In this document: positions 1 through 40,016 of the stretch, piece after piece
Layout: every line of letters begins with the position of its first letter
Position numbering within the stretch: the stretch's first letter is position 1
Source of the DNA: Gammaproteobacteria bacterium
GTDB taxonomy: Bacteria; Pseudomonadota; Gammaproteobacteria; Magnimaribacterales; TMED112
DNA: 40,016 bases
Direction: 5' to 3'
Assembly (NCBI GenBank): GCA_002692425.1
Contig: NZKB01000026.1
Location: 1 to 40,016 of the forward strand
Translations under genes and position numbers: made by a program
Notes under the pieces: model-generated
What the model saw: only the letters and a program-made list of their open reading frames with translations
Database searches by the model: none
Told to the model about the DNA's origin: nothing

Positions 1-350
1 TTAAATTCAGAATTTCCAATTGATTCAATTACCTCAATACTAGATGTTAAACACATACCATTTTCAACAACTAATGATTCTTTGTGATTGGTTTGATTAT
101 GGATAATAAATAATTTATTCATATCAACCGGACCACCATTCAATAGATTTTTTCTTTGGATATCAGCATTAATTTTCAATGATTTAAAAATTATATTTTC
201 ACTAATAGGTACGACTTTATTCATAACAATACCCAATGCTCCTTGTTGGTTATGTTCAAAGATATAAATTAAAGAATTATAGAAATAATCGTTTTGATTT
301 TTTTCTTGGAAATATAAGAATTTATTCACAAAAAAATTTTCTTCTGACAT
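1..350 (-). CDS. yqgE: YqgE/AlgH (UPF0301) family protein, partial (C-terminus lies beyond the window edge)
   Basis: This minus-strand ORF is missing from the supplied track because it runs off the window. The ATG is the reverse complement of 348-350. The translation MSEENFF..FYNSLIYIFEHNQQGALGIVMNKVV..LLNGGPVDMNKLFIIH..TSSIEVIESIG matches the conserved blocks of E. coli YqgE ([35 protein letters not shown]). Confidence 0.8.
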   Translation of the reverse strand, partial: MSEENFFVNKFLYFQEKNQNDYFYNSLIYIFEHNQQGALGIVMNKVVPISENIIFKSLKINADIQRKNLLNGGPVDMNKLFIIHNQTNHKESLVVENGMCLTSSIEVIESIGNSEF

Positions 351-384
351 AATCTAATCTTTATTAAACGTATTTTTTTATTAT

Positions 385-2043
385 ATGTCTGAACCAAAAA
401 TTTCTACAAAACAAAATTTATCAGAAGCCTTCTCAGAACTAAGAAAATTAAATCCACTTCTGGAATTAACTGATCGAGAAATTAATGGAGTTAATTTTAA
501 GGTTTTTCAAAATGCTCCTAAAACCATGAGAGACCTTTTTGCAGTCATAGAGCTGTTACAAGGAGATTTTCCATTTATTAACGAAGATGATAAAGAATTA
601 TCCTTCTTTGAATCTATTGCTAAAGCTAAAAGCATATGTAAGTTCTTACAAGATGAGGGTATAAAAACAAACGACAGAGTAGGGATATGTATGCAAAATT
701 GTATTGAATGGGCTGTCATATACTTAGCATTAGCTGGTTATGGAGCTACTGCAGTGCCTTTTAATTCATGGTGGAAAAAGGAAGAGCTCGATTACGGTAT
801 TGAACATAGTGAAGTTAAATTGATATTTGTTGATCAAAAAAGATATGAATTATTGAAAAACCATAAAATAAAAAAAGTTGTTATAAAACCTATCGATGAC
901 TGCATTACATATGAAGAAATATCTAACAACATGGTACAGGATTGGCCTGAAAGTAATGCATCTGATGAAGATCTTACGGTTTTACTTTACACATCTGGAT
1001 CTACAGGTCTACCTAAGGGTGTTATGTTAACCCACCTTGCAATTATCAACGGATTATTCAGTTTTTATACATTAGGAGAATTGCGGAAAATTGTTCATCA
1101 AGAAGTTCTTCTTGACGTTGAAAATGCATCAGTTCTCATAAATGTACCTTTATTTCATGTTACTGGTTTAGTAACACAATTTTTGCTTTCGATGTTAGCG
1201 AAAAGAAAAATAATTATCATGCATAAATGGGATGCAACTTATGCTTTAGATCTTATAGAAGAACATAAAGTGACAAATCTTAGTGGTGTACCTACCCAAA
1301 GTTGGGACTTGATGAATCATCCAGATGTTGATAAATATGATCTATCTTCATTAATAGATATTGGTGCAGGTGGAGCGGCTAGACCAGAGGATCAAGTCTT
1401 TAATTTACATGAAAAGTTCAATGTACCAATGACGTTTGCATGGGGTATGACAGAAACATCTGCGCTAGGAACGATTTTAAGAGGTAATGATTACCTTAAA
1501 AGACCAAATAGCGCAGGCTTAATAGTTCCTGATATCACTGAAATTGACATTATGGATGAAGATAATAATTTCTTAAAAAGTAACTCTGTAGGAGAAATTG
1601 TGTTTAAGTCACCATCCAATACTATTGGTTATCTTAAAAATGAAGAAGAAACTAAAAACACAATTATAAATGGCTGGCTTAAAACTGGTGATCTTGGTTA
1701 TCTCGATGATGATGGATATCTTTTTATATTAGATAGAAAAAAAGCATTAATAATTCGAGGCGGGGAGAATATTTCTTGTTTAGAGGTTGAGAATGCTCTC
1801 GATAAACATCCAGAGATAATTGAATCATGTGTGTCTGGAATAGAAGATGAAAAATTTGGAGAAATTGTCGGTGCATATATTTATGCAAAGAATCCTATAG
1901 ACAAAGATGATTTAATGTTATTTTTAAAAGAAAAACTAGCTAACTATAAAATTCCTGAAGTCGTCTTATTTACAAATGATGCATTACCAAGAATTGCTTC
2001 AGAAAAAATTGATAGAGTTAAAGTTAAGGAATTATTATCATAA
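385..2043 (+). CDS. AMP-dependent acyl-CoA synthetase/ligase (FadD-like adenylate-forming enzyme)
   Basis: 552-aa ORF carrying the AMP-binding signature LLYTSGSTGLPKGV, the downstream GMTET motif, GWLKTGD, and a C-terminal KIPE..LPR..S.KI block. All are typical of the ANL superfamily. Confidence 0.85.
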   Translation: MSEPKISTKQNLSEAFSELRKLNPLLELTDREINGVNFKVFQNAPKTMRDLFAVIELLQGDFPFINEDDKELSFFESIAKAKSICKFLQDEGIKTNDRVGICMQNCIEWAVIYLALAGYGATAVPFNSWWKKEELDYGIEHSEVKLIFVDQKRYELLKNHKIKKVVIKPIDDCITYEEISNNMVQDWPESNASDEDLTVLLYTSGSTGLPKGVMLTHLAIINGLFSFYTLGELRKIVHQEVLLDVENASVLINVPLFHVTGLVTQFLLSMLAKRKIIIMHKWDATYALDLIEEHKVTNLSGVPTQSWDLMNHPDVDKYDLSSLIDIGAGGAARPEDQVFNLHEKFNVPMTFAWGMTETSALGTILRGNDYLKRPNSAGLIVPDITEIDIMDEDNNFLKSNSVGEIVFKSPSNTIGYLKNEEETKNTIINGWLKTGDLGYLDDDGYLFILDRKKALIIRGGENISCLEVENALDKHPEIIESCVSGIEDEKFGEIVGAYIYAKNPIDKDDLMLFLKEKLANYKIPEVVLFTNDALPRIASEKIDRVKVKELLS

Positions 2044-2064
2044 CAAGATTAATGAATATGAATT

Positions 2065-2751
2065 ATGACAATGACAAATAAAGTATTTATCGTTGAAGAT
2101 GAGCCTGATCTTAGAGATACGCTGAAATATAATTTTGAAAATGAAGGTTTCCAAGTTGAATCTTTTGCAAACGGCGAATCATTCATAGATTTTATAGAAA
2201 AAAAGAAACCTAATTTAGTTGTCCTTGATTTAATGTTGCCAGGCCTTTCAGGTTTAGATGTGTGCAGAGAACTAAGATCAAAAGATAAATATGATGATAT
2301 TTCTGTAATTATGCTTACAGCTAAAAGTGAAGAAATTGATAGAATTGTAGGCTTTGAATTAGGTGCTGATGATTACGTAACAAAACCTTTCAGTGTTAGA
2401 GAACTTATTTTAAGGGTTAAAGTGCTCCTTAAGAAAAGAGCAGATAATCCTTCCGATGAACATATACTTGAATTTGGTCCAATTTCAATGAACCTCGAAG
2501 CGCATGATGTATCTATAAATGGAGAAAGTATTCTTTTAACTGCACTGGAATTTAAACTCTTAAAACATTTGCTTACAAGAAAGGGCAGAGTACAGACTAG
2601 AGACCAATTACTAGGGGATGTTTGGGGTTACAGTGCAGAAGTAACTACAAGAACTGTTGATACACATATTAAAAGGCTTAGAGAAAAACTTGGAAAAACT
2701 GGAGATTTTATACAAACAATAAGAGGTGTTGGTTATAAATTTAACAATTAA
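2065..2751 (+). CDS. phoB: OmpR/PhoB-family response regulator (PhoB-like)
   Basis: The receiver domain ([18 protein letters not shown]..D...G...GADDYVTKPFS.REL) is collinear with E. coli PhoB ([39 protein letters not shown]). A winged-helix C-terminus is present (TRTVDTHIKRLREKL...IQTIRGVGYKF). The gene symbol is tentative and rests on this similarity plus the phosphorus-gene context. Confidence 0.8.
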   Translation: MTMTNKVFIVEDEPDLRDTLKYNFENEGFQVESFANGESFIDFIEKKKPNLVVLDLMLPGLSGLDVCRELRSKDKYDDISVIMLTAKSEEIDRIVGFELGADDYVTKPFSVRELILRVKVLLKKRADNPSDEHILEFGPISMNLEAHDVSINGESILLTALEFKLLKHLLTRKGRVQTRDQLLGDVWGYSAEVTTRTVDTHIKRLREKLGKTGDFIQTIRGVGYKFNN

Positions 2752-2756
2752 CCTTG

Positions 2757-4526
2757 ATGTTTAATTTTTTTTCCTCAATTAAGATTTCTAGAATATTTCT
2801 ATTATCAATTTTATTTCTAACTTTCATTATTTTTATAGTAGTTACTATTTTTTCTACATTTATTTATAACAATTCAAAAGTACAGCTTGTTGAATCGCTC
2901 TATATCCAGGCACAATCAATCAATAAGTTGATGCCAGAGTATGATCAAAATATCAATTTTGATGAATACGCTGATTCTTTGACAATTCAAGATTCTGAAT
3001 TTAATGAGTTACGAGTAACAATTATTGATAAAAATTGGGATGTGATAGGCGACTCTTTAGTTGAAAGAGAAAATTTGTATTTATTAGAAAAACATTCCCC
3101 AGCAACAAGAAAAGAAATAAAGGATGCATTAAATAGTGTTTATGGTACGACAAGCAGAACAAGTGAATCTACTGGGTTAGACTTGATATATGTTGCGATT
3201 CAAAGGGATCCAAATAATTTAGAGAAAGGATTAGTGAGAGTAGCTTTACCATTCGATATATGGGGGTCATTCTTTAATTTTTTTATTTATCCATTCCTGG
3301 TCTTATTTATCCTTGTTATAGCCTCTTCGAGTTTTCTAAGTTTAAATATTGAATACAAATTAAGAAGAGATTTAGATTCACTACTAAAAAGCACTAGAAA
3401 AGCCATTAAGGGTCAAAATATATCAGAACTAAATAGTGGAGATGAGCAGTTAAGTACTTTGTCAGATGCAGTAAGGCAGATCGCACAAAGATTAAATTTA
3501 GAAGTAGAACAAGCTATTGAACAAAGAACAGAGTTCGGGACTGTTTTAGACAGCATGAATCAAGGTGTAATTATATTTAATAAAAACCAAAAGGTAAGAT
3601 TTTCGAATGATATAGCACTTGAAATGTTTGGTAAACATCAATTCTTTCTTAAAGAAAAAATTCAGGTAAAAAAACTCCAACCAATCAACAAACTCCTTAA
3701 AAAACTTAAGAAAATTTCTTCTGAAGAAATTGAGCTCTCAATTAAAGTTAAAAATGTAGATAAACATTTTTTAATATCAGGTTCACGAATGGAATCAACA
3801 AATGAATATATTATGGTCATCAGTGATATATCATCCTTAAGGAAACTTGAAGATTTACGAAAAAATTTAATATCTGATATATCACATGAAATTAAAACGC
3901 CTGTTGCTGTAATTAGAGCAGGCTCCGAAACCCTTTATTCAGGAAATATTAAAGATTCAAAAATTGTATCAAAATTCACTAAATCAATTCTGGATAATTC
4001 AGAAAGATTAAGTGAAATGATTGATGATCTCTTAGAACTAGAAAAAATTGAGTTTGGAGGTCTAGTTCTAAAAAAAGAAAAAATTATGCCTCATAAAGAA
4101 ATTAATAAGATTTTAAGTACTATAGAAGCTCTTCTTCTTGAAAATAAACTTGTTGTAGAAAATTTAATACCGGAAGGTTTGGTGATAAAAACAGACAAAG
4201 AATCTTTCAGAGCAATATTTTTTAATTTGTTGAATAATGCAATTAAATATTCACCAAAGGAATCTAAAATTAGTTTTAATGCTGTTATGAAAGGGGGAAG
4301 TTCAGTAATCTCAATTAAAGATAATGGCTATGGAATTGAAAAAAATAGTCTTCACAGAGTATTTGAACGATTTTACAGGTCTGCAAAAGCTAGAGCCCAT
4401 ACAAAAGGAACTGGACTGGGTTTAGCGCTAGTGAAACAACTATCAACTAGAATAGGTGCAAATGTGTCAGTAGAGTCAAAAATTAATATTGGCACTGAAT
4501 TTTTTGTTTCATTCCAACACAAGTAG
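2757..4526 (+). CDS. phoR: Sensor histidine kinase (2 TM, periplasmic domain, PAS, HisKA, HATPase_c; PhoR-like)
   Basis: H-box DISHEIKTPVAVI, N-box NLLNNAIKYSP, G1 box DNGYGIE and G2 box GTGLGLALV are present, with a PAS-like segment EFGTVLDSMNQGVIIFN. Two hydrophobic helices sit at about aa 13-37 and 171-196. I prefer the ATG at 2757 over the TTG at 2754. The gene symbol is tentative. Confidence 0.8.
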   Translation: MFNFFSSIKISRIFLLSILFLTFIIFIVVTIFSTFIYNNSKVQLVESLYIQAQSINKLMPEYDQNINFDEYADSLTIQDSEFNELRVTIIDKNWDVIGDSLVERENLYLLEKHSPATRKEIKDALNSVYGTTSRTSESTGLDLIYVAIQRDPNNLEKGLVRVALPFDIWGSFFNFFIYPFLVLFILVIASSSFLSLNIEYKLRRDLDSLLKSTRKAIKGQNISELNSGDEQLSTLSDAVRQIAQRLNLEVEQAIEQRTEFGTVLDSMNQGVIIFNKNQKVRFSNDIALEMFGKHQFFLKEKIQVKKLQPINKLLKKLKKISSEEIELSIKVKNVDKHFLISGSRMESTNEYIMVISDISSLRKLEDLRKNLISDISHEIKTPVAVIRAGSETLYSGNIKDSKIVSKFTKSILDNSERLSEMIDDLLELEKIEFGGLVLKKEKIMPHKEINKILSTIEALLLENKLVVENLIPEGLVIKTDKESFRAIFFNLLNNAIKYSPKESKISFNAVMKGGSSVISIKDNGYGIEKNSLHRVFERFYRSAKARAHTKGTGLGLALVKQLSTRIGANVSVESKINIGTEFFVSFQHK

Positions 4527-4539
4527 TAAAATCTCTTTT

Positions 4540-4977
4540 ATGAGTAAACCAGATTTAATAAGACTTTCTATGTTTTCATTGCTTTTATTATTTGTCTTAT
4601 TTTTTTATTACAATTTGGGTTTTTTGTCTTTCACAAAAGTTAACATCTCAGAGGAGTTACCTAAACCACTGAAAACTACAAGAGAATCAATACAAACGAC
4701 ACAAGATATAGGATCTATTGAGACAGCAAAAAAATTATCATTGGGTTTTGAGCTTGTTGGTATAAGAGGAAATAATCCAGAAAGTACAATTATTATCCTA
4801 GACAAAGACAAGTACAAACTTATTGAACAAGGTGAAAATATTACTAATCAAATAAGTTTTTCTCACGTCGAGGGTTCTAGGGCTTATTTTTTTGATGGTA
4901 AAGACTATAGTTTTCTTGATATCATAGGTTCTGAGAAATCTTTCAATCAAGACAGAATAGATCTGATAAAGGATTAG
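4540..4977 (+). CDS. gspC: Type II secretion system protein C, minimal form (TM helix plus HR domain only)
   Basis: Starts at ATG 4540 (MSKPDLIRLSMFSLLLLFVLFF...), which gives an N-terminal TM helix. The block LSLGFELVGIRGNNPESTIIILDKDKYKLIEQGENI..ISFSHVEGSRAYFF resembles the GspC HR (secretin-binding) domain. It lies directly upstream of gspD. The track ORF start at 4489 overlaps the kinase gene and was rejected. Confidence 0.6.
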   Translation: MSKPDLIRLSMFSLLLLFVLFFYYNLGFLSFTKVNISEELPKPLKTTRESIQTTQDIGSIETAKKLSLGFELVGIRGNNPESTIIILDKDKYKLIEQGENITNQISFSHVEGSRAYFFDGKDYSFLDIIGSEKSFNQDRIDLIKD

Positions 4978-4981
4978 GAAC

Positions 4982-6799
4982 ATGAAAAAATTAATTTTCA
5001 CAGCATTATTGTCTCTGTCGTTAGCAGCACAGGATCAAAATATTTTCTATAAAGATGCTGATATAAAAACTTTTGCACAAGATATTGCACTCTTGACAGA
5101 TAAAACAATTATTTTAGATCCAAGAGTAAAAGGTGTAATTTCAATCTATTCTGATGCACCACTTGATTCTGAATCAATATGGGAAGTATTTATTTCTACG
5201 ATGGAGGTCCAAGGATATAACGTACTTAAAGATGGCAATATATACAGAGTCATCCCTTCTCAAGAGGGCGTAAAGAACTTTTCTGAAGATGGACCATTAG
5301 CTGGTTCAATTGGATCAGAAGTAATTAAATTAAGATTTTCTAGTGCAAAAGATATTGTTAATGCTGTTAAGCCAATAGTTGGCGTGAGGTCATATATTGT
5401 TGCTTTACAGAATGATAGAGAAGTTCTTATAGCTGATGATGCAGATAACATAAAGAGAGTAAGGGATATTATAAGAAATCTAGATTCAGAATTAGATACA
5501 AGTATTTCCGATTTTAAATTAAAAAACTTATCTGCTATAGAAGCATTGCGATTAATTAATTCCCTTAAAGCAGACCCTAATACTCGATTTGATAAATTAG
5601 CTGTAGCTACTTTTCAAGGATCAAATAAACTAATCTTTAGTGGTCCACTTGAAATAGTCACTAGAGCAAAAAGATTAATATCTCAGTTAGATTTGGATAA
5701 TAGTTTAAATGAAAATACAAAAGTAATTTATCTTAACTATTCACAAGCTGAGGATATTTTAAAGATCCTGAAAGATGTTTCAGCCTCATTCAACCAAGAA
5801 CAAAATATTGATTATAAAACTGTTATTACATCACATGAGGAGACTAATTCAATTGTAATTAGATCCAATCCTCAAACTATTAAGACATTAACTTCAATTG
5901 TGGAACAGTTAGATATTAGAAGACCTCAAGTTTACGTGGAAGCTATAATTGTAGAAATATCAGATGAATCAGCTAAAGCATTAGGCGTAGACACAATCTA
6001 TTCAGGTGATGCTACAAACAATACCCCAATAGCATTATCACGATTTCCATCATCAAATAGTCCAGATCTTCTATCTCTAGCTATAAGTGCAGACGATGAT
6101 TCAAATTTAGGTGCTAATACTAGTGCAGCATCATCACTTTTAAGCACAAGAGGTCTTGTAGCCGGCGTTGGTAATATAATTGATGGTGAGGACAATTTTG
6201 CAATGCTGCTCTCCGTCCTAAAAGAAGATGCAAATTCAAATATATTATCAACACCTTCAGCTGTTGTTATGGATAATGAGGAAGCATCACTTCTAGTGGG
6301 TCAAGAGATACCAATAACAACAGGTGAATCATTAGGAACAAATAATTTAACACCTTTTAGAACTACAGCAAGGGAAGAAATTGGCATTAAATTAGAAGTA
6401 AAACCTCAAATTAATGAATCTGATTCAGTAGCGTTATTTATAAGACAAGAAGTTTCTAGTATTGCTGGATCTCAACTACCCAATACATCAGATTTAATTA
6501 CCAATAAGAGAGAAATTGAAACAACTGTTTTAGCCGACAATGGTGAAATACTGGTTTTAGGTGGGCTTATTAGTGAAGATATTCAAGAATCTGTAAATAA
6601 AGTTCCTATACTTGGCGATTTACCAATACTAGGAGCTTTATTTAGATCATCTGCCATGTCAGTACAAGAAAGAAACTTGATGATCTTTTTAAGACCTACA
6701 ATCTTAAGAGACTCAATAACAACGAAGGATCTATCTGAAGAAAAGTTTAATTTAATTCGAGCAAAACAGTTACTCCAAGAAGAAGATACAAGTAACTAA
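4982..6799 (+). CDS. gspD: Type II secretion system secretin GspD
   Basis: Signal peptide, N0-like start (FYKDADIKTFAQDIALLTDKTIILDPRVKGVISI), and the secretin C-domain with VPILGDLPILGALFRS and NLMIFLRPTIL. Confidence 0.95.
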   Translation: MKKLIFTALLSLSLAAQDQNIFYKDADIKTFAQDIALLTDKTIILDPRVKGVISIYSDAPLDSESIWEVFISTMEVQGYNVLKDGNIYRVIPSQEGVKNFSEDGPLAGSIGSEVIKLRFSSAKDIVNAVKPIVGVRSYIVALQNDREVLIADDADNIKRVRDIIRNLDSELDTSISDFKLKNLSAIEALRLINSLKADPNTRFDKLAVATFQGSNKLIFSGPLEIVTRAKRLISQLDLDNSLNENTKVIYLNYSQAEDILKILKDVSASFNQEQNIDYKTVITSHEETNSIVIRSNPQTIKTLTSIVEQLDIRRPQVYVEAIIVEISDESAKALGVDTIYSGDATNNTPIALSRFPSSNSPDLLSLAISADDDSNLGANTSAASSLLSTRGLVAGVGNIIDGEDNFAMLLSVLKEDANSNILSTPSAVVMDNEEASLLVGQEIPITTGESLGTNNLTPFRTTAREEIGIKLEVKPQINESDSVALFIRQEVSSIAGSQLPNTSDLITNKREIETTVLADNGEILVLGGLISEDIQESVNKVPILGDLPILGALFRSSAMSVQERNLMIFLRPTILRDSITTKDLSEEKFNLIRAKQLLQEEDTSN

Positions 6800-6801
6800 A
6801 T

Positions 6802-8244
6802 ATGAACTTACCTTTAACTTATAACTACTGTAAAACAAATAAAATTACCCTTATAAATAAGGCAAATAAATCAACAATTCATACTTGTGGCTCATTAAAA
6901 CCATCAGTTTTATCGTCTATACAAAATTTTCTTCTGGATGACGTAGAGAAGAAAAGTCATTCAGATGATGAATTTGAAAGTTTACTTACAGAACTCTATA
7001 CAGATCAATCTGATGATTATGATTTTTCAAATATTGAAGATCTTGACCTCATTGATATAGCTAATGCTATATCTCCATCAGATGATCTTCTGGATGACAA
7101 GAATAAGGGCCCAATAATTAAATTAATTAACGCCACAATAACAAAAGCCGTTAAAGCCAGAGCGTCTGATATTCATTTAGAACCATTTGAAAATAAATTA
7201 AGTATTAGATTTAGGGTAGATGGAGTTCTAAGAGAGGTGCTTCAATATCAAAAGAATATTACTCAAATGATAATTTCAAGAATAAAAATAATGTCGAAAT
7301 TAGATATTTCTGAAAGACGATTGCCTCAAGATGGAAGAATCTCAATATCTGTAGGTAAAAGAGATATAGATTTGAGGGTATCAACACTACCTTCGTCATT
7401 TGGTGAGAGAGTTGTATTGAGGATTCTAGAAAAAGATAAAACACACATTCAACTGGATCAATTGGGTTTTTCAGATGAAATATTAAAAAACTTTCGAAAA
7501 AACCTTGGAAAAAATGAAGGTATTATCCTTGTTACTGGACCAACAGGTTCAGGTAAAACAACATCACTTTATTCTGGTCTTAGAGAGATATCTGATAGAT
7601 CTCAAAATATTCTAACAATCGAAGATCCAGTTGAGTACGCTCTTGAAGGAATTGGGCAAACCCAAGTAAATACTAAGACAGGACTTACTTTTGCTAAGGG
7701 TCTAAGAGCTATTCTAAGACAGGATCCAGATATTGTGATGGTTGGTGAAATTAGAGATAAAGAAACAGCAGAAATAGCTATTCAAGCTAGTTTAACAGGT
7801 CATTTAGTGCTATCAACAGTACACACTAATAGTGCTGTTAATGCTATTACTCGTTTAAGAGATATGGGTATTGAACCTTATTTACTATCATCAAGTCTTG
7901 TATATGTTTTATCTCAAAGACTCGTTAGACAATTATGCCCACATTGTAAAACTATTGACGACGACAATAAAAATTTACTCGATAAATATAAAATAAAGGG
8001 CAAAGCATACAAATCTGTTGGGTGCAATAAATGTGATAATACTGGTTATAAAGGTAGATTAAGTATTGGCGAATATATATCGATAGATGAAAAAATAAGT
8101 GAATTTATACATAACTCAGCTTCTGAAAATGAAATTTCTGATTATGTTTACGCAAATAATAAAAAAATATATGAGAATGGCCTTCAAGTTGTAGCAAATG
8201 GTGATACATCGCTATCAGAATTAATGCGTGTTATTGAAGATTAA
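6802..8244 (+). CDS. gspE: Type II secretion ATPase GspE
   Basis: Walker A GPTGSGKTT, Asp boxes, His box TGHLVLSTVHTN, and a tetracysteine motif CPHC...CNKC. Confidence 0.95.
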   Translation: MNLPLTYNYCKTNKITLINKANKSTIHTCGSLKPSVLSSIQNFLLDDVEKKSHSDDEFESLLTELYTDQSDDYDFSNIEDLDLIDIANAISPSDDLLDDKNKGPIIKLINATITKAVKARASDIHLEPFENKLSIRFRVDGVLREVLQYQKNITQMIISRIKIMSKLDISERRLPQDGRISISVGKRDIDLRVSTLPSSFGERVVLRILEKDKTHIQLDQLGFSDEILKNFRKNLGKNEGIILVTGPTGSGKTTSLYSGLREISDRSQNILTIEDPVEYALEGIGQTQVNTKTGLTFAKGLRAILRQDPDIVMVGEIRDKETAEIAIQASLTGHLVLSTVHTNSAVNAITRLRDMGIEPYLLSSSLVYVLSQRLVRQLCPHCKTIDDDNKNLLDKYKIKGKAYKSVGCNKCDNTGYKGRLSIGEYISIDEKISEFIHNSASENEISDYVYANNKKIYENGLQVVANGDTSLSELMRVIED

Positions 8245-9440
8245 TGGCTACTTTTAAATACAATGCATTTGATGCAAATGAAAGAAACTCAAAAGGTTTT
8301 GTAAATGCTTCTGATGTAGATGAAGCTAAATTGATATTAAAGAATAGGGGCCTTAATCCTCTAACAATTGAAAAAAGCCGCCAAAAAAGAGCATCAATCA
8401 GAATTTCAAATAATAATCTTTCAATATTTACTAAACAAATGTCAGCACTATTAGGTGCAGGTACTCCTATAGAGAAATGCTTATCACTACTTAGCAAACA
8501 GTCTTCTAATATAAAATTTTCACAAATTTTACTTAGTATCAATGAAGACATAACTGAAGGTAATAGTCTCAGCTCAGCTATGAAAAAATATCCATCAATA
8601 TTTGATGAAATATATACATCCACAATATATGCTGGAGAAACCTCCGCATCTCTTTCAGAGGTATTTCATGACTTATCAGTTTATTTAGACAAAGAGGCTA
8701 AAATCAGATCACAAGTTATAGGAGCTTTAATCTACCCCGCAGTTTTATTTGTTGTATCTATTGCTGTAATTTATTCACTTCTAAGTTTTGTTTTACCGCA
8801 AGTTGTCGAACAGTTTGTTAGTTCAAATGTAGAATTACCCTTATTAACTCAAACTTTACTCGCTTTTTCTGAAATCTTTCCAATCATAATAGGTTCTTTG
8901 TTAGCAATACTTATTTCTATATATGTAGTACAAGTAACTAATATCATCCCATTGAAGTATCAATTACTCATATCTAAATATTTTCTGTTTACTCCATTGA
9001 TAGGACCAATCATTTTATATGATCAAACTGCTCGATTTTGTTCATCTATGAGATTAATGACAAAAGCTGGATTAAATACCATTGATAGTCTCCAGATAGC
9101 ACAAAATACCTTTAAAAATAAATATTTAAGAGCCCAGGTTGCAAAAGTAGTAAACAAAGTCATTGCTGGCACTTCAATTAGTAAAGCATTCTCTCAAGCT
9201 CATATTTTCCCCGATGTTTTCCAACAACTCTTAAGTTCTGGTGATATGGGCAGTCAAGTCAGCGAAATGTTTGAAAAGACAAAGGAATTTTTAGATCAGG
9301 AGGTAGACACTCGCAGAAATCTACTTCTAACTTTATTGCAACCAATAGTTATTCTTACAATGGGTGTTTTTGTTATGTTAATTGTTTTATCAATAATGTT
9401 GCCTTTATTGCAAATGAATAATTTAATATTCAGTATATGA
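8244..9440 (+). CDS. gspF: Type II secretion inner-membrane platform protein GspF
   Basis: 398 aa with two GspF-type cytoplasmic repeats and three hydrophobic helices. TAATG junction with gspE and ATGA junction with gspG. Confidence 0.9.
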   Translation: MATFKYNAFDANERNSKGFVNASDVDEAKLILKNRGLNPLTIEKSRQKRASIRISNNNLSIFTKQMSALLGAGTPIEKCLSLLSKQSSNIKFSQILLSINEDITEGNSLSSAMKKYPSIFDEIYTSTIYAGETSASLSEVFHDLSVYLDKEAKIRSQVIGALIYPAVLFVVSIAVIYSLLSFVLPQVVEQFVSSNVELPLLTQTLLAFSEIFPIIIGSLLAILISIYVVQVTNIIPLKYQLLISKYFLFTPLIGPIILYDQTARFCSSMRLMTKAGLNTIDSLQIAQNTFKNKYLRAQVAKVVNKVIAGTSISKAFSQAHIFPDVFQQLLSSGDMGSQVSEMFEKTKEFLDQEVDTRRNLLLTLLQPIVILTMGVFVMLIVLSIMLPLLQMNNLIFSI

Positions 9441-9865
9441 AAAAGTTAATAAAAAAAGGCTTTACACTTTTAGAGCTATTAATTGTTATTGTGATATTAG
9501 GACTTCTTGTCTCCTTAGTATCTGTAAATTTTTTACCAACTTTAAGTAATGCGTATACTGAGGTAGCTAGACAAGATATTTCAAGACTACAACAAGCACT
9601 TGTTATGTTTAAGATTAATGAAGGTTCATACCCAACATCAAATCAAGGTCTTGAAAGCTTAAAAACAAATCCTGGCAATCTTAAAAATCCTTCTAAATAT
9701 CCAAATGGTGGATATATAAATAAATTACCAGTTGATCCTTGGGGAAATACTTACGTTTATATTTATCCAGGTCAATATGGTGAATATGATATTGTTTCAT
9801 TAGGTGCTGACGGCCAGCCTGGTGGAGAAGGGGAAAATGCAGACATTGGTAACTGGACTAACTAA
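9437..9865 (+). CDS. gspG: Major pseudopilin GspG
   Basis: Prepilin leader and cleavage motif KKGFTLLELLIVIVILGLL, conserved DPWGNTYVY and GADGQPGGEGENADI. Confidence 0.95.
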   Translation: MKKLIKKGFTLLELLIVIVILGLLVSLVSVNFLPTLSNAYTEVARQDISRLQQALVMFKINEGSYPTSNQGLESLKTNPGNLKNPSKYPNGGYINKLPVDPWGNTYVYIYPGQYGEYDIVSLGADGQPGGEGENADIGNWTN

Positions 9866-10232
9866 AGGTTTTACCATACTTGAAATATTGATCGTTTTAG
9901 CGATTATTGCAATTTCTGGCACTTCTTTTTATTTAATTCTAAATCAACCAAAGAGTTTTGATGCTTATGAGCAAACTTTTAATGAATTTAAAACTTTAAG
10001 TATTTACAGTGGAAATTCTTATGGTTTTACAAAAGACTCAATTAAAATTTTAAATAACAATGTTTGGGAAGAACTAGAAGTTGCAGACTTTTCTGGCATT
10101 TACTCAGTTACCGATAATTTTAATAAAACTACAAATATAGAAGAAGACGATATCTTCTTAGTTATAGCACCGGGTAATGAGATAAATGTTAAATCTATAA
10201 CATTGTTAGGAGGTAAAATCATTGAACTCTAA
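9837..10232 (+). CDS. gspH: Minor pseudopilin GspH
   Basis: Prepilin motif LTKGFTILEILIVLAIIA and operon position. I chose the internal ATG at 9837 rather than the track start at 9804. Confidence 0.7.
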   Translation: MQTLVTGLTKGFTILEILIVLAIIAISGTSFYLILNQPKSFDAYEQTFNEFKTLSIYSGNSYGFTKDSIKILNNNVWEELEVADFSGIYSVTDNFNKTTNIEEDDIFLVIAPGNEINVKSITLLGGKIIEL

Positions 10233-10554
10233 ATTATATAAGGGCTTTAGTTTGTTAGAGGTTGTTATAGCTTTATTAATTATTTCAATAACTTTTTTAG
10301 CTTATAACCAACTTATTGAACAGAATTTAAAATCACAAGAATTAAAACAAATTTTCATTAATGAGTCAGATAAAAAATTAAATCTATTAACGATTTATGT
10401 TTCTGACCCGGATGTACAACAATATGAGGTCAAACAAATTTTAGATATCAATGAAATATCAGAAACAAAAATTTCGTCATATCGGAATTTTGATGAAATA
10501 AAAATAGATTTTAAATCTCAAGACGACATCGTTTACATAACAATAATTAAATAA
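10222..10554 (+). CDS. gspI: Minor pseudopilin GspI
   Basis: Prepilin motif YKGFSLLEVVIALLIISI. TTG start at 10222, preceded by AGGAGG (10208-10213) with an 8-nt spacer. Size (about 110 aa) and position fit GspI. Confidence 0.75.
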   Translation: MNSKLYKGFSLLEVVIALLIISITFLAYNQLIEQNLKSQELKQIFINESDKKLNLLTIYVSDPDVQQYEVKQILDINEISETKISSYRNFDEIKIDFKSQDDIVYITIIK

Positions 10555-11132
10555 TGAAGAATGGATTTACTTTACTTGAAGTATTAATTGCTTTATTGGC
10601 TGCTGCATTAATTTCTATTATGTCTTTTGATTTTTTATCTAATACAGTTTTCCTTAAAGAACGTATTGATAATTCTATATCTAGTGATTCTAAGCACACT
10701 AAAGCTTTCCATCTTATGCGCTTAGATATGATGCAAGCTGTACCATTTAAATTAAAAGATCAAAATTTTAATAACTTAAATAATGTTTTCATAGGTTCAA
10801 ATGAGGAAAGAATATTAACATTTGTTGCATTGACCGCCTCAGATACTGCAATTAATAACTCAAAGCTAAGAAGAATCATTTACAAATATAAAAATAACAA
10901 CCTCATACGTACCACTACTTTAGCGAACAATGAAAATATCATTTTATCCGAAGAAATTTTATTATCCGAAATTGAAAATTTTGAGATATATTTTGGTGAC
11001 GGCCTAGATGATCTCGTCGATTCATATCCAGGTCTTAATCTTGTAGAAAATAATATTTTTCCAGAATTTATAGTCTTGAACTACAGCATAAACGATAAGA
11101 ACTACAATCAAATTATGGGGTTTTTTAGATGA
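10554..11132 (+). CDS. gspJ: Minor pseudopilin GspJ
   Basis: Prepilin motif MKNGFTLLEVLIALLAAA, 192 aa, correct operon position. Confidence 0.75.
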   Translation: MKNGFTLLEVLIALLAAALISIMSFDFLSNTVFLKERIDNSISSDSKHTKAFHLMRLDMMQAVPFKLKDQNFNNLNNVFIGSNEERILTFVALTASDTAINNSKLRRIIYKYKNNNLIRTTTLANNENIILSEEILLSEIENFEIYFGDGLDDLVDSYPGLNLVENNIFPEFIVLNYSINDKNYNQIMGFFR

Positions 11133-12061
11133 AAAGGGGATTTGTCTTGATTTCTACACTTGCCTTAATTGTAATACTTAGTTTCATTATTCTTATATTA
11201 AGTAGAACTATATATACAGATACATTAAGAACAACTTTATTTGCTTCTTCTTTAGAAAAAAGAATTGAGATTATTAATTATGAATCATTTTTGGTTGATA
11301 CTTTGATAGATAATTCTTTGTTGAATAGAAACTTATTATTAGCTGAAAGTGAATTAAATTTTAGTATTCAATCCAAATTTCCAGATCTTACTATAGCTTT
11401 AGAAGATTATTCTACATGTTTTAATTTAAATTCCTTAGTTAAACCATTCCAAAATATAAACGTTAAAAATGAAGAGCACGGTAAGTTATTTACTAATTTA
11501 TTAACTTTATCTGAAATAGATAAAAATCTGCATAATGAATTATTAGATAGAATTTATGATTCACTAGATAATGACTCCCTGCCTGAAACATATGGTGCAG
11601 AGGATCTGTACTATATATCAAATGGTAATTTGTCATTAAATCCTGATCAGCTTTATTTTCACAAAAGCCAAATAAAAAATGTAGAAATGCTAGATGCAGA
11701 AAATCTAAATAGAATTTATAGTGATTTATGTGCTGTGCCTATTTCTGACATTGAATTTAATGTAAATAGCTTAGAGAGATCAAATACAAAGGTTTTTCTA
11801 GCATTATTTCCAGACATAAATCTAAGTGATATTGAAAAAATTATTCTTAACAGGCCACTTAATGGTTATATAACATATAAGAATTTAATTGATTCAACTG
11901 GAATAGATTCATCAAAATTAGATAAATCTTTTATAATCTTCAAACCTAATTTTATTAAGATTAATTATTTAATGAATTTAGAGGGGCAAATTTTTAACTT
12001 TGTTAGTTTATTATCTCTTAAAAGAGGTAACTTTGTAGTATACAGGTCTTTATCAAGATGA
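11129..12061 (+). CDS. gspK: Minor pseudopilin GspK
   Basis: N-terminus MKRGFVLISTLALIVIL lacks Glu5, as is typical of GspK. About 310 aa, with ATGA overlaps at both ends. Confidence 0.7.
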   Translation: MKRGFVLISTLALIVILSFIILILSRTIYTDTLRTTLFASSLEKRIEIINYESFLVDTLIDNSLLNRNLLLAESELNFSIQSKFPDLTIALEDYSTCFNLNSLVKPFQNINVKNEEHGKLFTNLLTLSEIDKNLHNELLDRIYDSLDNDSLPETYGAEDLYYISNGNLSLNPDQLYFHKSQIKNVEMLDAENLNRIYSDLCAVPISDIEFNVNSLERSNTKVFLALFPDINLSDIEKIILNRPLNGYITYKNLIDSTGIDSSKLDKSFIIFKPNFIKINYLMNLEGQIFNFVSLLSLKRGNFVVYRSLSR

Positions 12062-13071
12062 ATGTTTTTATATTTAATAATTTAAACTTAGATAACGGAA
12101 TATTTATTAGTGATAAAACACTTAAAAAGATTAATATTAATGAACTTAGTACAACTGAAAACACATTATTTGTTGTGCCAAATGAACTTCTTCAGTTCAT
12201 CGAATTTAAGCATGATTTAAAAAATAACGAAAATATTCATGCATCAATACTTAATAGTTTGAGTACATTGAATAATGATGCTGAAGACTTAATAGTATTA
12301 AATTCATCGAATAAATATAATTTTTTTATATCCAGTAAAAGCTACCAAGAAACAATAAAAAGATTGTTTAGTCACTTTAATACAAGAATTTCAATTACCT
12401 CTGATTTACTATTCTTTAAAGAAGTTATAAAGCAAAATTGTAGTTATCAAAACAATGTCTATTTAATCGAGTCTGAAGAGGCAGTAAAACTTTCTACGAA
12501 ATCATTTAATTTACTAGATGATGCGATGAAAATTAAATCACTAACTGATCTTGATCTTAAAAAAATAAAAGATACTAATTACACAATCTATCAGTTAAAT
12601 ACCTTCAATTTATACTCAATTTTTAATTTCAAAAATTCTTTAAAACCAGCATTAGCAGTGTTATTTCTTATTTTTACTTTTTATGTTACTGCCCTGTTAA
12701 ACATTAACTCCAACTACTCTCAAATTAATAAAATGAGTACAACACTTGAATCAATTTATAGCTCTATTTATCCTGCGGAAAACATAACTGACATTCATCA
12801 ACAAATTGACATAAAGCTTAATAATCTGAACAATGCGGAAGCTAATGATTTATCAAAAACTATAAATCTTCTCAAGAACCTATCAGAATCGATAAATATA
12901 GTAGAAGCCGAGTATTCACAGGGTGATTTACAAATAAAATGTCTCTTTAAAAATGATGCCGAAGAAAGTATTTTTGTAAATCAACAAAATAGACTAAATT
13001 TCAATTTTACAATTGTAAATAGCAAAGACACACAAATAGGAAAAATTACAACATTTAGTTATGAATTATAA
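12058..13071 (+). CDS. gspL: Type II secretion assembly protein GspL (by position and topology)
   Basis: 337 aa with a single internal TM helix (LKPALAVLFLIFTFYVTALLNI) separating a cytoplasmic N-domain from a small periplasmic C-domain. It lies between gspK and gspM. The sequence is very divergent and AT-rich. Confidence 0.6.
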   Translation: MNVFIFNNLNLDNGIFISDKTLKKININELSTTENTLFVVPNELLQFIEFKHDLKNNENIHASILNSLSTLNNDAEDLIVLNSSNKYNFFISSKSYQETIKRLFSHFNTRISITSDLLFFKEVIKQNCSYQNNVYLIESEEAVKLSTKSFNLLDDAMKIKSLTDLDLKKIKDTNYTIYQLNTFNLYSIFNFKNSLKPALAVLFLIFTFYVTALLNINSNYSQINKMSTTLESIYSSIYPAENITDIHQQIDIKLNNLNNAEANDLSKTINLLKNLSESINIVEAEYSQGDLQIKCLFKNDAEESIFVNQQNRLNFNFTIVNSKDTQIGKITTFSYEL

Positions 13072-13480
13072 ATTTTCAGCAAGAGAACTTTTGTTAATTA
13101 AGATATTAACTGTAATAGCTTTTGTAATAGCGTTTTTTTATGGGACGTCTTACGTTGCAAATGAAATAACTAAATCAAAAAATTTAATATTCTTTGAAGT
13201 TAATAAGTTCAATGAAAAGAAACAATTACTTGCTCAAATTAAAGCTTTAGAAAATAGTAAAAATTTGGAATTATCAGCGGACGATTTTCTTTTAGATCTT
13301 ACAGCAAATAATATTTCTTATGAACAGAAAGATGATGAGATTCTTATTTCTGGATTATCAAATGTAGATGCTCTAGAAATAATGACAAACATTGAAGAAA
13401 GTAACGTTGCAATAGACAGTTTTAAATTTAGTGCTGGAGAATCCACAAATATAATTCTAACTATTAAATTTAATGGGTAA
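13061..13480 (+). CDS. gspM: Type II secretion assembly protein GspM (by position and topology)
   Basis: 139 aa with an N-terminal TM helix (LLLIKILTVIAFVIAFFYG) and a periplasmic domain of about 100 aa. Overlaps gspL by 11 nt. Confidence 0.6.
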   Translation: MNYKFSARELLLIKILTVIAFVIAFFYGTSYVANEITKSKNLIFFEVNKFNEKKQLLAQIKALENSKNLELSADDFLLDLTANNISYEQKDDEILISGLSNVDALEIMTNIEESNVAIDSFKFSAGESTNIILTIKFNG

Positions 13481-14135
13481 ATTCTTTCTAACCTTACTCT
13501 TAATGTTCATGCTGTTATTTGGCTCTCTATTTTTTATTCCCATAAATTTTTTTGTATCCAGTATTATGAAAAATTTAGATGTTGATATTGAGTATTCATA
13601 TCTAGAAGGAAATATTTTTTCTGGAAAAATTTTAGATTTATATTATGACAATAATTTTATTGGAGATTTTAACTATAAGAATCAATTTACATTCAACGAT
13701 ATTTCTGCAAATTTTTATTCTATTGATGAAAAAAATATTGCAGGTACAGTTGTAAAAGATTTACATAATATCACTGACATAGGAACTATAGTGCTTAAGG
13801 ATTTTTCAGCATCAAGTGTAGTTTCAACTGATTTAATTAAGTATGTAGATTTAGATCTTAATGTCCAAGAACTAGAAATCAAAAATTTTGAGTGTGCGTA
13901 TATTAATGGAAATTTAAAAATTTCATCCCAGGAAATAAATGAAGAACTAATTGGCGAATTGGCATGTTTTGAAGGTAACACAATCTCAGCAGAACTATTT
14001 AATAAAAGAATGAAAGAATTAGGGAATATAACTTATTCAGATTCTCAAATACAAGTAAGAATATCTACAAAAACAATACCGGACAGAAGAGTCCAATTAT
14101 TAATGGACTATGTTTCTTTTACAATTGATCTTTAA
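13473..14135 (+). CDS. gspN: Type II secretion protein GspN (by position and topology)
   Basis: 220 aa with an N-terminal TM helix (FFLTLLLMFMLLFGSLFFIPI). It is the last gene of the operon and overlaps gspM by 8 nt. Confidence 0.5.
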   Translation: MGKFFLTLLLMFMLLFGSLFFIPINFFVSSIMKNLDVDIEYSYLEGNIFSGKILDLYYDNNFIGDFNYKNQFTFNDISANFYSIDEKNIAGTVVKDLHNITDIGTIVLKDFSASSVVSTDLIKYVDLDLNVQELEIKNFECAYINGNLKISSQEINEELIGELACFEGNTISAELFNKRMKELGNITYSDSQIQVRISTKTIPDRRVQLLMDYVSFTIDL

Positions 14136-14943
14136 TAACCTTTTTGACCAATCCATCAGATATACTCCAGAACGTATTTTCAATAACTTGAGAGTTAAGC
14201 TCCTCAATTATTAGACTATATAAATTTAAAGCTACGGGGATAATATCAATTCGATCTTTTGGTATATCATGCTTTTCTATTAAAACAGTATTATCTATAG
14301 ACTTATAATTGGTTACGTAATGATTAAAGTCAGAGGTCTTTATAGGACCTTTAATTTCATTTGCTTGCATTAAAGCACGTAAATTTCCACCCAAACCATA
14401 TACATGATCTATAGATCTAAATTGACGAAGCCATATGCTTAATTCTTGCAATGCTTCGGACTTTTGGGTTTCACTAAAGTTTAATAATCTTACAGCCCCT
14501 AATTGAAAAGATTTAGCGTGAATATCATTATTGGTATTAATACAAATTTCCAAACTGCCGCCACCAATATCTACAACAGCAGAATTTATTTTTGATTTAT
14601 TAAATTCCGCAAGTAAAAATGCTTCAACATCACCTGAAATAATCTTTACATGAATATCATGTTGTTTCAGCAACTCTATTATCTCTTTCGCATTTTGGGT
14701 ATCTCTCAATGCAGAGGTTGCAATATAGTTAACAATTAAAATATTTTTGCTTTTAAAGTTTTTTTTATACTCAAGCAGTAAATTTAATAAATCTTGAATA
14801 GTTTTATCTTCTAAGAAACCCTTAGAAAATACATCTCGCCCAAGCCTTAAAGGATGTCTGTAATATTCAACAAGTTCCAGACCTCCATTAAAGATTTTAT
14901 ATTTAATTGCATTTGATCCAATATCAACAATGGCGTATTTCAT
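14119..14943 (-). CDS. ppx: Ppx/GppA-family exopolyphosphatase (short, ASKHA N-terminal domains only)
   Basis: The N-terminus MKYAIVDIGSNAIKYKIF, then ATSALRDTQN, ISGDVEAFL and VVDIGGGSLEI, match the Ppx-GppA phosphatase fold motifs. It lies 3 nt downstream of ppk2. Confidence 0.85.
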   Translation of the reverse strand: MKYAIVDIGSNAIKYKIFNGGLELVEYYRHPLRLGRDVFSKGFLEDKTIQDLLNLLLEYKKNFKSKNILIVNYIATSALRDTQNAKEIIELLKQHDIHVKIISGDVEAFLLAEFNKSKINSAVVDIGGGSLEICINTNNDIHAKSFQLGAVRLLNFSETQKSEALQELSIWLRQFRSIDHVYGLGGNLRALMQANEIKGPIKTSDFNHYVTNYKSIDNTVLIEKHDIPKDRIDIIPVALNLYSLIIEELNSQVIENTFWSISDGLVKKVIKDQL

Positions 14944-14946
14944 AAC

Positions 14947-15780
14947 TCAATCTGAGAAGGGCGCAAGAATTTTATATTGTTCATAATTTAAATTATCAAA
15001 TAATACACCTTCGATATAACATGAATATTGGCCAAGATCTTCACCCCATTTTGGTGGTTCAAGAGTTTCCTTTCCTTCGTAATCTAGGGTATTTAGGATG
15101 TATCTAAGAGCACTTAGCCTAGCAATCATTTTGTTATTCGCATTAATAATAATCCAAGGAGAGTTTGATCTAGCAGTTAAGTCAAACATTTGATTTTTAT
15201 AAAGAGTGAAAACATCCCATTTATTAACCATCAATTTATCTGAAGCAGATAATTTCCAGTATTTTAATCTACTATTTTTTCTTGCTGATAAACGTCTTTG
15301 CTGTTGATCTTTGTCGATTGAAAAATAGAATTTAACAACTTCATTACCATTTGAAATTAATTTATCTTCCCACTTATTCACATTAGTCATGAAGTCTTCA
15401 TAGTGTTTTTTTGTGCAATAGCCCAAAGTTGGTTCTGTCAAAGCTCTGGTATACCAAGAGCGATCAAAAAGAGCAATTTTTCCTTCCTCTGGCAAGTGCT
15501 TTTCCCATCTTTTAAACCAATCATCTTTTTCCTCTTTAGTTGGTATTCCTAAATGAATATATCTAAAATTTGATGGGCGCAGATGCTCAGAAAAAAAATT
15601 GATAGTTGAAGATTTACCTGCTGTATCTCGCCCTTCAAAACACAAAGCTATTCTTCTTTTATTTTTAATAACATCTTCTTGAAGCTTAAGAAGTTCGACT
15701 TGTAATTTATATTTTTCTTTTTTATAAATTATCGGACCTAAAGTCTTATATTGTTCAAATTTATATTCGATGACACTCAT
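14947..15780 (-). CDS. ppk2: Polyphosphate kinase 2 (single-domain PPK2)
   Basis: PPK2 Walker-A-like block FEGRDTAGKSSTI, then FDRSWYTR and the lid region RLSARKNSRLKYWKLS. 277 aa. Confidence 0.9.
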   Translation of the reverse strand: MSVIEYKFEQYKTLGPIIYKKEKYKLQVELLKLQEDVIKNKRRIALCFEGRDTAGKSSTINFFSEHLRPSNFRYIHLGIPTKEEKDDWFKRWEKHLPEEGKIALFDRSWYTRALTEPTLGYCTKKHYEDFMTNVNKWEDKLISNGNEVVKFYFSIDKDQQQRRLSARKNSRLKYWKLSASDKLMVNKWDVFTLYKNQMFDLTARSNSPWIIINANNKMIARLSALRYILNTLDYEGKETLEPPKWGEDLGQYSCYIEGVLFDNLNYEQYKILAPFSD

Positions 15781-15832
15781 GTATATTTTTAGAAAAGAGG
15801 ATATAGTATAAACAAATATTAACTTTCATGTT

Positions 15833-17092
15833 ATGACTCTAGTTGAATTATCGCTCTTCGGAATCCCTTTAATACTTATTTCTTCCGCTATGTTAGGTTT
15901 TTTTACAGCCTATGGTGTGGGAGCAAATGATGTTGCTAATGCCATGGGGACATCTGTGGGTAGCAAAGTCTTAACGATCAAACAAGCAATCTTAGTAGCA
16001 GCTATTTTTGAATTTTTAGGAGCATTTCTAGCAGGCGGTGGCGTAACGCAAACAATCAGAAAAGGAGTAATAGATCCTGCACTATTCGAGGGGAATCTAG
16101 AAATTTTGATATATGGAATGATTTCAGCCTTATTTGCTGCTGGCACTTGGTTGTTAGTTGCCAGTCTTAGAGGTTGGCCTGTTTCAACTACGCATACTAT
16201 TGTTGGAGCAATTGTTGGTTTTGGTATATATACACTAGGCATTAATGAGATTAACTGGGCTGTAGTTGGAAATATTGGCCTTTCATGGATTACCTCACCC
16301 TTATCCTCAGCCCTAGTAGCTGGCTTATTTTATTACATTTGTAAAACTTACATCATAGATAATGAATCAAGATTTAAAGGCTTGATCATAAGAATTTATA
16401 TATTCCTTGCAGGGTTTGCTATAGCACTTATTACTGTTACTAAAGGATTAAAAAATATATTCAAACAACAAGAATTGTTTGTTAGTTTTCAACAAAGCGT
16501 TTTAATTTCTGCCTTAGCTGCAGTTGTATTTACTTTTATTTTCTACTATTTTTCTAAGGCTAAATTAAAAAAATCTGTAAATTCTGAATCACAGTTTGCC
16601 TACCTTATGATCTTTACTTCATGTGCAGTAGCCTTTGCACATGGATCTAATGATGTTGCTAATGCTATAGGACCATTAGCTGCAATCAATCAAGCAACTA
16701 GCCAACTTTTAAATCAACCATACTCCCTTGAAACTCCTCTATGGATACTCTTCCTCGGAGCTGCTGGGATTGTTTTAGGTTTGGCTACACTAGGTTATAG
16801 AGTTATGAAAACTATTGGTGAAAAGATTGTTAAACTCACACCAAGTAAAGGCTTTTCTGCTCAACTTGCTGCCGCCTTAACAGTAGTGATTGCAAGTCAA
16901 TTAGATATGCCTGTATCAACGACTCATACCTTAGTAGGCGCAGTTATTGGAATTGGGCTTGTTGAAGGAGCAAGTACAATAAATTTTAATTCGGTGAGAA
17001 CTATTGTTTTATCTTGGGTGGTAACATTACCTGCTGGCGCTCTTTTATCAATAGCATTTTTAGAGATATTTACTAATCTTTTCACTTATTAA
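15833..17092 (+). CDS. pitA: Inorganic phosphate transporter, PiT family
   Basis: Duplicated PiT signature GANDVANAMGTSVGS / GSNDVANAIGPLAA and about 10 hydrophobic helices. Confidence 0.9.
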   Translation: MTLVELSLFGIPLILISSAMLGFFTAYGVGANDVANAMGTSVGSKVLTIKQAILVAAIFEFLGAFLAGGGVTQTIRKGVIDPALFEGNLEILIYGMISALFAAGTWLLVASLRGWPVSTTHTIVGAIVGFGIYTLGINEINWAVVGNIGLSWITSPLSSALVAGLFYYICKTYIIDNESRFKGLIIRIYIFLAGFAIALITVTKGLKNIFKQQELFVSFQQSVLISALAAVVFTFIFYYFSKAKLKKSVNSESQFAYLMIFTSCAVAFAHGSNDVANAIGPLAAINQATSQLLNQPYSLETPLWILFLGAAGIVLGLATLGYRVMKTIGEKIVKLTPSKGFSAQLAAALTVVIASQLDMPVSTTHTLVGAVIGIGLVEGASTINFNSVRTIVLSWVVTLPAGALLSIAFLEIFTNLFTY

Positions 17093-17108
17093 TTAAATTG
17101 CTACTAAT

Positions 17109-17126
17109 CTGTCACAATTTTGCAAC
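17109..17126 (+). promoter_or_regulatory. Weak candidate Pho box upstream of the TonB receptor-phytase pair
   Basis: CTGTCAC-AATT-TTGCAAC. The first heptamer matches 6 of 7 positions of the enterobacterial CTGTCAT half-site and the 4-nt AT spacer is correct, but the second heptamer matches only 3 of 7. It lies 41 nt upstream of the ATG at 17167. Confidence 0.2.
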
Positions 17127-17166
17127 ACATTAAGATTATTGTAGATTTCTAAATAGGTAAGTTTAA

Positions 17167-19713
17167 ATGAAAAAAATAAATCTCTCTTTATTAATTAGTT
17201 TACTTTCTTTTACTTTTTATGCTCAAGAATCAACAACCGAAGATGTAGTTGATTCAATTGAAGAAGTTGTAACTGTAGGGACTAGAGCTAGCTTAAAATC
17301 AGGTCTCGATAAACAAAAAGAATCCAACCAAGTAGTTTCAATTGTTGATTCCGATGCAATAGGTGATTTTCCAGATGAAACTGCAGCTGAAGCTGTTAGA
17401 AGACTTTCAGGTGTTTCAGTTGAAAATGATCAAGGAGAAGGCCGTTACGTTACTCTTAGAGGTATGGCCGGTGGTTTAAATGCTGTTGCAATGAATGGTG
17501 CATTAGTACCAGCTCCTGAAGGAGGCAGAAAAGTTCTACTTGATGGTTTACCAACAGAACTCCTAGATTCAATTGAAGTGTATAAAACGCTTACACCTAA
17601 CCAAGATTTAGAGGGTATCGGTGGTAGAATTGAATTTAATACAAAAAAAGCTACAGACCTAGATGAACAAGTTCTAAAATTTAGATACGATACGCAATAT
17701 AACGAATTCTCTAAAAGAACTAATAACCCAAAATACTCACTTACGTATGGTGACAAATTCACCGAGAGTTTTGGTGCAATATTTGGATATACATTTCAAA
17801 GTAAACATATCATTTCTAATAACAATGAAGTTGGTTATGAACCTTGGAATATTGATGATAATGGTAATAAATATCTAGCTCGTGATTGGGAAATGAGATT
17901 CTATGATCTAACTAGAGAAAGAGAGGGCATGACTCTTGATATAGATTTTGAATATTCGCCTAATACATCTTTTTTTGTGAATTATCTTTTTAATGAATAT
18001 GTTGACGATGAAGTTAGACACAAAGATGAATACAGAGCAAGGAATGTTGTTGAATCATCCATCACACCGACATCAGCTGCATATCAAAGAATAACCGCTG
18101 ACAAAGAAACAAGAAAACGTATAGAAACAAGACAAATTGAAACACAAATTATTGGTGGAGAAACTAGTTTTGGAGACCTAAATTTTAAGTTTCAAGCAAG
18201 TAATTCTTTTGCTGAAGAAGCTGATGACAACAATGTAGATGGTAAATTCAGGAGTGAATGTCGAATTAGAGAAGGAGACGAAATTTGTGGTACATACAAC
18301 TGGTCTGACCCAAAATTTATAAATGTTGTATTAGCTCCAGCAGCAGCAGATTTACTTGATCCAAGCTCATATTGTTGGGATGAATTTGAAATTGATTATG
18401 GTGTCATACAGGATGAAGAAAAAGCTATTAAATTTGACTTTGAGAATGAAAACTTTGAATTGTTTGATACACCAATGGTTTTGCAATTTGGTTATAAATT
18501 TAGCAGTAGAAATAAGTCTAATACTGAAGGGAATCTAGATGGAAGTGATGCTATGTCACCATTTGGGATGATTTCTTATAACCCATACACTCCAGATAAG
18601 TGGTATTTTCCACAAACACTTGGCTTTTTTGCAGACCCAGATTTCCTATTTGGTGCACAATCGCAATTCAGACCATTAGACGTAGAATTAGCAGATTTTT
18701 GGGAAACTGAAGAAGAAATTAATGCATTTTATCTAATGTCTACCTTCGATTATGGTAATGCAGTGGTTGTTGCAGGTGTCAGACATGAAGATACTTCATT
18801 TAAAACATTTGGATATAACGATGGTGATATTAATGATGTCCTAAGTTTTTATCGAGACTATGGATTTACCGCTCCAAGCATAAATGTGAAATATTTTTTG
18901 GATGATAATACACAATTAAGAGCAGCATTCTATCGATCTTTATCAAGACCAGGTTTTGGAGAAACAGCACCTATAGCAGATATTAGTGAAAACGAAGGTA
19001 GTGGTCAGTTTAGAGGCTCTATGGGTAACCCAGATTTAGAACCATACGAATCAAATAACCTAGATTTTTCATATGAATACTACAATGATGGTTTAGTTTT
19101 AACCGCTGGAGTTTTCTACAAAGATATTGAAAATACCATTTACCCAAGGGTTATTGCAGATCAGACCATTGGTGGAATATTTTTTACAGAGCTTGAAACC
19201 TATGCTAATGCAGGATCTTCTTCAATATTAGGAATTGAATTAAATCTGTTCGCTGAATTAGATAATTACTTACCTATTGATGGCTTTTTTGCAGCTTTCA
19301 ATACAACTTTAAGTGATGGAGAAAGCGATTTTGACACTGGTTTAGGTACATTTACAATCCCATTTAGAAAACTTTCTGAAGAAAATGCCAACCTTTCATT
19401 AGGGTACGACAAAGGAAAAATAGACGCTAGATTAGCTGTGAACTATCGCTCAAGCTATCTTGATTACCTTGGCGATGAAGGTGAAGACTTGCTTGATAGT
19501 GATTTTAATTATGGTTTTATTAGATTTACAGATGACTATCTTTCTTACGATTTAACCGCTAAATATAAATATTCAGATAATCTGTCATTCAAATTTGAAG
19601 GTAAAAATTTAGGCAATAGACCTGAATATTACTATTGGAATACTTCAGATAGGCTGTCACAATATGATGAGTATGGATACACATTGTCTTTTGGCATCAG
19701 ATATAGCTACTAA
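17167..19713 (+). CDS. TonB-dependent outer-membrane receptor
   Basis: Signal peptide, TonB-box-like EEVVTVG, plug domain (RRLSGVSVENDQGEGRYVTLRG, IEVYKTLTP), a long barrel, and a terminal aromatic residue (FGIRYSY). Confidence 0.9.
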   Translation: MKKINLSLLISLLSFTFYAQESTTEDVVDSIEEVVTVGTRASLKSGLDKQKESNQVVSIVDSDAIGDFPDETAAEAVRRLSGVSVENDQGEGRYVTLRGMAGGLNAVAMNGALVPAPEGGRKVLLDGLPTELLDSIEVYKTLTPNQDLEGIGGRIEFNTKKATDLDEQVLKFRYDTQYNEFSKRTNNPKYSLTYGDKFTESFGAIFGYTFQSKHIISNNNEVGYEPWNIDDNGNKYLARDWEMRFYDLTREREGMTLDIDFEYSPNTSFFVNYLFNEYVDDEVRHKDEYRARNVVESSITPTSAAYQRITADKETRKRIETRQIETQIIGGETSFGDLNFKFQASNSFAEEADDNNVDGKFRSECRIREGDEICGTYNWSDPKFINVVLAPAAADLLDPSSYCWDEFEIDYGVIQDEEKAIKFDFENENFELFDTPMVLQFGYKFSSRNKSNTEGNLDGSDAMSPFGMISYNPYTPDKWYFPQTLGFFADPDFLFGAQSQFRPLDVELADFWETEEEINAFYLMSTFDYGNAVVVAGVRHEDTSFKTFGYNDGDINDVLSFYRDYGFTAPSINVKYFLDDNTQLRAAFYRSLSRPGFGETAPIADISENEGSGQFRGSMGNPDLEPYESNNLDFSYEYYNDGLVLTAGVFYKDIENTIYPRVIADQTIGGIFFTELETYANAGSSSILGIELNLFAELDNYLPIDGFFAAFNTTLSDGESDFDTGLGTFTIPFRKLSEENANLSLGYDKGKIDARLAVNYRSSYLDYLGDEGEDLLDSDFNYGFIRFTDDYLSYDLTAKYKYSDNLSFKFEGKNLGNRPEYYYWNTSDRLSQYDEYGYTLSFGIRYSY

Positions 19714-20764
19714 ATCTAGATCATATTTATTAAGAGCAAGTTTTTTACTTGCTCTTTTTTTTCATTCTTTATTATTGTTTGCGGAGAAAATAGATTACGT
19801 ATATGAAACTGAAGCAGTCTCTTCAATGGGGGATGCAGCTGATGATCCAGCAATCTGGTTTAATCACGTAGATCCTACTCAATCCTTAATCTTTGGAACA
19901 GATAAGCGAAAAGGTATTCATGTCTACGACTTATATGGCAAAGAATTAAGTTTCTCTGAACTAGGTGCCACAAATAATATTGATCTTAGAGTTATTGATG
20001 AGAATGTTCATATGGTCATTTCGAATAGATCTTCGAGCACACTTGGCTATTGGGTATTCCCTGAATCCAACTTGTTTAAGTATTTTTCAGATCATCCGAC
20101 AGATGCCTTTACAGAAGATATTACTCATTATCACCTAAAAGCAAATATGAATGTTTATGGCGTATGCATGGGATTTGTAAATGGTCTACCGTTTGCGGCA
20201 TTGACCGAAGAAGAGGGCCCAACGATTCAGGTGTGGAACCTTATTTCTAAAGAAGTAGTTGGAGAAATTAATATTATCGTTGATGAAGAAGATGCACCTA
20301 AATCAGGTAACGAAGCTGAAGGCTGTGTATTTGATGATGAAAATAGCCGTTTATTGATCTCCAGAGAGGGCTCTAAAGGTTATTTGAAAGCTTATGAGTC
20401 AGATTCATTACAAATGATAGAAGTTGTTGATTCAAGAGATGGGAATATTATTGGTGATCCAGAAGGTGTAGCAATATATAAAACTTCTGATACAGAAGGA
20501 TACATCATACTCTCCTCACAAGGTGGTAATGAATTTAACCTGTACGACCGAAAAAGTTTAGATTTTGTTAGTAAATTTAAAATCAATTCCGTTGAAGATA
20601 CTGATGGTTTAGATGTCACTAATGAAGCCGTTGAGGGTATATTTCCAAAAGGGTTTTTAGTGGTACAAGACGGTAGAAACTTGCCTAATAATCAAAATTT
20701 TAAATTAGTGAGTATGGAAGAAGTACTCAAAAAAAAACTGAGCGCTCCTGGCTTGATCAATTAA
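19664..20764 (+). CDS. Beta-propeller phytase (3-phytase, BPP family), secreted
   Basis: BPP hallmark GDAADDPAIWFN..IFGTDKRKGIHVYDLYGK plus later DPEGVAIY and TDGLDV blocks. The N-terminus has a signal-peptide-like KSRSYLLRASFLLALFFHSLLLFA|EK. The start is ambiguous (ATG 19664, 19667 or 19673, or TTG 19691); every option overlaps the receptor gene's 3' end. Confidence 0.85.
   Translation: MMSMDTHCLLASDIATKSRSYLLRASFLLALFFHSLLLFAEKIDYVYETEAVSSMGDAADDPAIWFNHVDPTQSLIFGTDKRKGIHVYDLYGKELSFSELGATNNIDLRVIDENVHMVISNRSSSTLGYWVFPESNLFKYFSDHPTDAFTEDITHYHLKANMNVYGVCMGFVNGLPFAALTEEEGPTIQVWNLISKEVVGEINIIVDEEDAPKSGNEAEGCVFDDENSRLLISREGSKGYLKAYESDSLQMIEVVDSRDGNIIGDPEGVAIYKTSDTEGYIILSSQGGNEFNLYDRKSLDFVSKFKINSVEDTDGLDVTNEAVEGIFPKGFLVVQDGRNLPNNQNFKLVSMEEVLKKKLSAPGLIN
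19732..19762 (+). terminator. Intrinsic-terminator-like hairpin after the TonB receptor stop, inside the phytase signal-peptide codons
   Basis: A perfect 10-bp stem, AAGAGCAAGT (19732-19741) paired with ACTTGCTCTT (19747-19756), with a TTTTT loop. A T run follows (8 consecutive T at 19755-19762). It starts 19 nt after the receptor stop codon (19711-19713). Confidence 0.6.
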
Positions 20765-20862
20765 AAGAATTTAGTGTTAATAATCCGCTTTTAGCACCAC
20801 TTATAATCACACTTTTAGGATTTTTAGAATCTTTTGTAATTAGTGGTTTCTTTTTCCCGAGT

Positions 20863-21258
20863 TTGTTACTTTATTTAATGGCTGTATTCCTCTTTTTAGA
20901 AGGTATATCAGGTTTATTCTTTATTACCTTGTGTGGTTATATAGGATCCTTTGTAGGTGATCAGTCCAGCTATTTGATGGGAAGAATCTATGGAACTAAA
21001 GCATTGAAATGGAATTTCATTAAAAGCAGGCAAAAACAAGTAGATAAGGTCAAACAGACATTCGATAAATACGAATTTACCGCCATTCTTATAGGCAGAA
21101 TGACACCTAGTTTGCGCCCATTTTCACCTTTTTTTGTTGGCGTCTTCAGATTGAATTACCAGAGATTTTTGATTTTTGATCTGATTGCCTGCAGTGTTTG
21201 GGCTTCAGGTTTGGTGCTTTTAGTGGTTTTATGGGATTATATAGCTAGTTTTTTTTAA
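20863..21258 (+). CDS. DedA/SNARE-associated family membrane protein (central fragment; see findings)
   Basis: VGDQSSYLMGRIYG and IGRMTPSLRPFSPFFVGVF..Y..F are collinear with E. coli DedA (VGDAVNYTIGRLFG, LARFVPIVRTFAPFVAGM). The track start is TTG 20863. DedA-like sequence (WLDQLKEF..LLGFLESFVISGFFFPS) continues upstream in the same frame to about 20749 with no ATG, GTG or TTG start. Confidence 0.7.
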   Translation: MLLYLMAVFLFLEGISGLFFITLCGYIGSFVGDQSSYLMGRIYGTKALKWNFIKSRQKQVDKVKQTFDKYEFTAILIGRMTPSLRPFSPFFVGVFRLNYQRFLIFDLIACSVWASGLVLLVVLWDYIASFF

Positions 21259-21259
21259 T

Positions 21260-21436
21260 ATGTTAGGTCTTTTAAGCTTAGTTCTGCTGGTAATTCTTGT
21301 TTTGCTACTTCTGCATTACTTTTTTACTCAAAAAACTTCAGGACTAATTAAGAACTTTTTACTCAAATTTGCTGGTATCGTGCTCACCATCATTTGTGTA
21401 TATTTGTTTATAAGGCTTATAAGGTTTGTGCTATAG
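21260..21436 (+). CDS. 58-aa two-helix membrane ORF, probably the detached C-terminal part of the DedA gene
   Basis: Below the track's size cutoff. Translation: MLGLLSLVLLVILVLLLLHYFFTQKTSGLIKNFLLKFAGIVLTIICVYLFIRLIRFVL. It begins 1 nt after the DedA stop. Removing one T from the T8 run (21249-21256) fuses it in frame with DedA. Confidence 0.4.
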   Translation: MLGLLSLVLLVILVLLLLHYFFTQKTSGLIKNFLLKFAGIVLTIICVYLFIRLIRFVL

Positions 21437-21437
21437 A

Positions 21438-21779
21438 GTGACTGATTCTATTTTTACCAAAATCAAAAACAAAGAAATACCAGGAAATATTGTTTATGAA
21501 GATGACCAATGCTTTGCTCTAGAAGATATCAACCCACAGGCTCCAGTTCATGTTCTTATTATCCCGCACAAGGAAATTACCAAAGTGTCAGATACCTCAC
21601 CTGAGGATAAAGATCTGCTAGGCCACTTGCTTTATGTTTCGAAAAAAATTGCAGATAAATATGATCTAAAAGATAACTACAGATTAATTATTAATAATGG
21701 GGCAGGCGCCGGCCAAAGTGTTTTTCATATTCATGTACATTTAATGGGTGGTAGAAGCCTTGTATGGCCTCCAGGCTAA
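21438..21779 (+). CDS. hinT: HIT-family (HinT-like) nucleotide hydrolase
   Basis: Histidine triad HIHVHLMGG and an N-terminus TDSIFTKIKNKEIPGNIVYEDD typical of HinT. GTG 21438 is preferred as the start; TTG 21426 is also possible. Confidence 0.9.
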   Translation: MTDSIFTKIKNKEIPGNIVYEDDQCFALEDINPQAPVHVLIIPHKEITKVSDTSPEDKDLLGHLLYVSKKIADKYDLKDNYRLIINNGAGAGQSVFHIHVHLMGGRSLVWPPG

Positions 21780-21897
21780 ACGAAAGTGGCCCCAACAAGA
21801 AGAATTGCTACAATAATACCAATCAATATAAAAAATATTACTATATTTTTCATAACTGTTTTATCATCTTCCATACTGAAATTTTATAGATAATAAA

Positions 21898-22992
21898 ATG
21901 ATTCGTATAGAGCCTTACAACGATAAAGAGGTCAAATCTGTTTTGACAAATCTCATGAACAATGACGAGTTCATGAAATTTATTAAAGTTAATTTAAATA
22001 AATCTACATCAAAATTTTTATCAATACCTGGTTCTTCTTTACTAGTAATGCAGTTATTTAAATCAAAAATTAAAAAGATAAATTCCATAGAAGAATTTCA
22101 AGACCAAGTTAAATTAGTATTAAAGAGTGTTGTCGATCAAACTATTGAAGACTTTGAAACAAAAGGATTAGAAAATCTTGAATCTGATAAGCCTTATTTA
22201 TTTATAGGCAATCATAGAGATATAACACTCGATTCTGCACTTTGTAATTTTGCGCTAGATAGTATCGGTATGGATACAACTTTTAATGCTATTGGGGATA
22301 ACTTAGTTAGTGTGGATTGGATGGGAGATTTATTAAGACTTAATAAAAGCTTTGTTATTTCTCGATCTGGATCCACCAAAAAAGAAATCTACTCTAATTT
22401 ATTTAAAGCTTCTCAATTTATTAAAGATAAATTGGATGGTGGTAATCATGTTTGGATTGCTCAAAAACAAGGAAGATCAAAAGATGGGATTGATAAGACA
22501 GATCCAGCCGTTCTTAAAATGCTCCATATTGCTCTTAGAAAAACCTGTGAATTTCAAGATATTACTAATTATTACAATATTGTTCCTTGTTCAATTTCAT
22601 ATGAAATTGATCCCTTAGCTGTCGAAAAATCAAAACAGTTACAAAACACAGAATCAAAAGATTTAAATGAAGATATCTCACATATATTTAAAGGTGTAAT
22701 GTCTGAAAAGGGGAAAGTAAAATTATGTTTTGCTGATTGTATACAGGGTAATTATACTCCTGAGACTCTAGCTCATGAGATAGATAAACAAATTTTAAAT
22801 AATTATGCACATTGGGAAACAAATTTATATGCATATGAATTTTTAAATGGTGAGGTAGAAGACACTAAGTTTCCAAGAGCAAGTAAATACTTTAATGATT
22901 TAAGAGCTTCTATGACTAACAAGGACTTAAATTATATAATGTCTCAATACGCCAATCCAATTATGGCAAAAAAGGAAATTAATAATGAGTGA
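21898..22992 (+). CDS. Phospholipid/glycerol acyltransferase family protein (PlsC-type HX4D)
   Basis: HX4D catalytic motif in FIGNHRDITLDSAL, and a later block IAQKQGRSKDG that resembles acyltransferase motif III. 364 aa. The substrate cannot be assigned. Confidence 0.7.
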   Translation: MIRIEPYNDKEVKSVLTNLMNNDEFMKFIKVNLNKSTSKFLSIPGSSLLVMQLFKSKIKKINSIEEFQDQVKLVLKSVVDQTIEDFETKGLENLESDKPYLFIGNHRDITLDSALCNFALDSIGMDTTFNAIGDNLVSVDWMGDLLRLNKSFVISRSGSTKKEIYSNLFKASQFIKDKLDGGNHVWIAQKQGRSKDGIDKTDPAVLKMLHIALRKTCEFQDITNYYNIVPCSISYEIDPLAVEKSKQLQNTESKDLNEDISHIFKGVMSEKGKVKLCFADCIQGNYTPETLAHEIDKQILNNYAHWETNLYAYEFLNGEVEDTKFPRASKYFNDLRASMTNKDLNYIMSQYANPIMAKKEINNE

Positions 22993-23106
22993 TGACCAAT
23001 TTTATGATTCAGAAGAAGAAAAAGAAAACTCTTCATCTGATGCGAATGTAGCTTTAGTAATAATTATTTGTGGTGTGATAGGCGCGACTATTTTCGTTTC
23101 TTCTTT

Positions 23107-23110
<4 letters not shown>
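22985..23110 (+). CDS. 41-aa single-pass membrane micro-protein (acidic N-terminus plus TM helix)
   Basis: Below the track cutoff. Translation: MSDDQFYDSEEEKENSSSDANVALVIIICGVIGATIFVSSL. Its ATG overlaps the acyltransferase 3' end by 8 nt, its TGA overlaps the SDR ATG (ATGA at 23107-23110), and AAGGAA lies upstream. Confidence 0.4.
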
Positions 23111-24830
<1,720 letters not shown>

Positions 24831-24879
24831 TTATTTAAAAACAAGAGTACTTGCAGTTTTTTAGTTACAATATCTTAGC

Positions 24880-26985
24880 ATGTCAATAGATAGAATATAT
24901 AGAGAGTTTTTTGGCTTTAGCCTGATCATTGTCTCTCTTTTTCTCTTTGTAAGTTTAGTAACTTTTTCTGCGCAAGATAATGTTGACAACCTTCTCTCTA
25001 ATTCGAAAAACTATTTAAATAACTTTGGTTATTTAGGCGCATTGTTTTCTTCCACTGTTTTTTCTTATATTGGATTTGCTGCCTATTATTTTGCTTTAAT
25101 TTGCTTTTATTTTGGGATGATTTTATTTTTTTCATCCTCCTCAAAAGATTTTTCAGAGCGCCTAAATTTTTTAAATAATGTTCTTTATAGCTTTATCTCA
25201 ATATTTCCACTCACATTATTTTTTGTAAGCTTCATAAATTCAAGTAATACGGAACTAAGTCTGCTCTCCATTAATGCCGGAGGTTTAGCAGGGGATAATT
25301 TGTTAATAATTCTAAATACATATGCGAATAGTTTGGTCGTTGGATCGATATCAGGGATCGTATTTTTAACACTGCAATATTTTATTTTTTACGATCTTTT
25401 AAATTTTATTAATTCATTTTTTAAAAGCGATAAAACTCCAATAAAAAAACAAGCAAAATCTCAAAATATTGTTAAGGAAGTTGAAAAACCTAAAGTAGTA
25501 AAACAAAAAGAAGCAACAACTATTGATGCCCCAAAATCAGATCCTATAAAAATTGAACAAGAAGATTTCATAGATTTATTGGATAAAAAAATTGATGATT
25601 CTAGTGAAGTAACTAAAGATTATCTTGAAAATCTAGCAGAGAATTTGGTTAATAAACTAGAGGAATTTGGCATTGAAGGAAGAGTAGAAGGCTCTTTACC
25701 TGGTCCAGTTATTACTCGATTTGAAATCAGCCTAGCACCAGGAACAAAAGCTAGCCAAGTGACCAATATTGCAAATGATTTAGCGAGATCATTAGCAGTT
25801 AAGAGTGTAAGAGTAGTTGAAGTTATTGAAGGTAAATCATCTATTGGTATAGAAATACCAAATCCAAAAAGAAAGGAAGTTTCTCTATATTCAAGTGTTC
25901 AAGAACATCCGAAAGAAACATTGAAGCCCTTGGAATTTTGTATCGGTAAAGACATAGCTGGTGAAAGTGCAAAAATTGATTTACAACAGTTACCTCACTT
26001 ATTAATTGCTGGCACAACTGGTTCAGGAAAGTCAGTTGGGGTTAACACCATACTCCTTAATTTATTGAGAAATAATAGCCCAGCAAATTTAAAATTATTG
26101 TTAATAGATCCTAAAATGCTGGAACTTTCGGTTTATGACGATATTCCACATCTAATTACACCAGTAATTACAGATATGCAAAAAGCTGCGAATGGTTTGA
26201 ATTGGTGTGTAAAAGAAATGGATAAGAGATATAAACTTATGTCGATTCTGGGTGTAAGAAATCTTGAAGGTTACAATCAGAAAGCTTTAAAACCCTCCTC
26301 AATTCCTCAAGAACAAAAAGAACTTTTGCTCGAAGAGCTAGATGGAGATATTACATCACTTCCGTACATTGTTGTGGTAATTGACGAATTAGCAGATCTC
26401 ATGATGGTAACAGGTAAAAAAGTTGAACAACTTATTGCAAGACTTGCACAAAAAGCAAGAGCGTCCGGAATTCATTTAGCTATAGCAACCCAAAGACCTT
26501 CAGTAGATGTTATAACTGGGCTGATAAAAGCAAATATACCTTCGAGAATGTCTTTTTTAGTTTCCTCAAAAGTTGATTCAAGAACTATTCTAGACCAGGG
26601 CGGTGCAGAACAGTTGCTTGGTAAAGGAGATATGTTATTTATTGAACCGGGAACATCAATACCAAAAAGGATTCACGGAGCTTTTGTAAAAGATGATGAA
26701 GTTCAAAAAATCACAAAATATCTTAGAGAAACTGGTAAACCAGAATACATTGAAGAAGTTACAAAATCTATTGAAGTTCAAGAGTTAAATAACGATACGG
26801 ATACTGATGATGATTTATACAACGAGGCGGTTGAGTTTGTTGTAGAAACCAGAAGGGCATCTATTTCATCTATCCAAAGAAAATTTAGAATTGGCTACAA
26901 TAGGGCTGCTCGATTAATCGAAACAATGGAAGAAAACGGAATCGTTACACCCATGAATTCAAATGGCTCTAGAGAAGTCATCTAA
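24880..26985 (+). CDS. ftsK: DNA translocase FtsK
   Basis: N-terminal multi-TM domain, Lys/Glu-rich linker, motor domain with Walker A GTTGSGKSV and Walker B VVVIDELADLM, and a gamma winged-helix domain (ASISSIQRKFRIGYNRAARLIETMEENGIV). Confidence 0.95.
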   Translation: MSIDRIYREFFGFSLIIVSLFLFVSLVTFSAQDNVDNLLSNSKNYLNNFGYLGALFSSTVFSYIGFAAYYFALICFYFGMILFFSSSSKDFSERLNFLNNVLYSFISIFPLTLFFVSFINSSNTELSLLSINAGGLAGDNLLIILNTYANSLVVGSISGIVFLTLQYFIFYDLLNFINSFFKSDKTPIKKQAKSQNIVKEVEKPKVVKQKEATTIDAPKSDPIKIEQEDFIDLLDKKIDDSSEVTKDYLENLAENLVNKLEEFGIEGRVEGSLPGPVITRFEISLAPGTKASQVTNIANDLARSLAVKSVRVVEVIEGKSSIGIEIPNPKRKEVSLYSSVQEHPKETLKPLEFCIGKDIAGESAKIDLQQLPHLLIAGTTGSGKSVGVNTILLNLLRNNSPANLKLLLIDPKMLELSVYDDIPHLITPVITDMQKAANGLNWCVKEMDKRYKLMSILGVRNLEGYNQKALKPSSIPQEQKELLLEELDGDITSLPYIVVVIDELADLMMVTGKKVEQLIARLAQKARASGIHLAIATQRPSVDVITGLIKANIPSRMSFLVSSKVDSRTILDQGGAEQLLGKGDMLFIEPGTSIPKRIHGAFVKDDEVQKITKYLRETGKPEYIEEVTKSIEVQELNNDTDTDDDLYNEAVEFVVETRRASISSIQRKFRIGYNRAARLIETMEENGIVTPMNSNGSREVI

Positions 26986-27512
26986 TGCGTTTCTTGATTA
27001 TCCTTTTTATAAGCTTTTTCATACACACAAATCCTAATATATTCTTTAAAGAACCCTTAAATTTTGACGCAGAAATAAATATTAATAGTGATGGTAATTT
27101 GATATCTAGAGGCATAATGTCTTTTAGAGACGGAGCTTTTATTTATAATTTAGTTAGCCCATACAACCAAACTATAGCAAGTGAAAATGGCAAACTTTTC
27201 GTTCAAGACAATGACTTTCAACAAGTCATAATTTATAACGATACTAAAGCTTTTTTTCTTCAAGACTTATTTAGCAACAAATACGAAACAGAAAATTTCC
27301 CATGCCCAAATAACTGCTTCAAATTAAATCCAGAGGATGAAAGTACTTTTCAAGAAGCATTGGTATCTATGAGCGGAAATGCCATAGATTGGATAAGGCT
27401 AGTTGATATTAAGGATCAAAGAATTTTTATTAAATTTGAGAATTTTAAGTTTGAATCATCTAATATTACTTATGTAGTACCACAAAATTACGAAATTATT
27501 AGCAATGATTGA
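26985..27512 (+). CDS. lolA: Outer-membrane lipoprotein carrier LolA (likely)
   Basis: 175 aa with a signal peptide. It sits in the conserved ftsK-lolA-serS position of Gammaproteobacteria. The block PYNQTIASENGKLFVQDNDFQQV resembles the LolA central strands. The sequence is divergent. Confidence 0.6.
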   Translation: MRFLIILFISFFIHTNPNIFFKEPLNFDAEININSDGNLISRGIMSFRDGAFIYNLVSPYNQTIASENGKLFVQDNDFQQVIIYNDTKAFFLQDLFSNKYETENFPCPNNCFKLNPEDESTFQEALVSMSGNAIDWIRLVDIKDQRIFIKFENFKFESSNITYVVPQNYEIISND

Positions 27513-28764
27513 TATAACGCAGTTAAAAGATAATTTAGATCAATACAAAAAAAAGTTGAAATCTAAAGGTTATGCAGGAAATCTTGATGACATCTTATCT
27601 AAAAATGAAGCTAAAAATAACATCCAAGTAAAACTTGATGAGATTAAAAATACAAAAAATACCTTATCAAAAGAAATTGGCGTATTAGCTCAGAAAGGTG
27701 CATCAATAGATACACAAAAGAAAGAGTCTGATTCTCTATCAAATGAAATAGAAATATTACAAAAGGATTTTGATGTTCTGAAAAATACACTTGAAGAAGA
27801 AATACTTTCTATACCAAATATCCCAGATGATGATGTGCCTGAGGGCATAGATGATTCATCTAACCTTGAGCTTGAACAAATAGTCTATAAACAGTTAGAC
27901 AATGGTCCAGATCATGTAGAGATTGGTGAACTCTTGGGCCTGTTAGATTTTGAAACGGCAAATAAATTAAGTGGCTCAAGATTTGTTGTCTTAGAAGGTA
28001 AATTAGCTCAATTACAGAGAGCTTTATTAAGGTTCATGTTGGATGAAGCAGAATCCAATGGTTACACCGAATACTATGTGCCCTACATAGTTAATTCAGA
28101 AAGCTTGATAGGCACTGGCCAATTACCAAAATTTGAGGAAGATCAATTTAGTGTGGGGGAGGGTAAATATTTAATACCAACAGCAGAAGTGCCTTTAACA
28201 AATTTATATCGTAATGAATCAATAGAGGCAGATAAACTTCCAATACAGATGACTGCACATACCCCTTGTTTTAGGGCGGAAGCTGGTAGTTATGGTAAAG
28301 ATACTAGAGGGATGATTCGTCAGCATCAATTTGAAAAAGTTGAATTAGTTAAATTTGTAAACGCACATGAATCAGATAAAGCTTTAGATGAGTTGGTTGG
28401 TCATGCTTCGAACATTTTAGATAAATTGGAACTTTCATATAGGAAGGTTGTTTTGTGTACGGGTGATCTAGGTTTTTCTGCTGCAAAAACAATTGATTTA
28501 GAAGTATGGCTGCCATCACAAAACTGTTTTAGAGAGATTTCATCATGTAGTAATTTTAGAGACTTTCAAACTAGAAGGATGAATACCAAAATAAAGGATG
28601 GTTCGTTAAAATCATATCCACATACCTTAAATGGTTCAGCTCTGGCTGCTGGAAGAACACTTTTGGCTGTTTTAGAGAATTATTACGAAAAAGGCGTAGG
28701 TGTTCATATACCAAAGGTTTTAGGTCCTTATTTAAACTTCAACATAATTGAAACTAAAAAATAG
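27505..28764 (+). CDS. serS: Seryl-tRNA synthetase
   Basis: N-terminal coiled-coil arm and class II motifs (FRAEAGSYGKDTRGMIRQHQFEKVE; GSALAAGRTLLAVLENY). Confidence 0.95.
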   Translation: MIDITQLKDNLDQYKKKLKSKGYAGNLDDILSKNEAKNNIQVKLDEIKNTKNTLSKEIGVLAQKGASIDTQKKESDSLSNEIEILQKDFDVLKNTLEEEILSIPNIPDDDVPEGIDDSSNLELEQIVYKQLDNGPDHVEIGELLGLLDFETANKLSGSRFVVLEGKLAQLQRALLRFMLDEAESNGYTEYYVPYIVNSESLIGTGQLPKFEEDQFSVGEGKYLIPTAEVPLTNLYRNESIEADKLPIQMTAHTPCFRAEAGSYGKDTRGMIRQHQFEKVELVKFVNAHESDKALDELVGHASNILDKLELSYRKVVLCTGDLGFSAAKTIDLEVWLPSQNCFREISSCSNFRDFQTRRMNTKIKDGSLKSYPHTLNGSALAAGRTLLAVLENYYEKGVGVHIPKVLGPYLNFNIIETKK

Positions 28765-28846
28765 TTACAAGAATTTCACATAACTGTTAACTCTTCTTCT
28801 TCTTTAGTTATAAAATAGAATTAGTATCGATGTTGAGAGGTATTTT

Positions 28847-31800
28847 ATGAAAAAAATTCTTTTATCGCTTAGTTTAGCGGTAGTATCGTTGTTTGCAGTA
28901 TCACAAGTTGACGTTAGGGCGTCTATTAAGGGTAATGTAACCGATAGCTCAGGACCTGTAAGTGGTGCTGAAGTTGTCGTAGTTTATACACCAACGGGAT
29001 CTACAGATCGTGCTTTAACAAATGCAGATGGTGCTTTCGTTGTTAACAACTTAGCGCCTGGTGGGCCTTATACAGTTTCTGTTACAAAGCCTGGTTATGC
29101 TGATGCAAAAGCATCTGATGTATTCACAAAATTTAGTGAAACATCAAGTGTTGATGTGTTTATGGCAGCTGAATTTGAAGAGGTTGTAGTTAGTGCACAA
29201 GCTCTTGAAAGCACAATAAGATTTGGAAATGGTTCTGTCTTTGGTGAAGATGTAATTGATGGTTTGCCATCTACTGATAGAGGTATTCAAGACATTGCTT
29301 CTCTAGATCCTAGAGTTGCAGTTGGTCAATCTGAGGACTTCTTCTCACTTTCTGTTATGGGTAGTAACCCAAGAACAAATGACATTACTATTGATGGTGT
29401 TTCTGTTAATGATGCGTTTGGTCTTAACGATAGTGGTCAACCTACATTGAGAAACTCCTTCTCAATTGAAACTGTCAAACAGCTTTCAGTTGATGTTGTT
29501 CCTTTTGATGCATCAAGAGGTGGTTTCACAACAGGTAGTGTTAATGCTGTGACTAAATCTGGAACAAATGAATTTGAAGGTGACTTCTATGTTTATAACA
29601 GAGATGAAGGAATGGTTGGAACAGATGCCTTTGGTAATGATCCAGATGTCTTTAATGAAGATACAGTTGGTTTCAGTGCTGGTGGTCCAATTATAAAAGA
29701 TAAGTTGTTCTTTTATTTCAACCATGAAGCTTTTGAGCAAACTTACCCTTCATTCTATGGTCCAGTCGGAAGTGGCGCGACTAATGAAGCATATTATGTT
29801 ACGCAAGCTTTAGTTGACAGAGTAATTGCTTCAGCGCAAAGTCTCTATGGCTTAGATATTGGTAATTACAATTCAGAACAAAACAATCAATCTGAAAATA
29901 CATTCCTTAAATTAAATTATCTTATTAATGATAATCATGAAGCAGAAATGTCTTATATAGACACTACTTCTAACCTTGTTAAAGTTAGAGGTAACCCACC
30001 TTTTGGTTTTGCTTTAGATTCACAATGGTACGATGATCAACAAGCTGTTGAAGTTCTAACCACTAAATTATTTAGTGACTGGAGTGATAAACTTTCAACA
30101 CAGTTTACTTATTCAACAAGAACACAAACTGACAATCAAGACCCTGTAAGAGGTGATGATATGCCATCTGTGTCTATCGTTATAAATAATGGCGATGGTT
30201 CATGTGTTGGTAGCTCAAACTGTACAAACCCATTTAGAACTATTTGGGGTTCAGCTAGAAGCGGACAGTATGAAACCTTAAGATTCGGTCAAGACCAGTT
30301 TAGATACAACAATGAAATTATCATTGATTCAACTCAATTCTCATTCAAAGGATTTTATGCAGCAGCAGCTGATCATAATGTCACATTTGGATATGAATCA
30401 AGTTCAGAAGATATCTATAACTCATTCAGAGTTTGTGGTGGTGGTTGTTATGGTTTCTCAGGCATAGATGCTTTTGAAGCTGGAACTCCAATCTACTACT
30501 TGCTTGAAGGTGGTGTAGGTGGTGTCATCAACGGTGATGCAGCTGAATGGAGACTTGATAAATCTTCAATGTACATTCAAGACGAGTGGAGTGTTAATGA
30601 CAAATTAAATGTATTAATTGGTTACAGAATTGATAATACAGAAACAAATACTACACCAAATGCTAACGCTGATTATCTGGCTGCAACAGGATACAGAACT
30701 GATGTCGCTATAGATGATACAGTCACAGCAGGCAGATTTGGCTTTGATTATGATGCAACTGACGCATTCTTTGATTATTTCTTAGGTGGCAGAACTTATG
30801 ACTGGCTTCCAGTTGAAGCTGTTACTATGAGAGGTGGTTACGGTAAATTTGTTGGTAGATTACCAAATGTTTGGATTTCAAACTCATTCAGTAATGATGG
30901 TGGAATCAACAAAGCTGAGTTTGAAGCTTTCACATTTGATGGTACACCAATTGATGGCGTAATCTTTGACCCAAATGCTAATGATCAAAGTAGAGTCGAT
31001 AGATTAACCACATCTGCTGGTGGAGACGTTAACTCTCTTGATCCAGATTTTGGTTTACCTATATCAGATAGACTTGCTTTAGCTTTCGATTTTGATTTGA
31101 CTGATAATATGTTTCTTGGCGTCGAATACAATAAAGATAGTGTTGATAGAAATTTTGCTTACATTGATCCTGCTTTAGAAGGAAATGTAGCTGGTACATT
31201 ACCAGATGGCAGAACTTACTATAATAATAGTGAGGGTGATCTTCACACTACATTTACTGACCTAGGTCAAACAACTTCATGGTCATACAAATTTACAAAA
31301 TCTTGGTTTGATAACAAGTTGAAACTTTACTTAGCTTATTCAGATACTGAAGCAGAGGATGTTTTTGCTACTGGTTCTTCAACTCAAGGATCAAACTACG
31401 GAAAATATGTAACTTGTAATAACCAGTTCTATCCTAATCTATGTACTAAGCCTTCATTATGGGGTGCTAGTGAAAGATATGTTGGAACTCTTGATTACAC
31501 TGCAGATTTCTTCGGAGCTGAAAATCCAACAAGATTTTACCTATACTGGTTAAGAGAATCAGGTAGACCGTTTAGTTATACTTATGATTCAAACATCATA
31601 GGCGATGGCTATAGAGATGAAAGAGATCTATGGTACGTTCCAACAGGACCTGGTGACCCATTAGTATCATTTAGTGATGGTACAGGAGATGCCTTTTACG
31701 CTTTCGTTGATAAATACTTAAGCGATTATAAAGGGCAAGTTGCTCCAGCTAATGCGTTCCAATCTCCTTGGAAAACAAGAATGGATCTTAAAATTACGCA

Positions 31801-32071
31801 AGAAATTGCTCTTCCTGACACACCGTATGTAGGTGATGCTAAGGCAGAACTATTCCTTGATATTTATAACTTCGGTAATTTATTAGACGATGAGAACGGT
31901 CAGATTTATGATGCTGGCTATCTTGGAGTTACCAAAAGCTTAGATGTAGTTGTCAACGCTGACAATACTTATACATATTCAAACTTTGATGATGGACACC
32001 TTCGTTACAGAAATGGTTCAAGATTTGTCTCAGTTTGGAAAGCTATGATTGGCTTTAAACTAAGCTTCTAA
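28847..32071 (+). CDS. Large TonB-dependent receptor with N-terminal carboxypeptidase-regulatory-like domain (Oar-like)
   Basis: Signal peptide, then a CarboxypepD_reg-like segment (GNVTDSSGPVSGAEVVVVYTPTGSTDRALTNADGAFVVNNLAPGGPYTVSVTKPGYA), a plug (ITIDGVSVND, VVPFDASRGGFTTGSVNAVTKSGTNEF), a barrel of more than 800 aa, and a terminal Phe (IGFKLSF). Confidence 0.9.
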   Translation: MKKILLSLSLAVVSLFAVSQVDVRASIKGNVTDSSGPVSGAEVVVVYTPTGSTDRALTNADGAFVVNNLAPGGPYTVSVTKPGYADAKASDVFTKFSETSSVDVFMAAEFEEVVVSAQALESTIRFGNGSVFGEDVIDGLPSTDRGIQDIASLDPRVAVGQSEDFFSLSVMGSNPRTNDITIDGVSVNDAFGLNDSGQPTLRNSFSIETVKQLSVDVVPFDASRGGFTTGSVNAVTKSGTNEFEGDFYVYNRDEGMVGTDAFGNDPDVFNEDTVGFSAGGPIIKDKLFFYFNHEAFEQTYPSFYGPVGSGATNEAYYVTQALVDRVIASAQSLYGLDIGNYNSEQNNQSENTFLKLNYLINDNHEAEMSYIDTTSNLVKVRGNPPFGFALDSQWYDDQQAVEVLTTKLFSDWSDKLSTQFTYSTRTQTDNQDPVRGDDMPSVSIVINNGDGSCVGSSNCTNPFRTIWGSARSGQYETLRFGQDQFRYNNEIIIDSTQFSFKGFYAAAADHNVTFGYESSSEDIYNSFRVCGGGCYGFSGIDAFEAGTPIYYLLEGGVGGVINGDAAEWRLDKSSMYIQDEWSVNDKLNVLIGYRIDNTETNTTPNANADYLAATGYRTDVAIDDTVTAGRFGFDYDATDAFFDYFLGGRTYDWLPVEAVTMRGGYGKFVGRLPNVWISNSFSNDGGINKAEFEAFTFDGTPIDGVIFDPNANDQSRVDRLTTSAGGDVNSLDPDFGLPISDRLALAFDFDLTDNMFLGVEYNKDSVDRNFAYIDPALEGNVAGTLPDGRTYYNNSEGDLHTTFTDLGQTTSWSYKFTKSWFDNKLKLYLAYSDTEAEDVFATGSSTQGSNYGKYVTCNNQFYPNLCTKPSLWGASERYVGTLDYTADFFGAENPTRFYLYWLRESGRPFSYTYDSNIIGDGYRDERDLWYVPTGPGDPLVSFSDGTGDAFYAFVDKYLSDYKGQVAPANAFQSPWKTRMDLKITQEIALPDTPYVGDAKAELFLDIYNFGNLLDDENGQIYDAGYLGVTKSLDVVVNADNTYTYSNFDDGHLRYRNGSRFVSVWKAMIGFKLSF

Positions 32072-32089
32072 TAGATTTTCGATACTATC

Positions 32090-32119
32090 AAAGGGCAGTT
32101 TAGGCTGCCCTTTTTTTTT
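32090..32119 (+). terminator. Rho-independent terminator of the Oar-like receptor gene
   Basis: A 9-bp stem, AAAGGGCAG (32090-32098) paired with CTGCCCTTT (32105-32113), with a 6-nt loop. The T run covers 32111-32119 (9 T). It begins 19 nt after the stop codon. Confidence 0.8.
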
Positions 32120-32134
32120 ATTCCAAGATACCGG

Positions 32135-32140
32135 TATAAT
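32135..32140 (+). promoter_or_regulatory. Consensus -10 hexamer TATAAT, 5 nt upstream of the oxygenase ATG
   Basis: A perfect TATAAT lies at 32135-32140, downstream of the terminator and a T-rich tract. The ATG is at 32146. No good -35 hexamer is visible at 17-bp spacing. Confidence 0.3.
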
Positions 32141-32145
32141 GTATC

Positions 32146-33009
32146 ATGCATAAAATTCCTACTATTTCTTACAATGATCTTGTAACTACTAATAAGGATG
32201 TTTTAGATTTTCTTACGTCATCTCTTGAGAATAACGGGTTTTTTGTAATAAATGATCATCCAATAGACCTCAATCTTATAAACAGAACTTTTGATATTGC
32301 TGAAGAGATGTTTAGTCTGCCCTATGAAACAAAAAATAAATACCATGTTCCGGGGACAAATGGCGCTCGGGGATATACTCCCTACGGAATAGAAACAGCA
32401 TTAAACGAAAAAGTAGCAGATCAAAAAGAATTTTGGCATCAAGGATCAACAACAAATGATGGATTGCTGCCGAATATTTATATAGATGAAGTAAAAAATT
32501 TTAATGATCTCGATGTTCTCTATAAAGAGTTTGAAAATATGGGTGTTGAAATTTTAAAAGCATTTACAAATTTTAATTTAGACTATAATTCAGACATTGG
32601 AGATGCTGCTAAAAATGGTAACTCTATTCTACGATTAATACATTACCCCCCAACAGATGGATCAAATCAACATAGAGCTAGAGCCCACAATGATGTCAAT
32701 CTTATTACACTCCTAATTGGAGGCAATGAAGCAGGGCTTGAAGCACAAGACAAAAAAGGGAATTGGGTTGAATGCAATTGCAATGAAAATGAAATAATTT
32801 GCAACATAGGAGATATGCTCGAAATTATTTCAAACGAGAAATTAAATAGCACTCCTCACAGGGTTGTATCAAAAGGCAATGAAGGGAAATCTAGATACAG
32901 TATTCCTTTTTTCTTACATCCTAGGCCAGAAGTAATGTTGAACACGAAAAAAACATTAACTGCAGATCAATTTTTAACTAAAAGACTCCAAGATATTAAA
33001 CTTAATTAA
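32146..33009 (+). CDS. 2-oxoglutarate/Fe(II)-dependent oxygenase (isopenicillin-N-synthase-like family)
   Basis: LRLIHYPP, an HxD iron triad in RAHNDVNLITLL, a distal His in STPHRV, and RYSIPFF (2OG-binding Arg-x-Ser). Confidence 0.85.
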   Translation: MHKIPTISYNDLVTTNKDVLDFLTSSLENNGFFVINDHPIDLNLINRTFDIAEEMFSLPYETKNKYHVPGTNGARGYTPYGIETALNEKVADQKEFWHQGSTTNDGLLPNIYIDEVKNFNDLDVLYKEFENMGVEILKAFTNFNLDYNSDIGDAAKNGNSILRLIHYPPTDGSNQHRARAHNDVNLITLLIGGNEAGLEAQDKKGNWVECNCNENEIICNIGDMLEIISNEKLNSTPHRVVSKGNEGKSRYSIPFFLHPRPEVMLNTKKTLTADQFLTKRLQDIKLN

Positions 33010-33011
33010 AT

Positions 33012-34223
33012 ATGGAATATTATCTTCAAATACTATTGGGTTTATTTATCTTAATAGGCGTTGTTGTCCCACTTTCTACAAACATAAAAGCCATCAGTAT
33101 TAAAAATATTGTCGCAGCAATCGTTGTGATGATTTTATTTGGTTTTATCCTACTAAATGATTATGTAGCCGGGTTTTTTGAAATTATTAGTGCAGGTGTA
33201 GCTAAACTCTCATCTGCAACAGCAGATGGTACTGCATTTGTATTTGGATCACTTTTTGAACAACATCCTTATGCTTTCGCATTAAACGTTTTACCTTTAA
33301 TAATTGTTATGTCTACATTAAGTGCTTTGCTATGGCACTGGAGGATACTACCAATGGTTATAAAAGGTCTTTCATATGTATGTGAGAAACTATTTAATCT
33401 AGGTGGCCCAATATCGTTCGGTGCAGCTGCTAATGTCTTTGTTGGTCAAGTTGAAGCACCGTTATTTGTAAAACCGTACCTCTCTAAAATGAGTAAAAAA
33501 GAATTATTAATTCTTATGACGGCAGGCATGGCTACAGTGTCTGGATCCGTCATGATTGCTTTAGCAGGGGTGTTAGAAAATCAGTTTGTTGGTATCAATA
33601 TAGTTCAACATTTTCTCACTGCATCAATATTGTCTATTCCGGGTGCGATTATGTACGCTGAGATAATGTATCCATCGAACGACATTACCCACCACATTGA
33701 AGATGCAAAAGAAGAAAAAATTTACGCGGGGTCGATGGACGCAATTACTAAAGGAACGAAGGATGGGCTCAATATTGCTGTTAATGTTGCGGCAATTTTG
33801 ATTTCAATACTGGCACTAGTATCTATAGTTGATGGTGCATTGGATCTTTTAATATCTGGTATGTCCTTACAAAAAATACTCGGCTATATCTTTGCACCAA
33901 TTTGTTGGCTTCTGGGAGTACCATGGTCAGAAGCACCGTCAGCAGCTGAATTATTAGGCCTTAAATTAGCCACGAATGAATTTGTAGCATACATACAATT
34001 AGGTGAATTAGAACCAGAATTTTTTAGTGATAGAACAAAGGTTATTTTACTTTATGCGTTGTGTGGTTTTGCTAACTTCTCAAGTGTTGGGATTTTAATC
34101 TCAGGAATTGGCGCAATGGCACCAGAAAGAACTGGAGATCTAATTGATGTTTCAATTAAAGCTTTAGTTGGTGCTACTTTGGCATCTTGTTTAACAGGAT
34201 TAGTAGCCGGATTATTTGTTTAA
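33012..34223 (+). CDS. nupC: NupC/CNT-family concentrative nucleoside transporter
   Basis: Multi-TM protein carrying CNT-conserved blocks (GAAANVFVGQVEAPL, MTAGMATVSGSVM, KLATNEFVAY, CGFANFSSVGILISGIG). Confidence 0.9.
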   Translation: MEYYLQILLGLFILIGVVVPLSTNIKAISIKNIVAAIVVMILFGFILLNDYVAGFFEIISAGVAKLSSATADGTAFVFGSLFEQHPYAFALNVLPLIIVMSTLSALLWHWRILPMVIKGLSYVCEKLFNLGGPISFGAAANVFVGQVEAPLFVKPYLSKMSKKELLILMTAGMATVSGSVMIALAGVLENQFVGINIVQHFLTASILSIPGAIMYAEIMYPSNDITHHIEDAKEEKIYAGSMDAITKGTKDGLNIAVNVAAILISILALVSIVDGALDLLISGMSLQKILGYIFAPICWLLGVPWSEAPSAAELLGLKLATNEFVAYIQLGELEPEFFSDRTKVILLYALCGFANFSSVGILISGIGAMAPERTGDLIDVSIKALVGATLASCLTGLVAGLFV

Positions 34224-34801
34224 ATTAATCCTGTAATCTTTCTGTAATGTTTTCGACAATAAACTTTGTAATTATCTCCACCAATAAAAACTTTTTCACC
34301 CTCTGTAACTAAATTCCCATCAACAAAACGGGCAACCATTGTCGCTTTACGCGTACAATTCTCATATTCACAAATTGTTTTTAACTCAACTAAATTATCT
34401 GCATAGGCTAACAAGTGCATACTACCTGAAAAAAGTTCTCCTCTGAAATCCGTTCTTATTCCGTAACACATTACAGGGATATTGTATGTATCGCATACTT
34501 TACATAATTCTTTAACTTGTAATTCTGTTAAAAATTGAGCTTCATCAACCAAAATACATGCTATTTGTTGATTTTTTTTATCCTTAAAAAAAGAGTAGAA
34601 ATTAAAACTTTCATCAAAGACATTTGCTTTATGTTGTACACCTAATCGAGAATGAATGTTTCCTTGATGCTGCTGAGCATCAACTTTTGGTGTAAATATA
34701 AAAGTTTTAAGATTTCTAACTTTATAGTTATGATTTGACTGAAGCAGTGAAGTAGATTTACCTGCATTCATGGTTGAATAATAAAAATGTAATTTAGCCA
34801 A
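34220..34801 (-). CDS. tdk: Thymidine kinase
   Basis: YSTMNAGKSTSLLQ P-loop, VDEAQFL, and C-terminal zinc-ribbon cysteines (CEYENCTRKA..VYCRKHY). The apparent start is TTG (reverse complement of 34799-34801). Confidence 0.95.
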   Translation of the reverse strand: MAKLHFYYSTMNAGKSTSLLQSNHNYKVRNLKTFIFTPKVDAQQHQGNIHSRLGVQHKANVFDESFNFYSFFKDKKNQQIACILVDEAQFLTELQVKELCKVCDTYNIPVMCYGIRTDFRGELFSGSMHLLAYADNLVELKTICEYENCTRKATMVARFVDGNLVTEGEKVFIGGDNYKVYCRKHYRKITGLI

Positions 34802-34803
34802 GG

Positions 34804-34920
34804 TTAGTCTTTATTTTTCTTGAATAAGTTCTTGATATTTAAACCTTTTGGTCTTGCTTCTAGAAAAATATAAACCGTGATGAAAACTAAACTTACAAGA
34901 AAAACGTATACTCCGTCCAT
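34804..34920 (-). CDS. 38-aa single-TM micro-ORF immediately upstream of tdk (speculative)
   Basis: Translation: MDGVYVFLVSLVFITVYIFLEARPKGLNIKNLFKKNKD. Its stop codon lies 2 nt from the tdk start. No Shine-Dalgarno sequence is visible. Confidence 0.25.
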   Translation of the reverse strand: MDGVYVFLVSLVFITVYIFLEARPKGLNIKNLFKKNKD

Positions 34921-35025
34921 TGGAGTATTGTAAATGTTTTATTAGTGTTTATATAAAAAAAAGCCGATATATTTACAATTTATTAGTAGAATATCATTAA
35001 TCGATTAACTTTAATTTTTAAATCT

Positions 35026-37290
35026 ATGAACTTCAAAACACTTGCAACAACTCTCTTTACAATTATATTCGTAGCTGCTTGTGGCGGTGGAGGCGGTGGA
35101 GGAGATTCTTCTTCAAGTCCTTACCCAACACCAGCACCAACACCGGCGCCAACACCAGCACCAACACCAGCACCAACACCAGCACCAACACCAGCACCAA
35201 CACCGGCACCGACACCGGTACCAACTCCAGAACCAACACCAGAACCAACACCTGGAACCCAGGAACCTGTTTGGGTTAATGAATTTCATTACGACAACCA
35301 AGGAGTTGATGCAAATGAATTTATAGAAGTAGCAGGAGTGGCTGGCACTAATTTAGAAGGTTATAAACTTGTATTATATAGTGGCGGTGATTCTGGTCAT
35401 TATGGAACAATCGATTTAACTGGCACTTTGCAAGATGAAGCAAATACTGGTTATGGAGCTGCGAGCTTTTCTATACCAACATCTATTGAAACTGGATTAC
35501 AAAATGGAGCACAAGATGGTATTGGTCTTGTTAATCCAGATAATGAATGTGCAGAATTTTTCTCCTATGAAGGGGATATGACAGCTAATGCCGGCGATGG
35601 AATAGGTGGCGGCAGTGCATGTGATGGATCACAAGGACAGGACATTGGAGTATTTGAACAAAATAGTTCAGAGAACGACTCTCTGCAAAGAACCGGACAA
35701 GGTTATGGTGGCTCAGACTTTAATTGGGTCGGACCAGTAACAGCATCAGCAGGATTTGTAAATAATGATCAAACTTTCGGAGATCCTGTACCCACACCAG
35801 AACCAACTCCAGCACCTGAAACATTCTTGTTTTCAAAAGCTGTTTTAGTTGGTGAAGTTCCATCAGATTTTTACGATAGAGATGCTGACTATCCAACATG
35901 GAGAGATGCAGATGGAGATTGTAAATCAGATAGACATGAAGTTTTGCAAGCACAACATATAGATGATGATTCCTCTAACCCGTTGGTATTTTCTTCTAGT
36001 GGTTGTTCAGTTCTAACAGGTAAGTGGCAAGATCCTTTTGATGGTTCTTTTTACTATAGTGCCTCTGATATTCAAATAGACCACGTAGTTGCTTTATATG
36101 AAAGCCACATTAGTGGTGCAGGTGCTACAGGTAGTAATGCTTGGACTGCCGAAGAAAAAGTGAACTTTGCAAATACTGGTAACAGGGTGGCAGGAACACT
36201 TCCTGAAACTTCTAATCAATTTTTAGCAGTGGGAGGCGCTACAAATGGCCCTAAAGGTTCAAGTGATCCTACAGAATGGATGCCACCTCTATCGGAATAC
36301 CATTGTACTTACCTTAAAAAATGGGTAGAAGTTAAACATTTAAATGACCTCTATTTCGATGAAAATGAATACAATTTTATCAAAGCGGAAGAAGCAAATT
36401 GTGACGATAGCCCACTTCCTACATTGCCTGCTAATGATGACAGCGGCGGCGGCGGCGGTGGTGGCGGCGGCGACGCACCAGAAGGATCTGTATTCATAAA
36501 TGAGTTGCACTACGATATGGTTGGTGTTGATACAGACGAATACGTTGAAATTGCTGGACCCGCTGGCACTGATCTTTCAGGCTGGAAGCTTGAATTTTAT
36601 AATGGTAATAATGACTCATTGTATGATCAAATATCACTTTCAGGCGTAATTTCAGACGCAGGTGAAGGATATGGATTTATCGTCGCAGAATCTTCACAAA
36701 TACAAAATGGAGCACCGGATGGGATTGGCCTCATTGACCAAAATGGTAACTGTGCTGAACTTATAAGTTACGAAGGTACAATGTCGCCAACTGATGGCCC
36801 ATGTTCATCTTTCACATCAAATGATATTGGTGTTATTCAAAGCAATAGCACACCTCCTGAAGATTCACTCCAAAAAACTGGTACTGGTACCGTAAGCAGT
36901 GACTTTACATGGGTAGGACCAGTTACAAAAACGAAAGGCACTCAGAATGCTGATCAAAGCTTTGGTACAGAACCAACAACCTTTGTTGTCACTGCAACTG
37001 GCCTTGATTATATAATAGATGGTGTGATGCATGCCACAATTACCGTTAAACGAGGCGCCACCTACATATTTGATGTTTCAGATGTTAGTGCTCCACATCC
37101 ATTTAGACTCAGTACAACACCAGATGGTGAATGGGGTGGCGGTGTCGCATTCGACGACGGTGTTAGTTATGTTAATTCTGGAACTATTGGCTGGATGGTA
37201 CCTGAAGATTTAACTAATGACGTTATGTATTACTATTGCACATTGCACGCTGGCATGGCAGGTTCAGGTGTTATTCAAGTAATTGATTAA
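35026..37290 (+). CDS. Multidomain extracellular lipoprotein nuclease: lipobox / (PTPx)11 / LTD-like 1 / DUF1524 (His-Me finger) nuclease / Gly9 / LTD-like 2 / cupredoxin-like
   Basis: Lipobox FVAAC (Cys19). Two paralogous modules begin VWVNEFHYDNQGVDANEFIEVAG and VFINELHYDMVGVDTDEYVEIAG (lamin-tail-domain style, as in ExeM/Xds-type nucleases). The central block YDRDADYPTWRDADGDCKSDRHEVL..KWQDPFDG..SDIQIDHVVAL..SGA..W..FAN..N..AV..NGPKGSSDPTEWMPP..YHCTYLKKWVEVK matches the secreted DUF1524/GmrSD-C nuclease family. The C-terminus carries HPF...YYYCTLHAGMAG. Confidence 0.8.
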   Translation: MNFKTLATTLFTIIFVAACGGGGGGGDSSSSPYPTPAPTPAPTPAPTPAPTPAPTPAPTPAPTPVPTPEPTPEPTPGTQEPVWVNEFHYDNQGVDANEFIEVAGVAGTNLEGYKLVLYSGGDSGHYGTIDLTGTLQDEANTGYGAASFSIPTSIETGLQNGAQDGIGLVNPDNECAEFFSYEGDMTANAGDGIGGGSACDGSQGQDIGVFEQNSSENDSLQRTGQGYGGSDFNWVGPVTASAGFVNNDQTFGDPVPTPEPTPAPETFLFSKAVLVGEVPSDFYDRDADYPTWRDADGDCKSDRHEVLQAQHIDDDSSNPLVFSSSGCSVLTGKWQDPFDGSFYYSASDIQIDHVVALYESHISGAGATGSNAWTAEEKVNFANTGNRVAGTLPETSNQFLAVGGATNGPKGSSDPTEWMPPLSEYHCTYLKKWVEVKHLNDLYFDENEYNFIKAEEANCDDSPLPTLPANDDSGGGGGGGGGDAPEGSVFINELHYDMVGVDTDEYVEIAGPAGTDLSGWKLEFYNGNNDSLYDQISLSGVISDAGEGYGFIVAESSQIQNGAPDGIGLIDQNGNCAELISYEGTMSPTDGPCSSFTSNDIGVIQSNSTPPEDSLQKTGTGTVSSDFTWVGPVTKTKGTQNADQSFGTEPTTFVVTATGLDYIIDGVMHATITVKRGATYIFDVSDVSAPHPFRLSTTPDGEWGGGVAFDDGVSYVNSGTIGWMVPEDLTNDVMYYYCTLHAGMAGSGVIQVID
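35125..35256 (+). repeat. Tandem 12-nt repeat (CCAACACCAGCA and variants, 11 units) encoding the (PTPA)7-PTPV-(PTPE)2-PTPG linker
   Basis: Read directly from the sequence. Units are in phase from 35125, and several consecutive copies are identical. Confidence 0.95.
36445..36471 (+). repeat. GGC/GGT trinucleotide run encoding a Gly9 inter-domain linker
   Basis: The run ggc ggc ggc ggc ggt ggt ggc ggc ggc is read directly. A second Gly7 run lies at 35083-35103, just after the lipobox Cys. Confidence 0.85.
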
Positions 37291-37311
37291 TCATCGTATA
37301 GGGTATTATCA

Positions 37312-38208
37312 GTGAGAAAATTATTATTCCTACTAATAGTATCCTTTATTTTTTCTCCAAAAATTCAGGCCAATTCCTCAATTATTACTCAAAGTGTAGA
37401 TTTTGATAGTCCTGAAGGTTGGGGTATGGCATACATGACAGCAGCTTCTTTAAACCTTGCAGATAGCTTTCCTGAAAAATTATCTTTTGGAGAATTTGAA
37501 ATATCAGCAGAGATTAATAGCATCCCAGAATTAAATTCAGAACAACAAAAAATAGGTTTTGGCGGTCTCAAATATGAAGATTTGAATAAATCACCAGTTT
37601 TTGGAAAAGGAAAGATTAAAATGGGCTTTTATTATGACTCTATTTTAGAATTTAGTTATACTCCACCGCTTGAAGTGAATGGCGCAAAACCTAAAGATTT
37701 ATATGGTTTTTCGTTATCAAAAGAATTAATTAAAAATGATAGTTTAAACTTTGGATTACGCGTTTTTAATTTATCTGGTCATGCAGTAGCTGATGTTACT
37801 TGTAGTAAACAAGTAGTAAGTGAACCCCTTTACGCACCTGGCAATCCCTCAGGTTGTATAAGCACATCTAAAGATAAAATAGATTTAGGTCATAAGGGTC
37901 TTGAAATGATTATTATGCCCAATAATAAAAATCCTAAAATAAAGCCCTGGGTTTCTCTTGCTTTTTCAAAAATTGATCCGTCAGTGCGAATTGATGCACA
38001 GTTGGAAGTAATTAGAGAAATTGCACTAGTTAAAACAAACGGTTCAATTAAAACCCTAAATTTTGGTTTGAATTATGCATTATCAGATAAATGGGTACTA
38101 TTCCTTGGAACATCTTATACTCCTCTAGATGTTGTTAGACCTGGTCCTGCTGGAGGAGACGACAATTTCTGGAATTTTAGAGTTGGTCTAAGCTTAAAAG
38201 GAATTTAG
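37312..38208 (+). CDS. Hypothetical exported protein, outer-membrane beta-barrel-like
   Basis: GTG start and signal peptide MRKLLFLLIVSFIFSPKIQA|NSS. The sequence alternates hydrophobic and polar residues in a Gly/aromatic-rich pattern and ends FWNFRVGLSLKGI. No family was recognised. It lies 21 nt downstream of the nuclease gene. Confidence 0.5.
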   Translation: MRKLLFLLIVSFIFSPKIQANSSIITQSVDFDSPEGWGMAYMTAASLNLADSFPEKLSFGEFEISAEINSIPELNSEQQKIGFGGLKYEDLNKSPVFGKGKIKMGFYYDSILEFSYTPPLEVNGAKPKDLYGFSLSKELIKNDSLNFGLRVFNLSGHAVADVTCSKQVVSEPLYAPGNPSGCISTSKDKIDLGHKGLEMIIMPNNKNPKIKPWVSLAFSKIDPSVRIDAQLEVIREIALVKTNGSIKTLNFGLNYALSDKWVLFLGTSYTPLDVVRPGPAGGDDNFWNFRVGLSLKGI

Positions 38209-38225
38209 CTCAGACTATAACTGTC

Positions 38226-38489
38226 TTATTCTTCTATTGTTTCTTCAATAACTGCAGGTTTTTGGAAATCGCATTCTAGTCTGGCTATAACTTCACCTTC
38301 AACATCAAGATTTAATCTAGCTCGTCCTTGCATTTCCCCCGTGACCATACAGTATGCTAATGTTTCTTGAACCACCATTCTGACAATATTAGTTAAATCT
38401 TCAACACTAATATCAGATATCTTCTGGTCTTGTATATCTTCGGCATTAATGAACAATGGCAGTAAAAGCAATATTAATAATTTTTTCAT
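38226..38489 (-). CDS. Small secreted protein (87 aa, 2 Cys), unknown function
   Basis: Signal peptide MKKLLILLLLPLFINA|EDI. A strong SD (AGGAG, reverse complement of 38496-38500) lies 6 nt upstream of the ATG. Confidence 0.6.
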   Translation of the reverse strand: MKKLLILLLLPLFINAEDIQDQKISDISVEDLTNIVRMVVQETLAYCMVTGEMQGRARLNLDVEGEVIARLECDFQKPAVIEETIEE

Positions 38490-38542
38490 AATGGGCTCCT
38501 TTAATTTAAGTATGTTATTTAAATAAGCTCAAATAAAGTTTT

Positions 38543-38701
38543 TTAAAGATCTTCAGACTGATGATTCTCTTTTAAATGTTGTGCATAAATAACACGGACT
38601 TCAGTTTTAAGAGCATACATTTGAGCGAAGAGCGCTATAATCAACACGCCAAGAGCAATGTTTATTGTTGTTTGCAGATTAGATTTTTTATCGTCTTTCA
38701 T
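38543..38701 (-). CDS. 52-aa single-TM micro-ORF between the SRAP gene and the small secreted protein gene (speculative)
   Basis: Translation: MKDDKKSNLQTTINIALGVLIIALFAQMYALKTEVRVIYAQHLKENHQSEDL. It starts 12 nt after the SRAP stop. No SD is visible. Confidence 0.3.
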   Translation of the reverse strand: MKDDKKSNLQTTINIALGVLIIALFAQMYALKTEVRVIYAQHLKENHQSEDL

Positions 38702-38713
38702 ATTGTTTAAAGC

Positions 38714-39259
38714 TTAACAGATTTCTTCCGTTAAACTTGGAAAATTATTTTTGGGGCTGTTTACTTGTTTTGAGACTTTGTAAAACTTTACATCATGATT
38801 GGCTGATGAGTCGTAAATATTTTGTCCCATAAAATACTCGCCAATTTCATTCTCATGCAATAAAACCGGTTGTCTTTGATGAATGTGGCTAAGCGTATCA
38901 GCTGATTCTCGAGTTAGTATGCAACATCCAGATTCATTAAATATTCCTGCAAAATATTTGGCGTTTGAGTAATGATAATAGGGAACCTTAGCATCTTTTT
39001 GTTTTTGCCATTCATACCACCCAGAAAAGGGAATGATACATCTATTGGCACCTTTAAAAGAAGGCTTTTCTGTAATTGTTTCTAAGCGACAATTAATTAG
39101 ATTCATATCTGGTTTCCAGGAAGGTGAGTAGGACCATTTCATAAGCTGGCCATCACAATTAATTGTTTTTACAGGAATTGATGTGGCAGGAGTAATATTA
39201 AAATTATCATTAAATCCTAATTCGAATGGGTCGCCTACTAAACTAAATCGTCCACACAT
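38714..39259 (-). CDS. yedK: SOS-response-associated peptidase (SRAP/YedK family, abasic-site processing)
   Basis: The invariant N-terminus MCGRF (catalytic Cys2), INCRLETI (Asn), GWYEW (Glu) and HQRQPVLL (His) blocks are present, together with C-terminal YKVSKQVNSPKNN. Confidence 0.9.
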   Translation of the reverse strand: MCGRFSLVGDPFELGFNDNFNITPATSIPVKTINCDGQLMKWSYSPSWKPDMNLINCRLETITEKPSFKGANRCIIPFSGWYEWQKQKDAKVPYYHYSNAKYFAGIFNESGCCILTRESADTLSHIHQRQPVLLHENEIGEYFMGQNIYDSSANHDVKFYKVSKQVNSPKNNFPSLTEEIC

Positions 39260-39336
39260 GAATTAAATATAAGAATTAAATAAAAATACACAACAAATAT
39301 GTATTTTTTTGATACGGTAATAACTGGAGGACTTTA

Positions 39337-40016
39337 ATGAAAAAATTACTAAGTTTACTAACACTGTTTATCTTTATAGATAATATTCAAGCACAGACTT
39401 CTGAGCAAACAATTTATAGATCTGAGTTTATGTTTTGCAATTTTAATGAAGGTAAAAATTATCAAGACGTTCTAGCAGAACAAGCACCATATGAGCAGTT
39501 TCTAAATGAAAACGGTCTTGAATACAATCGATTGAATCTATCACCTATCTGGGATAATGATTCTGAATATGATTATGTCATGTGGGGGAATTGGCCCAAT
39601 GGAGAAATGCAATACAAAGAGTGGGGCGCATATATGAATGATTATCCTGCTTGGGCATCTGAAAATGATATACCTGCTCAATCTGCAGGTGAGTGTGAGA
39701 ATTACGTATCTATGAGGAATCACCGTGTATTGAGAATAAATGCAGATTCTTATGATGATCGCATGTTTTCAGACTGGAGACAGTGCACATTGAAACCTCG
39801 AGCTAATATGGCTGAACTCAAAGCTGTTTTTGCGGAAATGGAACAAATGGCAAGAGATAAAGGCATGGGAGGCTATGCTGTGCATTTCTTCACTCCTTAT
39901 AGAGGCATGCAAGACGAGCTGCCATACGATTTCTTAATGTCGTACATTTGGTTTACTTCAGAAGCTAGATCAGCTGGAGTTGCAAATTGGCCTGAATGGA
40001 ACGCCATGATGGAGGA
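39337..40016 (+). CDS. Secreted hypothetical protein with two tandem homologous modules of about 100 aa, partial (runs off the 3' window edge)
   Basis: Missing from the track because there is no stop codon within the window. GGAGG (39326-39330) lies 6 nt before ATG 39337. Signal peptide MKKLLSLLTLFIFIDNIQA|QT. The frame stays open to the end of the window. Confidence 0.7.
   Translation, partial: MKKLLSLLTLFIFIDNIQAQTSEQTIYRSEFMFCNFNEGKNYQDVLAEQAPYEQFLNENGLEYNRLNLSPIWDNDSEYDYVMWGNWPNGEMQYKEWGAYMNDYPAWASENDIPAQSAGECENYVSMRNHRVLRINADSYDDRMFSDWRQCTLKPRANMAELKAVFAEMEQMARDKGMGGYAVHFFTPYRGMQDELPYDFLMSYIWFTSEARSAGVANWPEWNAMME

Follow-up and report, generated by a model that had tools for sequence, protein, structure and literature searches.

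A PhoB/PhoR-like two-component gene pair directly upstream of type II secretion genes and beside genes of phosphorus handling in a SAR86 bacterium

Closest described systems

Membership of a type II secretion system (T2SS) in the low-phosphate response is an already known idea, as Hxc and ElpS illustrate. In Pseudomonas, phoBR lie elsewhere in the genome, away from Hxc. Pi limitation induces the Hxc components and the phosphatase cargo LapA/LapB of Pseudomonas aeruginosa (PMC9769906), and in the oligotrophic, aquatic Caulobacter crescentus a 12-gene T2SS adjoins the phosphate-starvation-induced lipoprotein ElpS, which is released by the T2SS (PMC2996285). The SAR86 locus described here resembles Hxc, a complete T2SS tied to phosphorus scavenging, in that a secretable phosphatase-type enzyme, a phytase, is encoded close to its T2SS. 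Pi control has been shown experimentally in Pseudomonas and is a proposal for the SAR86 locus. In the latter the regulator pair is physically adjacent, yet the gsp genes have no Pho-box-like site in front of them, and a beta-propeller phytase with an importer partner takes the place of an alkaline phosphatase as candidate cargo. As with ElpS, a large lipoprotein is encoded in the window (35026-37290), but ~21 kb separate it from the gsp cluster, and as far as tested it has no relationship to ElpS.

The SAR86 response regulator, a receiver plus winged helix, resembles those of PhoB/PhoR (E. coli) and SenX3/RegX3 (Mycobacterium), with PhoB and RegX3, a Pi-starvation regulator, as top matches. 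The histidine kinase (TM-TM-PAS-HisKA-HATPase_c) resembles those of PnpRS and Bacillus-type PhoPR, with PnpS and PhoR as top matches, and its ~128-aa periplasmic domain is like that of Firmicute and Bacteroidota PhoR and unlike E. coli PhoR. Phased TGTCAC-type repeats 10 nt before a -10 are the classical PhoB-activated layout, and the SAR86 locus also carries an operator of 11-bp-phased direct repeats that stops 10 nt short of a -10-like hexamer. Unlike established Pho-type systems, however, the SAR86 pair scores below every curated cut-off, has no pstSCAB-phoU nearby and has no box upstream of its own genes. TonB-dependent receptor/beta-propeller phytase gene pairs are widespread in aquatic Proteobacteria; the SAR86 genes are likewise adjacent, co-oriented and overlapping, with a signal peptide on the phytase. 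New features of the SAR86 pair are a conserved promoter of Pho-box-like type and a location alongside PiT, PPK2 and PPX.

Gene content and conserved order

The window (the whole stretch of DNA analysed, 40,016 nt; ~30% GC, ~94% coding) originates from a SAR86-cluster gammaproteobacterium, SAR86 being an abundant marine bacterium. In it, a phosphate-type sensor/regulator pair directly precedes a 12-gene T2SS cluster (4540-14135) and adjoins phosphorus-handling genes:

325..353, + strand, promoter-like TTCACA-17-CATAAT (with TG; 10/12 matches) upstream of the acyl-CoA-ligase gene
385..2043, + strand, AMP-binding acyl-CoA-ligase-like gene (Pfam AMP-binding 1.5e-69)
2065..2751, + strand, OmpR/PhoB-family response regulator (Response_reg plus Trans_reg_C)
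2757..4526, + strand, PhoR/PnpS/WalK-like sensor histidine kinase (weak PAS, HisKA, HATPase_c)
4504..4532, + strand, candidate sigma70 promoter TTGTTT-17-TAAAAT, its -10 ending 7 nt before the gspC ATG
4540..4977, + strand, GspC-like protein, 145 aa (position before gspD in all loci)
4982..6799, + strand, gspD secretin (Secretin, Secretin_N, GspD N0 domains)
6802..8244, + strand, gspE ATPase (T2SSE 8e-149)
8244..9440, + strand, gspF inner-membrane platform (T2SSF 1.8e-55)
9437..9865, + strand, gspG major pseudopilin (T2SSG 6.7e-38 plus N_methyl)
9837..10232, + strand, gspH-like minor pseudopilin (N_methyl motif; a 131-aa gene call in relatives)
10222..10554, + strand, gspI-like minor pseudopilin (N_methyl)
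10554..11132, + strand, gspJ (T2SSJ plus N_methyl)
11129..12061, + strand, gspK (T2SSK_1st 7e-15)
12058..13071, + strand, GspL-like protein, 337 aa, single TM 194-218 (position and topology only)
13061..13480, + strand, GspM-like protein, 139 aa, N-terminal TM (position and topology only)
13473..14135, + strand, GspN-like protein, 220 aa, N-terminal TM (position and topology only)

The open reading frames and junctions agree with the initial annotation, including the gsp overlaps (TAATG at 8244; ATGA at 9437, 11129 and 12058; 1 nt at 10554) and the end at 14135; the annotation is correct and a phosphorus neighbourhood is plausible. Domain matches back the regulator, the kinase, GspD/E/F/G/J/K, Ppx, PPK2, PiT (PHO4), the TonB receptor and the phytase, and domain calls support H and I as N-methyl pseudopilins; the gspH start is most likely at 9837. 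The names GspC, L, M and N were assigned solely by position, size and membrane topology, with Pfam, NCBIfam, profile-versus-PDB and AlphaFold results for these proteins negative or too low in confidence. The GspC-like protein, in which a TM helix at the N-terminus is followed by a conserved C-terminal domain of all-beta type and which lacks a PDZ domain, had no match in Pfam, NCBIfam and PDB profile searches (AF2 pLDDT 45), and the GspL-like protein had none in Pfam or the PDB (AF2 pLDDT 33).

The pair had been proposed to head the gene string. The co-directional string begins instead at the acyl-CoA-ligase-like gene (385-2043), 21 nt before the regulator gene, and the two-component system is therefore not its physical head. 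An RNA contig (1931-2175) runs from the ligase gene into the regulator gene. The ligase scored 373 bits, below the cut-off, against the NCBIfam long-chain-fatty-acid-CoA ligase model. The promoter-like element upstream of it reaches into the opening codons of a DUF179 gene that diverges on the minus strand, and is conserved in an alignment of relatives.

The order regulator-kinase-gspC, which had been suggested as a check in related genomes, was present in 22/22 related loci, including those with kinase identity as low as 55%. All 28 kinase contexts examined, including the window, come from this block; gspC follows the kinase in 27, and the remaining contig (L040) ends at the kinase. Collinearity is just as strong in the unrelated flank upstream, so this synteny is non-specific. 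The window also holds unrelated genes that are packed as closely (ftsK/lolA with a 1-nt overlap, lolA/serS with an 8-nt overlap), the ligase and regulator genes are 21 nt apart, and the spacing at regulator-kinase-gsp is no tighter than elsewhere in the genome. Given this collinearity and packing, adjacency counts as weak evidence. The explanation that we prefer, and to which we give an even chance, is that three functional units stand side by side in a conserved, tightly packed SAR86 stretch with no single demonstrable regulon. The first would comprise the acyl-CoA-ligase gene, the OmpR/PhoB-family regulator and the PhoR/PnpS-like kinase with its periplasmic sensor domain, the second the 12-gene secretion cluster, and the third the opposite-strand genes ppx and ppk2 together with PiT and the TonB-receptor/beta-propeller-phytase operon.

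Phosphorus genes and a Pho-box-like operator

Beyond gspN and further downstream lie the following features:

14119..14943, - strand, short exopolyphosphatase, Ppx/GppA domain (Pfam 1e-21), convergent with gspN
14947..15780, - strand, single-domain polyphosphate kinase 2 (PPK2 1.7e-63)
15833..17092, + strand, PiT-family inorganic phosphate transporter (PHO4 4.6e-114)
17098..17126, + strand, Pho-box-like operator, three direct repeats (TTGCTAC-taat-CTGTCAC-aatt-TTGCAAC)
17137..17142, + strand, -10-like hexamer TATTGT, 10 nt after the last repeat
17167..19713, + strand, TonB-dependent receptor, candidate phytate importer (plug plus barrel)
19664..20764, + strand, beta-propeller phytase with Sec-type signal peptide (Pfam Phytase 2.2e-40)
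35026..37290, + strand, 754-aa lipoprotein with Pro/Thr linkers and two Lamin-tail domains (LTD), proposed earlier as cargo

The polyphosphate, PiT and receptor/phytase genes of the initial annotation are real and syntenic. While ppk2-ppx do lie directly beyond the gsp cluster, with gspN and ppx overlapping tail-to-tail by 17 nt, they are on the minus strand, convergent with gspN, and hence outside the gsp transcript. The ppx product scored 133 bits against TIGR03706, below the cut-off, and that of ppk2 273 bits against TIGR03707 (cut-off 302). The PiT gene is divergent from ppk2 across a 52-nt spacer and is 94-99% conserved. The receptor scored 466.8 bits against TIGR01782 (TonB-Xanth-Caul subfamily), above the cut-off of 310, and the phytase matched the Bacillus 3-phytases 3AMR/1POO at 4e-32. 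The receptor and phytase genes overlap by 41-50 nt, and this overlap is conserved in relatives. This pairing is consistent with import of phytate through the TonB receptor followed by its hydrolysis in the periplasm, a route that requires no T2SS and lends no support to the proposal that the phytase is T2SS cargo. The second proposed cargo, described as a lipoprotein nuclease, is a lipoprotein in which domain searches detected no nuclease domain.

A search for Pho boxes upstream of 385, 2065 and 17167 found one Pho-box-like site before 17167 and none before 385 or 2065; upstream of the acyl-CoA ligase, regulator and gspC genes, no Pho-box-like site was present in any lineage. The triple repeat at 17098-17126 (YTGYMAC, 11-bp phasing), in front of the receptor-phytase pair, is the sole such site in the window, and the TAnnnT of its -10-like hexamer is invariant across lineages. 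It is conserved in the three comparable sub-lineages while the remaining spacer drifts (19/29 versus 14/40 invariant positions, p=0.016). When 539 kb of SAR86 loci were scored with a consensus built from this very site, no other recurrent site scored >=18/21; the consensus differs from the E. coli 18-mer by 5 mismatches. The receptor-phytase operon would thus be the regulator's best candidate direct target within the window. At low Pi the receptor would import phytate, the Sec-exported phytase would hydrolyse it within the periplasm or, when secreted, outside the cell, PiT would take up the released Pi, and PPK2/PPX would buffer Pi as polyphosphate.

The kinase/gspC junction

The 13-nt gap between the kinase stop (4526) and the gspC-like ATG (4540) contains no hairpin or T-run, as initially annotated, and with no terminator between them the gsp genes may receive read-through from the kinase gene. 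RNA across this junction is represented by one weak RNA-run contig, which suggests some level of co-transcription but comes from a divergent relative; contig depth was 4-13 over gspC/gspD versus 0-2.6 over the kinase gene. An independent promoter at gspC, which had been named beforehand as grounds against the proposed layout, is predicted rather than mapped. In 24/27 loci a TAnAAT stands 6-7 nt ahead of the gspC ATG, the other 3 carrying one-mismatch variants, with TTGnnn 17 nt upstream in most, and the position of the -10-like hexamer is kept even where the kinase stop codon shifts. This motif has a background frequency of 0.0026 per nt; among the other genes of the window, just ftsK and the 2OG-oxygenase gene, both first in their operons, share the architecture. 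Together these features suggest that the conserved TTGnnn-17-TAAAAT is gspC's own promoter, from which a leaderless or very short-leader transcript is possible. Coding constraint may add to its conservation, since conserved Phe-Val codons supply the -35-like TTG and, in many lineages, the kinase stop codon shares bases with the -10.

That regulator, kinase and gspC to gspN form one phosphate-controlled transcription unit, exporting the phytase and/or the LTD lipoprotein, appears unlikely. Co-orientation, the short terminator-free gap, the invariant adjacency, the junction-spanning contig, the neighbouring phosphorus genes and the precedents of Hxc/LapA (PMC9769906) and ElpS (PMC2996285) favour it. 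It is opposed by the absence of a Pho-box-like site before the ligase, regulator and gspC genes, by gspC's own conserved promoter-like element, by the equally syntenic unrelated flank and equally packed unrelated genes, by the lower RNA depth over the kinase gene and by the phytase's importer partner. Since the only Pho-box-like site precedes the receptor-phytase pair, a phosphate-controlled secretion machine is not established, and its Pho control is unproven. Under the three-unit explanation, a conserved sigma70-like promoter without a Pho box implies that gsp expression is probably largely independent of the regulator.

Identity of the two-component pair

The best NCBIfam model of the regulator is PhoB (TIGR02154; 249.5 bits versus a cut-off of 296.2), with CreB (221), MtrA (211) and YycF (210 bits) close behind, and its best PDB match is RegX3 (201.8 bits). 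The kinase, in which TM segments 4-39 and 168-200 flank the periplasmic domain, scored best with PnpS (267 bits), WalK (220) and PhoR (214). In the comparison with PhoB/PhoR models the pair therefore ranks first on PhoB and PnpS/PhoR, but with all scores below the curated cut-offs. Other SAR86 genomes are reported to have ABC importers with a binding protein only for oligopeptide and Fe3+, and to take up phosphate by secondary transporters, without a phosphate ABC importer (PMC3358033), which makes a better, Pst-linked PhoBR elsewhere in this genome unlikely. The pair is most likely the phosphate-responsive two-component system of its lineage, PstSCAB being reportedly absent from the clade.

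A CreBC-, MtrAB- or WalRK-like regulator of carbon/lipid use or the cell envelope, with its position by the T2SS and phosphorus genes an inherited order, seems improbable. The sub-threshold Pho scores, the closeness of CreB, MtrA and YycF to PhoB and of WalK to PnpS and PhoR, the periplasmic domain absent from E. coli PhoR, the close packing against the acyl-CoA ligase gene (possibly co-transcribed) and the clade-wide synteny would suit it. Against it, PhoB is still the top regulator model and RegX3 the top solved relative, the TGTCAC-type phased repeat precedes the phytase operon ~12.5 kb downstream of the kinase gene end, and no other candidate phosphate regulator was seen in a clade reportedly without Pst (PMC3358033). 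A dedicated secretion-system regulator answering an envelope or substrate cue other than phosphate is very unlikely: its invariant, co-oriented position immediately upstream of gsp and the isolation of the kinase family (homologue identity of 56%, then a drop to 34%; all contexts from this block) speak for it, but no repeat-type operator lies near gspC, the candidate gspC promoter looks constitutive, and the collinearity of the entire region explains why the kinase always occurs in this block. For the kinase gene, a start at TTG 2754 was rejected and ATG 2757 is favoured, homologues being 589 aa long.

Gene content and origin of the region

The window has a base composition of ~30% G+C and is ~94% coding. 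Its source is a SAR86-cluster gammaproteobacterium: searches with the kinase gene recover SAR86 genomes, both single-cell and metagenome-assembled, with protein identities of 82-88%. The contig index contained no exact copy of the kinase with either start codon, and Rfam and tRNA scans found zero features. Few heterotrophic lineages of the surface ocean are as abundant as SAR86, whose regulation is little known.

An ORF and junction check showed that the ORF map of the initial annotation and all junctions quoted in it were correct. Pfam and NCBIfam models supported the response regulator (RR), the histidine kinase (HK), GspD, E, F, G, J and K, the N-methyl pseudopilins H and I, a short Ppx, PPK2, the PiT transporter, the TonB-dependent receptor and the beta-propeller phytase. 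The kinase start was corrected to the ATG at 2757, and gspH probably starts at 9837. The main features are as follows.

385-2043, plus strand, acyl-CoA-ligase-like gene
2065-2751, plus strand, OmpR/PhoB-family RR
2757-4526, plus strand, sensor kinase (HK)
4540-14135, plus strand, type II secretion system (T2SS) genes gspC to gspN
ppx and ppk2, minus strand, convergent with gspN
pit, plus strand, divergent from ppk2
17098-17126, three phased direct repeats in the pit-receptor spacer
17167-19713, plus strand, TonB-dependent receptor
19664-20764, plus strand, phytase
28847-32071, outer-membrane beta-barrel protein
35026-37290, lipoprotein with two Lamin-tail domains (LTD)

The RR-HK pair had been described as heading the secretion operon. 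While the pair does precede gspC, the co-directional string opens with the acyl-CoA-ligase-like gene, which stops just 21 nt 5' of the RR. The T2SS had in turn been called complete, and strong Pfam matches were found for the GspD secretin, the GspE ATPase, the GspF platform protein and the GspG major pseudopilin, along with T2SSJ and T2SSK matches for the minor pseudopilins J and K; the H and I candidates carry N-methylation motifs. GspC, L, M and N are named by position, size and single-TM topology alone; these candidates had zero matches in Pfam (E<=10), NCBIfam and profile-versus-PDB searches, and AlphaFold (AF2) models of GspC and GspL (pLDDT 45 and 33) were too poor for a fold search, but ORFs at all four positions keep their order, size and single-TM topology in all loci compared. 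A peptidase A24 match, the mark of the prepilin peptidase GspO/PilD, was absent from all window ORFs of at least 90 aa; its gene may lie in another part of the genome.

The product of 35026-37290, initially called a nuclease, is instead a lipoprotein in which a nuclease domain was not detected and whose central region had zero PDB or Pfam matches. This 754-aa protein combines its two Lamin-tail domains with long Pro/Thr and Gly linkers and, by eye, a C-terminal cupredoxin-like motif. Next, 21 nt downstream, comes the gene for a 298-aa protein that has a signal peptide and matches no family, and positions 35001-37000 have 42% G+C, compared with ~30% elsewhere in the window.

Identity of the two-component pair

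The RR consists of a receiver (Response_reg, 3e-30) and an OmpR-type winged-helix DNA-binding domain (Trans_reg_C, 4e-26), and its closest solved relative is RegX3 of M. tuberculosis, a phosphate-starvation regulator. When the pair was scored against PhoB and PhoR models, as the initial annotation had proposed, PhoB and PnpS/PhoR models ranked at the top but all fell below their curated cut-offs. For the RR, the top NCBIfam model was PhoB TIGR02154 (249.5 bits, cut-off 296.2), with the Bacteroidota PhoB NF053854 at 215.5 (cut-off 270) and the E. coli-type PRK10161 at 178.8 (cut-off 471). For the HK, the top models were PnpS (267, cut-off 400), WalK (220) and phoR_proteo (214, cut-off 334), followed by Bacteroidota PhoR (198, cut-off 500) and PRK11006 (139, cut-off 390).

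The HK carries HisKA (1.8e-14) and HATPase_c (7.6e-22) domains and a weak PAS_7 match (0.0015), and TM segments at residues 4-39 and 168-200 enclose a periplasmic domain of ~128 aa. E. coli PhoR, by comparison, is without a periplasmic domain, and the layout of the SAR86 kinase is closer to Firmicute and Bacteroidota PhoR. Its family is sharply isolated: 1.84 billion cluster representatives, searched exhaustively, included one at 56% identity and the next at 34%, the latter falling among PnpS/PhoR/WalK-type kinases. Public annotation of the kinase reads merely "ATP-binding protein".

Neither pst nor phoU genes were found in the 40-kb window or in flanking loci. SAR86 genomes have been reported to encode two binding-protein ABC importers only, for oligopeptides and ferric iron, and to take up phosphate via secondary transporters, a phosphate ABC importer being absent (Dupont et al., PMC3358033). 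Because of this reported absence, a Pst-linked PhoBR elsewhere in this SAR86 genome is unlikely. The pair is probably a phosphate-type two-component system. A non-phosphate role resembling CreBC, MtrAB or WalRK draws on the runner-up models of the RR, CreB (221 bits), MtrA (211) and YycF (210), which score near PhoB, and on the second rank of WalK for the HK; with PhoB and PnpS ahead of them and RegX3 as the closest structure, we consider such a role unlikely.

Conservation of the layout and the HK/gspC junction

The initial annotation had proposed a single phosphate-controlled unit running from the RR through the gsp genes, a proposal that draws on the close packing of these genes. The order acyl-CoA ligase, RR, HK, gspC to gspN and convergent ppx is shared by five SAR86 genomes, the contig with the kinase of 56% identity and 21 further metagenome loci with 55-88% kinase identity, in which GspL, M and N have diverged to ~27-30% identity. 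The predicted conservation of the RR-HK-gspC adjacency was thus borne out in the deeper loci (22/22). Farther downstream, ppx, ppk2, pit, the receptor and the phytase onward to ftsK are collinear in eight closer loci. However, an unrelated upstream flank (mscS, ggt, a GlcNAc-family gene and DUF179) is equally collinear in the same loci, and unrelated window genes are packed as tightly, ftsK and lolA overlapping by 1 nt and lolA and serS by 8 nt. Because of this decisive control, the conserved adjacency and the 13-nt gap between HK and gspC represent a clade-wide habit and are not specific evidence of a regulatory link.

The 4526/4540 junction leaves no room for a hairpin, and no terminator was found there, as first noted. 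In 24 of 27 loci (23 distinct sequences), the gspC ATG is preceded at a distance of 6-7 nt by TAAAAT (or TAGAAT), and TAATAT or TAAGAT takes this position in the other three; the position of the hexamer holds even where the kinase stop codon has shifted relative to it. In most loci TTGnnn is found 17 nt upstream of the hexamer, and L057, one of the homologous loci, has TTGTCA-17-TAAAAT. The background frequency of TAnAAT in the window is 0.0026 per position, and elsewhere in the window the motif occurs 5-8 nt before an ATG only at ftsK (24866-24871, ATG at 24880) and a 2OG-oxygenase gene (32135-32140, ATG at 32146), both obvious operon-first genes. The simplest reading of this pattern is a conserved sigma70 promoter, without a Pho box, that would yield a leaderless or near-leaderless gspC transcript. 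Against this reading, conserved Phe-Val codons account for the TTG, and in many lineages the hexamer shares nucleotides with the stop codon. With the -10 element preceding gspC and two operon-first genes, leaderless transcription may be widespread in SAR86, and this would bear on the prediction of gene starts and operons there.

Assembled RNA contigs from 12 seawater metatranscriptome runs cover the RR, gspC-D, E, G/H, pit, the receptor and the phytase. One spans the acyl-CoA ligase/RR junction and several span gspC/gspD, where contig depth is 4-13 compared with 0-2.6 in the kinase. The 4526/4540 junction, which the transcript of a single operon would span, is crossed by one 151-nt contig from a divergent relative, reaching from the last ~36 codons of the kinase to the first ~9 codons of gspC, but the contigs are too fragmented to decide co-transcription. 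Because this contig crosses the junction, some read-through from HK into gspC is likely, DNA carry-over being the alternative. A separate 1047-nt contig (run X1; 15368-16414) spans the divergent ppk2 and pit starts and their 52-nt spacer, and could reflect overlapping antisense transcription, transcription of a long 5' UTR, or DNA carry-over.

Pho-box-like repeats before gspC, the RR or the acyl-CoA ligase were found in none of the 27 loci; a predicted sigma70-like promoter without a box precedes gspC instead. Weighed against the uninterrupted junction and the crossing contig, this leaves the single Pho-controlled RR-HK-gsp operon doubtful, at about the level of a non-phosphate role for the pair.

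A candidate Pho operator before the receptor-phytase operon

An unbiased scan of the window for E. coli-type Pho boxes (CTGTCAT-N4-CTGTCAT, threshold 11 of 14 matches) gave chance-level matches only, all of them intragenic. Inspection and footprinting of spacers identified three 11-bp-phased direct repeats in the 74-nt pit-receptor spacer, TTGCTAC-taat-CTGTCAC-aatt-TTGCAAC (17098-17126), with the -10-like hexamer TATTGT 10 nt after the last repeat. Two other sub-lineages keep the repeats (e.g., TTGCTAC-gaag-CTGTAAC-attt-GCGTCAC) and a hexamer TAnnnT while the remaining spacer diverges, and in this comparison of three sub-lineages 19 of 29 positions are invariant in the box, compared with 14 of 40 in the spacer outside it (p=0.016). 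The triple repeat, whose consensus was derived from the site itself, occurs once in the window and, across 539 kb of SAR86 loci, only at the pit-receptor spacer; the site differs from the E. coli 18-mer at five positions.

In PhoB target promoters, phased direct-repeat Pho boxes replace the -35 element. The repeats and TATTGT match this classical PhoB-activated architecture, as read from the DNA, and represent a candidate operator. A comparable site was found upstream of the acyl-CoA ligase, RR, gspC, pit or ppk2 in no lineage. Among the three places for which Pho boxes had been proposed, the suggestion therefore holds, as a candidate, before the receptor at 17167 but not before 385 or 2065. 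The acyl-CoA ligase-RR spacer is variable and a conserved box is absent; the ppk2-pit spacer is conserved, yet TGTCA-type repeats are absent. If the pair is a phosphate sensor, 17098-17126 would be a first concrete operator for defining a Pho regulon across SAR86 genomes.

Other elements were considered in the same region. CTGTCAC at 19654, 5' of the phytase start, was set aside: the sequence there is near-invariant, codes in two frames and contains no second half-site. A hairpin with a perfect 10-bp stem and a T-run (19732-19756) is located just past the receptor stop, inside the phytase signal-peptide codons; its loop varies in two of the closer loci (L027 and L029), three others (L030-L032) lose two stem pairs without compensation, and the hairpin probably does not represent a conserved terminator or attenuator of the receptor gene. 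Weaker phased repeats at the gspF 3' end, ~95 nt before gspG (9314-9342; 17/21 for three repeats, 13/14 for two), are conserved in close lineages only, are coding and lie within chance expectation.

Proposed phosphorus acquisition and relation to known systems

The receptor scores above the cut-off of TIGR01782 (466.8 versus 310), and the phytase matches Pfam Phytase (2.2e-40) and solved Bacillus 3-phytases (4e-32) and has a signal peptide by eye. The two genes are adjacent and co-oriented and overlap by 41-50 nt, an arrangement conserved in six closer loci (L027-L032). This overlapping pairing suggests TonB-dependent phytate import with hydrolysis by the phytase. We propose, with about an even chance of being right as a whole, that the region comprises three neighbouring units. 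The first would consist of the acyl-CoA ligase and the PhoBR-like pair; the second would be the T2SS, driven by a promoter of its own and, to some degree, by read-through from upstream; the third would comprise the phosphorus genes, with the receptor-phytase operon as the candidate direct target of the RR. Phytate would be imported through the TonB-dependent receptor and hydrolyzed by the Sec-exported phytase, PiT would then take up Pi, and PPK2 and PPX would buffer it. The cluster suggests that SAR86 uses phytate as a phosphorus source.

Both the phytase, whose gene lies 5.5 kb downstream of the gsp cluster, and the LTD lipoprotein had been put forward as T2SS cargo. Because phytate import and hydrolysis by this route need no T2SS, export of the phytase by the T2SS is speculation, as is that of the lipoprotein. 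In a broader version, the HK would sense phosphorus status directly via its periplasmic domain, independently of Pst, and read-through would couple gspC-N to the receptor-phytase signal. The ~20 kb would then form one consolidated module for phosphorus scavenging throughout the clade, the T2SS serving for export; we regard this version as somewhat less probable still than the single operon. That the pair is a dedicated T2SS regulator answering another cue fits its place before gspC but not the lack of a repeat-type operator there, and appears very improbable.

The P. aeruginosa T2SS Hxc and LapA/LapB switch ON/OFF under Pi limitation (PMC9769906), and in Caulobacter a T2SS releases a lipoprotein under phosphate starvation (PMC2996285). 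A phosphate-starvation T2SS is thus already established in P. aeruginosa and also associated in Caulobacter, and all components of the window are of known kinds. Unlike Hxc, which belongs to the Pho regulon, the gsp genes studied here lack preceding Pho-box-like repeats across the 27 loci, and the Caulobacter system is a precedent for lipoprotein release for which the LTD lipoprotein is only a speculative counterpart. A Pho-controlled secretion machine, if true, would be another case of a principle already shown in Pseudomonas. No paper linking SAR86, a T2SS and phosphate was found in the literature searched, nor does that literature describe the SAR86 arrangement, the candidate Pho operator of the receptor-phytase operon or the leaderless-type promoter of gspC.

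Additional features of the window

In the six closer loci, a 41-aa ORF is called between the acyltransferase and the short-chain dehydrogenase (~17146-17276 in those loci, ~22985-23110 in the window), and the dehydrogenase is called from a later start, giving 263 aa compared with 276 aa for the longest ORF in the window. The 1074-aa product of 28847-32071, an Oar/SusC-like TonB-type receptor, is an outer-membrane beta-barrel protein that includes a CarboxypepD_reg domain; its gene is followed by those for a 2OG-Fe(II) oxygenase and for a nucleoside transporter, the thymidine kinase gene being convergent, and this region may represent a nucleoside-scavenging neighbourhood.

Follow-up and report, generated by a model that had tools for sequence, protein, structure and literature searches.

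ExeM/NucH and Xds, found in Shewanella, Vibrio and Alteromonas, are multidomain DNases, envelope-associated or secreted, that degrade DNA outside the cell and help to acquire nutrients (PMC6085458). In ExeM, deletion of the lamin-tail domain (LTD) lowers activity in vitro (PMC6085458). Endonuclease I (PF04231) nucleases of marine bacteria are extracellular His-Me finger enzymes that carry LTD, PKD or fn3 β-sandwich modules (PMC5714182). For surface lipoproteins, a Gly/Ser-rich GGG (or ND(N/D)) motif at P2'–P4' is required for T2SS/GspN-dependent localisation, and GGG is used by T2SS lipoprotein cargo in three species (PMC12802150).

We analysed a window of 40,016 nucleotides, the whole stretch of DNA considered here, whose source is a SAR86 bacterium and which encodes a putative nuclease of 754 residues with an unusual combination of modules. 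SAR86 is an ocean bacterium that is abundant and was long uncultured, and dissolved DNA is a major store of both phosphorus and nitrogen in organic form. To our knowledge, DUF1524 function has so far been known only from cytoplasmic GmrSD-type restriction enzymes. In a published genome comparison, nucleosides figure only as a potential substrate, and no nuclease is mentioned. We propose that the protein is a lipid-anchored, T2SS-exported surface DNase of SAR86 that feeds nucleoside and phosphorus salvage, and we put the probability of this reading at roughly 0.6.

Overall architecture

The protein was read directly from a single open reading frame (35026..37290, plus strand), and its modules follow in the order lipobox, PTPx stalk, LTD1, His-Me core, Gly9 hinge, LTD2 and cupredoxin-fold module (Table 1). 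A preliminary description had named all of these modules, and each is borne out by sequence, homology or a model; the eleven PTPx units of the stalk and the glycine run of the hinge can be counted directly. The layout exceeds chance, as it is the same in SAR86 orthologues of 742–772 aa with module identities of 55–98%. Among these orthologues the stalk differs in length, and the hinge is conserved either as a run of glycines or as a PT linker. Besides Cys19, there are two cysteines in each LTD and four in the core, and Cys738 alone is unpaired; this pattern fits an oxidising extracellular location of the nuclease. The GC content of the gene (42%) hinted at a foreign origin, which was ruled out by a GC3 of 0.226 that matches its neighbours, and the gene is native to the genome. 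Its excess GC arises because the protein composition is rich in Gly, Thr, Asp, Ser, Pro and Ala. The single-sequence AlphaFold (AF2) model of the whole protein is uninformative (mean pLDDT 39), and every relative found is annotated as hypothetical.

Table 1. Features of the nuclease gene and its surroundings (window coordinates).
Feature	Position	Strand	Evidence or remark
T2SS cluster: gspD, E, F, G, H, I, J, K and three unrecognised ORFs	~4982..14135	+	Pfam
2OG-Fe(II) oxygenase (OXY), first gene of OXY-CNT-TK block	32146..33009	+	Pfam, synteny, PDB matches
CNT/NupC-type concentrative nucleoside transporter (CNT)	33012..34223	+	Pfam Nucleos_tra2_C/N and Gate, synteny
Thymidine kinase (TK), divergent from nuclease	34220..34801	-	Pfam TK 158.8 bits, synteny
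Signal peptide and lipobox VAAC, predicted acylated Cys19	35026..35082	+	sequence
Gly7-Asp-Ser4 directly after lipid Cys, GGG at P2'-P4'	35083..35118	+	sequence
Pro/Thr-rich stalk, 11 PTPx units	35119..35256	+	sequence, aa 34-77
LTD module 1, lamin-tail-domain type, ~170 aa	35263..35775	+	46% identity to LTD2
His-Me finger core, secreted GmrSD_C/DUF1524 branch	35818..36435	+	homology bridge to PF07510 proteins
Gly9 hinge	36445..36471	+	sequence, aa 474-482
LTD module 2	36478..36960	+	Pfam LTD 27.5 bits scanned alone
Cupredoxin-fold module, putative type-1 Cu ligands His691, Cys738, His741, Met744	36976..37287	+	profile, model, conservation
Downstream ORF, 298 aa, signal peptide	37312..38208	+	22 nt after nuclease stop

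Genomic context

Eight SAR86 species genomes contain the orthologues, which in every case follow the OXY-CNT-TK block. The order OXY-CNT-TK-nuclease is kept in 13 SAR86-type loci, in which the nuclease (NUC) has the full architecture, is joined to the cupredoxin module (CUP) only, or stands alone; the block thus persists in lineages whose nuclease is without LTDs or without the cupredoxin. Halieaceae and SAR92 homologues have no CNT/TK neighbours. Downstream, the 298-aa ORF occurs only in loci with the full LTD-NUC-LTD-CUP nuclease. No terminator was predicted between the two genes, with promoter and terminator scans at or near background, and the ORF is probably co-transcribed with the nuclease. 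It gave no family match in Pfam, NCBIfam or single-sequence PDB searches, and its only match is a weak PDB profile match to TonB-receptor barrel strands.

The T2SS cluster, ~21 kb upstream of the nuclease gene, sits in a phosphorus-acquisition island with a PhoB-type regulator and kinase, Ppx, PPK2, PHO4, a TonB receptor and a phytase. A Pho-box search returned six matches where 3.7 are expected, none of them in the promoter region upstream of the nuclease, and no 5'-nucleotidase or nucleotide phosphatase was found in the window.

Lipid anchor, stalk and export

FVAAC, with Cys19, fits the lipoprotein lipobox pattern [LVI][ASTVI][GAS]C, and FVA[AS]C is present in all full-length SAR86 orthologues, so that the lipobox of the preliminary description stands. 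Its view of the glycines at +2 and +3 as mere absence of a retention signal does not. The mature N-terminus, C-GGGGGGG-DSSSS, matches the motif of T2SS-dependent surface lipoproteins (comparison with PMC12802150), and Cys-GGG N-termini recur across the nuclease family; by analogy, the glycines make better sense as a positive signal for T2SS sorting or Lol avoidance. The idea that the protein resembles PulA-type T2SS cargo is strengthened by this agreement with a published T2SS/GspN sorting motif (PMC12802150). The N-terminus also aligns with a lipoprotein SslE/AcfD homologue (PDB 23px, E=7e-11; NCBIfam SslE), a match taken as supporting evidence only, since low-complexity PTPE repeat accounts for much of the alignment. 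In the DNA, the stalk is a 12-nt repeat of 10.7 copies (35125-35252). The T2SS had been called full; GspD, E, F, G, H, I, J and K are recognised by Pfam, and the three ORFs at the gspL/M/N positions have no Pfam or NCBIfam match, GspN thus going unrecognised.

The same N-terminus could instead hold the nuclease in the inner membrane, facing the periplasm. In that case GGG would block Lol transport without involvement of the T2SS, the stalk would span the periplasm, and DNA or oligonucleotides already inside would be degraded ahead of CNT uptake. In Pseudomonas, GGG after the lipid Cys signals Lol avoidance, and lipoproteins that bear it are retained in the inner membrane (cited in PMC12802150). 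The unrecognised GspN and the distance of the T2SS, which has no genetic linkage to the nuclease, point the same way, and a nuclease close to CNT, an inner-membrane transporter, would be efficient. However, no route is known by which polymeric DNA would reach the periplasm of a cell that is not competent, and LTDs of this type and the cupredoxin family are otherwise carried by secreted, surface and virion proteins. PulA-type cargo, moreover, must avoid Lol before T2SS export too, and the T2SS lipoprotein cargo of three species bear exactly this GGG motif (PMC12802150). We therefore regard a periplasmic nuclease as unlikely.

The nuclease core

The core contains the motifs YDRD (aa 283), DADGDC (294), IDHVVAL (351), FAN (381) and NGPKG (407) together with four conserved cysteines. 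Neither the full-length protein nor the isolated core gave a match to PF07510 at its cutoff of 23 bits, and close relatives scored 12.7–19.7 bits, also below it. The core is, however, homologous to P0055 (37% identity over 178 aa, E=6e-23 database-wide) and P0058 (35% identity, E=4e-17), which pass PF07510 at 32.2 and 36 bits, respectively, and through these homologues the earlier DUF1524 assignment is supported. Direct NCBIfam and PDB searches with the isolated core returned no match, nor did a PDB search with the nuclease family profile, and the single-sequence AF2 model has pLDDT <50 over the core. Asp352/His353, Asn383, Asn407 and Lys410 (D88/H89, N119, N143 and K146 in core numbering) are invariant in 16 family sequences, and we infer that these are the catalytic residues. 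Our literature search found no demonstrated activity for any member of the secreted DUF1524 branch. Two earlier statements about this branch have to be revised: its members are not usually single-domain, since relatives are mostly multidomain (cadherin-NUC, cadherin-LTD-NUC-LTD and NUC-cupredoxin), and of the combination LTD-DUF1524-LTD-cupredoxin, not recognised there as a described architecture, the LTD-NUC-LTD core is also present in Halieaceae and SAR92.

The best-known setting of PF07510 is GmrSD type IV restriction (PMC5714182), and the C-terminal module is also found in phage tail fibres. Both would suit a surface nuclease of defence or competition that attacks incoming phage, free-virion or competitor DNA, with the tail-fibre-like module targeting it to cells or particles. 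Yet Pfam shows no DUF262/GmrS partner domain, a lipoprotein signal peptide is present, and PADLOC defence models matched neither the core nor five relatives, which argues against GmrSD-type defence in particular. In addition, there is no immunity gene, the conserved neighbours are salvage rather than defence genes, and phage DNA is injected straight into the cytoplasm, where a surface enzyme never meets it. A defence role is thus very improbable.

The LTD modules

LTD1 and LTD2 align over 170 aa with E=7e-45, and the whole protein matches Pfam PF00932 (LTD) in two stretches at 39.2 bits against a cutoff of 34.3; this agrees with the earlier view of two paralogous LTD-like modules. LTD1 scanned alone gave no Pfam match, and it is conserved in the orthologues. 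Both modules match LTDs of annotated extracellular nucleases (E ~1e-120), and LTD2 shares ~50% identity with LTDs from Endonuclease_1 and ExeM/NucH proteins. LTDs are therefore not restricted to EEP-fold nucleases, as had been supposed, but are also common on Endonuclease_1 His-Me enzymes (PMC5714182). In Pfam scans of the whole protein and the isolated modules, neither an EEP (PF03372) signal, as expected of ExeM/NucH, nor an Endonuclease_1 signal was present.

The cupredoxin-fold module

The C-terminal module carries the motifs HPFR (aa 691) and YYYCTLHAGM (aa 735). Searched in isolation, it has no direct Pfam, NCBIfam or PDB match, and a narrow profile of 13 close sequences found no PDB cupredoxins. 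A 56-sequence family profile, in contrast, finds plastocyanins at E=1.2e-4 with all four copper-ligand columns (H, C, H and M) aligned. The AF2 model of the module has a pLDDT of 95.8, and its top 30 Foldseek matches in the PDB are all cupredoxins, namely rusticyanin, AcoP, nitrite reductase, pseudoazurin, plastocyanin and laccase domains (prob ~1.0, TM 0.55–0.62). The His-Cys-His-Met set is 94–96% conserved over 236 domain copies and invariant in close relatives; on this pattern, the module probably binds one copper ion via His691, Cys738, His741 and Met744.

The preliminary description had likened this C-terminus to blue copper proteins. The fold is as proposed, but the blue-copper proteins are not its nearest relatives, since marine phage tail-fibre modules are much closer. 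These match in BFVD with TM 0.75–0.87, an rmsd of 2–3 Å and E down to 9e-11, and tblastn finds 320 phage records at 36–44% identity. Overall the phage modules are 25–44% identical and keep the signature HP[FI]R...YYYC..H..M. For PF00127 (Copper-bind, cutoff 21.2 bits) the query has no match and two of 64 relatives are marginal, whereas eight of the 64 match PF25489 instead. In one protein, P0199, the module stands alone as a lipoprotein.

Among relatives of the cupredoxin family, adhesion and fibre proteins predominate, cadherin repeats occur in Halieaceae homologues, and the core alone falls below the Pfam threshold. The protein might thus be mainly a DNA- or particle-binding adhesin that attaches through its LTD and cupredoxin modules, with a His-Me core that is dead or serves binding only. 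Against this, the D-H, N and N..K residues and the acidic loop are invariant across lineages that are only 36–68% identical, the pattern expected of a working active site, and we rate the adhesin slightly below the already very improbable defence role. Least probable is that the cupredoxin is a working electron-transfer centre, which would make the protein a redox enzyme as well as a nuclease, for instance one that oxidises DNA or bases in a copper-dependent way or handles copper at the surface: the type-1 set is complete, conserved and aligned with the plastocyanin ligands, and a conserved 2OG oxygenase adjoins, but there is no redox partner domain, family members reside in tail fibres and adhesins and not in oxidoreductases, and some SAR86 lineages have the nuclease without the cupredoxin at the same locus, which makes the module dispensable for locus function.

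Proposed role and implications

As a surface DNase, the protein would be exported by Sec and then acylated at Cys19. The Cys-GGGGGGG motif would divert it from Lol sorting, and the T2SS would carry it to the cell surface, where the stalk of ~45 Pro/Thr-rich residues may keep the enzyme clear of the membrane. There the His-Me core would cut dissolved DNA, its DADGDC loop probably binding metal, and the flanking LTD β-sandwiches may act as substrate-holding or affinity modules by analogy with ExeM and Endonuclease I nucleases. The products would be trimmed further and dephosphorylated by enzymes beyond those identified in this analysis; nucleosides would then enter via the adjacent CNT transporter and be trapped by the adjacent thymidine kinase, so that uptake would supply nucleosides and phosphorus. 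The cupredoxin-fold module most likely serves attachment or stabilisation rather than catalysis. Its family is used outside the cell, for structure or binding, by marine phage tail fibres and surface proteins.

The conserved nuclease-CNT-TK locus would thus offer a concrete, testable route for SAR86 use of dissolved DNA, and the core would be a first functional handle on the secreted DUF1524 branch. A cupredoxin-like module with an intact type-1 ligand set is common to hundreds of marine phage tail-fibre proteins, and its sharing with phages raises the separate question of copper in virions and of the target that the module recognises. A bolder extension, which we hold to be doubtful, is that the module is a true copper-binding cupredoxin from a large undescribed marine family that acts as the extracellular recognition or attachment domain of cyanophage and pelagiphage tail fibres. 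SAR86 would have recruited it and put it, together with two LTDs, onto a previously uncharacterised secreted DUF1524 branch, and the tethered enzyme would take up position on cells, debris or virus particles to harvest the DNA that these contain. Were this true, the tail fibres of marine phages would count among the copper proteins, and SAR86 would be specialised in consuming DNA, both dissolved and bound to particles.

Comparison with known systems

The SAR86 protein shares the PF07510 core family, via the homologues that pass it, and the (D/E)H...N...N motif logic with the type IV restriction enzymes GmrSD, BrxU and SspE. These act in the cytoplasm, specifically on modified DNA, and carry a fused DUF262 NTPase domain, whereas the SAR86 protein is a predicted exported lipoprotein without DUF262 or a PADLOC match. 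It also has an extra N-terminal segment (YDR..W.DADGDC..R.EVL) that is typical of secreted DUF1524 proteins such as P0058. Endonuclease I shares the His-Me finger, the extracellular setting and the accessory β-sandwich modules, but belongs to His-Me group 9, while DUF1524 is group 3. ExeM/NucH and Xds have the same type of LTD; their catalytic domain, however, is an EEP fold (PF03372) with OB-fold regions in place of a GmrSD_C-branch His-Me finger. A single LTD at the N-terminus and a GlyGly-CTERM-type anchor at the C-terminus characterise ExeM, in contrast to the two LTDs around the core, the N-terminal lipid anchor and the cupredoxin module of the SAR86 protein.

With plastocyanin, amicyanin, pseudoazurin and rusticyanin, the C-terminal module shares the cupredoxin fold, the aligned ligand set and the C-x2-H-x2-M spacing. 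The structural similarity to these classical blue copper proteins is moderate, and unlike them the module is not a stand-alone electron carrier and has no evident redox partner. The same module signature is found in marine phages (cyanophages S-TIM5, P-SSM2 and S-SCSM1 and Pelagibacter phage Baldr, partly as PF25489), where the module belongs to tail-fibre, baseplate or virion structural proteins instead of the C-terminus of a nuclease. PulA, InvL and SslE share the lipobox, the Gly/Ser-rich GGG after the lipid Cys, the low-complexity linker and a genome-encoded T2SS; their passenger domains are unrelated to the SAR86 nuclease, for which T2SS export is predicted.

Gene structure, origin and orthologues

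All of the sequence features of the nuclease ORF that the preliminary description had listed were found again in the 754-aa translation, and they are collected in the table together with the neighbouring genes. A scan of species-representative genomes recovered 32 loci with the nuclease core. The best matches, at 95–98% identity, are from SAR86-cluster genomes, so the source of the window is SAR86. Although the GC content of the gene is 42.5%, against about 33% in its neighbours, its GC3 of 0.226 is the same as that of the adjoining genes. The gene is thus native to the host genome, and the raised GC is due to amino-acid composition.

Full-length orthologues (742–772 aa) occur in eight SAR86-type loci, with a common FVAAC-GGGGGGG start and stalks of different lengths. 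Both the copy number of the PTPx unit and the mix of PTPA and PTPE vary between SAR86 genomes (L002–L007, L030). N-terminally truncated metagenome gene calls are frequent in the nuclease family, many of them beginning at internal Met codons, and the stalk-repeat region of one locus (L001) contains Ns. The stalk repeat seems to disrupt assembly or gene calling and is the likely cause of the truncations.

Features of the nuclease gene, its surroundings and related phage loci (window positions unless stated)
Feature	Location	Strand	Remark
OmpR/PhoB-type response regulator	2065-2751
Histidine kinase	2754-4526
gspD, E, F, G, H, I, J, K	4982 to about 12061		T2SS cluster
Three ORFs	12058-14135		337, 139, 220 aa
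Ppx/GppA	14119-14943	-
PPK2	14947-15780	-
PHO4 phosphate transporter	15833-17092
TonB-dependent receptor	17167-19713
Beta-propeller phytase	19664-20764
2OG-Fe(II) oxygenase	32146-33009	+	DIOX_N and 2OG-FeII_Oxy
Nuclease ORF	35026-37290	+	754 aa
Signal peptide and lipobox VAAC, Cys19, then GGGGGGG-DSSSS	N-terminus	+	read from sequence
Stalk, eleven PTPx units	aa 34-77; 35125-35252	+	12-nt tandem repeat, 10.7 copies
YDRD, DADGDC, IDHVVAL, FAN, NGPKG	nuclease core	+	read from sequence
Gly9 run	aa 474-482	+	read from sequence
C-terminal module	36976-37287	+
HPFR and YYYCTLHAGM	close to C-terminus	+	read from sequence
298-aa ORF	37312-38208	+	signal peptide
87-aa ORF	38226-38489	-	signal peptide
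SRAP (SOS-response-associated peptidase)	38714-39259	-
Phage module copy, Cyanophage S-TIM5	L034, 301-618
Phage module copy, Pelagibacter phage Baldr	L035, 301-585

Nuclease core

The isolated core (aa 265–470) has no match in Pfam, NCBIfam or the PDB. Among the 60 homologues recovered, P0055 (37% identity over 178 aa) and P0058 (35%) exceed the gathering score of GmrSD_C (PF07510), and several close relatives give sub-threshold matches to this family in the same region. A 16-sequence alignment shows no variation at the D–H pair, the FAN asparagine, N..K or the D-x-D-x-D loop, and almost none at four cysteines. The proposal of a DUF1524-type nuclease domain is therefore upheld through transitive homology and motif conservation, a direct threshold-passing match and a fold model being absent. 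The models of the GmrSD, BrxU and SspE defence systems are not close to the SAR86 core, and the DUF262 partner domain of GmrSD is missing. No characterized member of this secreted DUF1524 branch was found in the literature, and every relative checked in public databases carries the name 'hypothetical protein'.

LTD modules

The two LTDs are paralogues (46% identity over 170 aa, E = 7e-45), and the whole protein scores 39.2 bits in two stretches against the Pfam LTD cutoff of 34.3, which bears out the LTD assignment. A search with the mature protein returned hundreds of proteins with LTDs about 50% identical (E about 1e-120). Most of these are extracellular nucleases with Endonuclease_1 (PF04231), EEP ExeM/NucH (PF03372) or PF19580 domains, and for this reason we regard the LTD subtype as a putative general accessory of extracellular nucleases, His-Me enzymes included. 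The earlier view that LTDs accompany EEP enzymes only does not hold, and LTDs on His-Me nucleases have also been reported (PMC5714182). Deletion of the ExeM LTD lowers activity in vitro and is tolerated in vivo (PMC6085458). Halieaceae, Luminiphilus and SAR92 have the core in the form of cadherin-NUC (about 345 aa) or cadherin-LTD-NUC-LTD (812 aa). Four Halieaceae-type loci with the latter layout (L025, L026, L028, L029) have another gene whose LTD module is 32–40% identical; it lies on the opposite (-) strand, some 2.4 kb upstream of the nuclease.

C-terminal cupredoxin module

A 56-sequence profile of the C-terminal module matches plastocyanins over nearly the full length (E = 1.2e-4) and keeps all four ligands aligned; amicyanin, pseudoazurin and nitrite reductase come next among its matches. 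AlphaFold, run on an alignment, gave a confident model (pLDDT 95.8, pTM 0.87), whose PDB matches are cupredoxins throughout (TM 0.55–0.62), in agreement with the cupredoxin-like C-terminus first proposed. The His, Cys, His and Met are conserved in close relatives and rank among the most conserved positions (94–96%) across 236 domain copies. Cys738 is the sole cysteine of the SAR86 protein without a within-module partner, as would fit a metal ligand.

The family is large, with 4868 representative clusters at E ≤ 1e-3 in an exhaustive profile search, and its Pfam coverage (PF25489, PF00127) is marginal. In cellular relatives the module is combined with collagen repeats, cadherin, Big_9, fn3, CBM_4_9, SPRY or Peptidase_S74 domains, and these are surface or fibre proteins, neither oxidoreductases nor nucleases. 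Small lipoproteins (P0199, P0200, P0220, P0231) have nothing but a lipobox, Cys-GGGS, a linker rich in Gly and Ser and a single cupredoxin-like module; since such stand-alone versions exist, the module works as an autonomous unit that is probably surface-anchored.

The most surprising element is the connection between cupredoxin and tail fibre. Predicted tail-fibre, baseplate and virion structures of marine phages superpose on the module with TM 0.75–0.87, an RMSD of 2–3 Å and 25–37% identity, so that by model comparison it lies much closer to these than to PDB cupredoxins. The module is carried by 320 phage records at 36–44% sequence identity (among them 241 Synechococcus phages, 54 cyanophages, 19 Prochlorococcus phages and two Pelagibacter phages), with the His-Cys-His-Met signature of a type-1 copper site intact. 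Copper binding by these modules would make marine phage fibres copper proteins. No paper was found that connects cupredoxins with extracellular nucleases or with tail fibres of cyanophages.

Genomic neighbourhood

Directly upstream of the nuclease lie genes for a 2OG-Fe(II) oxygenase, a CNT/NupC-type nucleoside transporter and thymidine kinase (opposite strand). All 13 SAR86-type loci have this block ahead of the nuclease, even those with a nuclease cut down to NUC-cupredoxin (L010, L011) or to the bare NUC (L008, L009, L012), and the Halieaceae, Luminiphilus and SAR92 loci are without it. Since the block is kept despite module loss, it is the core that is stably associated with nucleoside salvage, with the LTDs and cupredoxin module as accessories. 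The oxygenase heads the block in all SAR86 loci; its PDB matches include fungal thymine dioxygenase (E = 1.5e-17), ranked below uncharacterized bacterial homologues and ethylene-forming enzyme, and it could conceivably act in the modification of pyrimidines or nucleosides.

The 298-aa ORF starts 22 nt past the nuclease stop, is 56–91% identical among loci and is present only with the full LTD-NUC-LTD-CUP nuclease. Pfam, NCBIfam and the PDB gave no match for it beyond a weak profile hit to barrel strands of TonB receptors (E = 0.0096), and it may encode an outer-membrane β-barrel partner or channel. Further downstream, the 87-aa ORF, which has no family match, and the SRAP gene are conserved in the same SAR86 loci.

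Predicted export route

The T2SS cluster sits inside a phosphorus-related island (2065–20764), which suggests that it serves phosphorus scavenging. The three ORFs at 12058–14135 occupy the usual positions of gspL, gspM and gspN or gspC and have no Pfam or NCBIfam match; they could be diverged T2SS components or could be of another kind.

The N-terminus of the SAR86 protein aligns with that of an SslE/AcfD homologue, a lipoprotein; SslE itself is among the known substrates of the T2SS. A Cys-GGG start is common to the SAR86 protein and practically all of the nuclease family. In Acinetobacter, Burkholderia and Shewanella, T2SS/GspN-dependent surface lipoproteins carry a Gly/Ser-rich GGG or ND(N/D) motif at P2′–P4′ after the lipid cysteine, necessary, though not enough by itself, for localization at the surface (2025; PMC12802150). 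Because the Cys-GGG start matches this sorting motif, the analogy to PulA-type T2SS cargo, at first a guess, becomes a prediction with motif support. A periplasmic location stays the main rival, since in Pseudomonas GGG retains lipoproteins in the inner membrane (cited in PMC12802150); moreover, neither Pfam nor NCBIfam models recognized GspN in the T2SS cluster.

Comparison with known nucleases

We favour, with a probability of roughly 0.6, a T2SS-exported, lipid-tethered surface DNase that would feed nucleoside and phosphorus salvage in SAR86. The observation made in the preliminary description is confirmed and its interpretation supported with corrections, one of which concerns the restriction of LTDs to EEP enzymes. 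Extracellular multidomain nucleases are already known as a class. What is new here is a catalytic core from the uncharacterized secreted DUF1524 branch, the symmetric LTD-core-LTD layout, and a fused cupredoxin-like module whose large marine family is shared with phage tail fibres.
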